Below, piece after piece: positions 1-64,000 of a stretch of DNA of 64,000 bases. Source of the DNA: Bacteroidales bacterium (GTDB taxonomy: Bacteria > Bacteroidota > Bacteroidia > Bacteroidales > UBA932); assembly GCA_024398095.1 (NCBI GenBank), contig JAKSJK010000001.1:8848-72847 (forward strand), read 5' to 3'. The stretch's first letter is position 1; each line of letters opens with the position of its first letter. Below the pieces are notes generated by a model, which had not been told where the DNA came from, made no database searches, and saw only the letters and a program-made list of their open reading frames with translations. Both the position numbers and the translations under genes were made by a program.

Positions 1-1613
1 CGGCGCAGGTCGAAGAACCAGCTGCCTTCAAAGCAGGTTTCAATCCTCCTCTCATTGCGAAGGAAGAGATCGAACTCCTTCTCACCCATGATGGCTATCT
101 GCTCAAGATACTTGTCATCCTGGATTCCTGGGGTTCCGTCATAGGTATTCCTGCTGCGCAGCCATGAGATGGCCTCCTTTGCGCTGAGTCCATCCACCTT
201 TCCGGTAGGACCGGCGATGTGGTTGGCAGCTTCGGCAAAGGCGAGTACCATGTGTGTCCAGCGGATGAGGAACTTGCTGTGAGGCATCTTGCTGACATTG
301 CTTTCAGACCAGTTCAAGCCTTTGTAGACAAACTTCTTTATGTAATAATTTGTCCTGACATTGCTTGAGGAAGCCTCGGCAACATCCTTGCCTCCGTTCC
401 AGCATTCGAAAGTATACGCCTTGTTGGAAGAACCGGTAGTGATAGTCAGACCATTATACATGATGTTGCTGTAGAAGCGGGGATCACGGTTTTCGTATGG
501 ATTCTGCTTATCATAGGAAACCGCAGGGGATGCTCCGAGCGGATACCCATCGGCCATTCCGAAAGCATCCACGAGGTCCTGGGTTGCGCCCATTGTACCA
601 TTTCCCTGCATGCCACCAGGGTAGAACATCTTCTCCATGGTATCCGAGCTGGAGTTGTAACGGGAGCCGAAGACGATTTCCGGACTGTTCGGGTCAAAGA
701 AATTGACAGCGGCAGTCCTGGAGAATCCGCCTGCAACCTTGCCGTCCACCTCGGACTTGAAGTCGATGACCTCCTTGGCAAACTTCGCAGCCATCTCCCA
801 ACGTGCAATATCATTGGAAGGATTGAAGCGCGGGCTTGCCCAGGTCTGGCAGACAAGAGCCTTGATGGCAACGGTAGAGATGCCGTCTATTCTTCCCCAG
901 TTGCGTGCACCAAGTACGGTAAGGTCGTCGGTATTCGACACCAGGAAATTCCTGTGAGCAACAGGAAGATACTTATAGGCGGAATCGCAGTCTGCGAGAA
1001 TCTGCTTGACGCAGTCATCGTAAGAGGCCCTCTTGAGCTCGATGTTGCGGATCTCATCCACATCCATCTTCCAGATCTTGACAGGCTCGGTCACTATAGG
1101 GAATCCGAGGAGTTCCCCATCGGTGCCTACGCCGCCGAATTTCTGGAGGAGGTCCCACTCGAACCATGCACGGAGGCCATAGGCTTCACCCCAAAGCAGG
1201 TTTACAAGGAGGGAGTCGCGGCGGGCATCCAGCATATAACGGAGATTCCTGCCGTTGCCGTCCTTGAGGAAGAGGTTGGTGTTGTAGATACCTTCGTAAT
1301 CCCTGGTCCAGTAGGTCTGGAATGGATCGTTGGTAGGAGAGGTCACACCCACAGCCAGACGCGAATAGACATCGGTACGGCTGGTCCGGACTGCATTGTC
1401 GGTCAGACAGTCCATGTAGGCACCCTCGTTGTTGTTGTAATTTGTAGATATCCATTCGTAGCACTCACCGAGCAGTCCCTGCATTGCTGTAGGGCTGGTC
1501 AAGATATAAGCCTCATCCCTGATCGCACTTGGATACGGATCGAGGAAGCCTTTGCATGAAGGAATGGCTGCGAGTACTGCCGCACATATCAGAATATTGA
1601 ATTTCTTCTTCAT
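1..1613 (-). CDS. susD: RagB/SusD family glycan-binding lipoprotein (partial, runs off left edge)
   Basis: Not in ORF track. Manual translation from ATG at 1613: MKKKFNILICAAVLAAIPSCKGFLDPYPSAIRDE...CLTDNAVR. It has a lipobox, a SusD-type N-terminus and lies 12 bp downstream of a SusC gene. Confidence 0.88.
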   Translation of the reverse strand, partial: MKKKFNILICAAVLAAIPSCKGFLDPYPSAIRDEAYILTSPTAMQGLLGECYEWISTNYNNNEGAYMDCLTDNAVRTSRTDVYSRLAVGVTSPTNDPFQTYWTRDYEGIYNTNLFLKDGNGRNLRYMLDARRDSLLVNLLWGEAYGLRAWFEWDLLQKFGGVGTDGELLGFPIVTEPVKIWKMDVDEIRNIELKRASYDDCVKQILADCDSAYKYLPVAHRNFLVSNTDDLTVLGARNWGRIDGISTVAIKALVCQTWASPRFNPSNDIARWEMAAKFAKEVIDFKSEVDGKVAGGFSRTAAVNFFDPNSPEIVFGSRYNSSSDTMEKMFYPGGMQGNGTMGATQDLVDAFGMADGYPLGASPAVSYDKQNPYENRDPRFYSNIMYNGLTITTGSSNKAYTFECWNGGKDVAEASSSNVRTNYYIKKFVYKGLNWSESNVSKMPHSKFLIRWTHMVLAFAEAANHIAGPTGKVDGLSAKEAISWLRSRNTYDGTPGIQDDKYLEQIAIMGEKEFDLFLRNERRIETCFEGSWFFDLR

Positions 1614-1625
1614 TGTCGTCTCTCT

Positions 1626-4600
1626 TTAGAAGGTGATCTTGAGGCCTCCCACGAATGTCTTCATCAGAGGGTAGTTGGTAAGTCCGGAGCTTAAAGCCTC
1701 TGGATCGAGATCCTTGATCTTGGAAAGGGTCAGCAGGTTGTTGCCGCGGACGAACACTCTGGCGCCGCGTACCACGCCCATATGCATCTTTGCAACAGGA
1801 AGCGAGTAGCCGAGTTCGACACTCTGAATCTTGAAGAAGGATCCATCCACGAGCCAGCGGTCAGACAGCTTGTAGTTGTTGTTGACCTTATTGTAGGTCA
1901 GGCGGGCTGCTGTCGGATCAGATACATGCTGGAGGGTATAGAGTGAATAATTCGAATCACCCCAGCCATTCCAGTAATATGCATTGGTGAGCTGTGCATC
2001 GTAAAAAGCACGTCCGGTAGCAGAAACTGCAAAGTCGAAGCCCTTGAAAGCGAAGTTAAGGTTCAGACCGAATGTAAGCTTCGGGGTTGTGTCACCGATC
2101 ACGCAGGCATCGCTGTCGTCAACGACGCCGTCACCATTCATATCCATATACTTGAAGTCACCTGCTGATAGGGATTCGTCGAAAAGCTGGCCAGAGGCAT
2201 TTGCCTCCTCTGCAGTCTCAAACTGTCCCTGATATCTGAGTCCCCAGATGGCTGTGGTGCTCTTGCCGACCTTAGTACGGTATGGCTCCGAGTAATTGAG
2301 TTCATCAATCCTGATAACCTTGGAGAAGAGGGTCGAAGCCCATCCGGAAACTCCATAGCTGAAATCACCTGCCTTGTCCTTCCAACTGAAATTAATGTCG
2401 AATCCCTGACGCTGATTGCAGTTGTAATTCATATAGAGGGAACCTGTAGAGGTACCTGGAACCAGAGGAAGTACATTCGACAGAGCCGAAAGCTGGCCAT
2501 CAAAGAAACAGTACCAGTAGCTGGCAGAGAGATCCAGGCGACGGCCGAATGCACTCAGGTCTGCACCCACGGTAGTCTCCCAACGGCGCTCGAGGCGGAG
2601 GTTAGGGTTACCGAGCATGGAAGCATAGGTCCTATTTACTGATGAGCCCTGGTCAGAACCGAACCACTGATTGGATGTGTGAGGACCGAACTTCTGGCCG
2701 CTGTTATTCCAGCTGTAATTATCCACATCGCGGTTTGCTGATGTCAGGGAATCATAGTGGAGCATACCTGCCTGAGCCCTGATCTTGAGGAAATCGAGGT
2801 TGCTGGCACCTTTGAGGAAATCCTCTTCGCTGATGATCCAGCCGAGTCCGAAGGACGGAGAGCAGGACCAGGCATTGAGGAGTGAATAGGTTCCATGGCC
2901 GTTAAGCGCAAGCTGGGCGAGATATCTGCCCTTGTATGCATAAGCAGCGTTGAAACCGAAATTCATCTCGCGTCTATGCTCGGTGATGAACTTCTGGGAA
3001 CGCTTGGTGATCATATAGTCTGCACCCAGGCTGATATCATGATCGCCGAATGTCCTGTCGTAGGAAAGTTTCTCAACTAGGTAGAAACGGCTTGAGAAGT
3101 AATCCAGAAGCTTGGTTTTCTGAGACATGGATGCCACCTTGTGGCTGCCGCTCTGCTGAGGGACGATGAGCTTGTTTCCCTCAATGTCCGTAGCTGTAGT
3201 GATGATGTAGGCCGCATAATCTTCAGCAGTTCCGAGACGCACGAGGTTTGTAGCATCGTAGGCCCCGTATGTATATGACCTGAGGCCAGGGGTAAGGAAT
3301 GAGAAGTCCACATCGATGCCCACATTGAAGAGAGCCTTGCGCATAGTCTCGCTGTATGAGCCGTTCTCAAGTATGTTTGCAATAGGATTCTGCGTATACT
3401 GTGAGGATACTGCGTAGAGAGGGAACTCCAGTTCCGGAGAGTTATCCGCATAGATCGGGAAGGCCAGCTGAGGGATGGTCGTGATATGTCCGATTACCTC
3501 TGGGAATTCGGCAATACCGAGGGTGGTGTTGGACGAGGCGTCCTCGCTGCTGTAGTTGGCACTGTAGCCATAGTTCGCAGAACGGCGTATGCCCAGTGAA
3601 GACAGCACCCCGAAATCGACCTTGATGAAACGGCTGAGCTTGAGATCTATCTTGCCGTTGAGATTGATATTGTTGTAATCTGCCTTTGGACCGATGCGGT
3701 AGATGTCGTCCTGGCCGTTGTAACCGAGGAAAACCTGATAGCGGACGAGATCGTTGCCGCCTGCAGAAGAAACGCTTGCACGGTTGTAATACATCACGTT
3801 CTTGAGCATCATCTGCGCAAAGTCAACGGACGGATGCAGTTTGTCGTCCGGGTCATTGTTGGAGTAGGCCAGCACATCCTCAGCCGTATAGATAGGATTG
3901 AGACCGCTGTTTGCACGCGCAACATTGTTCAGACGGGCATATGTCTTGGCATTGACGAACTGAGGCATCCTGTCGGTCACGTTCACGCCGCCCTCGTATG
4001 AAACGTCGAGATAGCGTTCGTTGTAGGCTCCCCTCTTGGTACGTATATATACTATGCCTTCTGCAGCAGTCGGGCCGTAAAGTGTCTTGTCCAGCACATC
4101 ACGGACGATGGTAACTGACTCGATCTGCTCAGGAGAAAGTGGAGTCTCGTCAATGTTTACAGGGACATCGTCCACCATATACATCATCTGACGGCCTCGT
4201 GAAGTCACGGAAACCGCAGTTGCAGCTCCATACTGTCCGGTGTGCTCGAGCGGAGACATGCCAACCTGACCGAAATGTTCCACGACGTCAACTCCAGGGA
4301 GGACTGCGGTAAGGGCATTCCTGATGTCGGAAGAAGAATAGCGGGCCAGATCTTCACCCTTGATGGTGATGGTGGAACCAAGCCCGAAACGCCTCTTGGT
4401 CACAGAATATGGGAGATACACATTGTCGGATTCACCGGCAAAGAGGACATCCGGAACGAGTACGACGGTGTCGGAATCCACAAGTACCACAGACGGAACG
4501 GTAGCAGTTGTGAATCCGTCCTTGGATACGGTGATGAGGTCCCTTGAGGAGCAGGTGAAGGCAATCATGCCATTTGCGTCCGCACGGAGATGTGATACAC

Positions 4601-4763
4601 CCTCACCTACCGTAACTTCTGCAAACGGGATTGACTCCCCTTTGTCATTGACCACGGTCAGACTCACCTCCAGAGAAGTCATGTTCTTCTGGGCAAAGCC
4701 AGCCGTAGTGGCGGTAATGATGAGCGCGAGGCTCATCGCAATTGTTCTGAGTATCGCTTTCAT
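1626..4763 (-). CDS. susC: SusC/RagA TonB-dependent transporter (divergent second member of a tandem pair)
   Basis: 1045 aa with signal peptide, plug-like YGPTAAEGIVYIRTKRG, GNPNLRLE, GDFKYMDMNGDGVVD and C-terminal ...GLKITF; followed by SusD. Confidence 0.9.
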   Translation of the reverse strand: MKAILRTIAMSLALIITATTAGFAQKNMTSLEVSLTVVNDKGESIPFAEVTVGEGVSHLRADANGMIAFTCSSRDLITVSKDGFTTATVPSVVLVDSDTVVLVPDVLFAGESDNVYLPYSVTKRRFGLGSTITIKGEDLARYSSSDIRNALTAVLPGVDVVEHFGQVGMSPLEHTGQYGAATAVSVTSRGRQMMYMVDDVPVNIDETPLSPEQIESVTIVRDVLDKTLYGPTAAEGIVYIRTKRGAYNERYLDVSYEGGVNVTDRMPQFVNAKTYARLNNVARANSGLNPIYTAEDVLAYSNNDPDDKLHPSVDFAQMMLKNVMYYNRASVSSAGGNDLVRYQVFLGYNGQDDIYRIGPKADYNNINLNGKIDLKLSRFIKVDFGVLSSLGIRRSANYGYSANYSSEDASSNTTLGIAEFPEVIGHITTIPQLAFPIYADNSPELEFPLYAVSSQYTQNPIANILENGSYSETMRKALFNVGIDVDFSFLTPGLRSYTYGAYDATNLVRLGTAEDYAAYIITTATDIEGNKLIVPQQSGSHKVASMSQKTKLLDYFSSRFYLVEKLSYDRTFGDHDISLGADYMITKRSQKFITEHRREMNFGFNAAYAYKGRYLAQLALNGHGTYSLLNAWSCSPSFGLGWIISEEDFLKGASNLDFLKIRAQAGMLHYDSLTSANRDVDNYSWNNSGQKFGPHTSNQWFGSDQGSSVNRTYASMLGNPNLRLERRWETTVGADLSAFGRRLDLSASYWYCFFDGQLSALSNVLPLVPGTSTGSLYMNYNCNQRQGFDINFSWKDKAGDFSYGVSGWASTLFSKVIRIDELNYSEPYRTKVGKSTTAIWGLRYQGQFETAEEANASGQLFDESLSAGDFKYMDMNGDGVVDDSDACVIGDTTPKLTFGLNLNFAFKGFDFAVSATGRAFYDAQLTNAYYWNGWGDSNYSLYTLQHVSDPTAARLTYNKVNNNYKLSDRWLVDGSFFKIQSVELGYSLPVAKMHMGVVRGARVFVRGNNLLTLSKIKDLDPEALSSGLTNYPLMKTFVGGLKITF

Positions 4764-4764
4764 A

Positions 4765-6633
4765 TTACCAAGGAATCTGTACTGAATAATTCTTCATTTT
4801 GAGAAGGTCGCTGTTCTGGAACTGGAAGTAGTACATTCCATCGTTCTTCCACGCAATCTGTCTGTTAGACGGCAGGGCAAACCTCTCGTATCTGTAACCG
4901 GTAGGATACTCTGCCGAAGCACCAGCGGAGAGTTTGGTGACACGAAGGCCGTAGAGAGTAGAACGTCCTACCTGAGGAGCGTCCTTCCATCTGCGGATGT
5001 CGCAGTACCAGTGATAGCCCTCGAAACAGAGTTCCACTGCCCTTTCATTCTTTACGCGGTCACGGAATAAATCCGCAGAAGCGGTGTAGACGTCGCGGAC
5101 GGCAGGCATACCGGCCCTGGACCTGACAGCATTCACAGCTTCAACTGCAGTCAGAGTAGCCTCCGGAGCCTTGCCCTGAGGGCCATAAGCTTCATTAGCG
5201 GCCTCTGCGTAGTTGAGGTAAACCTCAGCGAGGCGGATGATAGGGTCGCTGAGTATGAGATTCTGGTTACCCTTGTTGGAAAGGTTACCGGTACGTTTGT
5301 TCTCGTAATAGAAAGTCTCTGAAACACCATCCGTACTACCGGACTTCTTTGCAAGAAGTGACCCGGAAGGAAGGTTACCGCTCTCGTCCACGTAGAGAGA
5401 TGCGGCTCCATAGCCCTGTATGTCGCGGCCATTGAAAATGATGACCTTGTAGAAGCGGGGATCCCTCTTCACGGCTCCTGAAGCCTGGCCGAATGGGTCC
5501 TGCTCATTGTACTGGCCGGCAGCAACAGCCTCGGCGCGATCAGCTTCGGTATTGAGCGCATATCCACCTTCGGTCTCGAAGCGGTCCACGAAATTCTGGG
5601 TAGGACACTGCGCGGAGCTGTATGCATCGGCAGTAAACGGATAGCCGATAAAGGCCTGCACATAAGGCGACTTGTAATTGGTCGTACTGCCTGTGCTGTA
5701 GCCCCAGAGCTGCTCGTTGGTACACTTTGAACCGTAGAAGTTGTTGGTGTACTGGGCAAAGTCAAGGAGCTTGTAACCGTTCGTCAGTGCCACATCGAGG
5801 GCACGGGCATTGGCCTTGGCAGCCTCTTCCCAGAGAGACTTGTCACCACTCTCATTGTTAAGAGGGCTGGCGGCATAGAGAAGTGCACGGCCCTTCATGG
5901 CGAGCGCGGTCACACCGTTCGGCTTGTCCTGGTCAGGATCAGCCAGGTTGCCCGCACCGCTTGCAGGATCTCTGCGGACCTTTCCAGCCTTAACGTAATA
6001 CTCATAGGCAGTCTCAAAATCCTCGGCACACTTGGTGAGGAAATCCACAGGAGACTCTGCAGGGAGATCCCACTCGTCGTCAGGACCGAGAGCCCTGTCG
6101 AGATAAGGGAAGGAACCATAGAGACGGAAAAGTTCGAGGTGGCAGTAAGCCCTGACGAAGTAAGCCTGGGCAACCAGATCGTTCTTTTCGGATTCTGATG
6201 CATCCTGAAGCATGTCGATCTTCTGCAGCGCGATGTTGCAGACACGGATCGACTTCATGGTATTTGGAACCTTGGCCACGTTTGGCGCATTTGCATCACC
6301 GGTATTGTATCCCACAGCCCAGGTAGACTGAGCGCCATCGCCCTGTTTCACAGGCTGGCAGCGCTGGATACGTGACATATCGCACATATCGGTGAGACCC
6401 TCGAGAGTGAACTTCTGGTTGTTTCCGTGGAACACGAGAGGATAGTGGCACCTGATATTGAAGCCGGAGCCGTTATATACCGAATAGAAATACTGCTTGA
6501 AATTAGCATACTTGGAGAATACCTCCTGCTCGTTCAGGCCCGCATCCGGAGCTCTGTCGAGGTAATGGCACGAAACGCCGCATATGGCCATCATGCCGAT
6601 CAGGATAAGTCTGTATATCTGTTTCATACCCAT
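4765..6633 (-). CDS. susD: RagB/SusD family lipoprotein
   Basis: Start moved to MGMKQIY (ATG 6633), giving lipobox GVSC. SusD motifs: AQAYFVRAY, RDPRF, IRLAEVYLNYAEA, ERAVELCFEG, DIRRW. Confidence 0.92.
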   Translation of the reverse strand: MGMKQIYRLILIGMMAICGVSCHYLDRAPDAGLNEQEVFSKYANFKQYFYSVYNGSGFNIRCHYPLVFHGNNQKFTLEGLTDMCDMSRIQRCQPVKQGDGAQSTWAVGYNTGDANAPNVAKVPNTMKSIRVCNIALQKIDMLQDASESEKNDLVAQAYFVRAYCHLELFRLYGSFPYLDRALGPDDEWDLPAESPVDFLTKCAEDFETAYEYYVKAGKVRRDPASGAGNLADPDQDKPNGVTALAMKGRALLYAASPLNNESGDKSLWEEAAKANARALDVALTNGYKLLDFAQYTNNFYGSKCTNEQLWGYSTGSTTNYKSPYVQAFIGYPFTADAYSSAQCPTQNFVDRFETEGGYALNTEADRAEAVAAGQYNEQDPFGQASGAVKRDPRFYKVIIFNGRDIQGYGAASLYVDESGNLPSGSLLAKKSGSTDGVSETFYYENKRTGNLSNKGNQNLILSDPIIRLAEVYLNYAEAANEAYGPQGKAPEATLTAVEAVNAVRSRAGMPAVRDVYTASADLFRDRVKNERAVELCFEGYHWYCDIRRWKDAPQVGRSTLYGLRVTKLSAGASAEYPTGYRYERFALPSNRQIAWKNDGMYYFQFQNSDLLKMKNYSVQIPW

Positions 6634-6637
6634 AATC

Positions 6638-9600
6638 TTAGAAGTGCAGCTGAAGACCAAGTTTAACAGTTCGCATCTGAGGATACTCACCCCAGACGAG
6701 GTATTTCTGCTCAGGATCACCCTCGAGCAGATCGGAGAAGGTAAGCAGGTTGTTGCCCTGGATGTAGAGCTTGATGCCCTGGACGCCCAGCATATTCTTT
6801 ACCTTGGCGGTGTTCCAGGTGTAGCCTGCGCTAAGTTCCTTCAGACGGAGATAGTCGGCCCTTCTCCAGGAGTGTCCCATCATCTTTGCATTGTAACCTC
6901 CGGTGGTTGCGCTCTCGTTATAGCCGCTCCATGACATATTCGTGAATGATGAAGCTGAATAATGGACTGCTGCATGGGTTCCGGCTGTATTGGCCGGCGA
7001 CCAGTAATTTGTTGATGAGAGGTGGGTTCTGTAATTACCCTTATAGAACTCCCATTCGTACATCTGATCAAAGTTCACATACTTGCCGGCATACCCCTGG
7101 AAGAGGATATTCACATCCAGGCCCTTCCACCTGAGGCTGCCCTTGAGGGCATAGGCAATCGGAGGATAAAGAGAACCGACCATCCTGGTGAGATCATCTT
7201 TGTCAATCATGCCGTCGGAGGTATAATCGAGGAACTTATAGTCGCCCACAACCACATCACTCACTGACACTGGAAGAAGGTTTGAATGGATATCATCAAT
7301 CGAAGTAAGATACTCGCCATCAATGAGATATGCACCGCTGGTCTGTGCGCCTATGGCAGTGCCGACGGTCTTCTGATGAGAGAGGGAATACGGAGCGTCG
7401 TCCGCATAGACAATGCGGTTCTCATTGAAAGAGAAGTTGCCGCCGACGCTGAAGCGCAGATCCTTGCCGATCTGACGGCTATAATCGAGTTCCACCTCGA
7501 TACCATGCTTCTTCACAGCACCCTTGTTGAGTTCCTTGGAAGAGTTGCCCACCCAGATAGGGGTGTTGTTGTCCACGGTAATGAGCATCTTGTCGCGGTA
7601 CTCGTTGAAGAGATCCACATTCAATGTCAAGTCGTTATCAAAAAATCCGAGTTCGACTCCGAGATCCTGCTTGAGAGCTTCCTCCCACTGTACTGTGAGG
7701 TTCGCGCTCTTGTCCTCTACGATGTAGCCATTGCTATCTTTTGAATACTCGCTGATGTAGAGCCAGCGGTTCTTCGCATAGTCGCTGCCGACAAGACCTG
7801 CGCTGTAACGGATCTTGAACTTGCTCCACCAAGGTTTGAGTGCCTTGAAGAACGGTTCCTCCGAAACAACCCAGCCAAGTGCACCTGAAGGGAAGAAGCC
7901 GAAACGGTTCTCAGGAGAGAAACGCTCAGAACCGGTATAACCCATGTTCACCTCCAGGAGATAGCGGTGAGCATAGTCATAGGTTGCACGTGCCACCAGA
8001 GCCTCATTGTAATAAGGGAAATCGGTGCCCTTGTCCTGCTCCTGTCTGTTGAAAAGGAAGAGAGCCGTCACATTGTGCTTGCCGAAAGTCCTGTCATAGT
8101 TGAGGGACAGGTCATAATAGAGGTCAAGGTAATAACCGCCCTGCAGGCTATTGTTGGCAGTAGTATAAAGAGGGTTTTCCACATAGTAGAAGCCATCGGA
8201 CCCGGTTCTGCTCCACGGATTCATGCCGGTTCCGACCTTGTTGAAATCGAGATACCAGCTGCCACGGTCATAGGTAGAACTGAGCGTATTATACATATAA
8301 TAGGTACTCAGGGAAACCTTGGCCTGAACAGAAAGTCCCTTGGTGATGAAGTCTAGCTTCTGCTTGAGGATGATGTCGGAGAAAAGTTTCAAATCGGTAT
8401 ACTGATTGAAACGTCCTCGCATGATCTGGTAGTACGGGTTACCGGTAGTCTGGTCAGCCTCGCTGAGAAGACGGTCACCGCGAGCATCCGGATAATCCAG
8501 GTCGGGAACCTCCTGAAGCACCCATGAAGGATAATACATAGGATACTTCGCACTTGAAGAACCGAAGATATACTTCCACATTCCGCTGTCACCGTCTACG
8601 GAAACAGGCTTGTTCTTCACGCCCACGCTGCCGCCGAGCTTGAATGAAACCACAGTGGAGCGGGTCACATTGAAGTCGAGGTTGGTTCGCAGGTTCACAC
8701 GGTTGTAGTTATAGTTCGAATTCACCTTGCCGTCATTGAAGCTCTTGAATATGGAACCCTCGTTCATATAGCCGACAGAAGCAAAGTACTTCACGAACTT
8801 GGTACCTCCGTGAATGTTGAAGTTGGCATTGTAGTTCTGCGCAAAGGTGTTGGTCATCTCCTTGAGCCAGTCCACGTCAGGATACTGCAGGGATGCAAGC
8901 TGGGAAGACGGGTTCCTATACTGCTCGAGTGCAGCCTGTGACACCAGCGAAGTGAACTTCTGGTCGTTCATCATGGCCGTGTTCATCAGGGACATGGTGG
9001 TGTAGGAATCCACGTGCTTGGCAGTATTGATCGGATTTGAGAGACCCGCGGAGAAGGAAAGATCCATCTTCGGTTTACCCTCGTTGCCGTTCTTGGTTGT
9101 CACGATGATTACGCCGTTTGCACCTTTGGCACCAAAGACAGCAGTTGCAGATGCGTCCTTGAGGACTGAAATGTTGGCCACCTCATTAGGGTCCACGCTC
9201 GCGAAATCACGCTCTACGCCGTCGACCAGCACAAGAGGGCTGTTTCCATTGAAACTGGAGACACCACGGATGAGGATCTCAGCATCATTCTCGCCTGGCT
9301 GACCTGAGGTCTGGATGGTCATCACGCCGGAAAGCTTACCTGCAATCGCATTGGTAATGTTGGATGTACCTGACTCGATGAGGGCATCACCCTTTACCTG
9401 GGAAATGGCACCCACCACGCTCTCCTTCTTCTGGACACCGTAACCGACGACTACCACATCCTGCAACAGGATGGTATCGTTTGAAAGGTTCACGTTGATG
9501 ACCGTCCTGCCATCCACGCTCACCTCCTGGGTAGTGTATCCCAGACTGGAGAACACAAGTACGTCTTTCGCGCCAGCAGTGATCGTGAAGGCTCCGTCGA

Positions 9601-9790
9601 GATCAGTAATTGTACCGGATGTGCTGCCCTTTATCTGGACACCCACTCCCGGAACCGGTCCCAGGTCGTCTGATACGACGCCCTTGACCGTAATTGACTG
9701 AGCCCCGGCATTGCCGACGAAGAGAAGCAGCATCGCCATAGTTACAGCGATACGCCTGCAGATCGTTAGGATCAGATTGTTGTCGTTCAT
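6638..9790 (-). CDS. susC: SusC/RagA TonB-dependent transporter
   Basis: 1050 aa; N-terminal extension, VVVGYGVQKK, LKDASATAVFGAKGANGVIIVTTK plug motif, terminal Phe. Confidence 0.96.
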   Translation of the reverse strand: MNDNNLILTICRRIAVTMAMLLLFVGNAGAQSITVKGVVSDDLGPVPGVGVQIKGSTSGTITDLDGAFTITAGAKDVLVFSSLGYTTQEVSVDGRTVINVNLSNDTILLQDVVVVGYGVQKKESVVGAISQVKGDALIESGTSNITNAIAGKLSGVMTIQTSGQPGENDAEILIRGVSSFNGNSPLVLVDGVERDFASVDPNEVANISVLKDASATAVFGAKGANGVIIVTTKNGNEGKPKMDLSFSAGLSNPINTAKHVDSYTTMSLMNTAMMNDQKFTSLVSQAALEQYRNPSSQLASLQYPDVDWLKEMTNTFAQNYNANFNIHGGTKFVKYFASVGYMNEGSIFKSFNDGKVNSNYNYNRVNLRTNLDFNVTRSTVVSFKLGGSVGVKNKPVSVDGDSGMWKYIFGSSSAKYPMYYPSWVLQEVPDLDYPDARGDRLLSEADQTTGNPYYQIMRGRFNQYTDLKLFSDIILKQKLDFITKGLSVQAKVSLSTYYMYNTLSSTYDRGSWYLDFNKVGTGMNPWSRTGSDGFYYVENPLYTTANNSLQGGYYLDLYYDLSLNYDRTFGKHNVTALFLFNRQEQDKGTDFPYYNEALVARATYDYAHRYLLEVNMGYTGSERFSPENRFGFFPSGALGWVVSEEPFFKALKPWWSKFKIRYSAGLVGSDYAKNRWLYISEYSKDSNGYIVEDKSANLTVQWEEALKQDLGVELGFFDNDLTLNVDLFNEYRDKMLITVDNNTPIWVGNSSKELNKGAVKKHGIEVELDYSRQIGKDLRFSVGGNFSFNENRIVYADDAPYSLSHQKTVGTAIGAQTSGAYLIDGEYLTSIDDIHSNLLPVSVSDVVVGDYKFLDYTSDGMIDKDDLTRMVGSLYPPIAYALKGSLRWKGLDVNILFQGYAGKYVNFDQMYEWEFYKGNYRTHLSSTNYWSPANTAGTHAAVHYSASSFTNMSWSGYNESATTGGYNAKMMGHSWRRADYLRLKELSAGYTWNTAKVKNMLGVQGIKLYIQGNNLLTFSDLLEGDPEQKYLVWGEYPQMRTVKLGLQLHF

Positions 9791-9816
9791 ATAATTGTGT
9801 ATTGTTTTAATATCTC

Positions 9817-10983
9817 TTACAAGCCTCTTGCAATCGCATGTTCCACTCCCCTGAGTTCAGCCAGAGAACGTAGACGCCCGTAGCAACTGTAACCTGGGTT
9901 GGATTTCCTGTTAAGGTCATCACACATCTGGTGTCCATGGTCAGGGCGAAGGAAGATACGGAACTGTCTCCTCTGCTCCACCTCAAGCACGGCCTTCATC
10001 ATCTCATAGACATCCACATCGCCTTCAAGGAGGTTCGCCTCGTAGAAATTGCCCTCATCGTCGCGCTTTGTGGCACGAAGATGGACAAAATCCACACGGT
10101 CGCCGAACTCACGCATCATTGCCGGAAGGTCATTGTCTGCACGGACACCGAAAGAACCGGTGCATAGATTCAGTCCATTGGCTGGAGACGGCACTGCAGC
10201 AACCAGTTTGCGGAAATCCTCCGCCGTAGAGAGGATTCTTGGCAGACCGAGAATAGGATATGGAGGATCGTCTGGATGTATGACCATACGGGAGCCAACC
10301 TCTTCGCACACAGGACATACCTGCTGGAGGAAGAAAATAAGATTGCTGCGCAGAGTCTCGGCGTCCACGCCCTTGTAACGGTCAAGTGCAGACTGGAACT
10401 GCTCCAGAGTAAAACTTTCCTCGCTGCCTGGCAACCCGGCAATCATATTCCTGGTGATGAGTGAAATCTCAGCCTCATCCATAGCCTCATAGCGTGCCTT
10501 GGCTTTTGCAATTTCCTCTGCTGAATACTCTATCTCGGCACCAGGGCGCTTAAGAATGAAGAGATCGAAAGCAAGAAAAGCCGCCCTTTCGAAACGAAGG
10601 GCCCGGCTGCCGTCCGGCATCCCGTAGGCCAGATCGGTCCTGGTCCAATCGAGTACCGGCATGAAATTATAGGTGATGCAATGGATACCACACTGGGCAA
10701 GATTGCGAATGCTCTGCTTGTAGTTTTCAATATACTCAAGGTAGCGGCCTTCTCTGGTCTTTATGTGTTCATGGACCGGGATACTCTCCACAACAGTCCA
10801 CGCCATCCCTTTGGCAGCAACCTCGGCCTTGCGTTTGAGTATCTCCTCCACGGTCCAGACCTCACCGTTTGGAATGTGGTGAAGGGCTGAAACTATATCG
10901 GTCACACCAGCCTGGCGTATATTGTCAAGTGACACCGGATCATTGGGGCCGTACCAGCGCCAGGATTGTCTCATCAGATACAT
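9817..10983 (-). CDS. uxuA: Mannonate dehydratase
   Basis: [39 protein letters not shown] and NPGYS motifs typical of UxuA. Confidence 0.97.
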
Positions 10984-10984
10984 A

Positions 10985-11797
10985 TTATATAGAGAAACTG
11001 TTGAAGCCGCCGTCTACAACGGAGACGGTTCCGGTGACACCCTTTGAGGCGTCGGAAATAAGATAATGGATGCAGCCGAGCAGTTCGTCAGCCTCGAGGA
11101 AGCGTCCGAACGGGGTGTGTCCGAGGATCTTCTCGGAACGGGCGGTCAGGCTGCCGTCCGAATTGATGAGCAGAGAACGGTTCTGATCTCCGATGAGGAA
11201 ACCGGGAGCAATGCCGTTGACACGGAGGCCGTCACCATATTTGGTCGCAAGTTCACCGGCCAGCCACTCGGTCCAGCTGGCGATGCCTGCCTTGGCAATT
11301 CCATAGCCAGCAACCCTGGTAAGCGGACGGAAAGACGACATAGAACAGAAGTTCACTATCACGCCGCTCTTCTGCTCAATCATGGCCTTGAGGAAAACCT
11401 TGGTCGGCTGCACCGTGCCGAAGATGTTCAGGTCACAGACTTTCCTCATTGCCTCGATGTCCAGATCCAGCACAGATTGCTCCGGCTGCACATTTGCAGC
11501 TCCGATATTGCCACCTGCGGCATTCAGGAGCACGTCTACTCTCCCATATTTTTCCAAAATAAGTTTAAGGGAATCCTCCAGAGCCTGTGCATCGAGCACA
11601 TCTGCCTTGAGGAAAATGGATTCTCCTCCGCTGCTACGGATCTCAGAAGCCAGGGCCTCCCCTTTCTGCGGATCGCGACCGAGGAGTGCCATCTTGCAGC
11701 CTTGTGCGGCAAGATAACGGGAAATGGCTGAAGCCAATACGCCATAAGCGCCTGTGACTACTACAACCTTACCCGAAATTTCGAACAAATTGCGCAT
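10985..11797 (-). CDS. uxuB: SDR-family D-mannonate oxidoreductase (fructuronate reductase)
   Basis: TGAYGVLA Rossmann motif, NAAGGN, YxxxK (YGIAK), HTPFGRF, VDGGF; adjacent to uxuA. ATG at 11797 preferred to TTG 11815. Confidence 0.88.
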
Positions 11798-11825
11798 TTT
11801 TGTTCCGTTATTCAAATAATTATTG

Positions 11826-11833
11826 TAATTTTG
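11826..11833 (+). promoter_or_regulatory. Bacteroidetes -7 promoter element (TAATTTTG), candidate lacI-family gene promoter
   Basis: Matches TAnnTTTG on the plus strand upstream of the LacI gene and overlaps the palindromic operator. Confidence 0.45.
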
Positions 11834-11846
11834 TGTACGTACACAA
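11831..11846. promoter_or_regulatory. LacI-type operator, perfect palindrome TTGTGTACGTACACAA
   Basis: Exact 16-bp inverted repeat with central CG, between divergent uxuB and LacI genes and downstream of the uxuB -7 element. Confidence 0.8.
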
Positions 11847-11858
11847 TTTTAATATGTG

Positions 11859-11866
11859 CAAATTTA
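11859..11866 (-). promoter_or_regulatory. Bacteroidetes -7 promoter element (TAAATTTG) for uxuB-uxuA-susC/D
   Basis: Plus-strand caaattta = TAnnTTTG on the minus strand, about 60 bp upstream of the uxuB ATG. Confidence 0.65.
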
Positions 11867-11944
11867 GGTAGATATTTGAGATATACAATAGAACATCTCT
11901 AGAAATTTGTACAAAAATTACCAACATCCGTACAAAAACAGCTT

Positions 11945-13021
11945 ATGGCAAAGCAGGCAAGCATCAAGGAAATCGCAAAAATGGCAGGTGTCTCCCCCGG
12001 TACTGTGGACAGGGTTCTGCACAACCGGGGCAACATTTCGGAGAAAAGACGCATCGCAGTGGAAAAAGCCCTCGAAGAAGTGGGCTACAAACCCAACATC
12101 CACACTTCGGCAGTTTCGTTCAGGAAGGCGGTTTCTATTGCAATCACGTCCCCTTTTGCCTACCCTGGTGGCTACTGGGAAAGTGTTTTCAAAGGATTTA
12201 ATGAAGCACTTCAGGAGTTTGCAGACATCAACATCAGCTGCATCTATCACTGCTACGACCAGTTTGACCCGGAATCCTGCCGCGACGCTTTCCAGGCAAT
12301 CCTGGAAGACGAGAACCTGGATGCGGTGATAATCGGTCCGACCTTCGAGGATCTCACCCAGGATCTCTGCTCGAGACTGGACGAGAAAGAACTGCCCTAT
12401 GTCTTCGTCGACTCGTCAATCAAGGGAACCGAACCATGGGCGGTATTCGCCTCAGATCAGCATGTCTGCGGAGAACTGGTGGGAAGGCTGCTCGACGCTC
12501 AGGACGGCGGGATAGCCATCCTCTCTACCAGACGCCGAGGCAGCAAGAGGGCGAACAACAGTATCATGCGTGAACAGGGCCTGCTGGACTTCCTCAAAAG
12601 AAACGGCATACAGACAGAGCCTAAGCGTAGTCAGTTCAGCATGACAGACTTGGATCTGGCCAGTGCGGAAATAAAAGAATTCTTCAGTAAAAATCCAGAG
12701 ATACACTGGGTGACAGTGCTGAATTCCAGCGGTTACATAGTCGCAGACGCACTGAAAGCCCTTGGGAAGCAGGATGTGCGCATAGTCGGCTTCGACTTCA
12801 CTTCCAACAACCGCCGCTGTCTCGAAGAAGGCACCATCCACAGCCTCATCTGCCAAAGACCGGTGGACCTTGGCTACTATGCCATCCACTATCTCGTGGA
12901 GCACTTCATCTACAAAGTGGGTAAAAACACAAAAACCACGCTGATCCCAGTCGACGTGGTTTTCAAAGAGTCCCTCTCCTGCTACCGCGAATCCAGTCGC
13001 TACAAAGAGGTTTCGATCTAG
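11945..13021 (+). CDS. LacI-family transcriptional regulator (UxuR-like)
   Basis: HTH IKEIAKMAGVSPGTVDRVLHNRG plus periplasmic-binding-protein-like effector domain; divergent from uxuBA. Confidence 0.93.
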   Translation: MAKQASIKEIAKMAGVSPGTVDRVLHNRGNISEKRRIAVEKALEEVGYKPNIHTSAVSFRKAVSIAITSPFAYPGGYWESVFKGFNEALQEFADINISCIYHCYDQFDPESCRDAFQAILEDENLDAVIIGPTFEDLTQDLCSRLDEKELPYVFVDSSIKGTEPWAVFASDQHVCGELVGRLLDAQDGGIAILSTRRRGSKRANNSIMREQGLLDFLKRNGIQTEPKRSQFSMTDLDLASAEIKEFFSKNPEIHWVTVLNSSGYIVADALKALGKQDVRIVGFDFTSNNRRCLEEGTIHSLICQRPVDLGYYAIHYLVEHFIYKVGKNTKTTLIPVDVVFKESLSCYRESSRYKEVSI

Positions 13022-13023
13022 AC

Positions 13024-15486
13024 TTATTCTGCCAGGCTGCTGTAAGTCGCAGATTTAAGTCCCTTGGAACTTAACTTCATGCCGAAGGCGGCGTCAGCGC
13101 TGTCCTTCTCGACTATCACACTCAGTTTGCCTGCGAAGAGATGCATATGCGGCAGATGGAAGAGTTCCAGACAGGTCGGATCTCCGTTGGCCATGGCCTT
13201 GAACCTGGCATCTCCGCTCACCTGGACCTTGATTTCATTGGTCGCTACGGGAACTTCTATGCCTTTCTTGTCCACCACGGTGACCGTATAGTAAACCAGG
13301 TTCTGGTCTAGTGAGCTGGCTCTTTCTACTCTGACTGCATATGGCTTCCCGGCAGTTCTGACAGACTTGCGGGCAACGGCCTTGCCGCTCTCGTCATAGG
13401 CCACGACCTCTATTTCGCCCTTCTGATAGACCACATCGTTCCACATGAGACGATAGCGGCTTTCGAGAGCCTCGTCCTGCAGTCCCTGAGCCGGATATGA
13501 GGCCTTCGGGTTCTTCTTCTGACGGCCCTGGGAAACGCCGTTCACAAAGAGTTCTGCTTCGGGATAGGAAGTGTACACGAAAACAGGTGTAATCTTTCCT
13601 TCGCGGCCAGGCCAGGTCCAGTGCGGTAGCACATGGAGAGTCTCATCGACATGGTTCCAGACGCTTCTGTAGAGGTAGTAACGGTCTTTGGGCAGAGAAG
13701 CCAGGTCTATGATTCCGAAGACGGAACTGTGGCTCGGCCAGGCGTCGGTGGAATACGGACTCGGCTCGCCAAGGTAGTCGAATCCGGTCCATACGAACTG
13801 CCCCAGACTCCAAGGATAGTCTTCGGCAAGGGCAAAGTCCACATCCGGGATATTGGACCAGGAACAGGCCTCCAGGTCGTAACCTGTGGACTGGTGGTCC
13901 GGATGAAGCAGGCTGAAGCCTTTTACGGTCGGGAAATGGTAGGTACCCCGGGAACTGACAGTGGAAGCGGTTTCCGAACCCAGCAGGAAACCGTGAGGCA
14001 ACTGGGCATAACCCTCCAGATACTTATAGGTCCTGTAGTTGAAGCCAGGGACGTCCAGAATGGCAGCAAATCCGTTTGCCAGGACGGCGTCCACCTGGTC
14101 CATGCCGCAGGTCACCGGACGGGTAGGATCCTCGCGGTGGCAGATGTCCTGCAGGAAAGCAGCGGTCTTATAGCCCTCCGGACTATTCTGCGAAGGCACT
14201 TCATTGCCGATGCTCCACATGACCACGCAAGGATTGTTGCGCCACTGGTGCAGCATGTTGATCATATCCTTCTCAGCCCATTCATCGAAGTAACGATGGT
14301 AGCCGTTGGTGCACTTGGCGTCGTTCCACTCATCGAAAGGCTCGATCATCATCATGAGTCCCATCTCGTCGCAGAGGCGGACGAGTTCCGGGGCTGGCAT
14401 ATTGTGGGAAGTGCGGACGGCATCACAGCCCATGTCCTTGAGCAGTTCCAACTGATGCCTCAGGGCAGAGGCATCCACTGCCGCTCCGAGAGGGCCCAGA
14501 TCATGGTGGTTGCAGACGCCCTGGAACTGACGCCTCGAACCGTTTAGGAAGAAACCTTCTTCCGGACGTATTTCGATGCTGCGTACGCCAAAGCGGGTTT
14601 CGTAGCGATCGGTGCACTCCCCTTCCACGAAGAGGCTCGTGATTGCTGTATACAGATAGGGGGTCTCAGGCGACCAGAGGACCGGATCCTTGATGACAAA
14701 CTGCTGGGTATGCTCCACTCCTTCGTGGAACATCGCTCTGGAGACACGGTCTGCGACCTTGTTGCCCTCGGCGTCCAGGATCTCCGTCCTGTATTCGATG
14801 ATCTTCTGGACTGAAGCCTCCGTAGAGATGCGCAGTTTCACCGTGGCAGATTCTGCCGATACAGAAGGAGTGGTGACATAGGTACCCCAGACGGGAACAT
14901 TAGCCAGGACTGAAGTGGATATCAGATGGACATTCCGGAAGAGACCTGCACCCGGATACCAGCGGGAAGACCTTTCCAGGTTTTCCAGACGCACGGAAAG
15001 CACATTGGTTTCGCCGGGAGCGTTCAGCAGCTCGGTGACATCGAAGTGGAAACTGTTGTAGCCATAGGGCCAGAAACAGGCCTCCTTGCCGTTCACATAG
15101 ACCCTGGCCTCGGACATGGCCCCGTCGAAAAGCAGTTCCATGCGGCTGTCAGCCTTGGTCTCGAAAGTGCAGCGATACCAGCCGCATCCCACATAAGGAA
15201 GGCCGCCAGTACGCCCCGTCTTCAGGGTAGCGACCTTTTCCCCATCCTGGGTTACGGCCACTCTCTGGAGGTCATTCTCTATGTCGAAAGGCCCCTTGAT
15301 GGCCCAGTCGTGAGGGACCTTCACATCCTCCCACGAAGAATCATCATACGATGGAGAAACAGCCTCCGGAACATCTCCAAGGTGGAAATTCCAGTTTGTC
15401 AGAAGGGTTTCAGACCTCTGGGCGTGAAGCGGTATGCCCGCCAGCGAGGCGATCACGACTGCAATTGTCCTATTGATAAATCTCAT
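13024..15486 (-). CDS. GH2 glycoside hydrolase (beta-galactosidase-like, DUF4982-type C-terminus)
   Basis: Signal peptide; VPHDWAI, GVCNHHDLG, RTSHN, WSIGNE (acid/base), GSET (nucleophile), WTGFDYLGEP, HVLPHWTW. Confidence 0.93.
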   Translation of the reverse strand: MRFINRTIAVVIASLAGIPLHAQRSETLLTNWNFHLGDVPEAVSPSYDDSSWEDVKVPHDWAIKGPFDIENDLQRVAVTQDGEKVATLKTGRTGGLPYVGCGWYRCTFETKADSRMELLFDGAMSEARVYVNGKEACFWPYGYNSFHFDVTELLNAPGETNVLSVRLENLERSSRWYPGAGLFRNVHLISTSVLANVPVWGTYVTTPSVSAESATVKLRISTEASVQKIIEYRTEILDAEGNKVADRVSRAMFHEGVEHTQQFVIKDPVLWSPETPYLYTAITSLFVEGECTDRYETRFGVRSIEIRPEEGFFLNGSRRQFQGVCNHHDLGPLGAAVDASALRHQLELLKDMGCDAVRTSHNMPAPELVRLCDEMGLMMMIEPFDEWNDAKCTNGYHRYFDEWAEKDMINMLHQWRNNPCVVMWSIGNEVPSQNSPEGYKTAAFLQDICHREDPTRPVTCGMDQVDAVLANGFAAILDVPGFNYRTYKYLEGYAQLPHGFLLGSETASTVSSRGTYHFPTVKGFSLLHPDHQSTGYDLEACSWSNIPDVDFALAEDYPWSLGQFVWTGFDYLGEPSPYSTDAWPSHSSVFGIIDLASLPKDRYYLYRSVWNHVDETLHVLPHWTWPGREGKITPVFVYTSYPEAELFVNGVSQGRQKKNPKASYPAQGLQDEALESRYRLMWNDVVYQKGEIEVVAYDESGKAVARKSVRTAGKPYAVRVERASSLDQNLVYYTVTVVDKKGIEVPVATNEIKVQVSGDARFKAMANGDPTCLELFHLPHMHLFAGKLSVIVEKDSADAAFGMKLSSKGLKSATYSSLAE

Positions 15487-15495
15487 AGCAATGTC

Positions 15496-18400
15496 TTAAC
15501 GGAGTGTCACACTTGCTTTCTTGCCGCCCACGAAAATATGGAATTCGCCGGTCTCAAGCAGAGGCTGTCCGTTGCGGTCCACGAACGCGAGGTCCTTCAT
15601 CGGATCGAGGGTGAATCCGAACTCCACGCTTTCTCCTGCCTTGATGAGTTTCTTATCGAAAGCCTTGAGCTCCCTTACCGGACGGGCGATGCTGCAGTAT
15701 GGGTCGCAGATGTAGAGCTGAACGGTCTCCATTCCATCTGTATCTGACGTGTTCTTAACGCTTACCTTCACTTCCAGCGCAGTGTCCGCAGTGATTTCGC
15801 TTGCAGAAAGCTGAATGTCGGAGTATTCAAAGCTGCTGTAGGACAGGCCGTAGCCGAAAGTATAGAGAGGATCGCTGCTCATATCCTTGTAGATGCCCTG
15901 AGTGCCACGGCGTCCGCTGTTGCGTCGGTTGTAGTAGATCGGAATCTGGCCTGTGGACATAGGGAAGGTGATCGGCAGGCGTCCGGAAGGATTGTAGCGT
16001 CCGCTGACAATTCCGGCTACTGCCTTGCCGGCAGTTGTGCCAGGCATCCAGATCTCCAGCAGGGCGTCTGCAAGAGGCTCCACGGCAGAAAGATCGTTAG
16101 GACGGCCCGAAGCCACGAGCACAGCCACCTTCTTGCCGCAGGCCTTCACGGCCTTAAGCAGTTCGATCTGGCACTGAGGGATGGCGATGGTGGTGCGGGA
16201 AGTATTCTCTCCGGACCAGGCGGCCTTCTCGCCTACCGTCAGCACGACCACGTCTGCCTCCTTGGCTGCCTCGAGGGCCTGAGCGAGCAAGTTCTCATCA
16301 GCCTCCTCGATGCCGCAACCTTCCGCAACAAGTATCTGGGCACCAGGGAATTCCTTGCGGAAGCCATCGGACAGTCTGATGATGTCCTTGTCTTCTCCCC
16401 TGCCTCTCCAGTTACCCATCAGGTCCTTCTGGGTGTTGACATGAGGACCGATGAGGGCAATCTTCGAAACGCCCTTGAGCGGCAGCAGAGAAGCCTCGTT
16501 CTTGAGGAGCACCATGGACTGCTGCGCAAGTTCCTCGGCAGATGCGAGGGCGTCAGGCTGCAGATAGATCTTGGAAGATGGCTTCACATCGGTGTATGGA
16601 TGCTCGAAGAGACCGAGACGGAACTTGATGCGCAGAACCCTGCGTACGCTGTCGTCGATGAGTCTCTCGGAGATCTTACCCTCCTGCACCAGCTCGGCCA
16701 TATATTTACGATATATGTCGTCGACCATATCCATGTCAAGGCCGGCGTTGAATGCCAGCATTCCGGCTTCCTTCTGATCTTTTGCCATACCCTGGTTGAT
16801 GAGCTGCTTGATGGCATCCCAGTCCGAAACGAGGAAACCGTCGAAGCCCCATCTATCCTTGAGTATCTCAGTCATTGTGTAATGGTTTGCAGACGCAGGA
16901 ATGCCGCTGATGGTGTTGAAAGAACTCATGAGCGTGCAGGCTCCGGCGTCCACGCCAGCCTTGAACGGAGGGAAATAGGTGTCCCAGAGAGTCTGGTCTG
17001 ATATTTCGGTGTAGACATAGTCTCGTCCGGCCTCGGAAGCGGCATAGCCCACGAAGTGCTTGAGGCAGGCTGCGATCGTGCCCGGAGCGCTGAGGTCCTC
17101 TCCCTGATAGCCCCTGACCGCTGCCTGGCAGAATACGGAAGCCAGATATGGATCTTCGCCATAGCCTTCCATCACACGGCCCCAGCGAGGGTCGTGGGCC
17201 ACATCCACCATTGGTGAGAAGGTCCAGTCCACGCCGCAGTCATATGCTTCCCTGGCAGCGTACATGCAGGATTCCTGCACGAGGGACGGATTCCAGCTGG
17301 CAGCCATTGCAAGCGGTACCGGAGCGATGGTCTTGTATCCATGGATCACATCGTGACCGAAGATCATAGGAATGCCCAGGCGGGAGTCCTCCACGCAGCG
17401 TTTCTGCATGGCATTCCTGAGTTCAGCGTCGTCTCCGAAGTAGATAACGGAACCGGCCTCAGCAGGCACCTGCTTCACGGTCTCACCGAGGTTGTTCTCG
17501 ATGTTGTTGCGGCCGAGAGTATACTGGTTAAGTTGCAGGATCTTCTCTTCCAGAGTCATCCTGGCGAGCAGATCTTCCACTCGGCGCTCAAGTGGAGCGC
17601 TGGCGTCCTTGTAGAGAGGGATTTCCACTGCCGGAGCATTCTTCTTGGAAGACTTGGTCTCCTTCTCTGCCGGAGCCGGCTTCTGGGCTGCAGAAGAGGC
17701 GTATTCGGCCTTCTTCTGCGCATAGTAGTCGTGCATTATGTACCAGGCTTTCTTGCGCATACCCTGGTCAGACACCAGTCCCTTGCGGTTCCAGCCGTCC
17801 TGATTGGTCGGATGGAAGCGGAACGGAGAACGGAAGTCGAAGAGAATCCATGGGCTCACGCCAGCCAGATTCGGGATCTGGGCGAACATCTCGAGGTTCT
17901 TGCGGAACTGCTCGGCCTGATAGTCCTCAGTCCACGAACTGGCAGCCTTGCCGTTGCCACGCTGTCCGTAGAGTGCCTCACAGCCGAACTCCGAGATAAT
18001 CACAGGCTTGCCTGGGGCCACATTCCACTTGCAGTCGGACGGGTCGCAAGGCCATGGGGCATACCAGCCCATATACTTGTTGAACGAAACCACGTCGAGT
18101 TCGTCCACGAGCGGATCTTCGATGCGGAACTCGCCATATTCCTTTTTATAATATACATTGTCGAAGGCGGCGGTATAGAGTCGGGTGTCATCGATGCTGC
18201 GCGCGAACTCGAGCTCTTTGCGAAGGAAGGCGTTGCGAGCCTCGGAAGGACGGGTCTCGTTGGCCACGCCCCAGAAGCCCACAGCACAGCGGTTCTTGTC
18301 GCGATAAAGCATTTCGGAGAACATGGTCAGAGCCTTGTCCATCGTTTCTTCGTTCGCGAAATCGATGCCCTGCCATACAGGGATTTCCTGCCAGAGCACG

Positions 18401-19521
18401 ATACCCATCTTCTCTGCCAGCCTTACGATGTGCTCGTTCTGAGGATAATGCGCCAGTCTTATCATATTGACACCCAGAGCCTTGGCCTCATTGAGAAGCA
18501 TATAGGCATCTTCTTCGGTGCAGGCGCGCGCCATACGCTGAGGAATCTCTTCGTGGAAGGATACGCAGCACATGAAGGTGTTCTGGCCATTGATGAGGAT
18601 GCGGGTGCCGTCCACAGCGATGTTCCTGAAGCCTATCTGTTCGCAGACGCTGTCCCCACCGCTGTAGTCCAGTCTGACCTCGTAGAGTTTAGGATCGTCC
18701 GGAGACCACCTCTGGAGTTTCTTTGCCTTGATGGCTGCACGGCCCTTTCCATCCGCACCCAGCACGATCTTCTCCTTGAGCTTGAGTTCAGGAATGCTGA
18801 GCGTCACGCTGGAGCCTGCAGGGACGTTTCCGGACATGGTCACAGAGGCGTTGATGAGGTCGGCCTTGGTCTTGTCCAACTGCACCATATAGTCCTTGAT
18901 ATAGACCTTAGGAGTCCTGACGAGCATCACGTCGCGGGTGATTCCGCCGTAACTCCACCAGTCGAAGGACATAGCCGGGATGGCATCGGGACGGCGCTTG
19001 TTGCTGACCTCGACCACGATGAAATTGTCCTTGGCCTTGAGTTTACCGGTCACATCGATCTGGAAAGGAGTGAAACCACCGTCATGGCTGGCGAGTTCCT
19101 CGCCGTTGAGCCAGATGGTGCAGCGCTGGCTGACAGCGCCGAAGTAGAGGAAAGTATTCTCCGATGGAAGCACGCCGCCGTCCACGTCGAAATATCTCGA
19201 ATACCAGACTGTACCTTCGTAGTACTGGAGTTCTGGCAGCTGGCTGTTGAAGTCGCCCGGGACGTTCAGACGGATGCCGTTCTCCCAGGAGTACTCGTAG
19301 AACTGGGTATCGTTCTCAACTTTGTGATTGAGCCACATCTTCTTACCTCTGCCCTGGTCATAGAGATCTATGATGGCGTTCCACTTGCCGTTGAGCAGGC
19401 TGATGTCGCGTCCATAGACGTTCTGGATAAGTTCTGGCTGAGTCTGGGCGTTCACGCGTGTGGAAACGCAGAAGGCTAAGGCCAGCACAGCCAGGGCTGT
19501 AAGTTTCTTTCGCATATTCAT
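15496..19521 (-). CDS. Fusion: GH2 beta-glucuronidase + GH3 (BglX-like) beta-glucosidase
   Basis: N-half: RLAHYP, VANE, FNKYMGWY, ISEFG and the GUS NxKG signature WNRKG. Ala/Lys/Pro linker at about 17630-17725. C-half: RMTLEEK, DPRWGR, KHF, VSDW and Fn3-like tail. Confidence 0.92.
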   Translation of the reverse strand: MNMRKKLTALAVLALAFCVSTRVNAQTQPELIQNVYGRDISLLNGKWNAIIDLYDQGRGKKMWLNHKVENDTQFYEYSWENGIRLNVPGDFNSQLPELQYYEGTVWYSRYFDVDGGVLPSENTFLYFGAVSQRCTIWLNGEELASHDGGFTPFQIDVTGKLKAKDNFIVVEVSNKRRPDAIPAMSFDWWSYGGITRDVMLVRTPKVYIKDYMVQLDKTKADLINASVTMSGNVPAGSSVTLSIPELKLKEKIVLGADGKGRAAIKAKKLQRWSPDDPKLYEVRLDYSGGDSVCEQIGFRNIAVDGTRILINGQNTFMCCVSFHEEIPQRMARACTEEDAYMLLNEAKALGVNMIRLAHYPQNEHIVRLAEKMGIVLWQEIPVWQGIDFANEETMDKALTMFSEMLYRDKNRCAVGFWGVANETRPSEARNAFLRKELEFARSIDDTRLYTAAFDNVYYKKEYGEFRIEDPLVDELDVVSFNKYMGWYAPWPCDPSDCKWNVAPGKPVIISEFGCEALYGQRGNGKAASSWTEDYQAEQFRKNLEMFAQIPNLAGVSPWILFDFRSPFRFHPTNQDGWNRKGLVSDQGMRKKAWYIMHDYYAQKKAEYASSAAQKPAPAEKETKSSKKNAPAVEIPLYKDASAPLERRVEDLLARMTLEEKILQLNQYTLGRNNIENNLGETVKQVPAEAGSVIYFGDDAELRNAMQKRCVEDSRLGIPMIFGHDVIHGYKTIAPVPLAMAASWNPSLVQESCMYAAREAYDCGVDWTFSPMVDVAHDPRWGRVMEGYGEDPYLASVFCQAAVRGYQGEDLSAPGTIAACLKHFVGYAASEAGRDYVYTEISDQTLWDTYFPPFKAGVDAGACTLMSSFNTISGIPASANHYTMTEILKDRWGFDGFLVSDWDAIKQLINQGMAKDQKEAGMLAFNAGLDMDMVDDIYRKYMAELVQEGKISERLIDDSVRRVLRIKFRLGLFEHPYTDVKPSSKIYLQPDALASAEELAQQSMVLLKNEASLLPLKGVSKIALIGPHVNTQKDLMGNWRGRGEDKDIIRLSDGFRKEFPGAQILVAEGCGIEEADENLLAQALEAAKEADVVVLTVGEKAAWSGENTSRTTIAIPQCQIELLKAVKACGKKVAVLVASGRPNDLSAVEPLADALLEIWMPGTTAGKAVAGIVSGRYNPSGRLPITFPMSTGQIPIYYNRRNSGRRGTQGIYKDMSSDPLYTFGYGLSYSSFEYSDIQLSASEITADTALEVKVSVKNTSDTDGMETVQLYICDPYCSIARPVRELKAFDKKLIKAGESVEFGFTLDPMKDLAFVDRNGQPLLETGEFHIFVGGKKASVTLR

Positions 19522-19530
19522 AGTCTGGAA

Positions 19531-22500
19531 TTATTTGTCGATTTGGTAACGATACATCGCAAAACTGTTCTTCCGAGGAAGGCTGAATGTAATCGAGCCA
19601 TCCTTCGAAGCGCTTGAGGAGAAATCGGATCCACAGCCGAGCACGCAGGTGAAATTCACCTTTGCAGACTGAGGGAACCAGGTCTTCAGATCCTGGCTTT
19701 CATCTTCGTTGTCCTCCCTGAACACGAGTACGAAGCCCTTATTGCCGTTCACGGACTGGAAACCGGTCCAGGAGCGGCCGGAAGGTTCGTTTCCTATCGG
19801 CAGAATGGTGCCCTCGTGGAATTCAGGGGCAAGGGAGACATAATCTTTGATCAGCTGGGCGCAGTCGTAGGCTTCTTCAGGAAGATTGGATGCTTCCATC
19901 CAGGCCAGGGGCTGACCGGCCATGGAAGTTGCGAAGATATAGCTGAAATCATAGGACTGAGGAGCAAATTCGCAGCCTTCGTAGCGCTCGGCATTCCTCC
20001 ACTTGTTGAGGAATTCGATCTGGAGCCTTTCTGCAGGCACATAAGGACTGAGCTGCCAGAGGTTGCGCAGGGTCCAGTACGGATAGTAATTCCTCCAGTC
20101 GGTATAGCGGTTCTCGAGGAAGGTGTTGCCATATTCATTGAACATATGGTAGCCTCCACGGCGGCCTGCGGTGGCGTCCAGGTTGAAAACTACCTGGTTG
20201 GCTGTCTTCTCCAACACGCCGTCGAAGAACTTCCTGAGATTGGCTTCTGCTTTCTTGGTCGGTACTGCAAGCCCGTCAATCTTGAAGACCTTGATGCCGT
20301 ACTCCTCATAGAGCCTTACGACAGCCTCCACATCCTTCTCCCAGTCCTCGAAATCATTCTGTACGCTGGGATTGAACCACAGACCGAGTTCGATTCCGAG
20401 TTCCTTGGCCTTGGCCACCACTGGAGCGAGGCCGTGCGGATACTTGTCCCTGGCCGGAGTCCAATACAGAGGGTTGTCGTGGATGTTCTTGAAAGAGCCC
20501 TTTGCAACTGCGGAATTGGGGCTCTTGCCTTCCTGCCAGCCATCGTCGATCTGGAAATGGGTAATACCCAGGCGGGCAGCCTTCTCGAGTTCCTGGATGC
20601 AGAATGACTCATTCACCTTAGCGTCCTGACTGCGGTCGCCCCAGGTGTTCATCATCACCATTTCGTCCCTGCCCTCCATGTGGACACGGATCTGCTTCTG
20701 ATAGCAGCGGAGAGCCTGCAGCGCTGCAAGTTCACCCACACCGTAGGCTCCGGTGACGCAGGAGTAGAGTTTTACCCACTCCCCTCCTGCGAGATCCGAT
20801 GCTTCAGCACCGAGTCCCACCACGGCGAAGGAGCCGGCCTCGACTTCGAAATCCTTGCCCGGATATGCCAGTTGCACTGAAGAGCATGGCGCCTCCTTGA
20901 GGAAGAAGAGTCCGTTGCCGTCGGTGTCACGCGCGAAAAGCAGGTTTCCGCGGTAACCCAGTTTGCGGTATGGTATGAAATCCACGGTCTTGACGAGGTT
21001 GTTGTTCCAGTCGGTGACATCGCTGAACTCGACAGCCTTGGCGTGCCAATGGTCGCCGCCTGGCACGAACAGGTCCAGACGCAAGGACTGCTTGCGTCCC
21101 TGCTGCATATCCTCCTTGGATTCAATATTCTTATGATCGGCCACATTGTCCGAAGCATTCTTGGAAAGACCTGCCGCCTTCCCGCTCAGGCTCCGAACGA
21201 AATTGTCCACTGCCAGAGCCGGGCAATTCTCGTAAATACGCCATTCGCGTCTGATCTCATAGTCGCCGTAACGGTAGGACACGACGGCGAGCATATGCGC
21301 CGGACGAATACCATCAGAAGGAACCAAAGTGACTTCCAGATTACCGTCAGAGGCTTCAGATGGAGTTTCACTCACGACAAAGTCAGGAGCATCGGCCTTG
21401 TTGCGGAACTCCCTGCCAGTGGTCTTGTCCTCGATCGCGAGGGTAATGAGATTGCCTCCGTTCCATTTGAACGACCTGTGTATCAGAGAGTTGCCAAGAT
21501 GAAGAGTCTCTCCGTCCAGCACGGCGTAGCAGGAAGTAGATGCATGCTCAGGATCGGCATCGACATAGGCCTTAGGCTTAGGCAGGAACTTGTTTGCCAG
21601 ATTGAATTTCTGGTTATTGAGTTCCACACCCTCCTTTGCGGCGCCCTTTTTCATAGCCGCCTTGAGTTCCGGAAGATAGTCGGTGTAGACAGCACGCGGA
21701 TCGCAGGATTTCTCGTTGCAGATTTTTGCGGCCATACCCACGACCTCACCCATCATACCGGTGGTCCTCATCACACGCACGGTGCCGAGACCGATGTGGG
21801 TGCAGCTGATGTTGCGGCCGGCCATGAAAAGGTTGGATATGTTCCTGGAATAGAAGCATCTGTATGGAATCTCATACGGAAAAATCCAGTCGTGCACGGT
21901 AGCCGACTTGAACTCGTTCTCTGGGAAAAGTTGTGTATTCTTCTTGTCCGGGAAGTGAAGGTCGATGCTCCACGAGGTAGTACAGGTGGCGTCATCGTAA
22001 TGGATCGCCTTGTCTATGTCGTTCTGGTCGAGGATATGGTCACCCAGCAGACGGCGCGACTCTCTTTTACCGGCCACATAAGCCACCCAGTCGAGGCTGC
22101 GACGGGCATATTTCTCTTTCTCCACATGGTTCTTGAGTGCACTCCAGTTGGAATACACGACGAGCAGGCCGTAGTCTCTGACCCTTTCGGCCTCCCAGAC
22201 CTGGTCTCTGTTCATGCCGGTTTCCCAGGTCCACTCGCCCATGGTGACTTTCTGGGCGTTGGTGGAATCAAAGGTCACGCCGTAGGAGAACTCAGGGAAA
22301 CTGGTTTCTGTCTTATCTTCCTTGGAATACCACTGCACGGAAGCACCCATGACCAACTGGTCCGCTACTTCCGGAGCCGAGCGCTCGTTGAACTCGGACT
22401 TGGCCTCGCGGCCCTGGGTCCAGTCCGCACCCGCGAGATAGCCTATGGTTCCGTCACCTGTACAATCGGAGAAGATCGGAGCCTGAAGGATGATTTCCTC

Positions 22501-23442
22501 GCCGTTTTCGATGTGCTTGATGGTAACTGAGACTATCCTGTCATTGCTTGTTTCTACGGCAAAAGCGTGGTATGGAGCCAGGAGGTCGATGTTTTCTTCT
22601 GCATCTATGAACCTCTGCTTGGCTTCATCCTCATAGTATTCAGCCGGATTGGCATTGCCCTTCCTGGTGTGGCCGAACTCTCTCTGCATGCGTCCGAGCC
22701 TGTTGTAAGGACCGAGTTCCACATGTCCGCCCAGATGCACCCTGATCTCGGAACTGTTGTTTCCGCCGAGGATAGGACGGTCATTGACCAGGGCGACTTT
22801 CAGGCCGCTGCGGGCTGCAGTCACAGCAGCACACATACCGGCGATACCGCCACCCACGACCACGAAATCGTAGTTCCTGGTGCTGCTCAGTACCGGATTC
22901 ATGCTTCTGCGGAGTTCATTGTTGCCCTTCACGTCAGCAGGCAGCGAGACATTCTCATCCTTGCTCAGGAAGATCGCGTCACACCTGCCGTCGAAGCCGC
23001 TGAGATCACTCAGGCTGAGCGTGGTCTTGCTCTTTCGGACTTTGGCACAGCCGGCGTACTGCCATTCCCAGGACGAACCAGTGCAGCCTAACTCCCTGCC
23101 GAGGCTCTTGCCATCGACCTTCACCACGAAGGAACCCGGGCCCTTCTCGGAAGTCCATGGAGAAGTCCAGTTATAGGTACGTACCCATACATGCCATACG
23201 CCCTTTTCAAGTTTGAGAACGGTGGAGGCATCGCTCACCGGAATACCCATGCCATGGGCAATCAGATAAGGGGACCCCATGATGTCCATGAACTGCTGAT
23301 CGACCTGCCAGCCGCCTTTGCTGCTGAAGTTCTCAGCCTCCACGAAAACCTGAGACTGTGCGTGGGCAGCGACGCCTGCAAGCATGGCTGCGGCCAGGAA
23401 AAGGCTCCTGGCGATCCTAAGGAAACTACTCTGCATCTGCAT
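19531..23442 (-). CDS. Fusion: CBM-like domain + FAD-dependent oxidoreductase + GH36-like (clan GH-D) alpha-glycosidase
   Basis: Start moved to MQMQSSF, which gives a signal peptide. VVVGGGIAG FAD motif, DCTGDG, RESRR, NLFMAGRNIS; C-half MNTWGD, FQIDDGW, GLWFNP, FKID. Confidence 0.85.
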   Translation of the reverse strand: MQMQSSFLRIARSLFLAAAMLAGVAAHAQSQVFVEAENFSSKGGWQVDQQFMDIMGSPYLIAHGMGIPVSDASTVLKLEKGVWHVWVRTYNWTSPWTSEKGPGSFVVKVDGKSLGRELGCTGSSWEWQYAGCAKVRKSKTTLSLSDLSGFDGRCDAIFLSKDENVSLPADVKGNNELRRSMNPVLSSTRNYDFVVVGGGIAGMCAAVTAARSGLKVALVNDRPILGGNNSSEIRVHLGGHVELGPYNRLGRMQREFGHTRKGNANPAEYYEDEAKQRFIDAEENIDLLAPYHAFAVETSNDRIVSVTIKHIENGEEIILQAPIFSDCTGDGTIGYLAGADWTQGREAKSEFNERSAPEVADQLVMGASVQWYSKEDKTETSFPEFSYGVTFDSTNAQKVTMGEWTWETGMNRDQVWEAERVRDYGLLVVYSNWSALKNHVEKEKYARRSLDWVAYVAGKRESRRLLGDHILDQNDIDKAIHYDDATCTTSWSIDLHFPDKKNTQLFPENEFKSATVHDWIFPYEIPYRCFYSRNISNLFMAGRNISCTHIGLGTVRVMRTTGMMGEVVGMAAKICNEKSCDPRAVYTDYLPELKAAMKKGAAKEGVELNNQKFNLANKFLPKPKAYVDADPEHASTSCYAVLDGETLHLGNSLIHRSFKWNGGNLITLAIEDKTTGREFRNKADAPDFVVSETPSEASDGNLEVTLVPSDGIRPAHMLAVVSYRYGDYEIRREWRIYENCPALAVDNFVRSLSGKAAGLSKNASDNVADHKNIESKEDMQQGRKQSLRLDLFVPGGDHWHAKAVEFSDVTDWNNNLVKTVDFIPYRKLGYRGNLLFARDTDGNGLFFLKEAPCSSVQLAYPGKDFEVEAGSFAVVGLGAEASDLAGGEWVKLYSCVTGAYGVGELAALQALRCYQKQIRVHMEGRDEMVMMNTWGDRSQDAKVNESFCIQELEKAARLGITHFQIDDGWQEGKSPNSAVAKGSFKNIHDNPLYWTPARDKYPHGLAPVVAKAKELGIELGLWFNPSVQNDFEDWEKDVEAVVRLYEEYGIKVFKIDGLAVPTKKAEANLRKFFDGVLEKTANQVVFNLDATAGRRGGYHMFNEYGNTFLENRYTDWRNYYPYWTLRNLWQLSPYVPAERLQIEFLNKWRNAERYEGCEFAPQSYDFSYIFATSMAGQPLAWMEASNLPEEAYDCAQLIKDYVSLAPEFHEGTILPIGNEPSGRSWTGFQSVNGNKGFVLVFREDNEDESQDLKTWFPQSAKVNFTCVLGCGSDFSSSASKDGSITFSLPRKNSFAMYRYQIDK

Positions 23443-26400
23443 TTGCTTTGAATTCTGTCGGAGACTGACCGAAGTGGCGTCTGAAGCAAACACTGAAGTA
23501 CTTCGGACTCGCAAAACCTGTCATGGTCGAGATCTCCGCGATTGTGTACTCTGACTCCCTGAGAAGCTGGCTTGCTCTCTTGAGTCGTATATCCAGGATG
23601 AACTCCTTGATGCTCATGCCGGTGAGATCGTTGATCTTTTGGTAGAGCCTGGTCCTGGCGATGGCCATGTCGGACACAAAGTCCTCCACGCCGTAATCTT
23701 CATTTTCAAAATTCCTCTCTATGAAGCCGACTGCCTTCTTCATGAGTTCCTCATCCACTGAACTGGTCGCAATCTTCGACGGCTCGGCTACGAACCTGCG
23801 GCTGAAGAGTTCCTTGAGTTTGTCTTGGTTGCGGATCAGGTTGGCCACCTGCTTGAGAAGGTAATCCATGTCCACCGGTTTGTCAATGAACACATTCGCA
23901 CCGCTTTCAAGCGCCTCGATCTTGAAATTGGTGTTGTCTCCGGTGGCCGAGAGGGCTATTATAGGAATATGGGAAGTCTTGATATCATTCCTCAAGGCCT
24001 GGCAGACCTCGAAGCCGCTGGCTCCAGGCATAAGCAGGTCGGTGATGATGACACGAGGCATAATGCGGCCGGCTTTGGCGATGCCGTCATTACCGTTTGC
24101 GGCCGTATAGACGTTATAATGCTTGGAAAGTCTCTTCTCCAGATATGAACGCAGTTGCGCGTCGTCCTCGATCACCAGGACATCGTCGGCCTTGCGGGTG
24201 TGATTGACATCTTCTTCCTGCATCTCGTCTATCTCGCTGATCATGGCATCGATTTCTGCCGTGGCGTAGTCATAGACATCCTCCTGGGTCTCTTCAGGGA
24301 CCACCACGGCAGCACTTTCCTCACAAGGCACCAGAGGCAGCAGAACGGTGAAACTTACGTTGTTGTCTGCGGAGGCCACGGAGATGGTACCCTTCATGTC
24401 GGTCACCAGAGCCTGCACGATCGCCAGGCCCAGACCGGTATGCGATTCGAACTCGAGCTTGGTCTTGCCCTCATCATTGAAAGGCTCGAAGATGGACTTG
24501 TATTTGCTCTGAGGGATCTCGCTGCCAGAATTGGTCACGGTGAAACTGATCCAGGTCGCCTCGGGGCTCACTGACTCGTCCGCAGGGATTTCTGCTTCGC
24601 CTGCCAGAGCGATGCGCACACCGACGTATCCCTCCTCGGTGGTATATTTGATGGCGTTGGAGAAAAGGTTGGTAAAGACCTTCTCGACCATTTCAGCATC
24701 AAACAACGCAGGATAAGACTCCACCCAGGACAAGAATTCGGTCTCGATCTGCTTCTTGTTCGCATAGAACTCAAAGAGAGAGAAGACACTGTCCACGAAC
24801 TTGACAATATCACCAGGGCCCACATTGACAGGAGCCTTTACCGTCTCTATCTGACGGAACTGGAGCAACTGGGTGAGCATACGCTGTATCCTGGCCACAT
24901 TCCTGCCGATCATAGACACCAGGTTCTGATATGGAGCATCGGACGGGATCTGCTGTTCCAGCTGTTTCAGAGGGTCCACTACCAAGGTCAGCGGAGTCTT
25001 CAGGTCATGGGAAATATTTGTAAAGAACTCATTGCGCACGCGATTGAGTTCACGGAGATTCTCTTCTTTCTCCATTTCCAGTTCCAACTGCTGCTCGAGC
25101 ATCTTCCTTCGGGTCGTATAGTTCCAGAGGGTCCACACGAGGATGCCTATCAGTAATATGTACACCAGCCAGGCAAGAGGCGACAACAGAGGATGCGGCT
25201 TGATCACGATGCGGATGGAACTTACCTCGTCCCCCCAGATTCCGACATTGTTGGCAGCCTTCACCTCAAAGCGGTAATGTCCGGCACGGAGGTTCAGGAA
25301 ACGGACGAAATTCTGCCCGGCCGGCAAGACGGTCCACTTGTCGGAAAGACCGACCATCCTGTAGGCAAAACTATTCTTTTCGATTTCCAGGTAACTGTCA
25401 GAAGAAAAACCAATCTCGAAATTGGACTGCCTGCGCTTCAGTCTCACCGGCTGACCAGGTCTGCCATAAGGCTGGTCATTCACAAGGAAAGAGGTAAAGA
25501 AAGCCTTAGGCTTGTAACTGTTCCTGTTGACCTTCAACGGATTGAACGATATCAGTCCGTTGGTGCCGCCGAAAATCAGTCTGCCGTCGCTGGCAGAGAA
25601 GGCAGACCTGAGATAATAGGCACCGCACTCTCCTTTGGAACCAATGTTCGACTTCTCGAACAAGCCGCTTTCCTTGCGATAGACATAGAGGCCGGAATCG
25701 GTACTCATCCAGACATCGCCGCTGACATTGTCCCTGAGTATGCCAAAGACACAGATGCCATCAAGTCCCCTGCCCTCGGAGTCCCTGACGAGTTCCATGC
25801 CTCCATCCAGACTCAGTCTGGCTACTCCGGCTCCTTTGGTACCGAACCAGATCTCAGACAGGCCGGTCCTGCAGAAACAAGTCAGATTATTCAGGCGTAT
25901 GTCATTGCCTTCAATTCTGAAGCGTCTGATGATCTCCCTGCTGACAGGATCAACCACGACGACTCCGACATGAGTTGCCAGTACAAGCATTCCGTCCGGG
26001 CTCTTGGAGATAGCTTCAGTCCTCAGACGTGACTCGGAACCGTCAGGCTCCAGGCCGTAAACTCTCTCCACTTTCCCCGTAGAACGTTTCCAGTACATGA
26101 GGTCCGTGTCCGGATTGGACAACCAGATGCCATCGTTCCCGTCCACCTCAAAATCATAGACAGACAGAGGGCTGTGGTCGTCTGGATCCAGGATATTGAG
26201 ATTGCGTAGAGTGTAATTGTTCAGGTCCAGGCAGCATATGCCGCCGCGGAAAGATGCGATGTAGAGAGTGTTACCTATGCATTTGAGCCTCTTGATCCTG
26301 GAAATATCAGACGGCTGCGACTGTTTGATCTGGAAGTCCACGAAACAGTTGTGTTCAAGATCACGGCAAAGCAGTCCGCCGCCCTCGCTGCCGATCCAGA

Positions 26401-27463
26401 GCCGTCCCTGAGCATCTTCCGCGAAAGCGCTCACGATCGGATGGTTCAAGCCGTCCACGGACGGGTTCAGCACGGTTACGTCATCGTCTTCGAAGGACTG
26501 GTAGGCCAGCTTGCCACCATATGTTCCTATCCACAATCCCCTTTCGTTGCCGGGGCTGAAGCACCAGACCGATTCGTTCGGTATGGAATGCGGATTCTTC
26601 AGATCGGAGTGCATCAGGCTGGTTTCGCCTGTACGCGGATCAACGAACTGCAGACCAGTCTGGGTCGCCACCAGGATGTTTCCGTCAGCACCGATGTGGA
26701 GCTGCTTGCTCAGAACCGCCTTTCCGTTCTCACGCGGAGCGGCGAAATGTGCTGTCACGCTGCCGTCCGGGGTACATTGGAATATGCCGTCGCTCTCGGA
26801 AAGAATGTAATACTTCCCGTCCAGTTCCTCGATGTCCGCGATTGCGGGCGACTGATTCCTATCCGCGGAACGGTCTGCATATGTTCCCATGAGCGAAAAT
26901 GCACCAGTCTGTACATCCAGGCGCCATAAGGTGGAGGAAGCGGAAATGAAAACAGAGGAAGGGGTGCAATGGCAGGCATCGGGCCTGACATCCTTCAGAG
27001 GATAGGAGCTGAGGCTTCCGTCCCAAGCACGGCAGGTCAGCACATCATCCATCAGGAACCACAAGCGGCCTTGCCCGTCGATTTCCAGGATGGAAAAGCC
27101 GCAAGGACTCTCCAGGATGAATTCACCTGTTTCATGGTCCATGCGGAAGAGACCCACATTGGTGGACACGAAGAGGCTGCCGTCCGGAGTGGAACGGACG
27201 GAACGGTAATCGAGAGGGGTCCCCGGAGAAGGGTTTTCCAGTCTTACCTGCTTGAAGGCAATCCCGTCAAAGACGAAGAAAGCATCCGTACCAGTGAACC
27301 AGATACGTCCCAGTGCATCTTCGGCAATACTGTTGATGCCACCGTAATATGAAGTCTCAGGCATACGGTGGAAACGATATTCACTTGTACCAATCGAGTA
27401 GGCCGCCACCTGCGAGAACAGCAGGGCGGCAGCAAGCAAGGTTAAGTTGCGTAGTCTTGTCAT
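23426..27463 (-). CDS. Hybrid two-component system (sensor kinase/response regulator/AraC)
   Basis: Beta-propeller repeats, Y_Y_Y domain, TM helix, NISHDLKTPL, NLFSNAIKYT, GLGL, receiver IEDD...TDLLMP, AraC HTH. Confidence 0.96.
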   Translation of the reverse strand: MTRLRNLTLLAAALLFSQVAAYSIGTSEYRFHRMPETSYYGGINSIAEDALGRIWFTGTDAFFVFDGIAFKQVRLENPSPGTPLDYRSVRSTPDGSLFVSTNVGLFRMDHETGEFILESPCGFSILEIDGQGRLWFLMDDVLTCRAWDGSLSSYPLKDVRPDACHCTPSSVFISASSTLWRLDVQTGAFSLMGTYADRSADRNQSPAIADIEELDGKYYILSESDGIFQCTPDGSVTAHFAAPRENGKAVLSKQLHIGADGNILVATQTGLQFVDPRTGETSLMHSDLKNPHSIPNESVWCFSPGNERGLWIGTYGGKLAYQSFEDDDVTVLNPSVDGLNHPIVSAFAEDAQGRLWIGSEGGGLLCRDLEHNCFVDFQIKQSQPSDISRIKRLKCIGNTLYIASFRGGICCLDLNNYTLRNLNILDPDDHSPLSVYDFEVDGNDGIWLSNPDTDLMYWKRSTGKVERVYGLEPDGSESRLRTEAISKSPDGMLVLATHVGVVVVDPVSREIIRRFRIEGNDIRLNNLTCFCRTGLSEIWFGTKGAGVARLSLDGGMELVRDSEGRGLDGICVFGILRDNVSGDVWMSTDSGLYVYRKESGLFEKSNIGSKGECGAYYLRSAFSASDGRLIFGGTNGLISFNPLKVNRNSYKPKAFFTSFLVNDQPYGRPGQPVRLKRRQSNFEIGFSSDSYLEIEKNSFAYRMVGLSDKWTVLPAGQNFVRFLNLRAGHYRFEVKAANNVGIWGDEVSSIRIVIKPHPLLSPLAWLVYILLIGILVWTLWNYTTRRKMLEQQLELEMEKEENLRELNRVRNEFFTNISHDLKTPLTLVVDPLKQLEQQIPSDAPYQNLVSMIGRNVARIQRMLTQLLQFRQIETVKAPVNVGPGDIVKFVDSVFSLFEFYANKKQIETEFLSWVESYPALFDAEMVEKVFTNLFSNAIKYTTEEGYVGVRIALAGEAEIPADESVSPEATWISFTVTNSGSEIPQSKYKSIFEPFNDEGKTKLEFESHTGLGLAIVQALVTDMKGTISVASADNNVSFTVLLPLVPCEESAAVVVPEETQEDVYDYATAEIDAMISEIDEMQEEDVNHTRKADDVLVIEDDAQLRSYLEKRLSKHYNVYTAANGNDGIAKAGRIMPRVIITDLLMPGASGFEVCQALRNDIKTSHIPIIALSATGDNTNFKIEALESGANVFIDKPVDMDYLLKQVANLIRNQDKLKELFSRRFVAEPSKIATSSVDEELMKKAVGFIERNFENEDYGVEDFVSDMAIARTRLYQKINDLTGMSIKEFILDIRLKRASQLLRESEYTIAEISTMTGFASPKYFSVCFRRHFGQSPTEFKANADAE

Positions 27464-27467
27464 GATA

Positions 27468-27475
27468 CAAATATA
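27468..27475 (-). promoter_or_regulatory. -7 element (TATATTTG) for the HTCS gene
   Basis: TAnnTTTG 4 nt upstream of the HTCS ATG, in a 22-bp AT-rich gap. Confidence 0.6.
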
Positions 27476-27485
27476 TAAAATATTA

Positions 27486-30194
27486 TCAGCGGAGGAAAGT
27501 ACTGAGGAAGTCTTCGTCTACTTCGGCCGAAGGATTGAAATCCTGACTGTGGACATATTTGTCCAGACTGTACATGAAATTCATAGCCGCAGGGCTGGCC
27601 TGGAACTCGGCATCCATCCTCAAAGGCATCAGCAGAAGACTGCCACCGAGCATCCTGGCTTCGAACCCGAGGCCCAGTTTGCGGTTGCTGTCAAAAGCGT
27701 CGATGACCTGGATGAAAGGACGCAGCCCAGCAGGGGCTTCCTGCATCTCAATGACCTTGGAAGCAGGGATGATGTCCCACCACTGCCAATCGGTGTGATA
27801 AGAGCAAGGGAAAGCATCGAAAAGGTGCGAGTTATGATCTATCAGGCAGCCGATGGTCATAGGCTTCCATGCGAACATGATAGGGTTCCAGAAATGGTTA
27901 GGGAAGACCGATTTACGGCCCTCTACCTGCTCAGGATCCGGCGTCAGCACCAGCCTGCCACCCTTAGAAAGATGGTCCTTCGCTGCTTCATCGAGGCTGG
28001 TGGCATACATCACTTCAGAGTCACTGGAGGCCTGACGTACATGAGGATAGACCCATAGGTCCCAGCTGTTCTCGCCCACACCAGCTATTGCCACGACGAG
28101 TTTCAGACTGCTGGCTTTCTTGAGTCTGAGACTCTTGAAGTCAATGCTGAAACTACGGCCAGGGGAAACGGCATAGGCATCGAAACTCATCTTGCCGGCA
28201 TTGCCCTTGCGGAGAATCCTGCCGTCGGAATCGAGCAGTTTCCAGCTGATGGATGCAGCCTTCGAGACAGACGGGGTATAGTTGTAGGCTTCTACCTTCG
28301 CCTCAAACTTTTCATCGTTGTAGAAAGTGCATTTCGGGAAACGGAGCAGCACGGTGGAAGGAGCGCAGAAACGCCTCCACTGCTCTGGGGTGATCAGGCC
28401 CTTGGAATCCCAGAAAGGGTCCAGGATGCCCACAGGAGCATAGCCCTGTTCCGGGAGGTCATTGATGGAAAGCAGCTGGAAGCCGGCGCTCTTGGAGGAG
28501 CGGAGATGTGCTTCCATTACTCCCTTATACTCGAGTACGGTCAAGGCTCCGGAGGCACGGAAGAAGTCTTCGGCCTGGTCGGCCATACCGTTGGCGGCAA
28601 GCATGTCGCGCCAGAGTTCCAGATTGCGCGGTCTCACAGGGCCGTGATATTTCGAGATCTCGGTAAAGTGCGGATAGACGCACCTCTGGCCGGATTCGTG
28701 CGATATGATAGGCACGTCCACATCACAGGCCTCGTTGGTGTCCCAATCGGTTCCCGGGCGGCCTTCATACACCTTAGCAGGGCCCTTAGGCGTATCCTGG
28801 GAAATGTAGTACTGGTCTGAAGGGACGCGTGTCCTTGCGGTAGATCCACTGTAGAGATGGCGGGAATCTTTTGCTATCGCGCTGGAAGTGAGTTCTTCCA
28901 CAAAATCGAAATTACCCTGGATCTCGTTGCCGTTGCAGTAGAGCAGGAAGGACGGATGGTTGCCATAGTACTTGAGGATGGCCATGATCTCCCTGCGGAA
29001 GAAATTGTAGCGGGCCTCGTCTTCCAAAGCATCCTTGCCCCACATAGGCATCTCGATCTCGAAATAGATACCTGCCTTGTCCGCTGCACGGAAAGCAGCA
29101 TCTGGAGGACACCAGGAATGGAAACGCATGTGGTTGAGACCATAATCCTTGCATATGGACATGATCCTGGTCCACTCCTCTTCTTCCACTGGAGCATAAC
29201 CGGTCTTAGGGAAGACAGCGTTCTCCACGGTGCCACGCAGGTGTATAGGGTGTCCGTTGAGCAGGATGTGGTGCCTGTCGCGACCTATGCTCCTCATGCC
29301 GAAATCGACGCTGAGAGAGTGCTGGGAGCCGTCCTCGGAAACAATCTCGACCTTGGCTTTGTAGAGCTCGGGATTGAATTCGTCCCACAACTGGACATCC
29401 TCGAGTCCTACGGTTTCAGAAAGCAGGTTCTCCCCTGGAGAAAGATGGGCCTTGCTTTCCTTGACAACAGTCTTTCCGTCCGGAGAGCAGACGCTGAGGC
29501 GGATCCTGGCATCAGTATCCTTGCCTGTGGTGTTCTCTATGGTCAGACGCGCTTCCACGCTGCTCTGATCCACATCCGGATACATCTGCATCTCTTCCAC
29601 ATAGACCGGATCCAGGGCATAGAGTTTGAACTCTCCGAGGATGCCGTTCCAGTTGATCTGGGTGAATTCCGTGTGGGCATGATCCCACTTATGGGTCTCA
29701 TACTGGAAACGGTTATCGATACAAAGGGTAATCCTGTGAGTCTGGCCCGGAGTCACGAAATCCGTGATGTCGTGAACGTGTGGAACGCTCACATAGTCCT
29801 GGCGGCTGACTTCCTTGGTATCCACCCACACGCAGGAAAGCCAGTGGGTTCGTTCCATGTAGAGGAAAATGCGTTTGCCGGCCCAGTCAGCGGGGAATTC
29901 GATGTCACGCTGATACCAGGCAGGGGCCATGTACTCGTACAGACGGGTCAGACGGTCCACATAGCAATAAGGATTCTCGAAACCGATCTTGTTGTCGTCA
30001 GTGGTTCCTGGGAGCATGATGGTGGACTGCAGTTTGTGCTTGTAACGGGGAGAAAGCGAGCCCCTGCGGAAATCCATCACGTCGGCTTGGAATCCCCATT
30101 CACCGGAAAGGTCCAAGACCTTGTCCTGGGCCATTCCTGAAACGGAAAGCAGAGCCAATGCGACTGCTGCAAGTATCTGTTTTGTCAAGTTCAT
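27486..30194 (-). CDS. GH2 glycoside hydrolase (specificity unknown)
   Basis: Start moved to MNLTKQ. LDLSGEW, WNGILG, LWDEFNPELY, RFHSWCPP, NHPSF..NGNE, SHESGQ. Confidence 0.9.
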   Translation of the reverse strand: MNLTKQILAAVALALLSVSGMAQDKVLDLSGEWGFQADVMDFRRGSLSPRYKHKLQSTIMLPGTTDDNKIGFENPYCYVDRLTRLYEYMAPAWYQRDIEFPADWAGKRIFLYMERTHWLSCVWVDTKEVSRQDYVSVPHVHDITDFVTPGQTHRITLCIDNRFQYETHKWDHAHTEFTQINWNGILGEFKLYALDPVYVEEMQMYPDVDQSSVEARLTIENTTGKDTDARIRLSVCSPDGKTVVKESKAHLSPGENLLSETVGLEDVQLWDEFNPELYKAKVEIVSEDGSQHSLSVDFGMRSIGRDRHHILLNGHPIHLRGTVENAVFPKTGYAPVEEEEWTRIMSICKDYGLNHMRFHSWCPPDAAFRAADKAGIYFEIEMPMWGKDALEDEARYNFFRREIMAILKYYGNHPSFLLYCNGNEIQGNFDFVEELTSSAIAKDSRHLYSGSTARTRVPSDQYYISQDTPKGPAKVYEGRPGTDWDTNEACDVDVPIISHESGQRCVYPHFTEISKYHGPVRPRNLELWRDMLAANGMADQAEDFFRASGALTVLEYKGVMEAHLRSSKSAGFQLLSINDLPEQGYAPVGILDPFWDSKGLITPEQWRRFCAPSTVLLRFPKCTFYNDEKFEAKVEAYNYTPSVSKAASISWKLLDSDGRILRKGNAGKMSFDAYAVSPGRSFSIDFKSLRLKKASSLKLVVAIAGVGENSWDLWVYPHVRQASSDSEVMYATSLDEAAKDHLSKGGRLVLTPDPEQVEGRKSVFPNHFWNPIMFAWKPMTIGCLIDHNSHLFDAFPCSYHTDWQWWDIIPASKVIEMQEAPAGLRPFIQVIDAFDSNRKLGLGFEARMLGGSLLLMPLRMDAEFQASPAAMNFMYSLDKYVHSQDFNPSAEVDEDFLSTFLR

Positions 30195-30201
30195 CTGAGA
30201 C

Positions 30202-31833
30202 TTATTCTTTGGCAATTACGAGTGCGCTGATGTGTCCGTCGCAAGCAAGAGTGGTGTCTATTGCCTTGACATTGACGGTGATGTCTCCGTTCGAGGCGGG
30301 CTTTACCGAAGTATAACTTACCATGAACGGTGAGAAATCAGCATCATCGCCAGGCCAAGTCTTCATGCCGGTGTAGATGGTCTTTGCCTCTGAAGTGCTT
30401 GCACCGGCTACGGTATATTCAGAAATACGGGCGGTTGCACTTCCGTTGAAGCGGACTGCGAGTATCGAAACCGAATAGGTGGCTGCAGGATCGAAGCCGC
30501 TGAGCACTACGCTCGCAGGGCCCTTGTCACCTTCATTCTTGGTGCCACCGATCATGATGGCATCTGCCCAGACCGCCTTTGCGAATTTCATCTCGCCGAT
30601 GACGATTTCCTTGTCTGGCTCGCTGCCCACGCCATTGTGTGAGGCGGTGAAGCCATTGAGGGCGCTGATGGAGATAGGAGACCAGTCGCCTGTAGAGGAC
30701 TTGAGGTAGACCGGTTCGGTGGTTGAGAAGGTGGTCACGCGGTTCCAGGCCTCGGACGGAGCGGTGCTGCCGCCACCGAAGTCCACCCATACGGGAGCCT
30801 TGAATTCAGGATTGCCGAGGAAAGGCTTCTTGAAGTCCACCATGTCGGTCACCTCATAAGGCTTGGTAACTGCCATATGGGCGGCGTTCTGGGCAACTCC
30901 AGCCTGAGATTCGTCCACAGCAGCAGGCTTGTAGGTATTGCCCACTACGCTCTTGCCGCTGAGAGCCTCAAACCAGGTGCAGGCGGCGGTATAGCGTCCG
31001 TAATTCACCTCGAGATGGTAGCCGTCACGGTTGAAAGAATCACCCATGTAGGATGTACGGGCATTCTGGATGGCGGTGCCAGATGGGATGATATAATCGA
31101 AATGATTGTCCCTGAGAGCATTCTGGGCAGCAGAAACGATCATCTGGTACATCTTCATCTGATCCTTGTCGTAGTTAGGGAACTCGGCGTGGTCGGAAGT
31201 CTTGGCATAGGACCAGGTCATGTGCCAGCCCAGTTTGACGTTCTTGTTGGTAGCCTTCTCCTTGATATAGCTCAGGAGAGCAGGCAGATAAGCGGTGTAA
31301 CTGTCATAGAGACCGGATTTGCCGCTGGCCTGCTGGATGGTGATCACGTCCCAGTTCTCATCGAGGATACCGGCGAGGAGGGCAAAGTTAGGGGTCTCGG
31401 TCTTGGTGCCGTTTACGACCTTGCGGTATGCATACTTGCCTTCGCCGGACTGCATGTTCTTGTAGTGGGTTTCGAGGGTACAGCCTCCGATGTAGAGGTT
31501 GCCGATGATCACTTTCTGGCCATCTGCGTCAAAGAGATTCCACAGGTACTGCTCCACAGCGTCCTGGGAGAAACTGTTTCCGATCGCAAGGATGCGGAGG
31601 ATTCCGTCTGGTTCCGGTTCAGGATCGGGGGTTGGATCAGGAGTTGGATCAGGGGTTGGATCAGGAGTTGGATCAGGAGTTGGATCCGGGGTTGGATCCG
31701 GGGTCGGGGTCGGATCTACCTGCTCTTCATCGTCCTTTGGATTATCGATCGGAGTGCAGGAAGCCAGGATGGTCTGGGAACTGAACATGATTGCAAAAGC
31801 GACAATCAGTCCAAGGAACAATCTCTTATTCAT
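30202..31833 (-). CDS. SGNH/GDSL (DUF4886-like) putative carbohydrate esterase lipoprotein with Pro/Thr/Asp linker and C-terminal beta-domain
   Basis: Lipobox LASC, (PDPT)n linker, ILAIGNSFS nucleophile block, WDVITIQQAS, RDGYH (DxxH). Confidence 0.82.
   Translation of the reverse strand: MNKRLFLGLIVAFAIMFSSQTILASCTPIDNPKDDEEQVDPTPTPDPTPDPTPDPTPDPTPDPTPDPTPDPEPEPDGILRILAIGNSFSQDAVEQYLWNLFDADGQKVIIGNLYIGGCTLETHYKNMQSGEGKYAYRKVVNGTKTETPNFALLAGILDENWDVITIQQASGKSGLYDSYTAYLPALLSYIKEKATNKNVKLGWHMTWSYAKTSDHAEFPNYDKDQMKMYQMIVSAAQNALRDNHFDYIIPSGTAIQNARTSYMGDSFNRDGYHLEVNYGRYTAACTWFEALSGKSVVGNTYKPAAVDESQAGVAQNAAHMAVTKPYEVTDMVDFKKPFLGNPEFKAPVWVDFGGGSTAPSEAWNRVTTFSTTEPVYLKSSTGDWSPISISALNGFTASHNGVGSEPDKEIVIGEMKFAKAVWADAIMIGGTKNEGDKGPASVVLSGFDPAATYSVSILAVRFNGSATARISEYTVAGASTSEAKTIYTGMKTWPGDDADFSPFMVSYTSVKPASNGDITVNVKAIDTTLACDGHISALVIAKE
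31609..31716. repeat. Coding 12-bp tandem repeat (about 7 copies of GGATCNGGRGTT) encoding (PDPT)n
   Basis: Directly visible; copies vary only at synonymous positions. Confidence 0.9.
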
Positions 31834-31835
31834 AT

Positions 31836-33407
31836 TTATTTTACATTAATTTTTCCAAGTCTGAGCCAGCCGCCGGAAGTGAGGCTGGAGGTCTTTACAG
31901 ACAGATCGATAGCCGGGCTGTTGCCCTTGGTCGTATCTACGATGGCAAGGGCCCAGGTGTAGTTGCCTGCAGCCACCTTGTCGAGTGTGATTTTAGAAGT
32001 ATATTCCTTCGGGCTGCCCTGATGCCAGTCAGAAGGATGCACATCGTCCATGATGAAGATCCTCGCCGGCTGCTCGGTATTAGGGTTGAGCAAGGCAAAG
32101 GCAAACTTATATTTCTGATAGACCGGCACATTGGTCGGGCAATAGGACCAGCCTAGGTTGAGCCATCTGTGCTTGATGCTCACCGTGGCATCCCTGGTGC
32201 CGGAAGTCGGGATGACAACGCGGTCCGGATAGAGGCGGTAGATGCCTTCCTGGATGAAGCGTTCCACGAGATCGTAGGCCTCATTGAACCAGGACCAGGT
32301 CTCGCCTGCCCCGAGGTTGCTGTTGTAGCGGAGGTCCATGGTGTTGGCATGGATGTACTTCGCATCGTCGTATTCCCCCTTGCGGACCTCAGCCCAGTCA
32401 GAATAGCCGTCGCCCTTGATCGAGCCTCCGTGAGATGCGCGCACCCATCCGCCTTCTGCAGTAAAAGGGACGGTGTACATCAGAGAGGTCAGCATGCCCT
32501 TTTCCCAGGTTGAGAAATAAGTGTGCATGCCCAGGGCTGCACTGCCCACGACAAAACCCTTGCTCACAGCCTTGCGCACAAGCCTTTCCGAATCGGGGTC
32601 ATATTTATTTCCGTCCCATTCGGTGAGGCATCCTAGCCATCTGTGGCCGTTTGCCACCACCGGGACCTTGGTAAATTCTTTTGCGAAAAGGTCGCAGACA
32701 TAGTCGAAGACCGCCTCGCGTGGAGAAACATCTCCTGTAGTGTACTTGCAACTGTGGTACTCCCCCCACTTGCCCATGCCGAAGCCCTCGATGCACTGCA
32801 CCAGGTCGGGATCGTTGTACTGCTGGGCGAAGGCGTGGATGAACTTGGCGTAACACTCCTGGAATACAGGATCGTCCGGATAGGGACTCCAGACTTTCGT
32901 AGAGGTACCGGTAGTGGTCTCGAAGGTCTTGCAACCCTTGTCCTTGACATATTGAGGAGTGCAGTTGAAATGCTGGTCGCGGCTGTCGAGACTGAAGCCG
33001 AAGGCGATCTTGAGTCCCCTCTGCTTCGCTCCTTCGACCAGATATTTCAATCTCTGAGCCTCCTTGGTATTCACGTCGTCGGTCCAGAAATACTTGCCCT
33101 CCTCCGGCTCTGCCTGGGACCATTTGAAACGGATCAGCAAGGTAGTGCAGTAGTCAGAGACATTGACCTTGCCCACACTGCTGTCAAAATTGTCGTAGGC
33201 CTCCCAGAAATTGTCTGCGAGTCCGTCACCCACACCGGAGTAAAGAAACCAGCCGCTGAACGGGTTCTTGAGATTCCTCTTGCGGTCGGGAGAAATGTTC
33301 ACGGTCTCCCCCTCCGTCTTGCTGCCGTCATTGACAGGTTCCTTGTGGCAGGAGACCAAGGTCCCAGCCACAAGGAGCGCTATCATAAATACTTTAGGTC
33401 TAAACAT
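31836..33407 (-). CDS. DUF4832-like putative glycoside hydrolase lipoprotein (paralog A)
   Basis: Lipobox LVSC; NPFSGW, PYPDDPVFQ, GKWGEYH, AEGGW, YRLYP, WLNLGW shared with three other copies in the window. Confidence 0.8.
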   Translation of the reverse strand: MFRPKVFMIALLVAGTLVSCHKEPVNDGSKTEGETVNISPDRKRNLKNPFSGWFLYSGVGDGLADNFWEAYDNFDSSVGKVNVSDYCTTLLIRFKWSQAEPEEGKYFWTDDVNTKEAQRLKYLVEGAKQRGLKIAFGFSLDSRDQHFNCTPQYVKDKGCKTFETTTGTSTKVWSPYPDDPVFQECYAKFIHAFAQQYNDPDLVQCIEGFGMGKWGEYHSCKYTTGDVSPREAVFDYVCDLFAKEFTKVPVVANGHRWLGCLTEWDGNKYDPDSERLVRKAVSKGFVVGSAALGMHTYFSTWEKGMLTSLMYTVPFTAEGGWVRASHGGSIKGDGYSDWAEVRKGEYDDAKYIHANTMDLRYNSNLGAGETWSWFNEAYDLVERFIQEGIYRLYPDRVVIPTSGTRDATVSIKHRWLNLGWSYCPTNVPVYQKYKFAFALLNPNTEQPARIFIMDDVHPSDWHQGSPKEYTSKITLDKVAAGNYTWALAIVDTTKGNSPAIDLSVKTSSLTSGGWLRLGKINVK

Positions 33408-34787
33408 TTATTCTTCAGAGATTACGAGAGCATTGATGAAGCCGTTGACCACATCGGTCCTGGAAGCCACGACAGCAGAAACTGCTATTTCAATGACTCC
33501 GTTTTCATCAGGGCTTACGTTTGTGAAGGTCGACACGAAGGAATTGTTGTCCATGTCGCTTGCAGATTTGGCACCTGTGTCCACATCATTGTAACTTCCG
33601 CCGCAGCTTACACGTGCAACTCGGATATCGCGGCTGCCGTTGTAACGGATGGAAAGTACTTTGAGAGTATAGGTCTTCCCTTCTGTACATCCGGAAATCT
33701 CGATCTTGCCGGTAGTATTTCCGTCGGAGATCTGGAGGGCATCCTTGTAGACATCCTTAGGGAAGTCGACATCGGCCTCGGTGTAGGTCGCCAGAGGCTC
33801 GGAGCCTGCACCGCCCCAGGTTGTGGAGAAGGCGTTTGTGATGGCAAGGGAAAGATCCGATGCACTGCCATCCGGGAGTTTCAGTCCTACAGGATTTGCA
33901 GAGGCAGCTGCTGCAGTCACGGCATTCCACTGCGAATTAGGAACTGCAGTTGGGCCGAAGTCCACATACACGGTCACCGCGTCGGTAGGTTCCACTACAG
34001 GTGCTTCTTTGCCGATCTGTACGGTGGTAGTCTTAACTCCGCCAGCGTGGAAGGTCGCGGTCTTGTCGGCCGTGAATTCCTTGACGATGGTGAAGGTGTC
34101 GGCTCCAGCTACAAGCGTGAAGGTCAGCTTTGAGCCCACGCTCGTGGTGAAAGGAGCACACTGCAGGAACATAGGCTTGGACTCTCCTACCGGAATAGAA
34201 ACATTCTGACCGTCCATCACGCTGTACTTCACAGGATTGACCGGGCTGAGCTCGCCTGCGCTGATCCTGTAGCGTCCACCCATGTTGTCAGTGTCGCTTT
34301 CGATGCGGATGCTGTTGACCACGAGATCCACCTCGCCGGTGTTCTCGATGACGGTCTTGATGATGGCAGTCAGATGATGCATCATCACGCACGGAGACTC
34401 GGATCCCACTGCGGTACCCTGGCCGTACATGGTCACTTTCACACCACCGGAATAGGTAAAGACGCCCTCGCCATAGCCGGCATTGTAAGGGGTCAGGACC
34501 TCGTAACTGTAGGTCACTCCGTCTTCTGGAGTAAAGTCAGAGCACTCGAAGGCATTCTCCTCGCCAGCAACCTTGGTGAAGTTGTAGGCTTCCCCGTTGA
34601 CCAGCACATGAAGGCTTTCTTCATTCTTCCAAGTAACCTCGAAAGTGCCCTCATTGAAAGATGCCTTGCTATCCTGAGAATCGAGATAGATCCTGAAAGG
34701 AGCGGAGTCAGCTACAGGAGCCTCCTCCGGCTTGCTGCAGGCAGCAAGTGCGACAAGCGCAAAAAGAGAGTAAAAAATCTTCTTCAT
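33408..34787 (-). CDS. Fimbrillin (type V pilin)-like lipoprotein with C-terminal putative glycan-binding domain
   Basis: Start moved to MKKIFYS; lipobox LAAC; SKASF...VTWKNEESLHV and MHHLTAIIK resemble Mfa1-like fimbrillins. The C-terminal about 190 aa are homologous to the C-terminus of the SGNH protein. Confidence 0.6.
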   Translation of the reverse strand: MKKIFYSLFALVALAACSKPEEAPVADSAPFRIYLDSQDSKASFNEGTFEVTWKNEESLHVLVNGEAYNFTKVAGEENAFECSDFTPEDGVTYSYEVLTPYNAGYGEGVFTYSGGVKVTMYGQGTAVGSESPCVMMHHLTAIIKTVIENTGEVDLVVNSIRIESDTDNMGGRYRISAGELSPVNPVKYSVMDGQNVSIPVGESKPMFLQCAPFTTSVGSKLTFTLVAGADTFTIVKEFTADKTATFHAGGVKTTTVQIGKEAPVVEPTDAVTVYVDFGPTAVPNSQWNAVTAAAASANPVGLKLPDGSASDLSLAITNAFSTTWGGAGSEPLATYTEADVDFPKDVYKDALQISDGNTTGKIEISGCTEGKTYTLKVLSIRYNGSRDIRVARVSCGGSYNDVDTGAKSASDMDNNSFVSTFTNVSPDENGVIEIAVSAVVASRTDVVNGFINALVISEE

Positions 34788-34800
34788 ACTGCGTTCCTCC

Positions 34801-34950
34801 TTAAAAAGTACCATCATCTTCATAATCTTCGAGGATGAAACCTCGTCTGTTTTCGTCGCTCGCTGTAAGCAGAGCGTTCTCAGATGCTATCTCGAGTATC
34901 TGGATAAAGGGGCTGGCGTATTCCAGCCCCTGTTTTTTCATCATATCCAT
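34801..34950 (-). CDS. 49-aa small protein with YxxP...ExxLLxxS motif
   Basis: Manual translation MDMMKKQGLEYASPFIQILEIASENALLTASDENRRGFILEDYEDDGTF*. It fills the gap between the SusE-like and fimbrillin-like genes (6 and 13 bp spacers). Confidence 0.7.
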   Translation of the reverse strand: MDMMKKQGLEYASPFIQILEIASENALLTASDENRRGFILEDYEDDGTF

Positions 34951-34956
34951 ATGGAA

Positions 34957-36564
34957 TTACCTTTGTTCGAACCTTACGGTTGCCTTGGTATTGTTCGTAG
35001 GATCGATCTTGACGATCACACAGTTGGATCCCTCTGGGATGAGGAAGTAAGCGTAACGGTTGTTACCCTGACCGCCTACAGACTCATAGTCCTTGCCGAA
35101 CTCGCAGCTTACATAACCGTTGTAGCTGTTACGTACTGCGGCTGCGGTAGAACCGTAAGCCCAGACGTTGTTGGCCTTGTAGTAGACGAAGAAGGTCACA
35201 TAACCCTTGATCTTCTTGGTTACGATGGTGCCGTCCTCCATGACCTTGAGGTCGTTGGAATCAGTCTTGAGAGTCTCACCAAGATAGGTGAATACGGTAG
35301 GATCTGCAAGACTCTGCTGGAGTTCAGGCATCCTCTCTGCGTCACCATAGATCCAGCCATTGAATCCACCGTACATCCACAGAGCAGTTACTTCCTGGAC
35401 GTAAGGGTTGATGCCGTCTGCAGTGTTGTTGTAGGAAACGGTGATGTTCTTCATGTCTGTAGCAGAAGAATAGATGGCCACGGTCTTCGCATCGGTGTCG
35501 ATCACAACGCGGTATACACCGTCAGCAGGGATGTTCCAAGCCTTGGCGTTGGCAGTGCCCACAGCGGACTGAGCGAACTGGGTTGCGTTACCGTCCTTGA
35601 TGTCGCCCTCGGTAGTAGAGACGATGGCAAGGGTACGGGCACCTTCGAACTCGAGAGGCATGTAGAGAGTACCGGCCTTGAGTTCACCACGGAACGCGAA
35701 GAGACCTGAACGTTCTACACAAGGAGCCACCTCGATGTCTTCTGAATTCACGGCAGTACCTGCGAGGAAGATCTTGTCCACCTCGAAGATCTGGGATACA
35801 GGGATGATCTCCACAGTCTTGGTAGCCATATTGAGTTTCACCCTGTAGGCATCCGGAACTGTTATGTTCCATCCGCCGCCCTGGGCTGCGTCAACCACGG
35901 TTGCAGCCATAGGCTCAGAAGAAATTTCTGAAGAACCTGCAGGAACGATGAGGTTGTTCTCGTCGCCATAGACAACCGGGAAGTTGAGCTGGCCGGCCTT
36001 GAGGTTGCCCTGCCACTGGAATGCGTCAGGATTGCTGCCGGCAGTGAGTTTCACAGGCTCACCTACAGCAGTACCACCGATGTAGATCTCGTCACCTGCA
36101 AACTGCTTAGGACCATAGGTCTTGAGAGTAACCTCCACGCTGGCCTGGTCCGGGATGATCAGGGACGGACCGCTGAAGGAAGCAGATACCGTGAAACGGA
36201 GCTTGCTCTTGGAGCTGGTCTTCTGGCCGAAGCGGTTGATCAGCATGTTCTGGAGCTGCTCGTGGGTGTAGGAACGGGTAAATACGCCGTCATCCTCATA
36301 CTCGTGGACGCCCTCAGCAGCGCTGGTTGCATGCTCCACGTAATACTCGTAAGTGGTGATATAGTCGTCACCGTAGTCAGTTGCCGCAGTCCAGGAAATG
36401 GTCAGTGCGACCTCATCCTTCTTGCTTTCGTCGAGTACGACAGACTCTGCAGAGGCTGTCATTTCGACACTGAAATTATGCCATGACTTCTCGTTGTCGA
36501 CCTTCTGCTGGCATGCGATTGCAAGCGGAAGAAGGAGCAATGAAGCCTTAAGTGATGCTTTCAT
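34957..36564 (-). CDS. SusE/SusF-like surface glycan-binding lipoprotein
   Basis: Lipobox AIAC; N-terminal SusE-like Ig domain (ALTISWTAA) and tandem beta-sandwich repeats; directly after SusD. Confidence 0.8.
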   Translation of the reverse strand: MKASLKASLLLLPLAIACQQKVDNEKSWHNFSVEMTASAESVVLDESKKDEVALTISWTAATDYGDDYITTYEYYVEHATSAAEGVHEYEDDGVFTRSYTHEQLQNMLINRFGQKTSSKSKLRFTVSASFSGPSLIIPDQASVEVTLKTYGPKQFAGDEIYIGGTAVGEPVKLTAGSNPDAFQWQGNLKAGQLNFPVVYGDENNLIVPAGSSEISSEPMAATVVDAAQGGGWNITVPDAYRVKLNMATKTVEIIPVSQIFEVDKIFLAGTAVNSEDIEVAPCVERSGLFAFRGELKAGTLYMPLEFEGARTLAIVSTTEGDIKDGNATQFAQSAVGTANAKAWNIPADGVYRVVIDTDAKTVAIYSSATDMKNITVSYNNTADGINPYVQEVTALWMYGGFNGWIYGDAERMPELQQSLADPTVFTYLGETLKTDSNDLKVMEDGTIVTKKIKGYVTFFVYYKANNVWAYGSTAAAVRNSYNGYVSCEFGKDYESVGGQGNNRYAYFLIPEGSNCVIVKIDPTNNTKATVRFEQR

Positions 36565-36582
36565 TATATAGTGTATTATCTG

Positions 36583-38307
36583 TTAATAACCTGGATTCTG
36601 GGTAAGATTACCGTTGGAAAGGTCGATGTCGTGGGTAGGAATAGGCCAGAGCATCTGCCTCTCAGGGAAGATTCTCTGAGCGCCTCTGCTGATGAGACCT
36701 GCCTCTGCCATAGGCTCGAAGTTAGCGAGACCATCCTCGTCGATCTGAGGAGTCTCAGGCCAGAAGTAGAGACCCTTGTCGTAGACCTTGGTCTTCCACT
36801 CTGCGGCATCGGTGAGGTTGATGTAGTTGTAAGAGTTGAGAGCCTTCTTTGCGAGATCCCAGCGGATGAGGTCCATGTAACGACGGCACTCCTTTGCGAG
36901 CTCCACACGCCTCTCCAGACGGACGGTCTTGCGGAGAGTTGCCTGGTCGGTCGCAGTTACGGCAGGATACTCGGTGGTCATGGTCACATTCACGCCATAT
37001 GCCCTTGCACGTACGGAATTGATAGCCTCGAGAACGCTTGCATCGATTTCGTTGAGCTCGATCTTTGCCTCTGCATACATGAGGAGCACGTCAGCGTAGC
37101 GCATGATCAGATAGTCCACATCGCTGTTGAGACCGTTCTCAAGCCAAGAGCCGTCCACGCCCTTCTTCCAGATAAGACCGTTGAATGAGGCGTACTGCTG
37201 GTTGGCGCGGGAGTCGTTATTGGCCTGTTCCTTACCGGTGGTGAGGTTCATGACATTCTTTGCAACCGGAGATGGATCGTAGATGAAACCGCAGTGTTCG
37301 GAGCCGAACTCGACGATGGTCATGCAGCAGCGTGGGTCGCGGTTCTTGAATGGATTGTGAGGATCGAAGAGAGGAGACTCGTCGATAGGCAGACCGTCGG
37401 TGCAGAGGAAGGCTGCGAGGAGATCCCATGAAGGGGTGTCTGCAGCATATCCGCCTGCATTTCTAGGAAGTCCGTTCTTCACATACCACTGGTCGAGTAC
37501 TACGCTGTTGGTGATGGAACGAGGGATGCAGAAGATCTTCTCGTCGTTCTCCCTGGTGGTCTGGAGGAAGAGTTTTGCCCAATCAGGCTCGAGCCTGTAG
37601 ACATTGAGGTCCATGCAGGCCTTTGCAGACTCAGCCATGATCTTCCAGTCCTTCATATACATGGCGAAACGCGCCTTCATTGCAAGGGCGGCACCCTTGG
37701 TGAAGTGGGAGGATGCAGGTACATGGGCTACAGGAAGGTGCTCGATCGCAAAATCGAAATCCTCATAGACATGCTCCTTGACCTCGGCGAGAGGAGTGCG
37801 CTGGAGCTGCTCCGCCTCGGTGATGGTGTAGTATCTGTCGATGTATGGAACATCACCGTAGAAGAAAAGGAGATCTGCATACTTGCAAGCCCTGGCAAAG
37901 TAAGCCTCAGCCTTGAAGCCGTCTACCATGGCCTGGCTCATGCCGGCCTCTTCAGCCCTGTGGATGTTCTCCAGGAGGGAGTTCGCACGGGAAATGAGTT
38001 TATAGCTCTGCTGCCAGAGATTGTATACATACCAGGTCTGACCGGTAAGTGTTGCGTCGAGGACAGAACCGCCCTCTCCCCTGTTGGTATTGCGGTAGGT
38101 AAAGTTATCTGTCCACTGCTCTGCTGAGAGGAAAGGCTCCTGCCAGTAGCCGAGGATGTAGAACTCATTCACCGCCATCTTAAGCTCGGCCTCGGTGGTG
38201 TACCAGGTCTCGCTGTTGCCCTGAGCGGTTGGCTTCAGGTCCATAGAGAGGCAGGAAGTGGCGAGAAGAGCCGCGCCTGCTATTGCACTGAATATTCTAG
38301 TTTTCAT
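36583..38307 (-). CDS. susD: RagB/SusD family lipoprotein
   Basis: Lipobox ATSC; AEAYFARA, NRDPR, MRYADVLLMYAEA, ERRVELA, DLIRW, QNPGY. Confidence 0.95.
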   Translation of the reverse strand: MKTRIFSAIAGAALLATSCLSMDLKPTAQGNSETWYTTEAELKMAVNEFYILGYWQEPFLSAEQWTDNFTYRNTNRGEGGSVLDATLTGQTWYVYNLWQQSYKLISRANSLLENIHRAEEAGMSQAMVDGFKAEAYFARACKYADLLFFYGDVPYIDRYYTITEAEQLQRTPLAEVKEHVYEDFDFAIEHLPVAHVPASSHFTKGAALAMKARFAMYMKDWKIMAESAKACMDLNVYRLEPDWAKLFLQTTRENDEKIFCIPRSITNSVVLDQWYVKNGLPRNAGGYAADTPSWDLLAAFLCTDGLPIDESPLFDPHNPFKNRDPRCCMTIVEFGSEHCGFIYDPSPVAKNVMNLTTGKEQANNDSRANQQYASFNGLIWKKGVDGSWLENGLNSDVDYLIMRYADVLLMYAEAKIELNEIDASVLEAINSVRARAYGVNVTMTTEYPAVTATDQATLRKTVRLERRVELAKECRRYMDLIRWDLAKKALNSYNYINLTDAAEWKTKVYDKGLYFWPETPQIDEDGLANFEPMAEAGLISRGAQRIFPERQMLWPIPTHDIDLSNGNLTQNPGY

Positions 38308-38319
38308 ATTCGCTCCGCA

Positions 38320-41300
38320 TTAGAATTTGATTGAAACACCGCCGAGTACGGAGGTAGTGATAGGATATGCGCTGGTTCCCATCTCCGGATCCCAGCCCTT
38401 AGGGAAGGCGCTGAGGCAGAAGAGATCGTTTGCAGACACATATAATCTGAGTCTCTTCACACGGATCTTCGAGGTGAGTGTCTCAGGAAGGGTATAACCG
38501 AGAGTGATGTTCTTCAGACGGAAATATGCACCGTTGAACATCCAGAAGGTAGAAGTAGCGTAGTTATTGTCCTTGCCTACCTTGGTAAGCCTTGGGTAAC
38601 GTGCGGCCTCGTTCTGCTCAGGAGTGTTGAATACGCTCCAGTACTTGTCGTCGAGGATTGCAGGGATGTTGCCATAGTTGTCACGCAGCGGCTGTACGTA
38701 TGCTGCAGACAGGTAGGAATTCTGCTGGCCGATGCCCTGGAATACGAGGGAGAAGTCGAGACCTCTCCAGTCGCAGTTGAAGCGGCCGCCGAACTGGAAG
38801 CGTGGAAGGGAGTTGCCGAGAGGCACGCGGTCGTACTCTGCGGAGATCTTGCCGTCAGGAACGCCGTCCGGACCGGAGATATCCTTGTACTTGAGGTCAC
38901 CCACGGTCACTGAGTTGTTCAGACGGGCTGACTCGCTCACCTCGTCGAGAGTCTGGAATATACCCTCGCACACATAGCCGTACCATTCATTGAAATATCC
39001 GCCCTCGCGATGGATCTTGCCGCCGCTGATGATGTCAGCGTTGTTGATGCTGACGATCTTGGAACGGAAGTCGGAGAGGTTGGCGCTCACGCTGTAGGAG
39101 AAGTCACCCTTGCGGTCGCTCCAGCCGATCTCGAGGTCGAAACCGTTGGTAGCCATCTTACCGGCATTGGTCTTAGGATTTGCGTAACCCATGAGATAAG
39201 GGATCTCGATGGAGAGGAGCATGTCGTCAGTGGTCTTCCAATAGTAGTCGAAGTTGATGTTGAGCCTGCGGTTGAAGAAGCCCAGGTCGAGACCGAGGTC
39301 GGTGGAAGTAGTGGTCTCCCAGCTGATGTCCTCTACTGCTAGTGCCCTCTGGGCTGCAGTCTTGTCAGATACGGTCTCGCCGTCCTCATAGAAGAGGGAG
39401 TTGCCGAAGTTCATAAGGGCCATGAATGGGAAATAGTTGTCACCGATTCTCTCGTTTCCGAGCATACCCCATGAAGCACGTACCTTCATGAATGAGAGCA
39501 CTGGCTTCACAGACTGCATGAAGCTTTCCTCTGAAAGAACCCAGCCTGCAGAGAAAGAAGGGAAGGTACCCCATCTGTATTTCCTGGCGAAACGGGATGA
39601 ACCGTCGTGACGTACATTGGCCTGGAAGAGGTAGCGGCCTGCATAATCGTAGGCAACGCGGCCGAATACAGAGTTGGAAGTATAGGCGGAACCGCTTCCG
39701 GAGTTGGTCTGGAAGTCCTCAGGTCCGATGTTCAGGTAAGGGTAGCCCACAAGCTCATACTGGTCGCGTGCAGCGGACAGGGTCTCGCTCTTGAGCACAT
39801 AGTTCTCATAGCCGACCATGGCGCTGATGTTGTGGTTGCCGAAAGTACCGTTATAGTTGGCGAGGAGCTGGGAGGTGATGGTGTAGCTGTCATTGCGGTT
39901 TTCTGTGAGCTTGTTGGTTGCCCAGAGGCCGCTGCCGCTGTCGAAATAACCGCCTCTTACCTCAGGATCGTCGGCGAGGGTGTAGTAGCAGGCATTCTTG
40001 AACTGCTTTGACTTGGTGTAGTTGATGAAAGGAGAAACGATCGCGGAGATCTTGAGTCCCTTCACAGGAGTAAGGTCGATGGAAGCCTTGCCACCGAGCT
40101 GGGTGCTCCAGGAATAGGAAGTACCACCGAGATCCACGAGGGCGTAAGGGTTTGAACCGGACTTGCCATCTGCATAGCGACCGTCATCCCAGACTGCAGC
40201 ATAGACTGCAGGCATCTTACGCATTGTGTCCCATGGGTCGAAGATAGGGCTGGTGTTCTTTGCCCTGCGGATGTTCAGGTCGAGTGAAGCGTGGAGGAGG
40301 TCCTTGATGATAGTGAAGTCATTGTTGGTCCTGAGCATGAATCTCTGGTACTGGCGGTTGCCATAGAGACCATCCACGTCGTCGAAAGTCATGGACACCT
40401 TGCTGCGTACGCTCTTGTTGCCACCTGAAACTGAAAGGTTGTGGGAGTGGCGCAGAGCAGCATTCTTCATGATAAGTTCACGCCAGTTGGTGATAGGATA
40501 CTTGTTAGGATCCTCAGCATTGTACCTGATCCAGTTCTTAACCTGGTCAGCAGTGTAGAGCTGGAAGAAACCGGCAGCATTGTTGTCATTGTAGAGAAGC
40601 TCGTTGTTCATCTCGAGAAAGCGGGTCACACCGACCATCTCAGGCTGCATGGTAGGGATTTCAGCGCCGACCTCACCGCTGTAGGTGAGTGAAAGGTCGG
40701 TTGCCTCGCCACGCTTGGTAGTGATGAGGATGACGCCGGCAGCTGCCTTCGAACCGTAGATGGAAGCGGCGGAAGCATCCTTGAGGACTGAGACGCTCTG
40801 CACATCGTTGGAGTTGACATAGTCGATGTCGCTGCACTGCACACCGTCCACGATGATGAGAGGGTTGGAATTGTCCATGGTGGTGATACCTCTGACACGG
40901 ATGCTGCTGGCTGCTGCGCCAGGTGCATTACCGTTTCTCTGTACCAGCACACCTGACATGGTACCCTGGAGAGCGGTCGAAAGGGTCGCGGTCTTCTTTG
41001 CGGAAAGCTCATCTCCACGGATTGCGGAAACCGCACCGGTGAGGTCCTTCTTCTTGACTGTACCGTAACCGATTACGACAGTCTCTTCGAGCACATTGTC
41101 GTTCTCGAGAGAAATTGAGATGTTCTGACGGCCAGCAACGACTGCCTCAGCAGTCTTGTAGCCGATGAAGGAGATTTCCAGGACCGCGTCGTCAGGGACA
41201 GAGATCGTGTACTGACCGTCTACGTCAGTAACAGTTCCCTGGGCAGTGCCCTTGATGAGCACACCGGCGCCGATCAATGGTTCGCCATTCTCGTCAGTAA

Positions 41301-41412
41301 CCACGCCCGACACCTTGTTCTGTGCAAAGGCAGGAGTACCGGCAAGAAAGACAGAGCAGATGACAGCCAGAAGGGCCGACATCAGCTTGGATTCTTTGCG
41401 TTTCATTGTCAT
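38320..41412 (-). CDS. susC: SusC/RagA TonB-dependent transporter
   Basis: VVIGYGTVKKKDLTGAVS, LKDASAASIYGSKAAAGVILITTKRG, terminal Phe. Confidence 0.96.
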   Translation of the reverse strand: MTMKRKESKLMSALLAVICSVFLAGTPAFAQNKVSGVVTDENGEPLIGAGVLIKGTAQGTVTDVDGQYTISVPDDAVLEISFIGYKTAEAVVAGRQNISISLENDNVLEETVVIGYGTVKKKDLTGAVSAIRGDELSAKKTATLSTALQGTMSGVLVQRNGNAPGAAASSIRVRGITTMDNSNPLIIVDGVQCSDIDYVNSNDVQSVSVLKDASAASIYGSKAAAGVILITTKRGEATDLSLTYSGEVGAEIPTMQPEMVGVTRFLEMNNELLYNDNNAAGFFQLYTADQVKNWIRYNAEDPNKYPITNWRELIMKNAALRHSHNLSVSGGNKSVRSKVSMTFDDVDGLYGNRQYQRFMLRTNNDFTIIKDLLHASLDLNIRRAKNTSPIFDPWDTMRKMPAVYAAVWDDGRYADGKSGSNPYALVDLGGTSYSWSTQLGGKASIDLTPVKGLKISAIVSPFINYTKSKQFKNACYYTLADDPEVRGGYFDSGSGLWATNKLTENRNDSYTITSQLLANYNGTFGNHNISAMVGYENYVLKSETLSAARDQYELVGYPYLNIGPEDFQTNSGSGSAYTSNSVFGRVAYDYAGRYLFQANVRHDGSSRFARKYRWGTFPSFSAGWVLSEESFMQSVKPVLSFMKVRASWGMLGNERIGDNYFPFMALMNFGNSLFYEDGETVSDKTAAQRALAVEDISWETTTSTDLGLDLGFFNRRLNINFDYYWKTTDDMLLSIEIPYLMGYANPKTNAGKMATNGFDLEIGWSDRKGDFSYSVSANLSDFRSKIVSINNADIISGGKIHREGGYFNEWYGYVCEGIFQTLDEVSESARLNNSVTVGDLKYKDISGPDGVPDGKISAEYDRVPLGNSLPRFQFGGRFNCDWRGLDFSLVFQGIGQQNSYLSAAYVQPLRDNYGNIPAILDDKYWSVFNTPEQNEAARYPRLTKVGKDNNYATSTFWMFNGAYFRLKNITLGYTLPETLTSKIRVKRLRLYVSANDLFCLSAFPKGWDPEMGTSAYPITTSVLGGVSIKF

Positions 41413-41452
41413 TGATTTTTATATGTGAATTAGTTAGTGTTATCGAGGTGTG

Positions 41453-41460
41453 CAAATGTA
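41453..41460 (-). promoter_or_regulatory. -7 element (TACATTTG) for the susC(41412) operon
   Basis: TAnnTTTG 40 bp upstream of the ATG. Confidence 0.65.
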
Positions 41461-41480
41461 CCTATATATAAATGCAGGCA

Positions 41481-41518
41481 TGGGTATATTTTGTACGGAA
41501 ATGGTTCAAGTTTGTACG
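41481..41518. promoter_or_regulatory. Candidate HTCS activator site: 17-bp direct repeats with 21-bp period
   Basis: TGGGTATATTTTGTACG (41481) and TGGTTCAAGTTTGTACG (41502), 13/17 identical; a near-copy occurs at 55987. Confidence 0.6.
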
Positions 41519-41538
41519 TACACAATTTCAATATGGAC

Positions 41539-41570
41539 AAAATAAGGCGGCATCCGGAAATGCCGCCTTA
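41539..41570 (-). terminator. Rho-independent terminator after the 41594 gene
   Basis: Perfect 11-bp stem TAAGGCGGCAT/ATGCCGCCTTA with a 6-nt loop, followed by a T run on the minus strand. Confidence 0.8.
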
Positions 41571-41593
41571 AGGATTCATGGAAGTCAATTTCT

Positions 41594-43147
41594 TTACTGT
41601 ATCGTCACATCTGTAAGCTTAAGCCAGTTTCCCTCGGTATATTCACCCTTTGCAGCGATATATATACCGATCTTCTTGTCCTCGCTATGATCGTCGACAA
41701 TGCCGATGGCCCAGGTATATTTTCCTGGAGAAATGCCATCCAACCTGAACTTGAAATCATAGGTCACCGGCTTGCTCTTGAACCAGTCGCAAGGCGCCGC
41801 CTTCTCATCGTAAAAGATTTTGACAGGCTTGCCGTTGGCGGTATTCACAAGCGCGAATGCAACCTTGTATTTTCCCTCGAACTGAGGGATGTTGGTCGGA
41901 CAGTAAGCCTGTCCAAGGTTGATCCACTTGTGCATGACGGTCACCTCGGAGCCGGCTTTGGCTGTTTCCGGGACGATGACCTTTTGAGGATATAGACGGT
42001 AGGTTCCCTCTGCGATGAATTTCTTCACAAGGTCGAAGGCATCATTGAACCAGGACGCGGTCTCATCTCCGACACGGAAATCCAGCATGTTTGCACTGCA
42101 GGCGATGGCGTCTTTGTACTCTCCCTGACGTACGTCTTCAGGATGGCCCTTGCGGTAGCCGTCGGTATCGTTCCAGTAACTGTGCTGACCTACGATCCAT
42201 CCACCTTCTGCTACGATAGGTCTCTTGTATTTATACTTGATCGAAATGCCTTTCTCCCATTCCCCGAAATACGGATGCATGCCGAAAGCACCCGAGCCGA
42301 TGGACATACCCTTCTTTACACAGAGGTCCACGTAGCCTTCTGAGAGAGGGTCAGCGGATCCTTCCTGTTTCATGGAACCGATCAGGCGGTGGTAATTGAT
42401 AAAGGTAGGGATCTTGGTGAACACCCTGGTAAAGGCTCCGGACACCCAATCGATCACAGGTCCGCGCGGAGTCTCGTCACCTGTGGAGTAGATGCAGTTA
42501 TGGTACTCTCCCCACTTGCCTATACCCACACCATGAACAAATTCGTAATGGTCTGGGTCATTGATCTCTGCGGCGAAATCCTCTAGGAACTTCTCGTAGC
42601 ATTTCTGGAAAATAGGATCGTCAGGGTAAGGACTCCAGCCTTTCCCGTTTCTGGTCACATAGCCCTGGGCACCCTTCTCCTTGACATACGGAGGAGTAAA
42701 GAAAGTGCTCTTGTCACGGTCATCGATACCGTAACCAAAGCCTATCCTCATGCCACGCGCCTTCGCCTCCTTGACAAGCCAGCGATAATACTGAGCCTCA
42801 GGAGTGTTGCAGGACTCCTGCCAAGCATATACACCCTCAGCGGGATTCAACGCATACCAGGAAGTACGCACGAGTATGGTGGTAGAATAATCCACCACGT
42901 TTACCTTGCCCTCCGAAGAAGAGTAATTCTCATAACGGGTAAAGAAATTGTAATCCAGGTTTCCGATTCCGTTGTAGAGCACCCAGCCACAAAGAGGATT
43001 GCGCAATGTGGTCGTCCTGTCAGGAGAGAAGGTGATTTCCTTGCCCTCAACAGTCGTAGAACCAGGATTCACATCGGGACCTACCTTGCCGCAGGATACG
43101 AGCACCATGCCGGCGACAGCAACAGAGGTGTAGAAAACTTTCTTCAT
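41594..43147 (-). CDS. DUF4832-like putative glycoside hydrolase lipoprotein (paralog B)
   Basis: Lipobox LVSC; NPLCGW, PYPDDPIFQ, GKWGEYH, AEGGW, DFRVGDET, YRLYP. Confidence 0.8.
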   Translation of the reverse strand: MKKVFYTSVAVAGMVLVSCGKVGPDVNPGSTTVEGKEITFSPDRTTTLRNPLCGWVLYNGIGNLDYNFFTRYENYSSSEGKVNVVDYSTTILVRTSWYALNPAEGVYAWQESCNTPEAQYYRWLVKEAKARGMRIGFGYGIDDRDKSTFFTPPYVKEKGAQGYVTRNGKGWSPYPDDPIFQKCYEKFLEDFAAEINDPDHYEFVHGVGIGKWGEYHNCIYSTGDETPRGPVIDWVSGAFTRVFTKIPTFINYHRLIGSMKQEGSADPLSEGYVDLCVKKGMSIGSGAFGMHPYFGEWEKGISIKYKYKRPIVAEGGWIVGQHSYWNDTDGYRKGHPEDVRQGEYKDAIACSANMLDFRVGDETASWFNDAFDLVKKFIAEGTYRLYPQKVIVPETAKAGSEVTVMHKWINLGQAYCPTNIPQFEGKYKVAFALVNTANGKPVKIFYDEKAAPCDWFKSKPVTYDFKFRLDGISPGKYTWAIGIVDDHSEDKKIGIYIAAKGEYTEGNWLKLTDVTIQ

Positions 43148-43151
43148 ATGT

Positions 43152-44711
43152 TTATTTGATTGTTACGCTCTTGATCTTAAGCCAGTTGTCTTTTGAGAAA
43201 TTGGCATTGACGGCGAGTCCGATGGCCGGAGTATTCCCATCAGTAGTGTCTACGATGGCAATAGCCCAGGTGTAGTTACCAGCAGGAACGTCTGCAGTGA
43301 CTTTTGTCTTGTAGGTATTGGCATTGCCATCCACCCATCCGGAAGGTTCGCAGTCCTTGTCAACCACCAGGAGAGCGACCTCTTCTTTCGGATCAAGCAG
43401 GGCCACGGCCACCTTGTAACGATAGTTCCACTGAGGAATATTGTTCGGAAAGTAGCCCCAGCCCATATTACGCCAGCGGTGCTGGATTGTGCAGCTTGCC
43501 CCCGATTTCAGTTCCTCGGGAACGTAGAACTGATCCGGATAGAGTCTGTAGCCTCCTTCAGCCACGAATTTCTTCACCAGTTCGTATGAGTCGCGGAACC
43601 AGGACTCGGTCTCATCCCCTACACGGAAGTCCATCATATTGACCTTGGCGAGTTTACATTCGTCGTATTCGCCTTGACGTACATCTTCAGGGTGGCCTTC
43701 GCGATATTTGCCGGAGCCGTCAATCCAGTACCTGTGCTGATTGACAATCCAGCCGCCCTCCATGACTATCGGGCGTTTGAATCTCCAGGTGGCAGCATAT
43801 CCACGCTCCCAGGACTTGTAATAGTCGGTCATACCGAAAGCGTCCTGCCTGAGGCTATAGCCCTTGCTCATACATAGATTCAGGAGTTTCTCTGTATTTT
43901 CATTCACATTTCCGTCGCTGGTAGGATGACCGATGACGCGATGATAGTTGATCAGGAGCGGAATCTTAGTGAAGTTCTTGGAGTACACATCCGTGATCCA
44001 GTCCATGACCTGATACTTCAATTCCTCGGTCTTGGAGGTGATGGCATTATTGTCTTCGTAGCAGACATTATGTCCCTCGCCCCATTTTCCGAGACCGTAA
44101 GCATCGATGAAGGCACATTTCTTCGGGTCGTTGAAATCCTTTGCGAGTTCCTCTATCAAGGTCTCATAGTGCTTCTGGAACACAGGATCCTGGGGATAGG
44201 GGGTGATGCGGTCGGGATACTTGGCATTCTCCAGCCAGTACTTCGCACCGTCGTCAATCACGAACTGAGGAGTGTTCTGACGCTGGTCACGGCCGTCCAC
44301 GACGATGCGGAAAGCGATAGGCTTGCCTCTTTCGAGGGCACCGTTGATCATCTTGCCGAGAGTGCTGTTCTTGTCCCTCCAGGAATAGACGCCCCTGGAC
44401 GGATTGAAATTGGTCCAGTTGGTACGGATGTAACATGCAGAAGCATAGTCCTTCACATACACATCACTTCCCTCCTCTGAGATATGCATCTTCTTATCCC
44501 AGTAAGACGGATCCCCGTTACCGCTGCCGTACATCACCCAGCCGTTGAGCGGGTTGTGCAGGACCTTCGACCTGTTGAGGGTAAAAGTCACTTTCGTACC
44601 CTCAGGCGTAGAGCCACCACCCTGCTCCGGTTTCTCGCAGGAATTGAAAACGACCAATGGGCACACCATGAAAAGTGCGCCCAAAAGTCTTGAAAAATAT
44701 CTTAATAACAT
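43152..44711 (-). CDS. DUF4832-like putative glycoside hydrolase lipoprotein (paralog C)
   Basis: Lipobox FNSC; NPLNGW, FRIVVDGRD, GKWGEGH, LRQDAFGM, MEGGW, YRLYP. Confidence 0.8.
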   Translation of the reverse strand: MLLRYFSRLLGALFMVCPLVVFNSCEKPEQGGGSTPEGTKVTFTLNRSKVLHNPLNGWVMYGSGNGDPSYWDKKMHISEEGSDVYVKDYASACYIRTNWTNFNPSRGVYSWRDKNSTLGKMINGALERGKPIAFRIVVDGRDQRQNTPQFVIDDGAKYWLENAKYPDRITPYPQDPVFQKHYETLIEELAKDFNDPKKCAFIDAYGLGKWGEGHNVCYEDNNAITSKTEELKYQVMDWITDVYSKNFTKIPLLINYHRVIGHPTSDGNVNENTEKLLNLCMSKGYSLRQDAFGMTDYYKSWERGYAATWRFKRPIVMEGGWIVNQHRYWIDGSGKYREGHPEDVRQGEYDECKLAKVNMMDFRVGDETESWFRDSYELVKKFVAEGGYRLYPDQFYVPEELKSGASCTIQHRWRNMGWGYFPNNIPQWNYRYKVAVALLDPKEEVALLVVDKDCEPSGWVDGNANTYKTKVTADVPAGNYTWAIAIVDTTDGNTPAIGLAVNANFSKDNWLKIKSVTIK

Positions 44712-44717
44712 AGAGTT

Positions 44718-46001
44718 TTATCTCATTTCATACTGCCAGGTCATCTCGCGAAGGTTGAAGATCATGAAGGTGATACCAGCAGGAATCTTGAAGTAACCTC
44801 CACGTTCTGCACCTGAGCCACCCTGCAGAGGGTAAGCAGTCTTCTCCTGGAGGCCACCGAGGTTCCAGTCGCTGCCGGATGGCTCGGAGATTTCCTTCAG
44901 AGGGGCAAACACATAGGCATTGTTGACATTGCCGGCAAAAACAGTTCCATCCGGCTTGATTGCCTCGTAAGTGCTGACAGTTGAGAAGTCAGTTCTACCG
45001 CTCTTGAGCTTAGCGCCGGAGTACACCAGGATCTGAGGGTCAGCAGGGCTGACAATAAGATTGAGATTCTTTCCGCCGGAAGCCCAGTCTGCAGACTCAC
45101 CACGCAGCCAGAGGTTGGTTACGGCAAATGACTTCACCTGACCGTTTTCAGGCTTGTTGGCAGCATACCAGTCACCAGTCATGAAAGGCTTGAGATCATG
45201 GGCGGATGAGTACATTGCAGCAGTAGCATTGTCCATGTTTACAACCAGACGGTAATTGTCCGTAGCAGGGATGTTCCACTCGAAAGGTTCGTCAAGCATG
45301 AGAATCTCGAACTTGGTGCTGTCACGGAAGTCCTTGACATCATCCTTAGGAGCGAGATAGTAAGTCTTGCCGTCATAGACAACAGGCATTTCCAGCTGAC
45401 CTGACTTCAATTCACCTGACCATGCGAATATCTTCGGGTTCTCAGGGCACTTAACCAGATTTGCGTCATCAGAGATAACAGAACCGGAAACGAGGACCTC
45501 GTCTGCATTGAACACGATAACCTTGATAGGGGTCACATGGACGGTAACAGTCTTGACCTCAGGCATCTCGAAAGTGCTGCCACCGGCCCAGGAAGCGATA
45601 ACGCGGAACTCAAGGAAGAATTCCTGGTTCACAGGCATCTCCCATCTTTCATTCGCCCACTCATTGATCTGGGCAAGAGTGAAAGAAACGCTGGTTTCAC
45701 CAACCTCATACTCTTTTACAATGGCAGTCTTAGAACCGAAATTGTTGCCGAGGACATCGAGTTTGGCAGTGTAGGTAAGGTAGTAATCATCCGGCATCTG
45801 GCGAGCCTCTGTCCACTCGAAAGTGATCTTCTGGGATGCCATGGTTTCTTCCAGGATGACAATTGCATCTGAAGATGCGGTCAGCACCATATCCTCCTGC
45901 ACGGCAGGAATATCATGCTTGATCGGATCCCATGCGCAGGAAACTGTCAGAATTGCAGCAACTGCGAGAGGAAGTTGTCTGAATATAGTCTTCATTGTCA
46001 T
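44718..46001 (-). CDS. SusE-like surface glycan-binding lipoprotein
   Basis: Lipobox TVSC; ITFEWTEA Ig-like domain; similar to the 34957..36564 protein; directly after SusD. Confidence 0.8.
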   Translation of the reverse strand: MTMKTIFRQLPLAVAAILTVSCAWDPIKHDIPAVQEDMVLTASSDAIVILEETMASQKITFEWTEARQMPDDYYLTYTAKLDVLGNNFGSKTAIVKEYEVGETSVSFTLAQINEWANERWEMPVNQEFFLEFRVIASWAGGSTFEMPEVKTVTVHVTPIKVIVFNADEVLVSGSVISDDANLVKCPENPKIFAWSGELKSGQLEMPVVYDGKTYYLAPKDDVKDFRDSTKFEILMLDEPFEWNIPATDNYRLVVNMDNATAAMYSSAHDLKPFMTGDWYAANKPENGQVKSFAVTNLWLRGESADWASGGKNLNLIVSPADPQILVYSGAKLKSGRTDFSTVSTYEAIKPDGTVFAGNVNNAYVFAPLKEISEPSGSDWNLGGLQEKTAYPLQGGSGAERGGYFKIPAGITFMIFNLREMTWQYEMR

Positions 46002-46014
46002 ATTCTCCTATAAA

Positions 46015-47670
46015 TTAATTGGTATAACCAGGGTTCTGAGGGAACTCGACCTCCCTATTGGCATCGATGATGTCCTGAGGAACAGGCCAGAGAGCGTGGA
46101 ATGCCTGGACCTTGTCGCCGATTTCCTGGTTGTATTTCTGGACACGCTCCAGGTATTTGCCGGTACGCACGAGAGTGAACTTTCTGCTCTCCTCTCCCAC
46201 AAGTTCACGGATACGCTCGTTGAGGAGTTCATCCATGGTAACCTGTTCCGGTTCGAGGTTCGGAGCCTTGGCTCTCTTGCGGACCACATTCATCGCTTCT
46301 GCAGCCTTAGCTTTCTCGCCCATTCCGATGTAGGCCTCAGCAAGCTGCAGATAGGTCTCTGCAAGACGACACTTCATACGATCCTTGTATGAACCGGTCA
46401 GCGAGAGATTGTCTGACTTGCCGAAGAAGAACTTGGTGATGGCAGGGAAAAGCTGGCCTGACTTCCAGGTGTCGTCGGTGATGTTGCACTTCTTGCCAAG
46501 GGAGGCAGGAACGAGAGGATTGTTGTAGTACCAGTTCCTCTTCAGGCTGTAGTTGCTGTTACGGATGTCATTGTCAGTGAAGATACCGTTTTCAGCCTCG
46601 CCTGCGATCTGGGTAGCATTGGTATTCTTGACACCGACCCACCACTTCATAGGAGAAATCTGTGCGAGACCACGTCCGCCGAGAGTGTCGGCAAGCGCAA
46701 AGCCGTTGATGTTGAAGTACTGAGGATTCCATGCACGACGGGTCCAGTCATCGGAGTTTGTACCACCACCCACGGTCTGGTACTCGAACTGCATTACCCA
46801 GATGCTCTCCTTGTTGCCGGAAGCACGGTTCTGGTTGTTCTCGAGGAACATATCGGAGAATGGAGTTCCAGGCTCCTTGGCACCTGCGCCGAAACGCTCG
46901 GTATTGAGAGAGAAATACTTGCTGTCGATGATAGCCTGAGCAGCCTTTGCAGCCTCGGAATAGTTCTTCTGGAGGTTGTACATCTCTGCGAGATAGTGAT
47001 ATGCTGCCCACTTGGTGAGTTCACCAGGTTTCACAGAATCAGGATCTGACGGAAGATTCTCGGAAGCGAACTTGAAGTCGTCGATGATGTGCTGGAGCAC
47101 CTCCTCCATAGGGGTCCTGGAGAATGAAAGCTTGAAAGGTCTTTCAATCTTCTCAACCCATGGAACGTCGCCATATAGATAGATGAGTGTACGATAGCCG
47201 TACGCACGGAAGAAACGGGCGATGGACTGGAATTTGGGTTTGTCAGTCGGACGGTCCCAGTTCTCATTCTCCTCAGCGAAGGTCAGCATCTCATTTGCAG
47301 AAGAAATGAGGTTGTATGCCCAGTTCCAATATGACTTGACGAAAAGGGTCGCAGAAGTGAGGGTGAGATTTGCAAAAGGAGTAAGGGAACCGTCTTTTGC
47401 GCCATTCTGGTCGCAGATGTCGGTTGCAATCTGAAGTGCTTCATAGGCACATGCTCCATTGTGCATGTAGGCACCATTCTCACCCCAGGTGTTGTATTCG
47501 GAACGCGCGATGGCATAGAGACCGTTGGCTCCGGTCTCGAAGCCCAGTGAACTGGTGAAGGTGTTCTCTGGCGCGAGTTCGCTCTTCAGGTCCTCTACGA
47601 GGAAATCGCAGCTCATTACCGATGCTGCAGCGAGGACGAACAGACTTGCTTTGAATATATTGAGTTTCAT
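46015..47670 (-). CDS. susD: RagB/SusD family lipoprotein
   Basis: Start at MKLNIF; lipobox VMSC; ARFFRAY, LYGDVP, RLAETYL, ERIRELVGE, QNPGY. Confidence 0.95.
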   Translation of the reverse strand: MKLNIFKASLFVLAAASVMSCDFLVEDLKSELAPENTFTSSLGFETGANGLYAIARSEYNTWGENGAYMHNGACAYEALQIATDICDQNGAKDGSLTPFANLTLTSATLFVKSYWNWAYNLISSANEMLTFAEENENWDRPTDKPKFQSIARFFRAYGYRTLIYLYGDVPWVEKIERPFKLSFSRTPMEEVLQHIIDDFKFASENLPSDPDSVKPGELTKWAAYHYLAEMYNLQKNYSEAAKAAQAIIDSKYFSLNTERFGAGAKEPGTPFSDMFLENNQNRASGNKESIWVMQFEYQTVGGGTNSDDWTRRAWNPQYFNINGFALADTLGGRGLAQISPMKWWVGVKNTNATQIAGEAENGIFTDNDIRNSNYSLKRNWYYNNPLVPASLGKKCNITDDTWKSGQLFPAITKFFFGKSDNLSLTGSYKDRMKCRLAETYLQLAEAYIGMGEKAKAAEAMNVVRKRAKAPNLEPEQVTMDELLNERIRELVGEESRKFTLVRTGKYLERVQKYNQEIGDKVQAFHALWPVPQDIIDANREVEFPQNPGYTN

Positions 47671-47682
47671 TTTGTTCACTGA

Positions 47683-50600
47683 TTAGAAGGTTACGGTAAA
47701 ACCAAGCATGTATGAACGCGCAGTTGGGTATGAAGCGAACCAACCTGCCTCGTAGTTCAGTTTCTGACGAACGTTGGACATGGTGCAGAGGTTGTTCACG
47801 CTGAGGTTGATGTCAAGGCCCTTCATGCCTGCCTTGGAAACGACAGTCCTAGGAAGTTTGTATCCGAGGGTGATGTTCTTCACGGTCACATAATTGAGTT
47901 TCTTGTAATAGCCGTGGGAGAACTTGTTCTGATAGCCCGGAGATACGACATCTGCATCCGGAGTTTCCGGAGTCCAGTATTTAACGCCGTGGATGTAGTT
48001 ACCGGAACCGAATGAGTAGGAAACGATGTTTGCCACATTGTCCTCATGCCAGTATCCGAACTTTCCGTTCAGGAGGAAAGAGAAGTAGAGGTCCTTGTAG
48101 GCGAAACGGTTACCCATTGACATGGTAAATGCAGGGCGGGTGCTGCCGAGGATGACGCGGTCATCAGTGGTGATCACACCGTCACCATTAGCATCGTAGA
48201 GTTTAGCGTCGCCAGGAACGGCACCGGTCTGATGGGCCTTGACTACACCGTCCTCCTCGAAAGTAAACTCATCACCTTCCTGCCAGATACCGATTATCTT
48301 GTAATCATAGACAACTGAAAGAGGCTGGCCGATGAACCACTTGTTGTTGACATCGTCCTTGCCGTCGCCACGAAGTTCGACGATCTTGTCCCTGTTGAGG
48401 AAGAAGGTCAGGTCGGTGTTCCAGCTGAAGTCTGCAGTTCTGATATTTACGGTGTTGAGGGTGAGCTCGATACCCTTGTTCTGGGTAGCACCGATGTTAT
48501 CCCATATCCTATTGTAACCATTCATGACAGGAACGGTACGGGTCATGAGCAGATCCTTGGTGTTGGAAATGTACATATCCACGGAACCACCGAGACGACC
48601 CTGGAAGAAGAGGAAGTCGATACCGAGGTTTGCGGTGTAGGTAGTCTCCCACCTGAGGTCAGGGTTACCGATTCCGTTAGCAGGGAGATAAGCGGAGTTA
48701 ACTGCAGAGCTGCCGTCACCGAAGATGTACTTCACACCGTTGGTTGAGTAAAGACGGTCGAGAGTGGTGTAACGGGAGATAGCGTTGTTACCGTTGGCAC
48801 CATAAGAAAGACGCATCTTGAGCATGTCGATCTTGTCGGTGTTGTCCTTTACGAACGACTCCTCGGAGATGTTCCATGCGAATGCTGCTGAAGGGAAGAA
48901 ACCGAACTTGTTGTTGGCGCCGAATACAGAAGCACCATCGGCACGTCCGGTGAGGGTAACGAGGTACTTGCCAGCATAGCCGTAGTTGAGACGGAGCATT
49001 GCAGACATCATGGTCTCCTTCCAATAACCAGAGCCGATGACGATCTTGTTCTCAGCGCCGTCCATCTTGTAGAAGCTGGAATCATCGTTTACAAAACCCT
49101 CACCTGACTGAGAGGTGGAGTTGTTCTTCTTCTCCTGCATTGAGTAGAGAGCAGTAGCATCGATGTGATGCTTGCCGAAATCACGGTCGAACTTGAGGAT
49201 GTTCTCCCAAGTGTAGTCAGTGGTGAAGCTGGTGCTGGACTCAGCCCTGCCGTTGACCTTTCTACCTGTGATAGTGTTACGGCCATAGTAGGTTCCGGTG
49301 AAGTTGTCACGGTAGTTGTAACCAAGCTGAGACTTGAAGGTAAGGCCCTTCATGAGAGTAAGGTCGACATGACCGTTCACTACCACGTTGCGGCTGGTGT
49401 TCTTCTGGTCAGCATTGACGTCCTTCATAGGGTTAGGGAAGTTCGAGTAGTCCATTGGCTCCTCGTAGTACATGCCGGTCTCATCCTTGTAGATACCGTA
49501 AGGAGACTGTTTGATGGCATGCTCGAGGTTAGGAGTCACGCCGCCGGTCTCACGCTGGACGAACTGGGTGGTGATACCAACTGCAAGCCAGTTGTTGAGT
49601 TTCTGCTCGATGTTGGAGTAGACAGAAACACGGTCGTACTTGGAATTATATACGACACCAGGGTTGTGGAGGTAGGAAACGGCAGCCATGTAGGTTGTGT
49701 TCTCAGTACCACCGGAGAAAGACACCTGCTGATCTGTGTTGAAGGTATTCCTGAACACATAATCCTGCCAGTCATTCACGATGCCCTGGGCGTAGTTTAC
49801 TTTCTCGGATGCAGAAATGATCTGACCAGCCATCGGATCGAGCTGCTCACCTTCGTACATCTTGGTGCCGAGGCGGCCCATATCCTGCTTGTAGCGGATG
49901 TACTCGTTAGGACCCATGACCTGGATTCGCTGCATAGGCTGAGCCATGGAGAACTGAGCCTTGTAGGTAACGGAGAATGAACCTCTCTTACCCTTCTTGG
50001 TCTGGATGAGAATGACACCGTTGGAACCACGGGAGCCGTAGATGGCAACAGAAGAAGCGTCCTTGAGGACGGTCATGCTCTCGACGAGGTCTGGATCGAT
50101 GTCCGCGAGGGAACCCTCATAAGGGATACCATCGAGAATGATGAGCGGGCTGTTGTTGGCAGAAAGGGAATTCTGTCCACGAACGAGGAGTGACTGGTTG
50201 GAACCAGGCTTCTCATCGCCGGTGGTGATGGTAAGTCCAGCCACCTGACCTGAAATACGGTCCATGAGGTTACCGGTGGAGACCATCTTGAGGTTCGCCT
50301 CATTGACAACGGCGACACCACCTGTGAGGTCTTTCATCTTCTGGGAACCGTAACCGATTACCACAGCGTCCTCAAGGTTGAAAGAATCCGGAACGAGTTT
50401 TACATCGATAACCGTCCTTCCGTTGACGGATTCGGTTACCTCTTTATACCCGAGGCAGGAGTAGATAAGGTTGGCGGACGACGGAGCGCTGAGGGAGTAT
50501 TTTCCATTAGCGTCTGTTGTAACAGGAACCACCTTGGCATCGTCGGAGAAAATCACGATACCAGCGAGAGGTGCTCCGTTTTCGTCAACCACCTTACCAG

Positions 50601-50694
50601 ATACTTGGACATTCTGTGCGAAGGCGTTGAAACCTCCCGCAGAGAAAAGGAACAGCATAGCCGTAGCGAAAACGGCTCTGAAGGCCTTGATCAT
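47683..50694 (-). CDS. susC: SusC/RagA TonB-dependent transporter
   Basis: VVIGYG, LKDASSVAIYGSRGSNGVILIQTKKG, NPDLRWETT, terminal Phe. Confidence 0.96.
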   Translation of the reverse strand: MIKAFRAVFATAMLFLFSAGGFNAFAQNVQVSGKVVDENGAPLAGIVIFSDDAKVVPVTTDANGKYSLSAPSSANLIYSCLGYKEVTESVNGRTVIDVKLVPDSFNLEDAVVIGYGSQKMKDLTGGVAVVNEANLKMVSTGNLMDRISGQVAGLTITTGDEKPGSNQSLLVRGQNSLSANNSPLIILDGIPYEGSLADIDPDLVESMTVLKDASSVAIYGSRGSNGVILIQTKKGKRGSFSVTYKAQFSMAQPMQRIQVMGPNEYIRYKQDMGRLGTKMYEGEQLDPMAGQIISASEKVNYAQGIVNDWQDYVFRNTFNTDQQVSFSGGTENTTYMAAVSYLHNPGVVYNSKYDRVSVYSNIEQKLNNWLAVGITTQFVQRETGGVTPNLEHAIKQSPYGIYKDETGMYYEEPMDYSNFPNPMKDVNADQKNTSRNVVVNGHVDLTLMKGLTFKSQLGYNYRDNFTGTYYGRNTITGRKVNGRAESSTSFTTDYTWENILKFDRDFGKHHIDATALYSMQEKKNNSTSQSGEGFVNDDSSFYKMDGAENKIVIGSGYWKETMMSAMLRLNYGYAGKYLVTLTGRADGASVFGANNKFGFFPSAAFAWNISEESFVKDNTDKIDMLKMRLSYGANGNNAISRYTTLDRLYSTNGVKYIFGDGSSAVNSAYLPANGIGNPDLRWETTYTANLGIDFLFFQGRLGGSVDMYISNTKDLLMTRTVPVMNGYNRIWDNIGATQNKGIELTLNTVNIRTADFSWNTDLTFFLNRDKIVELRGDGKDDVNNKWFIGQPLSVVYDYKIIGIWQEGDEFTFEEDGVVKAHQTGAVPGDAKLYDANGDGVITTDDRVILGSTRPAFTMSMGNRFAYKDLYFSFLLNGKFGYWHEDNVANIVSYSFGSGNYIHGVKYWTPETPDADVVSPGYQNKFSHGYYKKLNYVTVKNITLGYKLPRTVVSKAGMKGLDINLSVNNLCTMSNVRQKLNYEAGWFASYPTARSYMLGFTVTF

Positions 50695-50736
50695 AATCTG
50701 ATAATTTAAGTAGTTAATAAAAAAGTTGAATAGTAG

Positions 50737-53700
50737 TTACTTGATATTGAGTTTACCGGCTTTCATCCAGCCATCCACCACGCAAGAGGCAGGGACGGAA
50801 AGATTGATACCAGGTTTGTTGTCGCTCTGGGTGTCGACTATGCCCACAAGCCAGGTGTATTCCCCTGCTGCGAGGCCGTCCAGTACGACCTGGAGTTCAT
50901 AGGAGGAGGCTGCCCCCTTGAACCAGGTGGAAGGTTCCGCGTCGGTGTCCACGAAGGTCTTCACGATCCTTCCATCTTTGTCCGCAAGGGCGAACGCCGG
51001 CTTGAAGCGGTAATTCCACTGAGGAATGTTGTTCGGGCAGTAACCCCAGCCCAGGTTCTCCCAGGTGTGGCAGATCTGAGCCTTGGTCCCGGATACTGCT
51101 ACGGTCGGGAACTTCAGAAGAGATGGGTAGAGTCTGTAACCTCCCTTTTCCACGAACTCCTGAACCATTTCTATGTTCTGGAACCAGGATTCAGTCTCGT
51201 TACCCACACGGAAATCCATCATATTTACGTGTGCCTGTTCAGCATCGTCCATTTCTCCCCTTCTCACATCCTCTGGATGTCCCTCGCGATAGCGTTTGGA
51301 AGGATCGATCCAGTAGCGATGGTGGGCACCGGTAATCCAGCCTCCCTCGAAGATGATCGGAAGTTTGTAATTCCACTTTGCGGCGAAATCCCTCTCCCAC
51401 TGCTGGTAGTAGCCGGTCATGCCGAAAGCGTCGTGACGCAGGCTGTAGCCCTTGCGGATGCAACTCTCCAGCATAGGCTCGGAATCAGGGTTTGGCAGAT
51501 CCTCCCATCCGTTTACATGCTGCACGGCAAGCACGCGGTGGTAATTGATGATCAGCGGCACCTTGGTGAAGGTCTGGGAATAGAGATCGGTGATCCATTC
51601 AAAGACAGGAATCTTGTTTGCCTCATCCTTGTATTTCATAGAATGGGCCTCACCCCATTTACCCAGGCCGTAGGCGTCGATGAAATCGACTTCATCGTAA
51701 TTATTGAATCTCTCAGCAAGAGCGGTGATGAACTTGGCATACTTCTCCTGGAATACAGGATCATCAGGGTAAGGTGTAAGCACTTCCCTGTCGCCAACCT
51801 TGGCACTGAAACATTCCGCACCGGCATTGATTACGTACATAGGGGTGTTCTGACCCTGGTCGCGTCCGTCCACGACGATACGGAAAGCCAGTTTCAGACC
51901 CTTCTCACGCACGGAAAGAAGAAGTTTGTTGAGTCTGGAATCAGGATCGTCCCAGAAATATCTGCCCTCTTCCGGCTCCATGGAAGCCCAGCTCGTACGG
52001 ATGTAAGTGGTACCTCCGCAATAATCCCACACCCTTGCAGTGGTGCTGCCATCGCCCACAGGAATGCGGTCATAGCCCCTTTCTGTCCAGAAATTCTCAT
52101 CGAAGTTGCGACCGAGATACATCACCCAGCCGTTGAGAGGGTTCCTGATGACGGAAGTCCTGTCTGGTTCCACAGCCAGCTCGGAATAGACCGGAACGCC
52201 CATATTCACGGAAGCCTTGAGCGGAAGGTCTGCAGATGAGCCTCCGACCATGATTTCGAATGCGCCCGGCTCGAGTACGAAGGACTTGCTCTTCACATCG
52301 TAGAAAGAGAAGGCATCTGCATTCAGGACTACCTCATAATTTGCAGAACCGCCCTTAGGGATGAAAATCTTCTGGTAGCCCTTGAGTTCCTTCGCAGGTC
52401 TCGGAACCGAAGATTCGATGTCACGCACATAGACCTGGGCGGTCTCACTGGCATCGAAACGGCCGGTGTTTGTCACCTTGAAACTGACTTTCAGACAGTC
52501 ATCAGCCATCTTGGTCAGCTGAAGGTCGCTGTAAGAGAAACTGGTGTAGCTGAGTCCATAGCCGAAAGGATACCTCGGAGTCTTGCCTGAACGGTCATAG
52601 CCACGGTAGCCCACGAATATGCCTTCACGGTATTCGACTCTCTTGTATGGCTGTCCCTGTGTACGTACAGGGGTATTATCATAATATGTAGCGTTAACAG
52701 GATTGTCTTCCCATACATTCTCCATGCTGACCGGAAGTTTGCCACTAGGGCTGCAGGCACCACTCAGAATCTCGGCAAGCGCCTTTCCTCCTTCCTGACC
52801 GGAATACCAGGCCATCAGCACAGCCTCGGCATTCTCACTCCAGCCGTTGAAATCTACTGCACCACCTGCGTTGAGCACCACTGTCACATGATCGTGGCTG
52901 GCAGTGAGCTTATTGATGAGCTCAACCTGAGCAGAAGGCAGGCTGAACGGCCTGTCGAAGCCTTCGCCTTCGATGTCGCTGTCAAAACCGCCGCAGAAAA
53001 CCACGCGGGTGGCAGTCTTGAGAGCAGCCATGAGCGCAGCCTCGTCGAAGAAGCCCATCTTGCATCTTGCAGTGGCATCCGAGAGATTGTCGTAGAACTC
53101 GAAACGGAGTCTGTATTCACGGCCGGCCTCAACCTTGAAGAAAACGGTTCTGGTAGAAATGGCGTGATTGCCCCAGTCACCACCGAGTTTCACGTCGTCC
53201 ACAAAGAGACGATAGCCGTCGTCGCCAGCCATATTGAAACGGACCGTACCGCTTGTCTGAGGCACGAAAACGCCCTCCCAGCGACATGAGAAGCTATCAT
53301 TACTGATCTTAGGATCCGGAGATTGGCGTTTCCACTCAAAGTCAATATCCTTGTCGACACGGCTTACTTCAGCCGGGCCTTCCAGAGTCTTGTTGTTGAA
53401 GAAAGTGGCGTCAAAGCCCTGCACTGAAGGATTGGAAACACAGTGCACAAGTGAACTGCAATCTGGATAGAGTTCAGCATCGGAGAGGACTGAGACAGAC
53501 TTGAGGGACTTCTTCAAAGCGCAGAGTCCGTCAGCGAGAGTAGTCGTATGGAAAGGGGTCACGAAACCGCTGCCGCCTCCAGTTGTCACGACAGTCGCAT
53601 TCGGGCCGAGCACAAGCACACGGTCGCGCTTGTTGAAAGGAAGTTCGGACTGCCTGTTCTCAAGGAGCACAACGCCCTCGCGGGCCAGCCTGAGGGCGAC

Positions 53701-54657
53701 ATCGTCGCTCTTAGGATTGTCGAGTGGAATGGTCTCATCCTTGATATTGCCCTCCAACAGGCCGAAACGCTCGAGAGTGCTGAGGATGTTGTAGACCTTG
53801 CGGTCGATGTCCTCTTCACGTACGATGCCGGCCTCCACCAGAGGTACGAGTTTCTCTGCCGTAAAATAGATACCTTTCGGGCATTCGAGATCCAGACCGC
53901 CGTTAGCAGCAGCAGAGGAGGAATATACCGATGTCCAGTCGGACATGAGGATGCCGTCGAAGCCCCACATATTCCTGAGTACATCGATATTCATCCACGC
54001 ATTCTCGGAAGCATGCACATTGTTTACCAGGTTGTAACTGTTCATCACAGCGCCCACATGAGCCTCCTGCACAGCCTTCTTGAAGGCCGGGAAATAGATC
54101 TCATGCATGGTTCTTTCATCCACATCGGAAGAAGCATGATGACGGTTCCACTCTTGGTTGTTGGCTGCAAAATGCTTGATGGTGGCGATCACACCTTCGT
54201 CCTGTACGCCGATGATGTAATGCTTGGCAACCTCCGAGCTGAGATAAGGATCTTCTCCGAAATACTCGAAGTTGCGTCCGCACATTGGCGCACGATAGAT
54301 ATTTACGCCAGGTCCTAGCAGGATGGAGACTCCCCTGGCCTTTGCATCGCTGCCAAGTCCATGGCCGAGTTCCTCCGCCAGTTCACGGTTCCAGGTAGCC
54401 GCAGTGAGGATACCACATGGATAGAGAGTACTGACAGTATTGTTCCTGATGCCCTGAGGACCATCTGCCATCCTGATTTCAGGAATTCCGAGCCTAGGCA
54501 CAGAGCGGATCACGAACGAGCGTGCCGATCCGATGTAGTCGCACTTTTCCTCCAGCGTCATGCGGGAGAGCAGTTCTGCAGCCCTGTCAGTCTGTGCAGA
54601 CAGGTGCATGCTCACAAGAGAGAGAACTGCAACAAGCGTCAAAGAAATCTTATTCAT
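50737..54657 (-). CDS. Fusion: GH3 beta-glucosidase (PA14 insert, Fn3-like domain) + DUF4832-like domain (paralog D)
   Basis: SPI signal; MTLEEK, GRNFEYFGEDP, KHFAANNQE, MSDW, PA14-like FSCRWEG..DDGYRL. From about 52190: NPLNGW...GKWGEAH...LRHDAFGM...FEGGW. Confidence 0.9.
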   Translation of the reverse strand: MNKISLTLVAVLSLVSMHLSAQTDRAAELLSRMTLEEKCDYIGSARSFVIRSVPRLGIPEIRMADGPQGIRNNTVSTLYPCGILTAATWNRELAEELGHGLGSDAKARGVSILLGPGVNIYRAPMCGRNFEYFGEDPYLSSEVAKHYIIGVQDEGVIATIKHFAANNQEWNRHHASSDVDERTMHEIYFPAFKKAVQEAHVGAVMNSYNLVNNVHASENAWMNIDVLRNMWGFDGILMSDWTSVYSSSAAANGGLDLECPKGIYFTAEKLVPLVEAGIVREEDIDRKVYNILSTLERFGLLEGNIKDETIPLDNPKSDDVALRLAREGVVLLENRQSELPFNKRDRVLVLGPNATVVTTGGGSGFVTPFHTTTLADGLCALKKSLKSVSVLSDAELYPDCSSLVHCVSNPSVQGFDATFFNNKTLEGPAEVSRVDKDIDFEWKRQSPDPKISNDSFSCRWEGVFVPQTSGTVRFNMAGDDGYRLFVDDVKLGGDWGNHAISTRTVFFKVEAGREYRLRFEFYDNLSDATARCKMGFFDEAALMAALKTATRVVFCGGFDSDIEGEGFDRPFSLPSAQVELINKLTASHDHVTVVLNAGGAVDFNGWSENAEAVLMAWYSGQEGGKALAEILSGACSPSGKLPVSMENVWEDNPVNATYYDNTPVRTQGQPYKRVEYREGIFVGYRGYDRSGKTPRYPFGYGLSYTSFSYSDLQLTKMADDCLKVSFKVTNTGRFDASETAQVYVRDIESSVPRPAKELKGYQKIFIPKGGSANYEVVLNADAFSFYDVKSKSFVLEPGAFEIMVGGSSADLPLKASVNMGVPVYSELAVEPDRTSVIRNPLNGWVMYLGRNFDENFWTERGYDRIPVGDGSTTARVWDYCGGTTYIRTSWASMEPEEGRYFWDDPDSRLNKLLLSVREKGLKLAFRIVVDGRDQGQNTPMYVINAGAECFSAKVGDREVLTPYPDDPVFQEKYAKFITALAERFNNYDEVDFIDAYGLGKWGEAHSMKYKDEANKIPVFEWITDLYSQTFTKVPLIINYHRVLAVQHVNGWEDLPNPDSEPMLESCIRKGYSLRHDAFGMTGYYQQWERDFAAKWNYKLPIIFEGGWITGAHHRYWIDPSKRYREGHPEDVRRGEMDDAEQAHVNMMDFRVGNETESWFQNIEMVQEFVEKGGYRLYPSLLKFPTVAVSGTKAQICHTWENLGWGYCPNNIPQWNYRFKPAFALADKDGRIVKTFVDTDAEPSTWFKGAASSYELQVVLDGLAAGEYTWLVGIVDTQSDNKPGINLSVPASCVVDGWMKAGKLNIK

Positions 54658-54670
54658 AGTTTAATCGATA

Positions 54671-55909
54671 TTACATGCGGTTGAATCTTACTATTGCTTC
54701 CAGGAAGTAATAATCTGCATAAGTGAGCGGAACATCAATCTCACTGAGCCCCTGCATATTGCCCACGCAATGCTTGATAAGGAAACCTCCCTGTTCATCT
54801 ACCTCGGCAAAATACATCGGAGAGGCAAGTGTCCTGATGGCCTTCTCACTCATTGCACGGCACTCCGAGGAAAGTTTGCTGTCTTTTGTCAGAGCAGACA
54901 ATGCCACGAAGGCAGATGCCATTATAGCACCGGCAGAGGCATCTCTCTGGATCTTTTCGCCCTCTCTCCAGAAGTATTTGGAAGGATGGCCTGCTGCATT
55001 ATCCTCGGATGCATCAGGAGTGCCTGGGGCATTGAAGTCCCAGTACGGGATGCCATCCTCCGGCATCATAGGCAGAAGGAAACGGGCGATGTTCTCAGCC
55101 TGGGATAGATATTTCTCATCCCCGGTTTTTTCGTACATCATGGTGTAGCCATAAAGGCCCCACGACTGTCCTCTTGACCAGGCTGACTCATGTGCAAAAC
55201 CCTGTACGGTCTGCTTGTGGTCGATTTCTCCGGTCAGTGGCAGATAATCTACCAGATGATAAGAAGAGAAATCACCACGGAAATGATTTTTCATAGTTAC
55301 GTCGGCATGCGTCCTTGCTATCTGTGCAAGAGAATCGCAAGCGAAAAGATCCGAAGCATTGAGAAGGAGTTCCAGGTTCATCATATTGTCGATGATCACC
55401 GGATAATTGTACCAATTGTGGTCCCAGCTCCTGATGCAGCCCACCGTAGGATTGAACCTCTTTGCAAGTTTTGCAGAAGCCGCTTCAATGACAGGAAGCA
55501 GGCTTTCGTCGCCGGTGAGGCGATAGGCATTCCCGAAACTGCTGTTCACCTGGAAACCTATGTCGTGGTCGGTGTAGAGTTCGACCAGATTGTCGAGCCT
55601 GTGGGTCTGTCTGAGTGCCATTTCCTTCACAGACTCGTCTGAGGTGGCCTCGTAGACATACCAGAGACTGCCAGGGAAGAAACCGCTGCACCACCATCCT
55701 TCAGGGCTGTCGATGTAACGGCCATCGTCATAGGACCGAGGGAATTCGCCATCCTGGAGATGATGGTCCAATATTGCAAACTGTATACTTGCTCTTTCCA
55801 TCACTCTTCCCGTAAGTTCTGCCATGGTCTCTTCGTGAGAGCAAGAGACCAGGATGGTCAGAGAGAGAGCAGAGGCTGCTATAAAAAATCTTGAAAAAAT
55901 ATTGTCCAT
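54671..55909 (-). CDS. GH88 unsaturated glucuronyl hydrolase
   Basis: WCSGFFPGSLW, DHDIGF, IIDNMMNLELL, SAWSRGQSW, PYWDF, RDASA, YADYYFLEA; lipobox LVSC. Confidence 0.93.
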   Translation of the reverse strand: MDNIFSRFFIAASALSLTILVSCSHEETMAELTGRVMERASIQFAILDHHLQDGEFPRSYDDGRYIDSPEGWWCSGFFPGSLWYVYEATSDESVKEMALRQTHRLDNLVELYTDHDIGFQVNSSFGNAYRLTGDESLLPVIEAASAKLAKRFNPTVGCIRSWDHNWYNYPVIIDNMMNLELLLNASDLFACDSLAQIARTHADVTMKNHFRGDFSSYHLVDYLPLTGEIDHKQTVQGFAHESAWSRGQSWGLYGYTMMYEKTGDEKYLSQAENIARFLLPMMPEDGIPYWDFNAPGTPDASEDNAAGHPSKYFWREGEKIQRDASAGAIMASAFVALSALTKDSKLSSECRAMSEKAIRTLASPMYFAEVDEQGGFLIKHCVGNMQGLSEIDVPLTYADYYFLEAIVRFNRM

Positions 55910-55938
55910 ACAACGATTGGTTATTAATCATCCAATTG

Positions 55939-55946
55939 CAAAATTA
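55939..55946 (-). promoter_or_regulatory. -7 element (TAATTTTG) for the GH88-led operon
   Basis: TAnnTTTG 29 bp upstream of the GH88 ATG. Confidence 0.65.
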
Positions 55947-55986
55947 GGACACCCCTGAGATTTCAATGTCCGTATTCCTCCGATAA

Positions 55987-56003
55987 TGGTTCAATTTTGT
56001 ACA
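55987..56003. promoter_or_regulatory. Candidate HTCS activator half-site TGGTTCAATTTTGTACA
   Basis: 15/17 identical to 41502..41518 and at the same distance (within 1 bp) from a -7 element. Confidence 0.6.
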
Positions 56004-56010
56004 GTAACAG

Positions 56011-56047
56011 AAAAAAAACAATGGCCATCGTGAAACCGACAGCCATT
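56011..56047 (-). terminator. Rho-independent terminator after secA-bactofilin
   Basis: Minus-strand hairpin AATGGCTGTCG-loop-CGATGGCCATT (with G-U pairs) followed by G and T8. Confidence 0.7.
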
Positions 56048-56072
56048 ATATATAAATAGGTATGTAAGTAAA

Positions 56073-56477
56073 CTACTCTGCAGTTTCTACAGCAGCCTCC
56101 GGGGTTTCGCCGCACAAAGCAGCGAAATCGTCTTCGGTAATCATCTTGCAGTTGCCGTTGAACTGGGAGTCCAGTTCCACCTCGAGGCGGCGGATGGCGA
56201 TGTTGCCGTCCACCTCGCATCCTGCCTTGAGGGTAAGGATGTCCCTGACGAAGATATTACCCTTGATGCTGCCGTACATATCCATATTTGCGCAGATGAC
56301 ATCACCGACGATGGTGGCGCCCTCGCCCACTACGACCTTGCCCTTGGAGATGAGCTTGCCTTCGAATGAACCATCTATGCGGATGTCGCTTGGAGAAGTG
56401 ATTTCGCCCTTGATAAAGGTGCCTTCTGAAATGCGGCTGACCGCATTCACATTAAAAGTCTGTTCTGGTTTAGCCAT
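56073..56477 (-). CDS. Bactofilin (polymer-forming cytoskeletal protein)
   Basis: Beta-helix repeats ISEGTFIKGEI..DIRIDGSFEGKL..VVVGEGATIVGDV..FNGNCKM. Confidence 0.92.
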   Translation of the reverse strand: MAKPEQTFNVNAVSRISEGTFIKGEITSPSDIRIDGSFEGKLISKGKVVVGEGATIVGDVICANMDMYGSIKGNIFVRDILTLKAGCEVDGNIAIRRLEVELDSQFNGNCKMITEDDFAALCGETPEAAVETAE

Positions 56478-56500
56478 TTCTATAATGTTCTAGTGGGGTT

Positions 56501-59500
56501 CTACATATTCTTGCCGTGGCAGTTCTTGAACTTGAGTCCAGAACCGCATGGGCATGGATCGTTTCGGCCGACCTGCTTCTGCACATGTACAGGCATGCGG
56601 CTCTTAGGCTCGCCGCCGTTGGTCACCATATCGGTGCGGCTGGTGGTCATGTTGCTCATGTCCATCTTCTTCTGCTCTGCGGCACGTGGAGCCGGCTGGT
56701 CTACACGCAGGTAGAGCTGCGCACGGAGAAGGAAGGAGATGATATCCTTGCTCAGGGTCTCGAGCATGGTGTTGAAGAGGTTGTAGCTCTCGAACTTATA
56801 GATGAGGATAGGATCCTTCTGCTCGTAGGTGGCGTTCTGTACGGACTGTTTGAGGTCGTCCATCTCGCGGAGATGCTCCTTCCAGTGCTCGTCGATCTGG
56901 TGGAGGGTGATGGACTTGGAGATTGCGCGGGCGATCTCCTTGCCCTCAGACTCGTAGGCCTGCTTGAGCGGGATGCTGATCTGAGCCACCTTGATACCGT
57001 CGGAGATAGGAATGAGGATGTTCTGGTAGATTGCACCCTGCTTCTCGAAAACGTCCTTGATCACAGGATAGGTCCTCTCTGCGAGAGCGTCCATCCTGCG
57101 CTTGTACACATCGAGCATATTGTCGAAGAGGGCCTTCGCGATGGCCGGGGTCTTTGAGTCCTCGAAGAAAGCCTCATCGAATCCGAGGTCGATAGAGAGC
57201 GAGCTCATCACATACTCGGCGAATGAAGCGTAATCGTAGTTCTCAGCAGCCTCGGCCATGATCTGTGCGAGGTCCTGCATCATGTTGAGGACATCGATCT
57301 CGACTCTCTCGCCGGAGAGAGCATTGCGGCGCTTGGTGTAGATAACCTCACGCTGTGAGTTCATAACATCGTCGTACTCGAGCAGTCTCTTACGGATGCC
57401 GAAGTTGTTCTCCTCAACCTTGCGCTGAGCCTTCTCGATTGCGCCTGAGAGCATTGAGCTCTCGAGAGCCTCGTCGTCCTGCATGCCGAGTTTGTCGACT
57501 ACAGAGGCGATTCTCTCCGAGCCGAAGAGGCGCATAAGCTTATCCTCGAGGGAGATGTAGAAGGTTGAAGAACCCGGGTCACCCTGACGTCCTGCACGGC
57601 CGCGGAGCTGACGGTCCACACGGCGTGAATCGTGGCGTTCAGTACCGATGATTGCAAGACCACCTGCCATCTTCACATCCTCGGAGAGCTTGATATCGGT
57701 ACCACGGCCGGCCATGTTGGTGGCGATGGTAACGGTACCGGTCTGACCAGCGTGTGCGACAACCTGCGCCTCCTGGGCATGCTTCTTGGCGTTGAGGACC
57801 TGGTGGTCGATGCCGCGGATGCGGAGCATACGGCTGAGGAGCTCGGAAGTCTCCACATCGGTGGTACCCACGAGGACAGGCCTGCCCTCTTTGCGGAGTT
57901 CCACGATCTTTGCGATGACAGCCTCGTACTTGGCCTTCTTGGTCTTGTAGATGAGGTCGTCGTTATCTATGCGGGCGATCGGCTTGTTGGTAGGGATGAC
58001 GATGACGTCGAGCTTGTAGATGGACCAGAACTCGCCTGCCTCCGTCTCCGCCGTACCGGTCATGCCGGCCAGCTTGTGGTACATACGGAAGTAGTTCTGG
58101 AGTGTGATGGTCGCGAAAGTCTGGGTTGCAGCCTCCACCTTCACGTTCTCCTTTGCTTCGACAGCCTGGTGGAGACCGTCGCTCCAGCGGCGTCCCTCCA
58201 TGATACGGCCGGTCTGCTCGTCCACGATCTTGACCTTGTTGTCGTCGATGACGTAGTCCACGTCCTTCTCGAACATCGCGTATGCCTTGAGGAGCTGGTT
58301 CACGGTGTGGATGCGCTCGCTCTTGATTGCATAGTCGGCCATGATCTCGTCCTTCTTGGCTGTCTTCTCGGCCGGAGTAAGGTCCATATGCTCGAGTTCG
58401 GCCACCTTGGAGCCTGCGTCAGGCAGGATGAAGAAGTCAGGATCTTCGACGGCGCTGGCAAGTTTCTCGTTGCCGAGGTCGGTCATATCCACTGAGTGCT
58501 GCTTCTCGTTGATGACGAAGTAGAGCGGGTCGGTGACGATGTGCATCTCCCTCTCGTTGTCCTGCATGTAGTAGTTCTCGGACTTCTGGAGAAGCACCTT
58601 GATACCAGGCTCGGAGAGATACTTGATGATAGGCTTGTACTTCGGCAGGCCCTTGTATGCACGCAGAAGCAGTGTACCGCCATCCTTCTCATTACCCGCA
58701 GCGATGAGCTTCTTGGCATCGTTGAGAATGCCGGTCACGAGGCTGCGCTGAGCGAGATAGAGTTTCTCGACATAGTCCTTGTACTCGAGGAATTTCTGGT
58801 CGTCGCCCTTGGCAACAGGACCGGAGATGATCAACGGAGTACGGGCGTCGTCGATGAGCACTGAGTCGGCCTCGTCGACGATTGCATAATGGAGCTTGCG
58901 CTGCACGAGGTCCTGCTGGCGGGTGGCCATGTTGTCGCGCAGGTAGTCGAAACCGAATTCGTTGTTGGTACCGAAGGTGATGTCGCAGGCGTAGGCTTTG
59001 CGGCGTGCGTCGGAGTTTGGCTCATGCTTGTCGATGCAGTCCACAGAAAGGCCGTGGAACATGTAGAGAGGGCCCATCCATTCGCTGTCTCGTTTTGCGA
59101 GGTAGTCGTTGACGGTCACCACATGCACACCCTTGCCGGCAAGTGCATTGAGGAATACAGGCAGGGTTGCCACGAGGGTCTTTCCCTCACCGGTAGCCAT
59201 CTCCGCGATGTTTCCTTCCCTTTCACGTTCGCCAGCCTTCTTGGCAGGGTTCTTCTTGCTGTAGGTCAGGACGGCACCGCCGAAGAGCTGGCAGTCGTAG
59301 TGCACCATGTCCCAGGTGATCTCATTGCCGCCTGCATACCATTTGTTGTGCCAGATGGCCTTGTCACCGTCCAGGGTGATGAAGTCGTCGTGGGTTACCG
59401 CGAGTTCACGGTCGAAGTCGCTGGCGGTCACCTCGATGTTTTCGTTCTGGGCGAACCTGCGCGCGGTTGACTTCATGATCGCGAATGCCACCGGCATGAT

Positions 59501-59818
59501 TTCGTCGAGGATTTCCTCGATCTGGTCGTCGATTGCCTTTACCAGTTTGTCAGATTCTCCTGCGAGCTTTTCTTTCTCGTCCACCGCGATGTTTGTCGCG
59601 AGGAGCTGGGAGATTTCTGCCACGCGGGCTTCCTTGTCTGCTGTCCTGTCTTTTATGATCTGGCGGAGTTCCGCTGATTTTGCGCGGAGTCCGTCATTTG
59701 AGAGCGCATCGATTTCCTTGTAGGCTTCGAGTGCCTTTTTCACTGCTGGCTGGAACTTCTTTGCGTCCCTATCGGCCTTTGAGCCGAAAAGTGCTTTGAA
59801 TATGTTTGCTGTGTTCAT
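56501..59818 (-). CDS. secA: Preprotein translocase subunit SecA
   Basis: [77 protein letters not shown]; start at ATG 59818. Confidence 0.98.
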
Positions 59819-59868
59819 AATTCTAAGTTTCAATTGCACGCGTGTATGCACACATACACACGGAAACG

Positions 59869-59916
59869 CAAAGATAGCAAATCTTTCCCAATTTTTATAG
59901 ATTTTGGCTATCTTTG
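59869..59916. promoter_or_regulatory. Back-to-back -7 elements (TATCTTTG) for secA (59869..59876, minus) and recG (59909..59916, plus)
   Basis: Identical TAnnTTTG octamers on opposite strands in the divergent gap. Confidence 0.7.
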
Positions 59917-59920
59917 TGAT

Positions 59921-62083
59921 ATGTCAGAACTGGATACGGCGATACAGTACCTGCCGGGAGTCGGTCCGAAGAGGGCGGCTCTGCTGAGCAGTGAGCTGGG
60001 GGTGAACACCTTCGGCCAGCTGCTGCGTACCTATCCGTTCCGATACATAGACCGAAGCAGCCTCAGCCGCATCTGTGACATACGCAGCAGCGACGCAGCC
60101 ATACAGCTGAAGGCCACGGTGCAGACGGCCGAGCTCAAAGGCAAAGGCCCGGCGGAGCAGAACGGGAAGCCGGTATTTGCTGGCAAACGCCTGAGCGTGA
60201 TAGTCTCAGACGGCACAGGAGCCGTTGAAATGGTCTTTTTCAAAGGCGTGAAATGGACCTGGGAGAAACTCAAGCCCGGGACTGAATGGATATTCTTCGG
60301 AAAGCCGCAGGAATTCAACGGAAGCTATAATTTCGTACACCCCGAGTTTGATTCGCCGGACAAGGCGGTCAGCCAGGGCAGCGGGCGTCTGACAGGCGTC
60401 TACCCGAGCACCGACAAGCTGAAAAACAGCGGCATAACCGGCAAGGCCATGAACAAGATGATGGCGGCCGCACTCTCCGCCTGCATGCCGGAACTCAACG
60501 AGACCCTGCCCGAATATATCCTCAGGGAAAAAGGCCTCGTGGACCTGCGTACGGCCATCAGAGACATACACTTCCCTGCCAACCAGGATGCACTGGTCAG
60601 AGCCACCAGGCGCCTCAAGTTCGAGGAACTCTTCTACCTGCAGCTGTCGCTCCTCAAGCAGAGATATGTCCGCAGTCACGGCAGCATGGGCATACCTATG
60701 CCGAAGGTCGGGGAAGCCTTCAACAAGTGCTACGAGCAGCTGCCGTTCCCGCTTACCGGAGCGCAGAAAAGAGTGATCCGGGAGATACGCGAAGACCTCA
60801 AGAGCGGCCATCAGATGAACCGCCTGCTCCAGGGCGATGTGGGCAGCGGCAAGACCATGGTGGCGGTGCTTTCGGCACTGATTGCGGTGGGCAACGGCTA
60901 CCAGGCCTGCATTATGGCCCCGACCGAGGTTCTCGCCCAGCAGCACTTCAAGAACATACAGAAATATCTCCGCGGGACGGGCGTCCAGCCGGCCCTGCTG
61001 ACCGGCAGCAGCCGGACTGCTGAAAGACGCGCAATTCACGCCGGACTCGAAGACGGCAGCATAGGCATAATAGTAGGTACGCACGCCCTTCTTGAAGACA
61101 ATGTGATCTTCCACAATCTGGGTCTCGCCCTCATCGACGAGCAGCACCGGTTCGGAGTGGAACAGCGTTCGAAACTCTGGAACAAGAGCCGCGCGGCAGT
61201 GCAGACCGAACACGGCACTGTGATGCTTCCGCCGCATGTGCTGGTGATGACCGCAACACCTATTCCGAGGACCCTCGCCATGACCCTGTACGGCGACCTG
61301 GACGTGTCTGTCATAGACGAGATGCCGCCGGGAAGAAAGCCTGTGCAGACCATGCATGCCACCGACAGCAAACGCCTGGCACTCAATAACTTCATCCGCG
61401 GCCAGATCGGCCTCGGCCGCCAGGTTTTCGTCGTATATCCTTTGATTTTCGAGAATGAGGAACTGGACTACAAGAGCCTTGAGGAAGGCTTCGAAAACAT
61501 AGTCCGCGCCTTCCCTCTCCCGGACTATAAAGTTGCCATCGTACACGGAAAACAGAGCAACGAAGAGAAGAATTTCAACATGACCGCCTTCGCCGAAGGA
61601 CGCGCCAACATTCTCGTGGCCACGACGGTGATCGAGGTGGGTGTAGACGTTCCGAATGCCTCCGTAATGGTCATCGAAAGCGCCGAGAGATTCGGTCTCA
61701 GCCAGCTTCACCAGTTGCGCGGAAGAGTCGGCCGCGGCTGCGAGAAATCCTACTGCATCCTGATGACCGGCAACAAACTCAGCAAGGAGTCAAAGCACCG
61801 CATCGAACTGATGTGCCAGACCGAAAACGGCTTCGAACTGGCCGAGGAAGACATGAAGATGCGCGGTCCCGGAGACATCGAAGGCACCCAGCAGAGCGGC
61901 CTTCCGGTGAGCCTCCAGATTGCGTCCCTAGCCCGCGACGGCATGCTTCTGAACGAGGCCAGGGCCTATGCAGACAAGATTCTCAGCAGCGATCCGGCTC
62001 TCACAGCGCCCCAGAATTCCCTTCTCGTGCAGGAACTGCGCAAGGAGCGCTACAGCGTACGCGATTTCTCAAAGATCAGCTAG
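59921..62083 (+). CDS. recG: ATP-dependent DNA helicase RecG
   Basis: Start at MSELDT; [46 protein letters not shown] motif. Confidence 0.98.
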
Positions 62084-62120
62084 CCAAAGCCTCAATTAGC
62101 CGTCTATCGCAAATATTTAT

Positions 62121-62128
62121 TATATTTG
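62121..62128 (+). promoter_or_regulatory. -7 element (TATATTTG) for pdxA-rnhA
   Basis: TAnnTTTG 27 bp upstream of the pdxA ATG. Confidence 0.6.
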
Positions 62129-62155
62129 TAGGTTAATAATGTAAAACAGACGACT

Positions 62156-63238
62156 ATGGCAAACAAACTTATAGTAGGCATTACCCAGGGAGATGGTAAT
62201 GGTATCGGATACGAAGTCATCATCAAGGCACTCGCCGATGAAAGGGTGCTGGACATGTTTACCCCTGTGATCTACGGATCGTCCAAGATCTTCGGCTTCT
62301 ACAAGAAGCAGATCCACAACATCGAAAACATCAACACGAACGTGATCACCTCCGCAAGGGATGTGCACCAGAAGCGCGTGAACATCGTCAACTGCCTGCC
62401 TGACAATGTATTCGTAGAGCCGGGCCAGCCGACAAGCGAGTCTGCAAAGTCAGCCATGACCGCTCTCAGCCGCGCAGTTGCAGACCTCAAGGCCGGCGAT
62501 ATCGACGTACTCGTGACCGCCCCTATCAACAAGAGGGCCATGGTCAAGGAAGGCTTCGGCTACACCGGTCACACAGAGTACCTCGAAAAGGAATTCGGTG
62601 TGGATGAGGTTGCCATGATCATGGTCAGCGACCAACTCAAGGTGGGAGTTGTAACAGGACACATTTCCCTCAAGGATGTGACCAAGAACATCACCGAGGA
62701 CAAGATTCTCCGCAAGCTCCGCATCATGAAGGCCTCCCTCCAGAGGGACTTCGGCGTGGATTCTCCAAAGATCGCGGTACTCGGCCTCAACCCTCACTGC
62801 GGTGACGGCGGCCTCCTCGGCGAAGAGGAGCAGCAGATCATCCTGCCTGCAGTCCAGAAGGCAAACGAAGAAGGCATCCTCGCCTTCGGTCCATACTCCC
62901 CTGACGGCTTCTTCGGCCTGGGCAACTACGCAAAGTTCGATGCCGTCCTCGCCATGTACCACGACCAGGGTCTCGCTCCTTTCAAGGCTCTCGCATTCGA
63001 GCAGGGCGTCAACTACACCGCCGGCCTCCCTGTAGTCAGGACCTCCCCTGACCACGGCACAGCCTACGACATGGCAGGCCGCGACCTTGCCGACCCACGA
63101 TCGATGATGGCGTCCATCTTCACCGCCATCGACATTTTCAACAACCGCGAGCGCTACGACGACATCCAGGACGGCAAGATGACCATCCAGATGCGCGACA
63201 ATGAAATAAAGCCAAAGAACGGCCGTATCATAGAATAA
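62156..63238 (+). CDS. pdxA: 4-hydroxythreonine-4-phosphate dehydrogenase PdxA family
   Basis: GITQGDGNGIG, TAPINK, GHTEYL, LNPHCG, AMYHDQG, RTSPDHGTA. Confidence 0.95.
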   Translation: MANKLIVGITQGDGNGIGYEVIIKALADERVLDMFTPVIYGSSKIFGFYKKQIHNIENINTNVITSARDVHQKRVNIVNCLPDNVFVEPGQPTSESAKSAMTALSRAVADLKAGDIDVLVTAPINKRAMVKEGFGYTGHTEYLEKEFGVDEVAMIMVSDQLKVGVVTGHISLKDVTKNITEDKILRKLRIMKASLQRDFGVDSPKIAVLGLNPHCGDGGLLGEEEQQIILPAVQKANEEGILAFGPYSPDGFFGLGNYAKFDAVLAMYHDQGLAPFKALAFEQGVNYTAGLPVVRTSPDHGTAYDMAGRDLADPRSMMASIFTAIDIFNNRERYDDIQDGKMTIQMRDNEIKPKNGRIIE

Positions 63239-63750
63239 TGGCAGAACAGAAACCGCCCATCTACCTTTACACTGACGGAGCCTCGAGTGGAAACCCGGGC
63301 CCCGGCGGCTACGGCATAGTAATGCGCTGCGGCAGCTACGAGAAAGAATTCTCCGGCGGCTTCATCCTCACGACCAACAACCGCATGGAACTGCTGGCCG
63401 TAATAACCGGTCTGGAGCAGATCAAGTGGGACAAGGCTACCGTCTATGTGACCAGCGACTCGAAATATGTCGTGGATGCCATCAACAAGGGATGGCTACA
63501 GAGCTGGGTGGTGAAAGGTTTCAAGAAAAAGGCTAACAAAGACCTCTGGATGAGGCTGCTTCCGCTATTGAAAAAGCACGATGTGCAGTTCTTCTGGATC
63601 AAGGGTCACAACGAGCATCCCGAGAACGAGAGGTGCGACAGGCTTGCCGTAAACGCAGGCCAGGGCGCTTTCGAACGCGGTGAGGCCCTCCCGCACGACG
63701 AAGGATACGAAGCGGAACAGGCAGCCGCCAATGCAGATATTCTGATGTAG
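63238..63750 (+). CDS. rnhA: Ribonuclease HI
   Basis: YTDGASSGNPGPGG, TTNNRMEL, DSKYV, WIKGH, NERCD. Confidence 0.97.
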   Translation: MAEQKPPIYLYTDGASSGNPGPGGYGIVMRCGSYEKEFSGGFILTTNNRMELLAVITGLEQIKWDKATVYVTSDSKYVVDAINKGWLQSWVVKGFKKKANKDLWMRLLPLLKKHDVQFFWIKGHNEHPENERCDRLAVNAGQGAFERGEALPHDEGYEAEQAAANADILM

Positions 63751-64000
63751 ATGGTTACAGAACTTCTCGGAAAATATTTCTGGCTGGTCCAGACCCTCAC
63801 GAGGGCCGGGCAGCACGGTATGACCCTGGAAGAGATACAATCCAGGTGGAAGAACCGCTGGAAGGAAGAGTATTCCCGCCGTTCATTCAACAACCACAGG
63901 GCTGCAATCGAAGAATGCTTCGGAATCCGCATCGGCTGCATCAGAGGCAGAAACACCTATTTCATCGAGCAGCAGGACAGAGACGCTGACGCATCTTTCG
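63751..64000 (+). CDS. Probable WYL-domain transcriptional regulator, N-terminal wHTH (partial)
   Basis: Manual translation MVTELLGKYFWLVQTLTRAGQHGMTLEEIQSRW...YSRRSFNNHRAAIEECFGIRI resembles the N-terminus of Bacteroidales WYL proteins. The WYL domain itself would lie beyond the window. Confidence 0.7.
   Translation, partial: MVTELLGKYFWLVQTLTRAGQHGMTLEEIQSRWKNRWKEEYSRRSFNNHRAAIEECFGIRIGCIRGRNTYFIEQQDRDADASF

What the first reader, a model, noticed from the sequence alone, without database searches (positions are those of the whole stretch)
31836..52190. Four paralogous DUF4832-like domains: the likely endo-acting enzymes and a candidate uncharacterised clan GH-A family
Seen: three lipoproteins (31836, 41594, 43152) and the C-terminal domain of the GH3 fusion share NPxxGW, RxxWxxxxPxxGxYxW, DxRD, TPxxV, PYPxDPxFQ, GKWGExH, NxHR, EGGW, VRxGE, DxR and YRLYP. 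Two invariant Glu about 100 aa apart (WGE, EGGW) fit the acid/base and nucleophile positions of clan GH-A barrels. They occupy the post-SusD/SusE slot where surface endo-glycanases normally sit, and I recognised no other endo-enzyme. Inference: retaining endo-beta-glycanases, possibly endo-glucuronidases. GH169 (Pn3Pase, which cleaves the GlcA-Glc pneumococcal type 3 capsule) is a comparison worth testing, not a result.
Basis: partly seen in the sequence, partly recalled or inferred. Interest (0 to 1): 0.85.

Follow-up and report, generated by a model that had tools for sequence, protein, structure and literature searches.

The report
Unclassified beta-amylase-like polysaccharide cutters
Four copies of an unnamed enzyme domain sit in a sugar-uptake gene cluster that recurs across gut and soil Bacteroidota; their predicted shape is closest to beta-amylase, and they likely cut a glucuronic-acid-containing bacterial slime polysaccharide, which would make them a new glycoside hydrolase family.

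Summary
Observation confirmed: three lipoproteins and the C-terminal domain of a GH3 fusion are 39-50% identical and carry all listed motifs. The confident model (pLDDT 91) is a TIM barrel plus DUF4832-like sandwich; both Glu are near-invariant (261 and 264 of 264). No PDB sequence is close. The clan GH-A reading is only partly supported: the second Glu is on strand 7, but the first lies 9 residues past strand 4 in G-x-G-x-W-G-E, where GH35 has its NE six residues earlier, and the best structural matches are GH14 beta-amylases (Z 20.5, 19.9, 18.7; GH35 18.0). Relatives lie in EPS biosynthesis operons, and one distant relative disperses alpha-linked Pel. The PUL recurs (61 of 80 loci directly behind SusD/SusE) with beta-glucuronidase, GH36-like, GH97, GH3, GH88 and esterases. 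Best reading, inferred: endo-hydrolases that cut an alpha-hexosyl bond next to GlcA in a bacterial exopolysaccharide. Two copies lost three conserved charged residues, suggesting two specificities. GH169 could not be tested. The scan earlier found the sister DUF4874 branch on other DNA (e1-5282810).

The parts
43152..44711 (-). Paralogue A, lipoprotein (Cys25), canonical type with R135, R288, D290; TIM barrel + beta-sandwich; E212 (44076-44078) and E318 (43758-43760); directly behind SusE
41594..43147 (-). Paralogue B, lipoprotein (Cys19), variant type with Gly at the three charged positions; E214 (42506-42508) and E314 (42206-42208) kept
31836..33407 (-). Paralogue C, lipoprotein (Cys20), variant type (G/G/A); E216 (32760-32762) and E318 (32454-32456) kept; in second SusC/D module
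50737..54657 (-). GH3-PA14-Fn3 glycosidase fused to paralogue D (about residue 821 to end, 50737-52197), canonical type; E1003 (51649-51651), E1104 (51346-51348); signal peptide without lipobox
54671..55909 (-). GH88 unsaturated glucuronyl hydrolase, HD-x-GF and IIDN motifs present
   Evidence: 3wiw E 1e-88
44718..50694 (-). SusC (47683-50694), SusD (46015-47679), SusE-like (44718-46001), first module
34957..41412 (-). SusC (38320-41412), SusD (36583-38307), SusE-like (34957-36564), second module
33408..34823 (-). Lipoprotein without Pfam hit; C-terminal domain shared with the DUF4886 protein and with a fusion to this family (P0133); likely glycan-binding
30202..31833 (-). DUF4886 lipoprotein (GNS motif, esterase-like by inference)
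27486..30215 (-). GH2 like PDB 8U01 (subfamily GH2_20, beta-galactosidase activity reported)
23426..27463 (-). Hybrid two-component regulator
19531..23514 (-). FAD oxidoreductase (PF12831) fused to GH36-like alpha-galactosidase-like domain
15496..19521 (-). GH2 beta-glucuronidase (6D8K E 3e-258, N-R-K motif) fused to GH3
13024..15486 (-). GH2, probable beta-galactosidase
9817..13021 (.). uxuA (9817-10983), short-chain dehydrogenase, probably uxuB (10985-11815), LacI regulator (11945-13021): glucuronate catabolism

Best explanation
The four domains are paralogues of one unclassified two-glutamate TIM-barrel family, predicted to be built like GH14 beta-amylase, and they likely act as the endo-hydrolases that open a glucuronate-, galactose- and glucose-containing, ester-decorated bacterial exopolysaccharide for this PUL. 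Shown: paralogy, motifs, conservation, gene context. Predicted: the fold and the strand positions of the Glu. Inferred: E212 (loop after strand 4) is the general acid and E318 (strand 7) the base or nucleophile; the bond cut is an alpha-Gal or alpha-Glc linkage to O4 of GlcA, with conserved Arg holding the carboxylate on the leaving side. The three lipoproteins would cut at the surface, SusC/D would import the pieces, and in the periplasm beta-glucuronidase would take off the newly exposed GlcA, followed by GH3, GH36-like/GH97 and the GH2 beta-galactosidases, with the GH3-fused copy recutting long pieces and uxuAB using the uronate. GH88 would handle the same end when it arrives unsaturated from a lyase cut made by another enzyme or organism. 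The two Arg-less copies would accept a differently decorated or neutral unit.
For: Fold: pLDDT 91.4, eight barrel strands, E318 on strand 315-319. Over 48,161 chains the three top rows are GH14 (3voc Z 20.5, rmsd 3.3, 287 aligned; 1b90 Z 19.9; 7upv Z 18.7), then GH35 (Z 18.0, 17.7) and GH42 (17.1) (same order). E212 in 261 and E318 in 264 of 264 dereplicated members, and both kept across a 20-sequence superfamily alignment at 17-30% identity. GH35's NE aligns six residues before E212. The G-L-G-x-x-G-E register matches the beta-amylase acid motif as I recall it (recalled, not confirmed). [quoted passage not shown] A full-length relative (hhalign probability 99.9, 421 columns) is the last gene of an enterobacterial Wzx/Wzc EPS operon with two GT4 and one GT2 (same order in a table of PMC6258164). 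Context: directly behind SusD/SusE in 61 of 80 loci; beta-glucuronidase in 39, GH36-like 28, GH2_20-like 26, GH3 23, GH88 21, GH97 17 of 80 within 10 kb. Fusions to GH36-like, GH3 and DUF4886 domains. In the Dysgonomonas hofstadii PUL it is the only candidate depolymerase. An exo-beta-glucuronidase and GH88 both need uronate at the non-reducing end, which a cut on the O4 side of GlcA gives and an endo-beta-glucuronidase does not (inference).
Against: No activity data for this branch. By sequence profile the hits are clan GH-A families (GH35 E 2e-5, GH42 E 2.5e-5, GH10 E 2e-4), never GH14, and a motif-only search did not recover beta-amylase. The structural margin over GH35 is about 2.5 Z at 11% identity. 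The GH35 alignment near strand 4 has low confidence. Glu spacing is 100-106 against 194 in soybean beta-amylase. SIR_1591 itself was not aligned and was assayed only by aggregate dispersal; the DUF4874 branch scores only E 1e-11 against this family. The 80 loci are the best of 556, are related to each other, and were not compared with a background. The substrate is read from neighbours only.
Confidence: 0.45

Rival explanations
1. Retaining endo-beta-glycanases of clan GH-A (endo-beta-glucuronidase, -glucanase or -galactanase) with a displaced acid/base, possibly distant GH169 members.
For: Strand-7 Glu as for a GH-A nucleophile; profile hits to GH35, GH42, GH10 over strands 2-4; GH35/42 close behind GH14 by structure; conserved Arg could bind a uronate at subsite -1; beta-glucuronidase is the commonest partner; GH169 is listed as retaining, GH-A, TIM barrel.
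Against: No NE at the end of strand 4 (position 206 is Gly in 235 of 264); GH14 ranks first; no protein named as Pn3Pase among 20 and 7 long hits in two searches whose ranges include about 1500 aa (weak evidence); an endo-beta-glucuronidase would leave little for the exo-glucuronidase.
Confidence: 0.3
2. Eliminases (lyase-type) that make the 4,5-unsaturated uronate ends which GH88 needs.
For: GH88 is intact but no Pfam lyase lies in the window or the D. hofstadii PUL; 11 of 21 GH88 loci show no lyase-like gene within 10 kb; no PL8, alginate-lyase or matching beta-helix gene was found in the 82% complete genome; conserved Arg, His, Tyr.
Against: Two Glu in glycosidase positions of a GH-type barrel; beta-glucuronidase (saturated ends) is more constant than GH88 (39 vs 21 of 80); Pedobacter PULs carry a separate beta-helix gene beside GH88; one Hepar_II_III gene exists elsewhere in the genome.
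Confidence: 0.1
3. Exo-acting enzymes, or for the two Arg-less lipoproteins non-catalytic glycan-binding proteins.
For: GH14, GH35 and GH42 are all exo-acting; one copy is fused to an exo GH3; the variant copies lost R135, R288 and D290 and always stand behind a canonical copy (11 of 11 loci).
Against: Surface lipoproteins in the post-SusE slot; secreted forms carry CBM-like, SLH and dockerin modules; relatives in EPS export operons; the variants keep both Glu.
Confidence: 0.12

Closest known systems
Streptococcus intermedius SIR_1591 (TIM barrel + DUF4832; PMC12345266, passages and section 21 read)
   Same: Same two-domain plan, same structural neighbours (beta-amylases, beta-galactosidases), acts on a bacterial exopolysaccharide.
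   Different: Lies in a pel biosynthesis operon and targets alpha-1,4-GalNAc; sequence not obtained here; the canonical DUF4874/DUF4832 branch scores only E 1e-11 against this family; no catalytic residues or products reported in the section read.
GH14 beta-amylases (3voc, 1b90, 7upv)
   Same: Best structural match (Z 18.7-20.5); two catalytic Glu as general acid and base; Gly-rich loop before the first Glu (recalled).
   Different: 8-11% identity, no PF01373 hit, Glu spacing 100-106 versus 194, DUF4832-like sandwich, uronate PUL rather than starch.
GH35 and GH42 beta-galactosidases (clan GH-A; 8faa, 4d1i, 5gsm, 4ucf)
   Same: Weak profile similarity over strands 2-4, Z 17-19, Glu on strand 7.
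   Different: Their NE acid/base site aligns with Y205-G206 here; similarity stops at strand 4.
GH169 Pn3Pase, Paenibacillus sp. 32352 (WP_079915027.1; only a supplement row and citing passages seen)
   Same: TIM-barrel hydrolase of a GlcA-containing bacterial capsule.
   Different: Retaining clan GH-A beta-glucuronidase; no sequence link shown; not met in two long-protein searches (weak).
Bacteroidota PULs with a post-SusD/SusE surface endo-glycanase
   Same: SusC-SusD-SusE-lipoprotein order, HTCS, periplasmic exo-glycosidases.
   Different: Depolymerase slot is filled by an unclassified family, here in four copies of two types; substrate not described in the papers searched.

Membership tests
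Clan GH-A | (beta/alpha)8 barrel | tested here: met
   Model with eight barrel strands; all top structural hits are GH barrels
Clan GH-A | Nucleophile Glu at the end of strand 7 | tested here: met
   E318 on strand 315-319, invariant in 264 of 264; position only, role untested
Clan GH-A | Acid/base Glu at the end of strand 4, usually as N-E | tested here: not met
   Strand 4 is 199-203, followed by A-Y-G-L-G-K-W-G-E212; GH35 NE aligns with Y205-G206; alignment confidence there is low
Clan GH-A | Glu pair about 5 A apart; retention on beta-glycosides | not testable with these tools
   Model coordinates not supplied; needs assay
GH14 | Sequence match to PF01373 | tested here: not met
   No hit among 94 members at E up to 1 or 38 members at E up to 0.1; 8-13% identity in structural alignments
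GH14 | Acid Glu in the Gly-rich loop after strand 4, base Glu on strand 7 | tested here: inconclusive
   Layout fits and GH14 is the top fold match, but the GH14 motif is recalled; motif searches in PDB and papers did not confirm it
GH14 | Inverting exo-hydrolysis of alpha-1,4-glucan | not testable with these tools
   Needs assay; context argues against starch
GH169 | Sequence similarity to Pn3Pase catalytic domain with aligned catalytic Glu | tested here: inconclusive
   Sequence not obtainable; not named among hits, which are weak evidence
DUF4832 (PF16116) / DUF4874 (PF16173) proteins | Pfam hits over the curated cut-off | tested here: not met
   DUF4832 20-23 bits versus 29.2 in three copies, none in 41594; no DUF4874. 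90 of 94 relatives give a sub-threshold DUF4832 hit
DUF4832 (PF16116) / DUF4874 (PF16173) proteins | Shared G-x-W-G-E, R/N-x-D, strand-7 Glu and G-Y-R motifs (superfamily) | tested here: met
   Alignments A4 and A6
Polysaccharide lyases | Match to a known lyase fold or Pfam lyase family | tested here: inconclusive
   No lyase among Pfam hits or the 50 listed fold hits; activity untested

The most novel reading that the evidence does not exclude
This is the founding branch of a large new glycoside hydrolase family that shares the GH14 catalytic layout, giving beta-amylase its first sister family, and it is the entry enzyme by which gut Bacteroidota (including Bacteroides ovatus) and soil Sphingobacteriaceae eat the GlcA-containing, alpha-linked exopolysaccharides or capsules of other bacteria, for instance a pneumococcal type 8-like or enterobacterial repeat; the same fold serves EPS producers as their own trimming enzyme, and Arg-less paralogues extend the range of repeats.
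Probability: 0.3. Interest if true: 0.78.

Novelty: new variant of a known kind. Interest (0 to 1): 0.57.

Why it matters
The family is large (1,022 clusters at 50% identity with E up to 1e-10), occurs in B. ovatus and other gut Bacteroidota, and has no solved or, in the papers searched, biochemically defined member in this branch. It marks a conserved PUL whose substrate is undescribed and probably microbial, which bears on how gut and soil bacteria feed on each other's capsules and slime. If it cuts alpha-linkages with a GH14-type pair of glutamates it would extend that mechanism beyond starch, and capsule- or biofilm-cutting enzymes are of practical use. New GH families are found regularly, so the surprise is moderate.

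Tried and rejected
Single-sequence and close-family PDB searches gave only chance hits. Pn3Pase and B. uniformis GUS papers were not held, so what they or their supplements say about DUF4832 or this PUL was not seen. Literature searches: DUF4832 (8 papers, 6 listed), GH169 (7), Pn3Pase (5), type 3 capsule terms, DUF4874 (1), recalled B. thetaiotaomicron locus tags (irrelevant hits), PDB codes; none described this branch or PUL, but subscription journals and CAZy itself were not searchable. Attempts to confirm the GH14 motif failed: two paper searches gave nothing, no GH14 gene was found in 6 or 301 genomes, and a 27-residue profile returned noise. A single-sequence model of 41594 was useless (pLDDT 31.5). 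The first tree run timed out; the FastTree run used 117 of 264 representatives. ESM Atlas gave only DUF4832-named clusters. No phage relative. NCBIfam gave only sub-threshold GH35. The 33408 lipoprotein was checked as a hidden lyase: nothing supports it. Substrates considered and set aside by enzyme content: starch, Pel (no GalNAc enzymes), xanthan and glucuronomannan (no alpha-mannosidase), gellan (no rhamnosidase), colanic acid (no fucosidase), glycosaminoglycans (no sulfatase, no PL8); these structures are recalled.
Full report
Observation. The window holds a long minus-strand run of genes from GH88 (54671-55909) to a GH2 (13024-15486), with two SusC/SusD/SusE modules, a hybrid two-component regulator, and uxuA with a probable uxuB beside it. 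They align over their whole length, are 39-50% identical, and each carries all ten specific motifs, against at most 3 of 10 in 4000 shuffles. The Glu pairs are 100-106 residues apart. Three are lipoproteins; the fourth is the tail of a GH3-PA14-Fn3 protein whose signal peptide has no lipobox. Pfam DUF4832 hits are below the cut-off and DUF4874 is absent. The genome (82% complete) has no further copy.

Family. A profile of the four found 621 relatives among 7,998 scored candidates; a 94-sequence profile found 2,269 clusters at E up to 0.001, 1,022 at 1e-10 and 202 at 1e-30 among 1.84 billion representatives. Named members come from Pedobacter, Mucilaginibacter, Dysgonomonas, Cryptobacteroides, Alistipes, Bacteroides ovatus and B. 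acidifaciens, and more distantly Paraliobacillus, Thomasclavelia and Hyalangium. It is patchy: 4 of 301 genomes across the phylum, 17 of 151 in the window's genus, both counts including this genome. Distant members carry F5/8, CBM4/9, ricin, SLH, cohesin/dockerin or T9SS modules, and others are fused to GH3, GH36-like or DUF4886 domains, all of which are PUL neighbours here.

Fold and catalytic residues. The model of 43152 has pLDDT 91.4 and pTM 0.88, with barrel strands at 57-63, 90-98, 132-137, 199-203, 252-255, 285-292, 315-319 and 359-362 and a C-terminal beta-sandwich. Among 264 full-length members dereplicated at 90% (from 471 full-length of 542 hits), E318 is invariant, E212 is kept in 261, and R96, W99, G211 and Y388 are invariant. 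E318 sits on strand 7. E212 does not sit at the end of strand 4 but nine residues on, in G-x-G-x-W-G-E. A 38-sequence profile hits GH35 (8faa E 2e-5) and aligns the NE of Cellvibrio Bgl35A (its acid/base, recalled) with Y205-G206, six residues before E212, at low local confidence; a barrel-only profile hits GH42, GH10 and GH35 but the shown alignments stop at strand 4. By structure, over 48,161 chains, the three best rows are GH14 beta-amylases (3voc Z 20.5, rmsd 3.3, 287 aligned; 1b90 Z 19.9; 7upv Z 18.7), then GH35 (18.0, 17.7) and GH42 (17.1), all at 7-14% identity. From memory the beta-amylase acid Glu lies in the same G-L-G-x-x-G-E register; three attempts to confirm this with tools failed. 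Passages of PMC12892837 and PMC8449922 give Glu186 and Glu380 as general acid and base of soybean beta-amylase, and the supplement of PMC8602953 lists GH14 as inverting without clan and GH169 as retaining GH-A. So the family is neither a GH14 member nor a canonical clan GH-A member, and may work like GH14.

Two types. Positions 135, 288 and 290 read R/R/D in 219 of 264 members. Paralogues 43152 and the GH3 tail have them; 41594 and 31836 have Gly, Gly and Gly/Ala, as do 21 members with Gly at 288. These fall, with two N/Q/A rows, in one clade of 23 (support 98, FastTree on 117 of 264 rows). In the 11 of 80 loci that have a G/G/G copy it stands directly behind a canonical copy. Both Glu are kept, so a change of specificity is likelier than loss of catalysis (inference).

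Context. Of 644 matched stretches 556 encode a relative and the best 80 were kept; they are biased to relatives of 43152, include several loci from one genome, and were not compared with a background. The gene lies directly behind SusD or SusE in 61 of 80; within 10 kb there is a GH2 beta-glucuronidase in 39, GH36-like 28, GH2_20-like 26, GH3 23, GH88 21, GH97 17, FAD oxidoreductase 17, CE15 9. The window's glucuronidase matches 6D8K at E 3e-258, listed as a B. ovatus GUS in a review table (PMC10535898, passage), and has the N-x-K motif of beta-hexuronidases (PMC12243196, passages). The 909-aa GH2 matches 8U01, subfamily GH2_20 with beta-galactosidase activity. The complete D. hofstadii cluster reads HTCS, SusC, SusD, SusE, this family, FAD oxidoreductase, DUF5040, GH36-like, GUS, GH88, CE15, GH2, GH3, with no other candidate depolymerase. 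The substrate therefore holds beta-GlcA, alpha- and beta-Gal or Glc and esters, and needs no mannosidase, rhamnosidase, fucosidase or sulfatase, which fits bacterial exopolysaccharides and capsules better than common plant or host glycans (inference from recalled structures).

Relatives in producers. S. intermedius SIR_1591, a TIM barrel plus DUF4832 in a pel operon, disperses aggregates held by an alpha-1,4-GalNAc polymer (PMC12345266, passages and section 21; operon also in bioRxiv 10.1101/768473, passages). I could not align SIR_1591 itself; a canonical DUF4874/DUF4832 protein scores E 1e-11 against this family, shares the G-x-W-G-E and strand-7 Glu, and lies beside GH31. A closer, full-length relative (hhalign probability 99.9) ends an enterobacterial operon of initiating glucose-phosphate transferase, export proteins, flippase, one GT2 and two GT4, the same order as a Klebsiella oxytoca table (PMC6258164, passage). 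GT4 enzymes make alpha-linkages (established knowledge). Both cases tie the superfamily to bacterial exopolysaccharides.

Mechanism. Most likely the lipoproteins hydrolyse an alpha-Gal or alpha-Glc bond to O4 of GlcA at the cell surface, which leaves GlcA at the non-reducing end for the conserved exo-glucuronidase; the same bond cut by a lyase would give the GH88 substrate. Pedobacter clusters have an unassigned 405-aa beta-helix beside GH88 that could be that lyase, but the window's genome shows no match to it, to PL8 or to alginate lyase, and one Hepar_II_III gene elsewhere, so GH88 here is unexplained; 11 of 21 GH88 loci lack a lyase-like neighbour in the flank. I put this reading at 0.45, a retaining endo-beta enzyme at 0.30 (GH169 membership perhaps a third of that), exo or binding roles at 0.12, and a lyase at 0.10. 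That the proteins are glycoside hydrolases of this PUL in some form I put near 0.85.

Comparison and novelty. No PDB chain is close by sequence. Searches for DUF4832, DUF4874, GH169 and Pn3Pase found no study of this branch or PUL; PMC13350694 and PMC7480376 (passages) only mention the domain. CAZy and subscription papers could not be checked. Pn3Pase was not among 20 and 7 long hits, which is weak evidence. Verdict: a real, widespread candidate new GH family in a conserved PUL of unknown substrate; a new variant of a known kind; interest 0.57.

Noticed in passing
window 54671-55909: Intact GH88 without any recognisable lyase in the PUL; same in the D. hofstadii cluster.
   Followed up: partly
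L014:2212-3429 and 11 other loci: Unassigned 405-aa beta-helix protein (weak GH28 hit, no PDB sequence match), often between GH88 and SusC in Pedobacter-type PULs; candidate new lyase.
   Followed up: partly
window 19531-23514: FAD oxidoreductase (PF12831) fused to a GH36-like domain that is only weakly similar to solved alpha-galactosidases (E 1e-4); both recur in the PUL (17 and 28 of 80 loci) with no known role.
   Followed up: partly
L119:2395-16582, L120:2282-16478: Plasmid-borne exopolysaccharide operon in Enterobacter and E. coli, flanked by transposases, ending in a DUF4832 hydrolase-like gene and galE.
   Followed up: partly
L009: A Bacteroidales-type copy of this PUL lies on a contig labelled as a Methanomethylophilaceae archaeon; probably mis-binned.
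   Followed up: no
window 30202-31833 and 33408-34823: Two lipoproteins share an unnamed 200-aa C-terminal domain (32% identical), also fused to this family in P0133; the DUF4886 protein has a (DPTP)n linker.
   Followed up: partly
window 1626-9790 and G000:C1:157-1905: A further module of two SusC-like genes and a SusD follows uxuA, and a second beta-glucuronidase-like gene lies just beyond the window's left end.
   Followed up: no
L106-L111: A distinct Prevotella-type branch (G-H-F-G-M-W-G-E, R-D-D-S) of the superfamily, mostly outside PULs.
   Followed up: no
L072:7017-7787 and 14 other loci: A 256-aa protein made only of the two all-beta domains of GH35 beta-galactosidases follows the GH2_20-like gene in 15 of 80 loci.
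   Followed up: no
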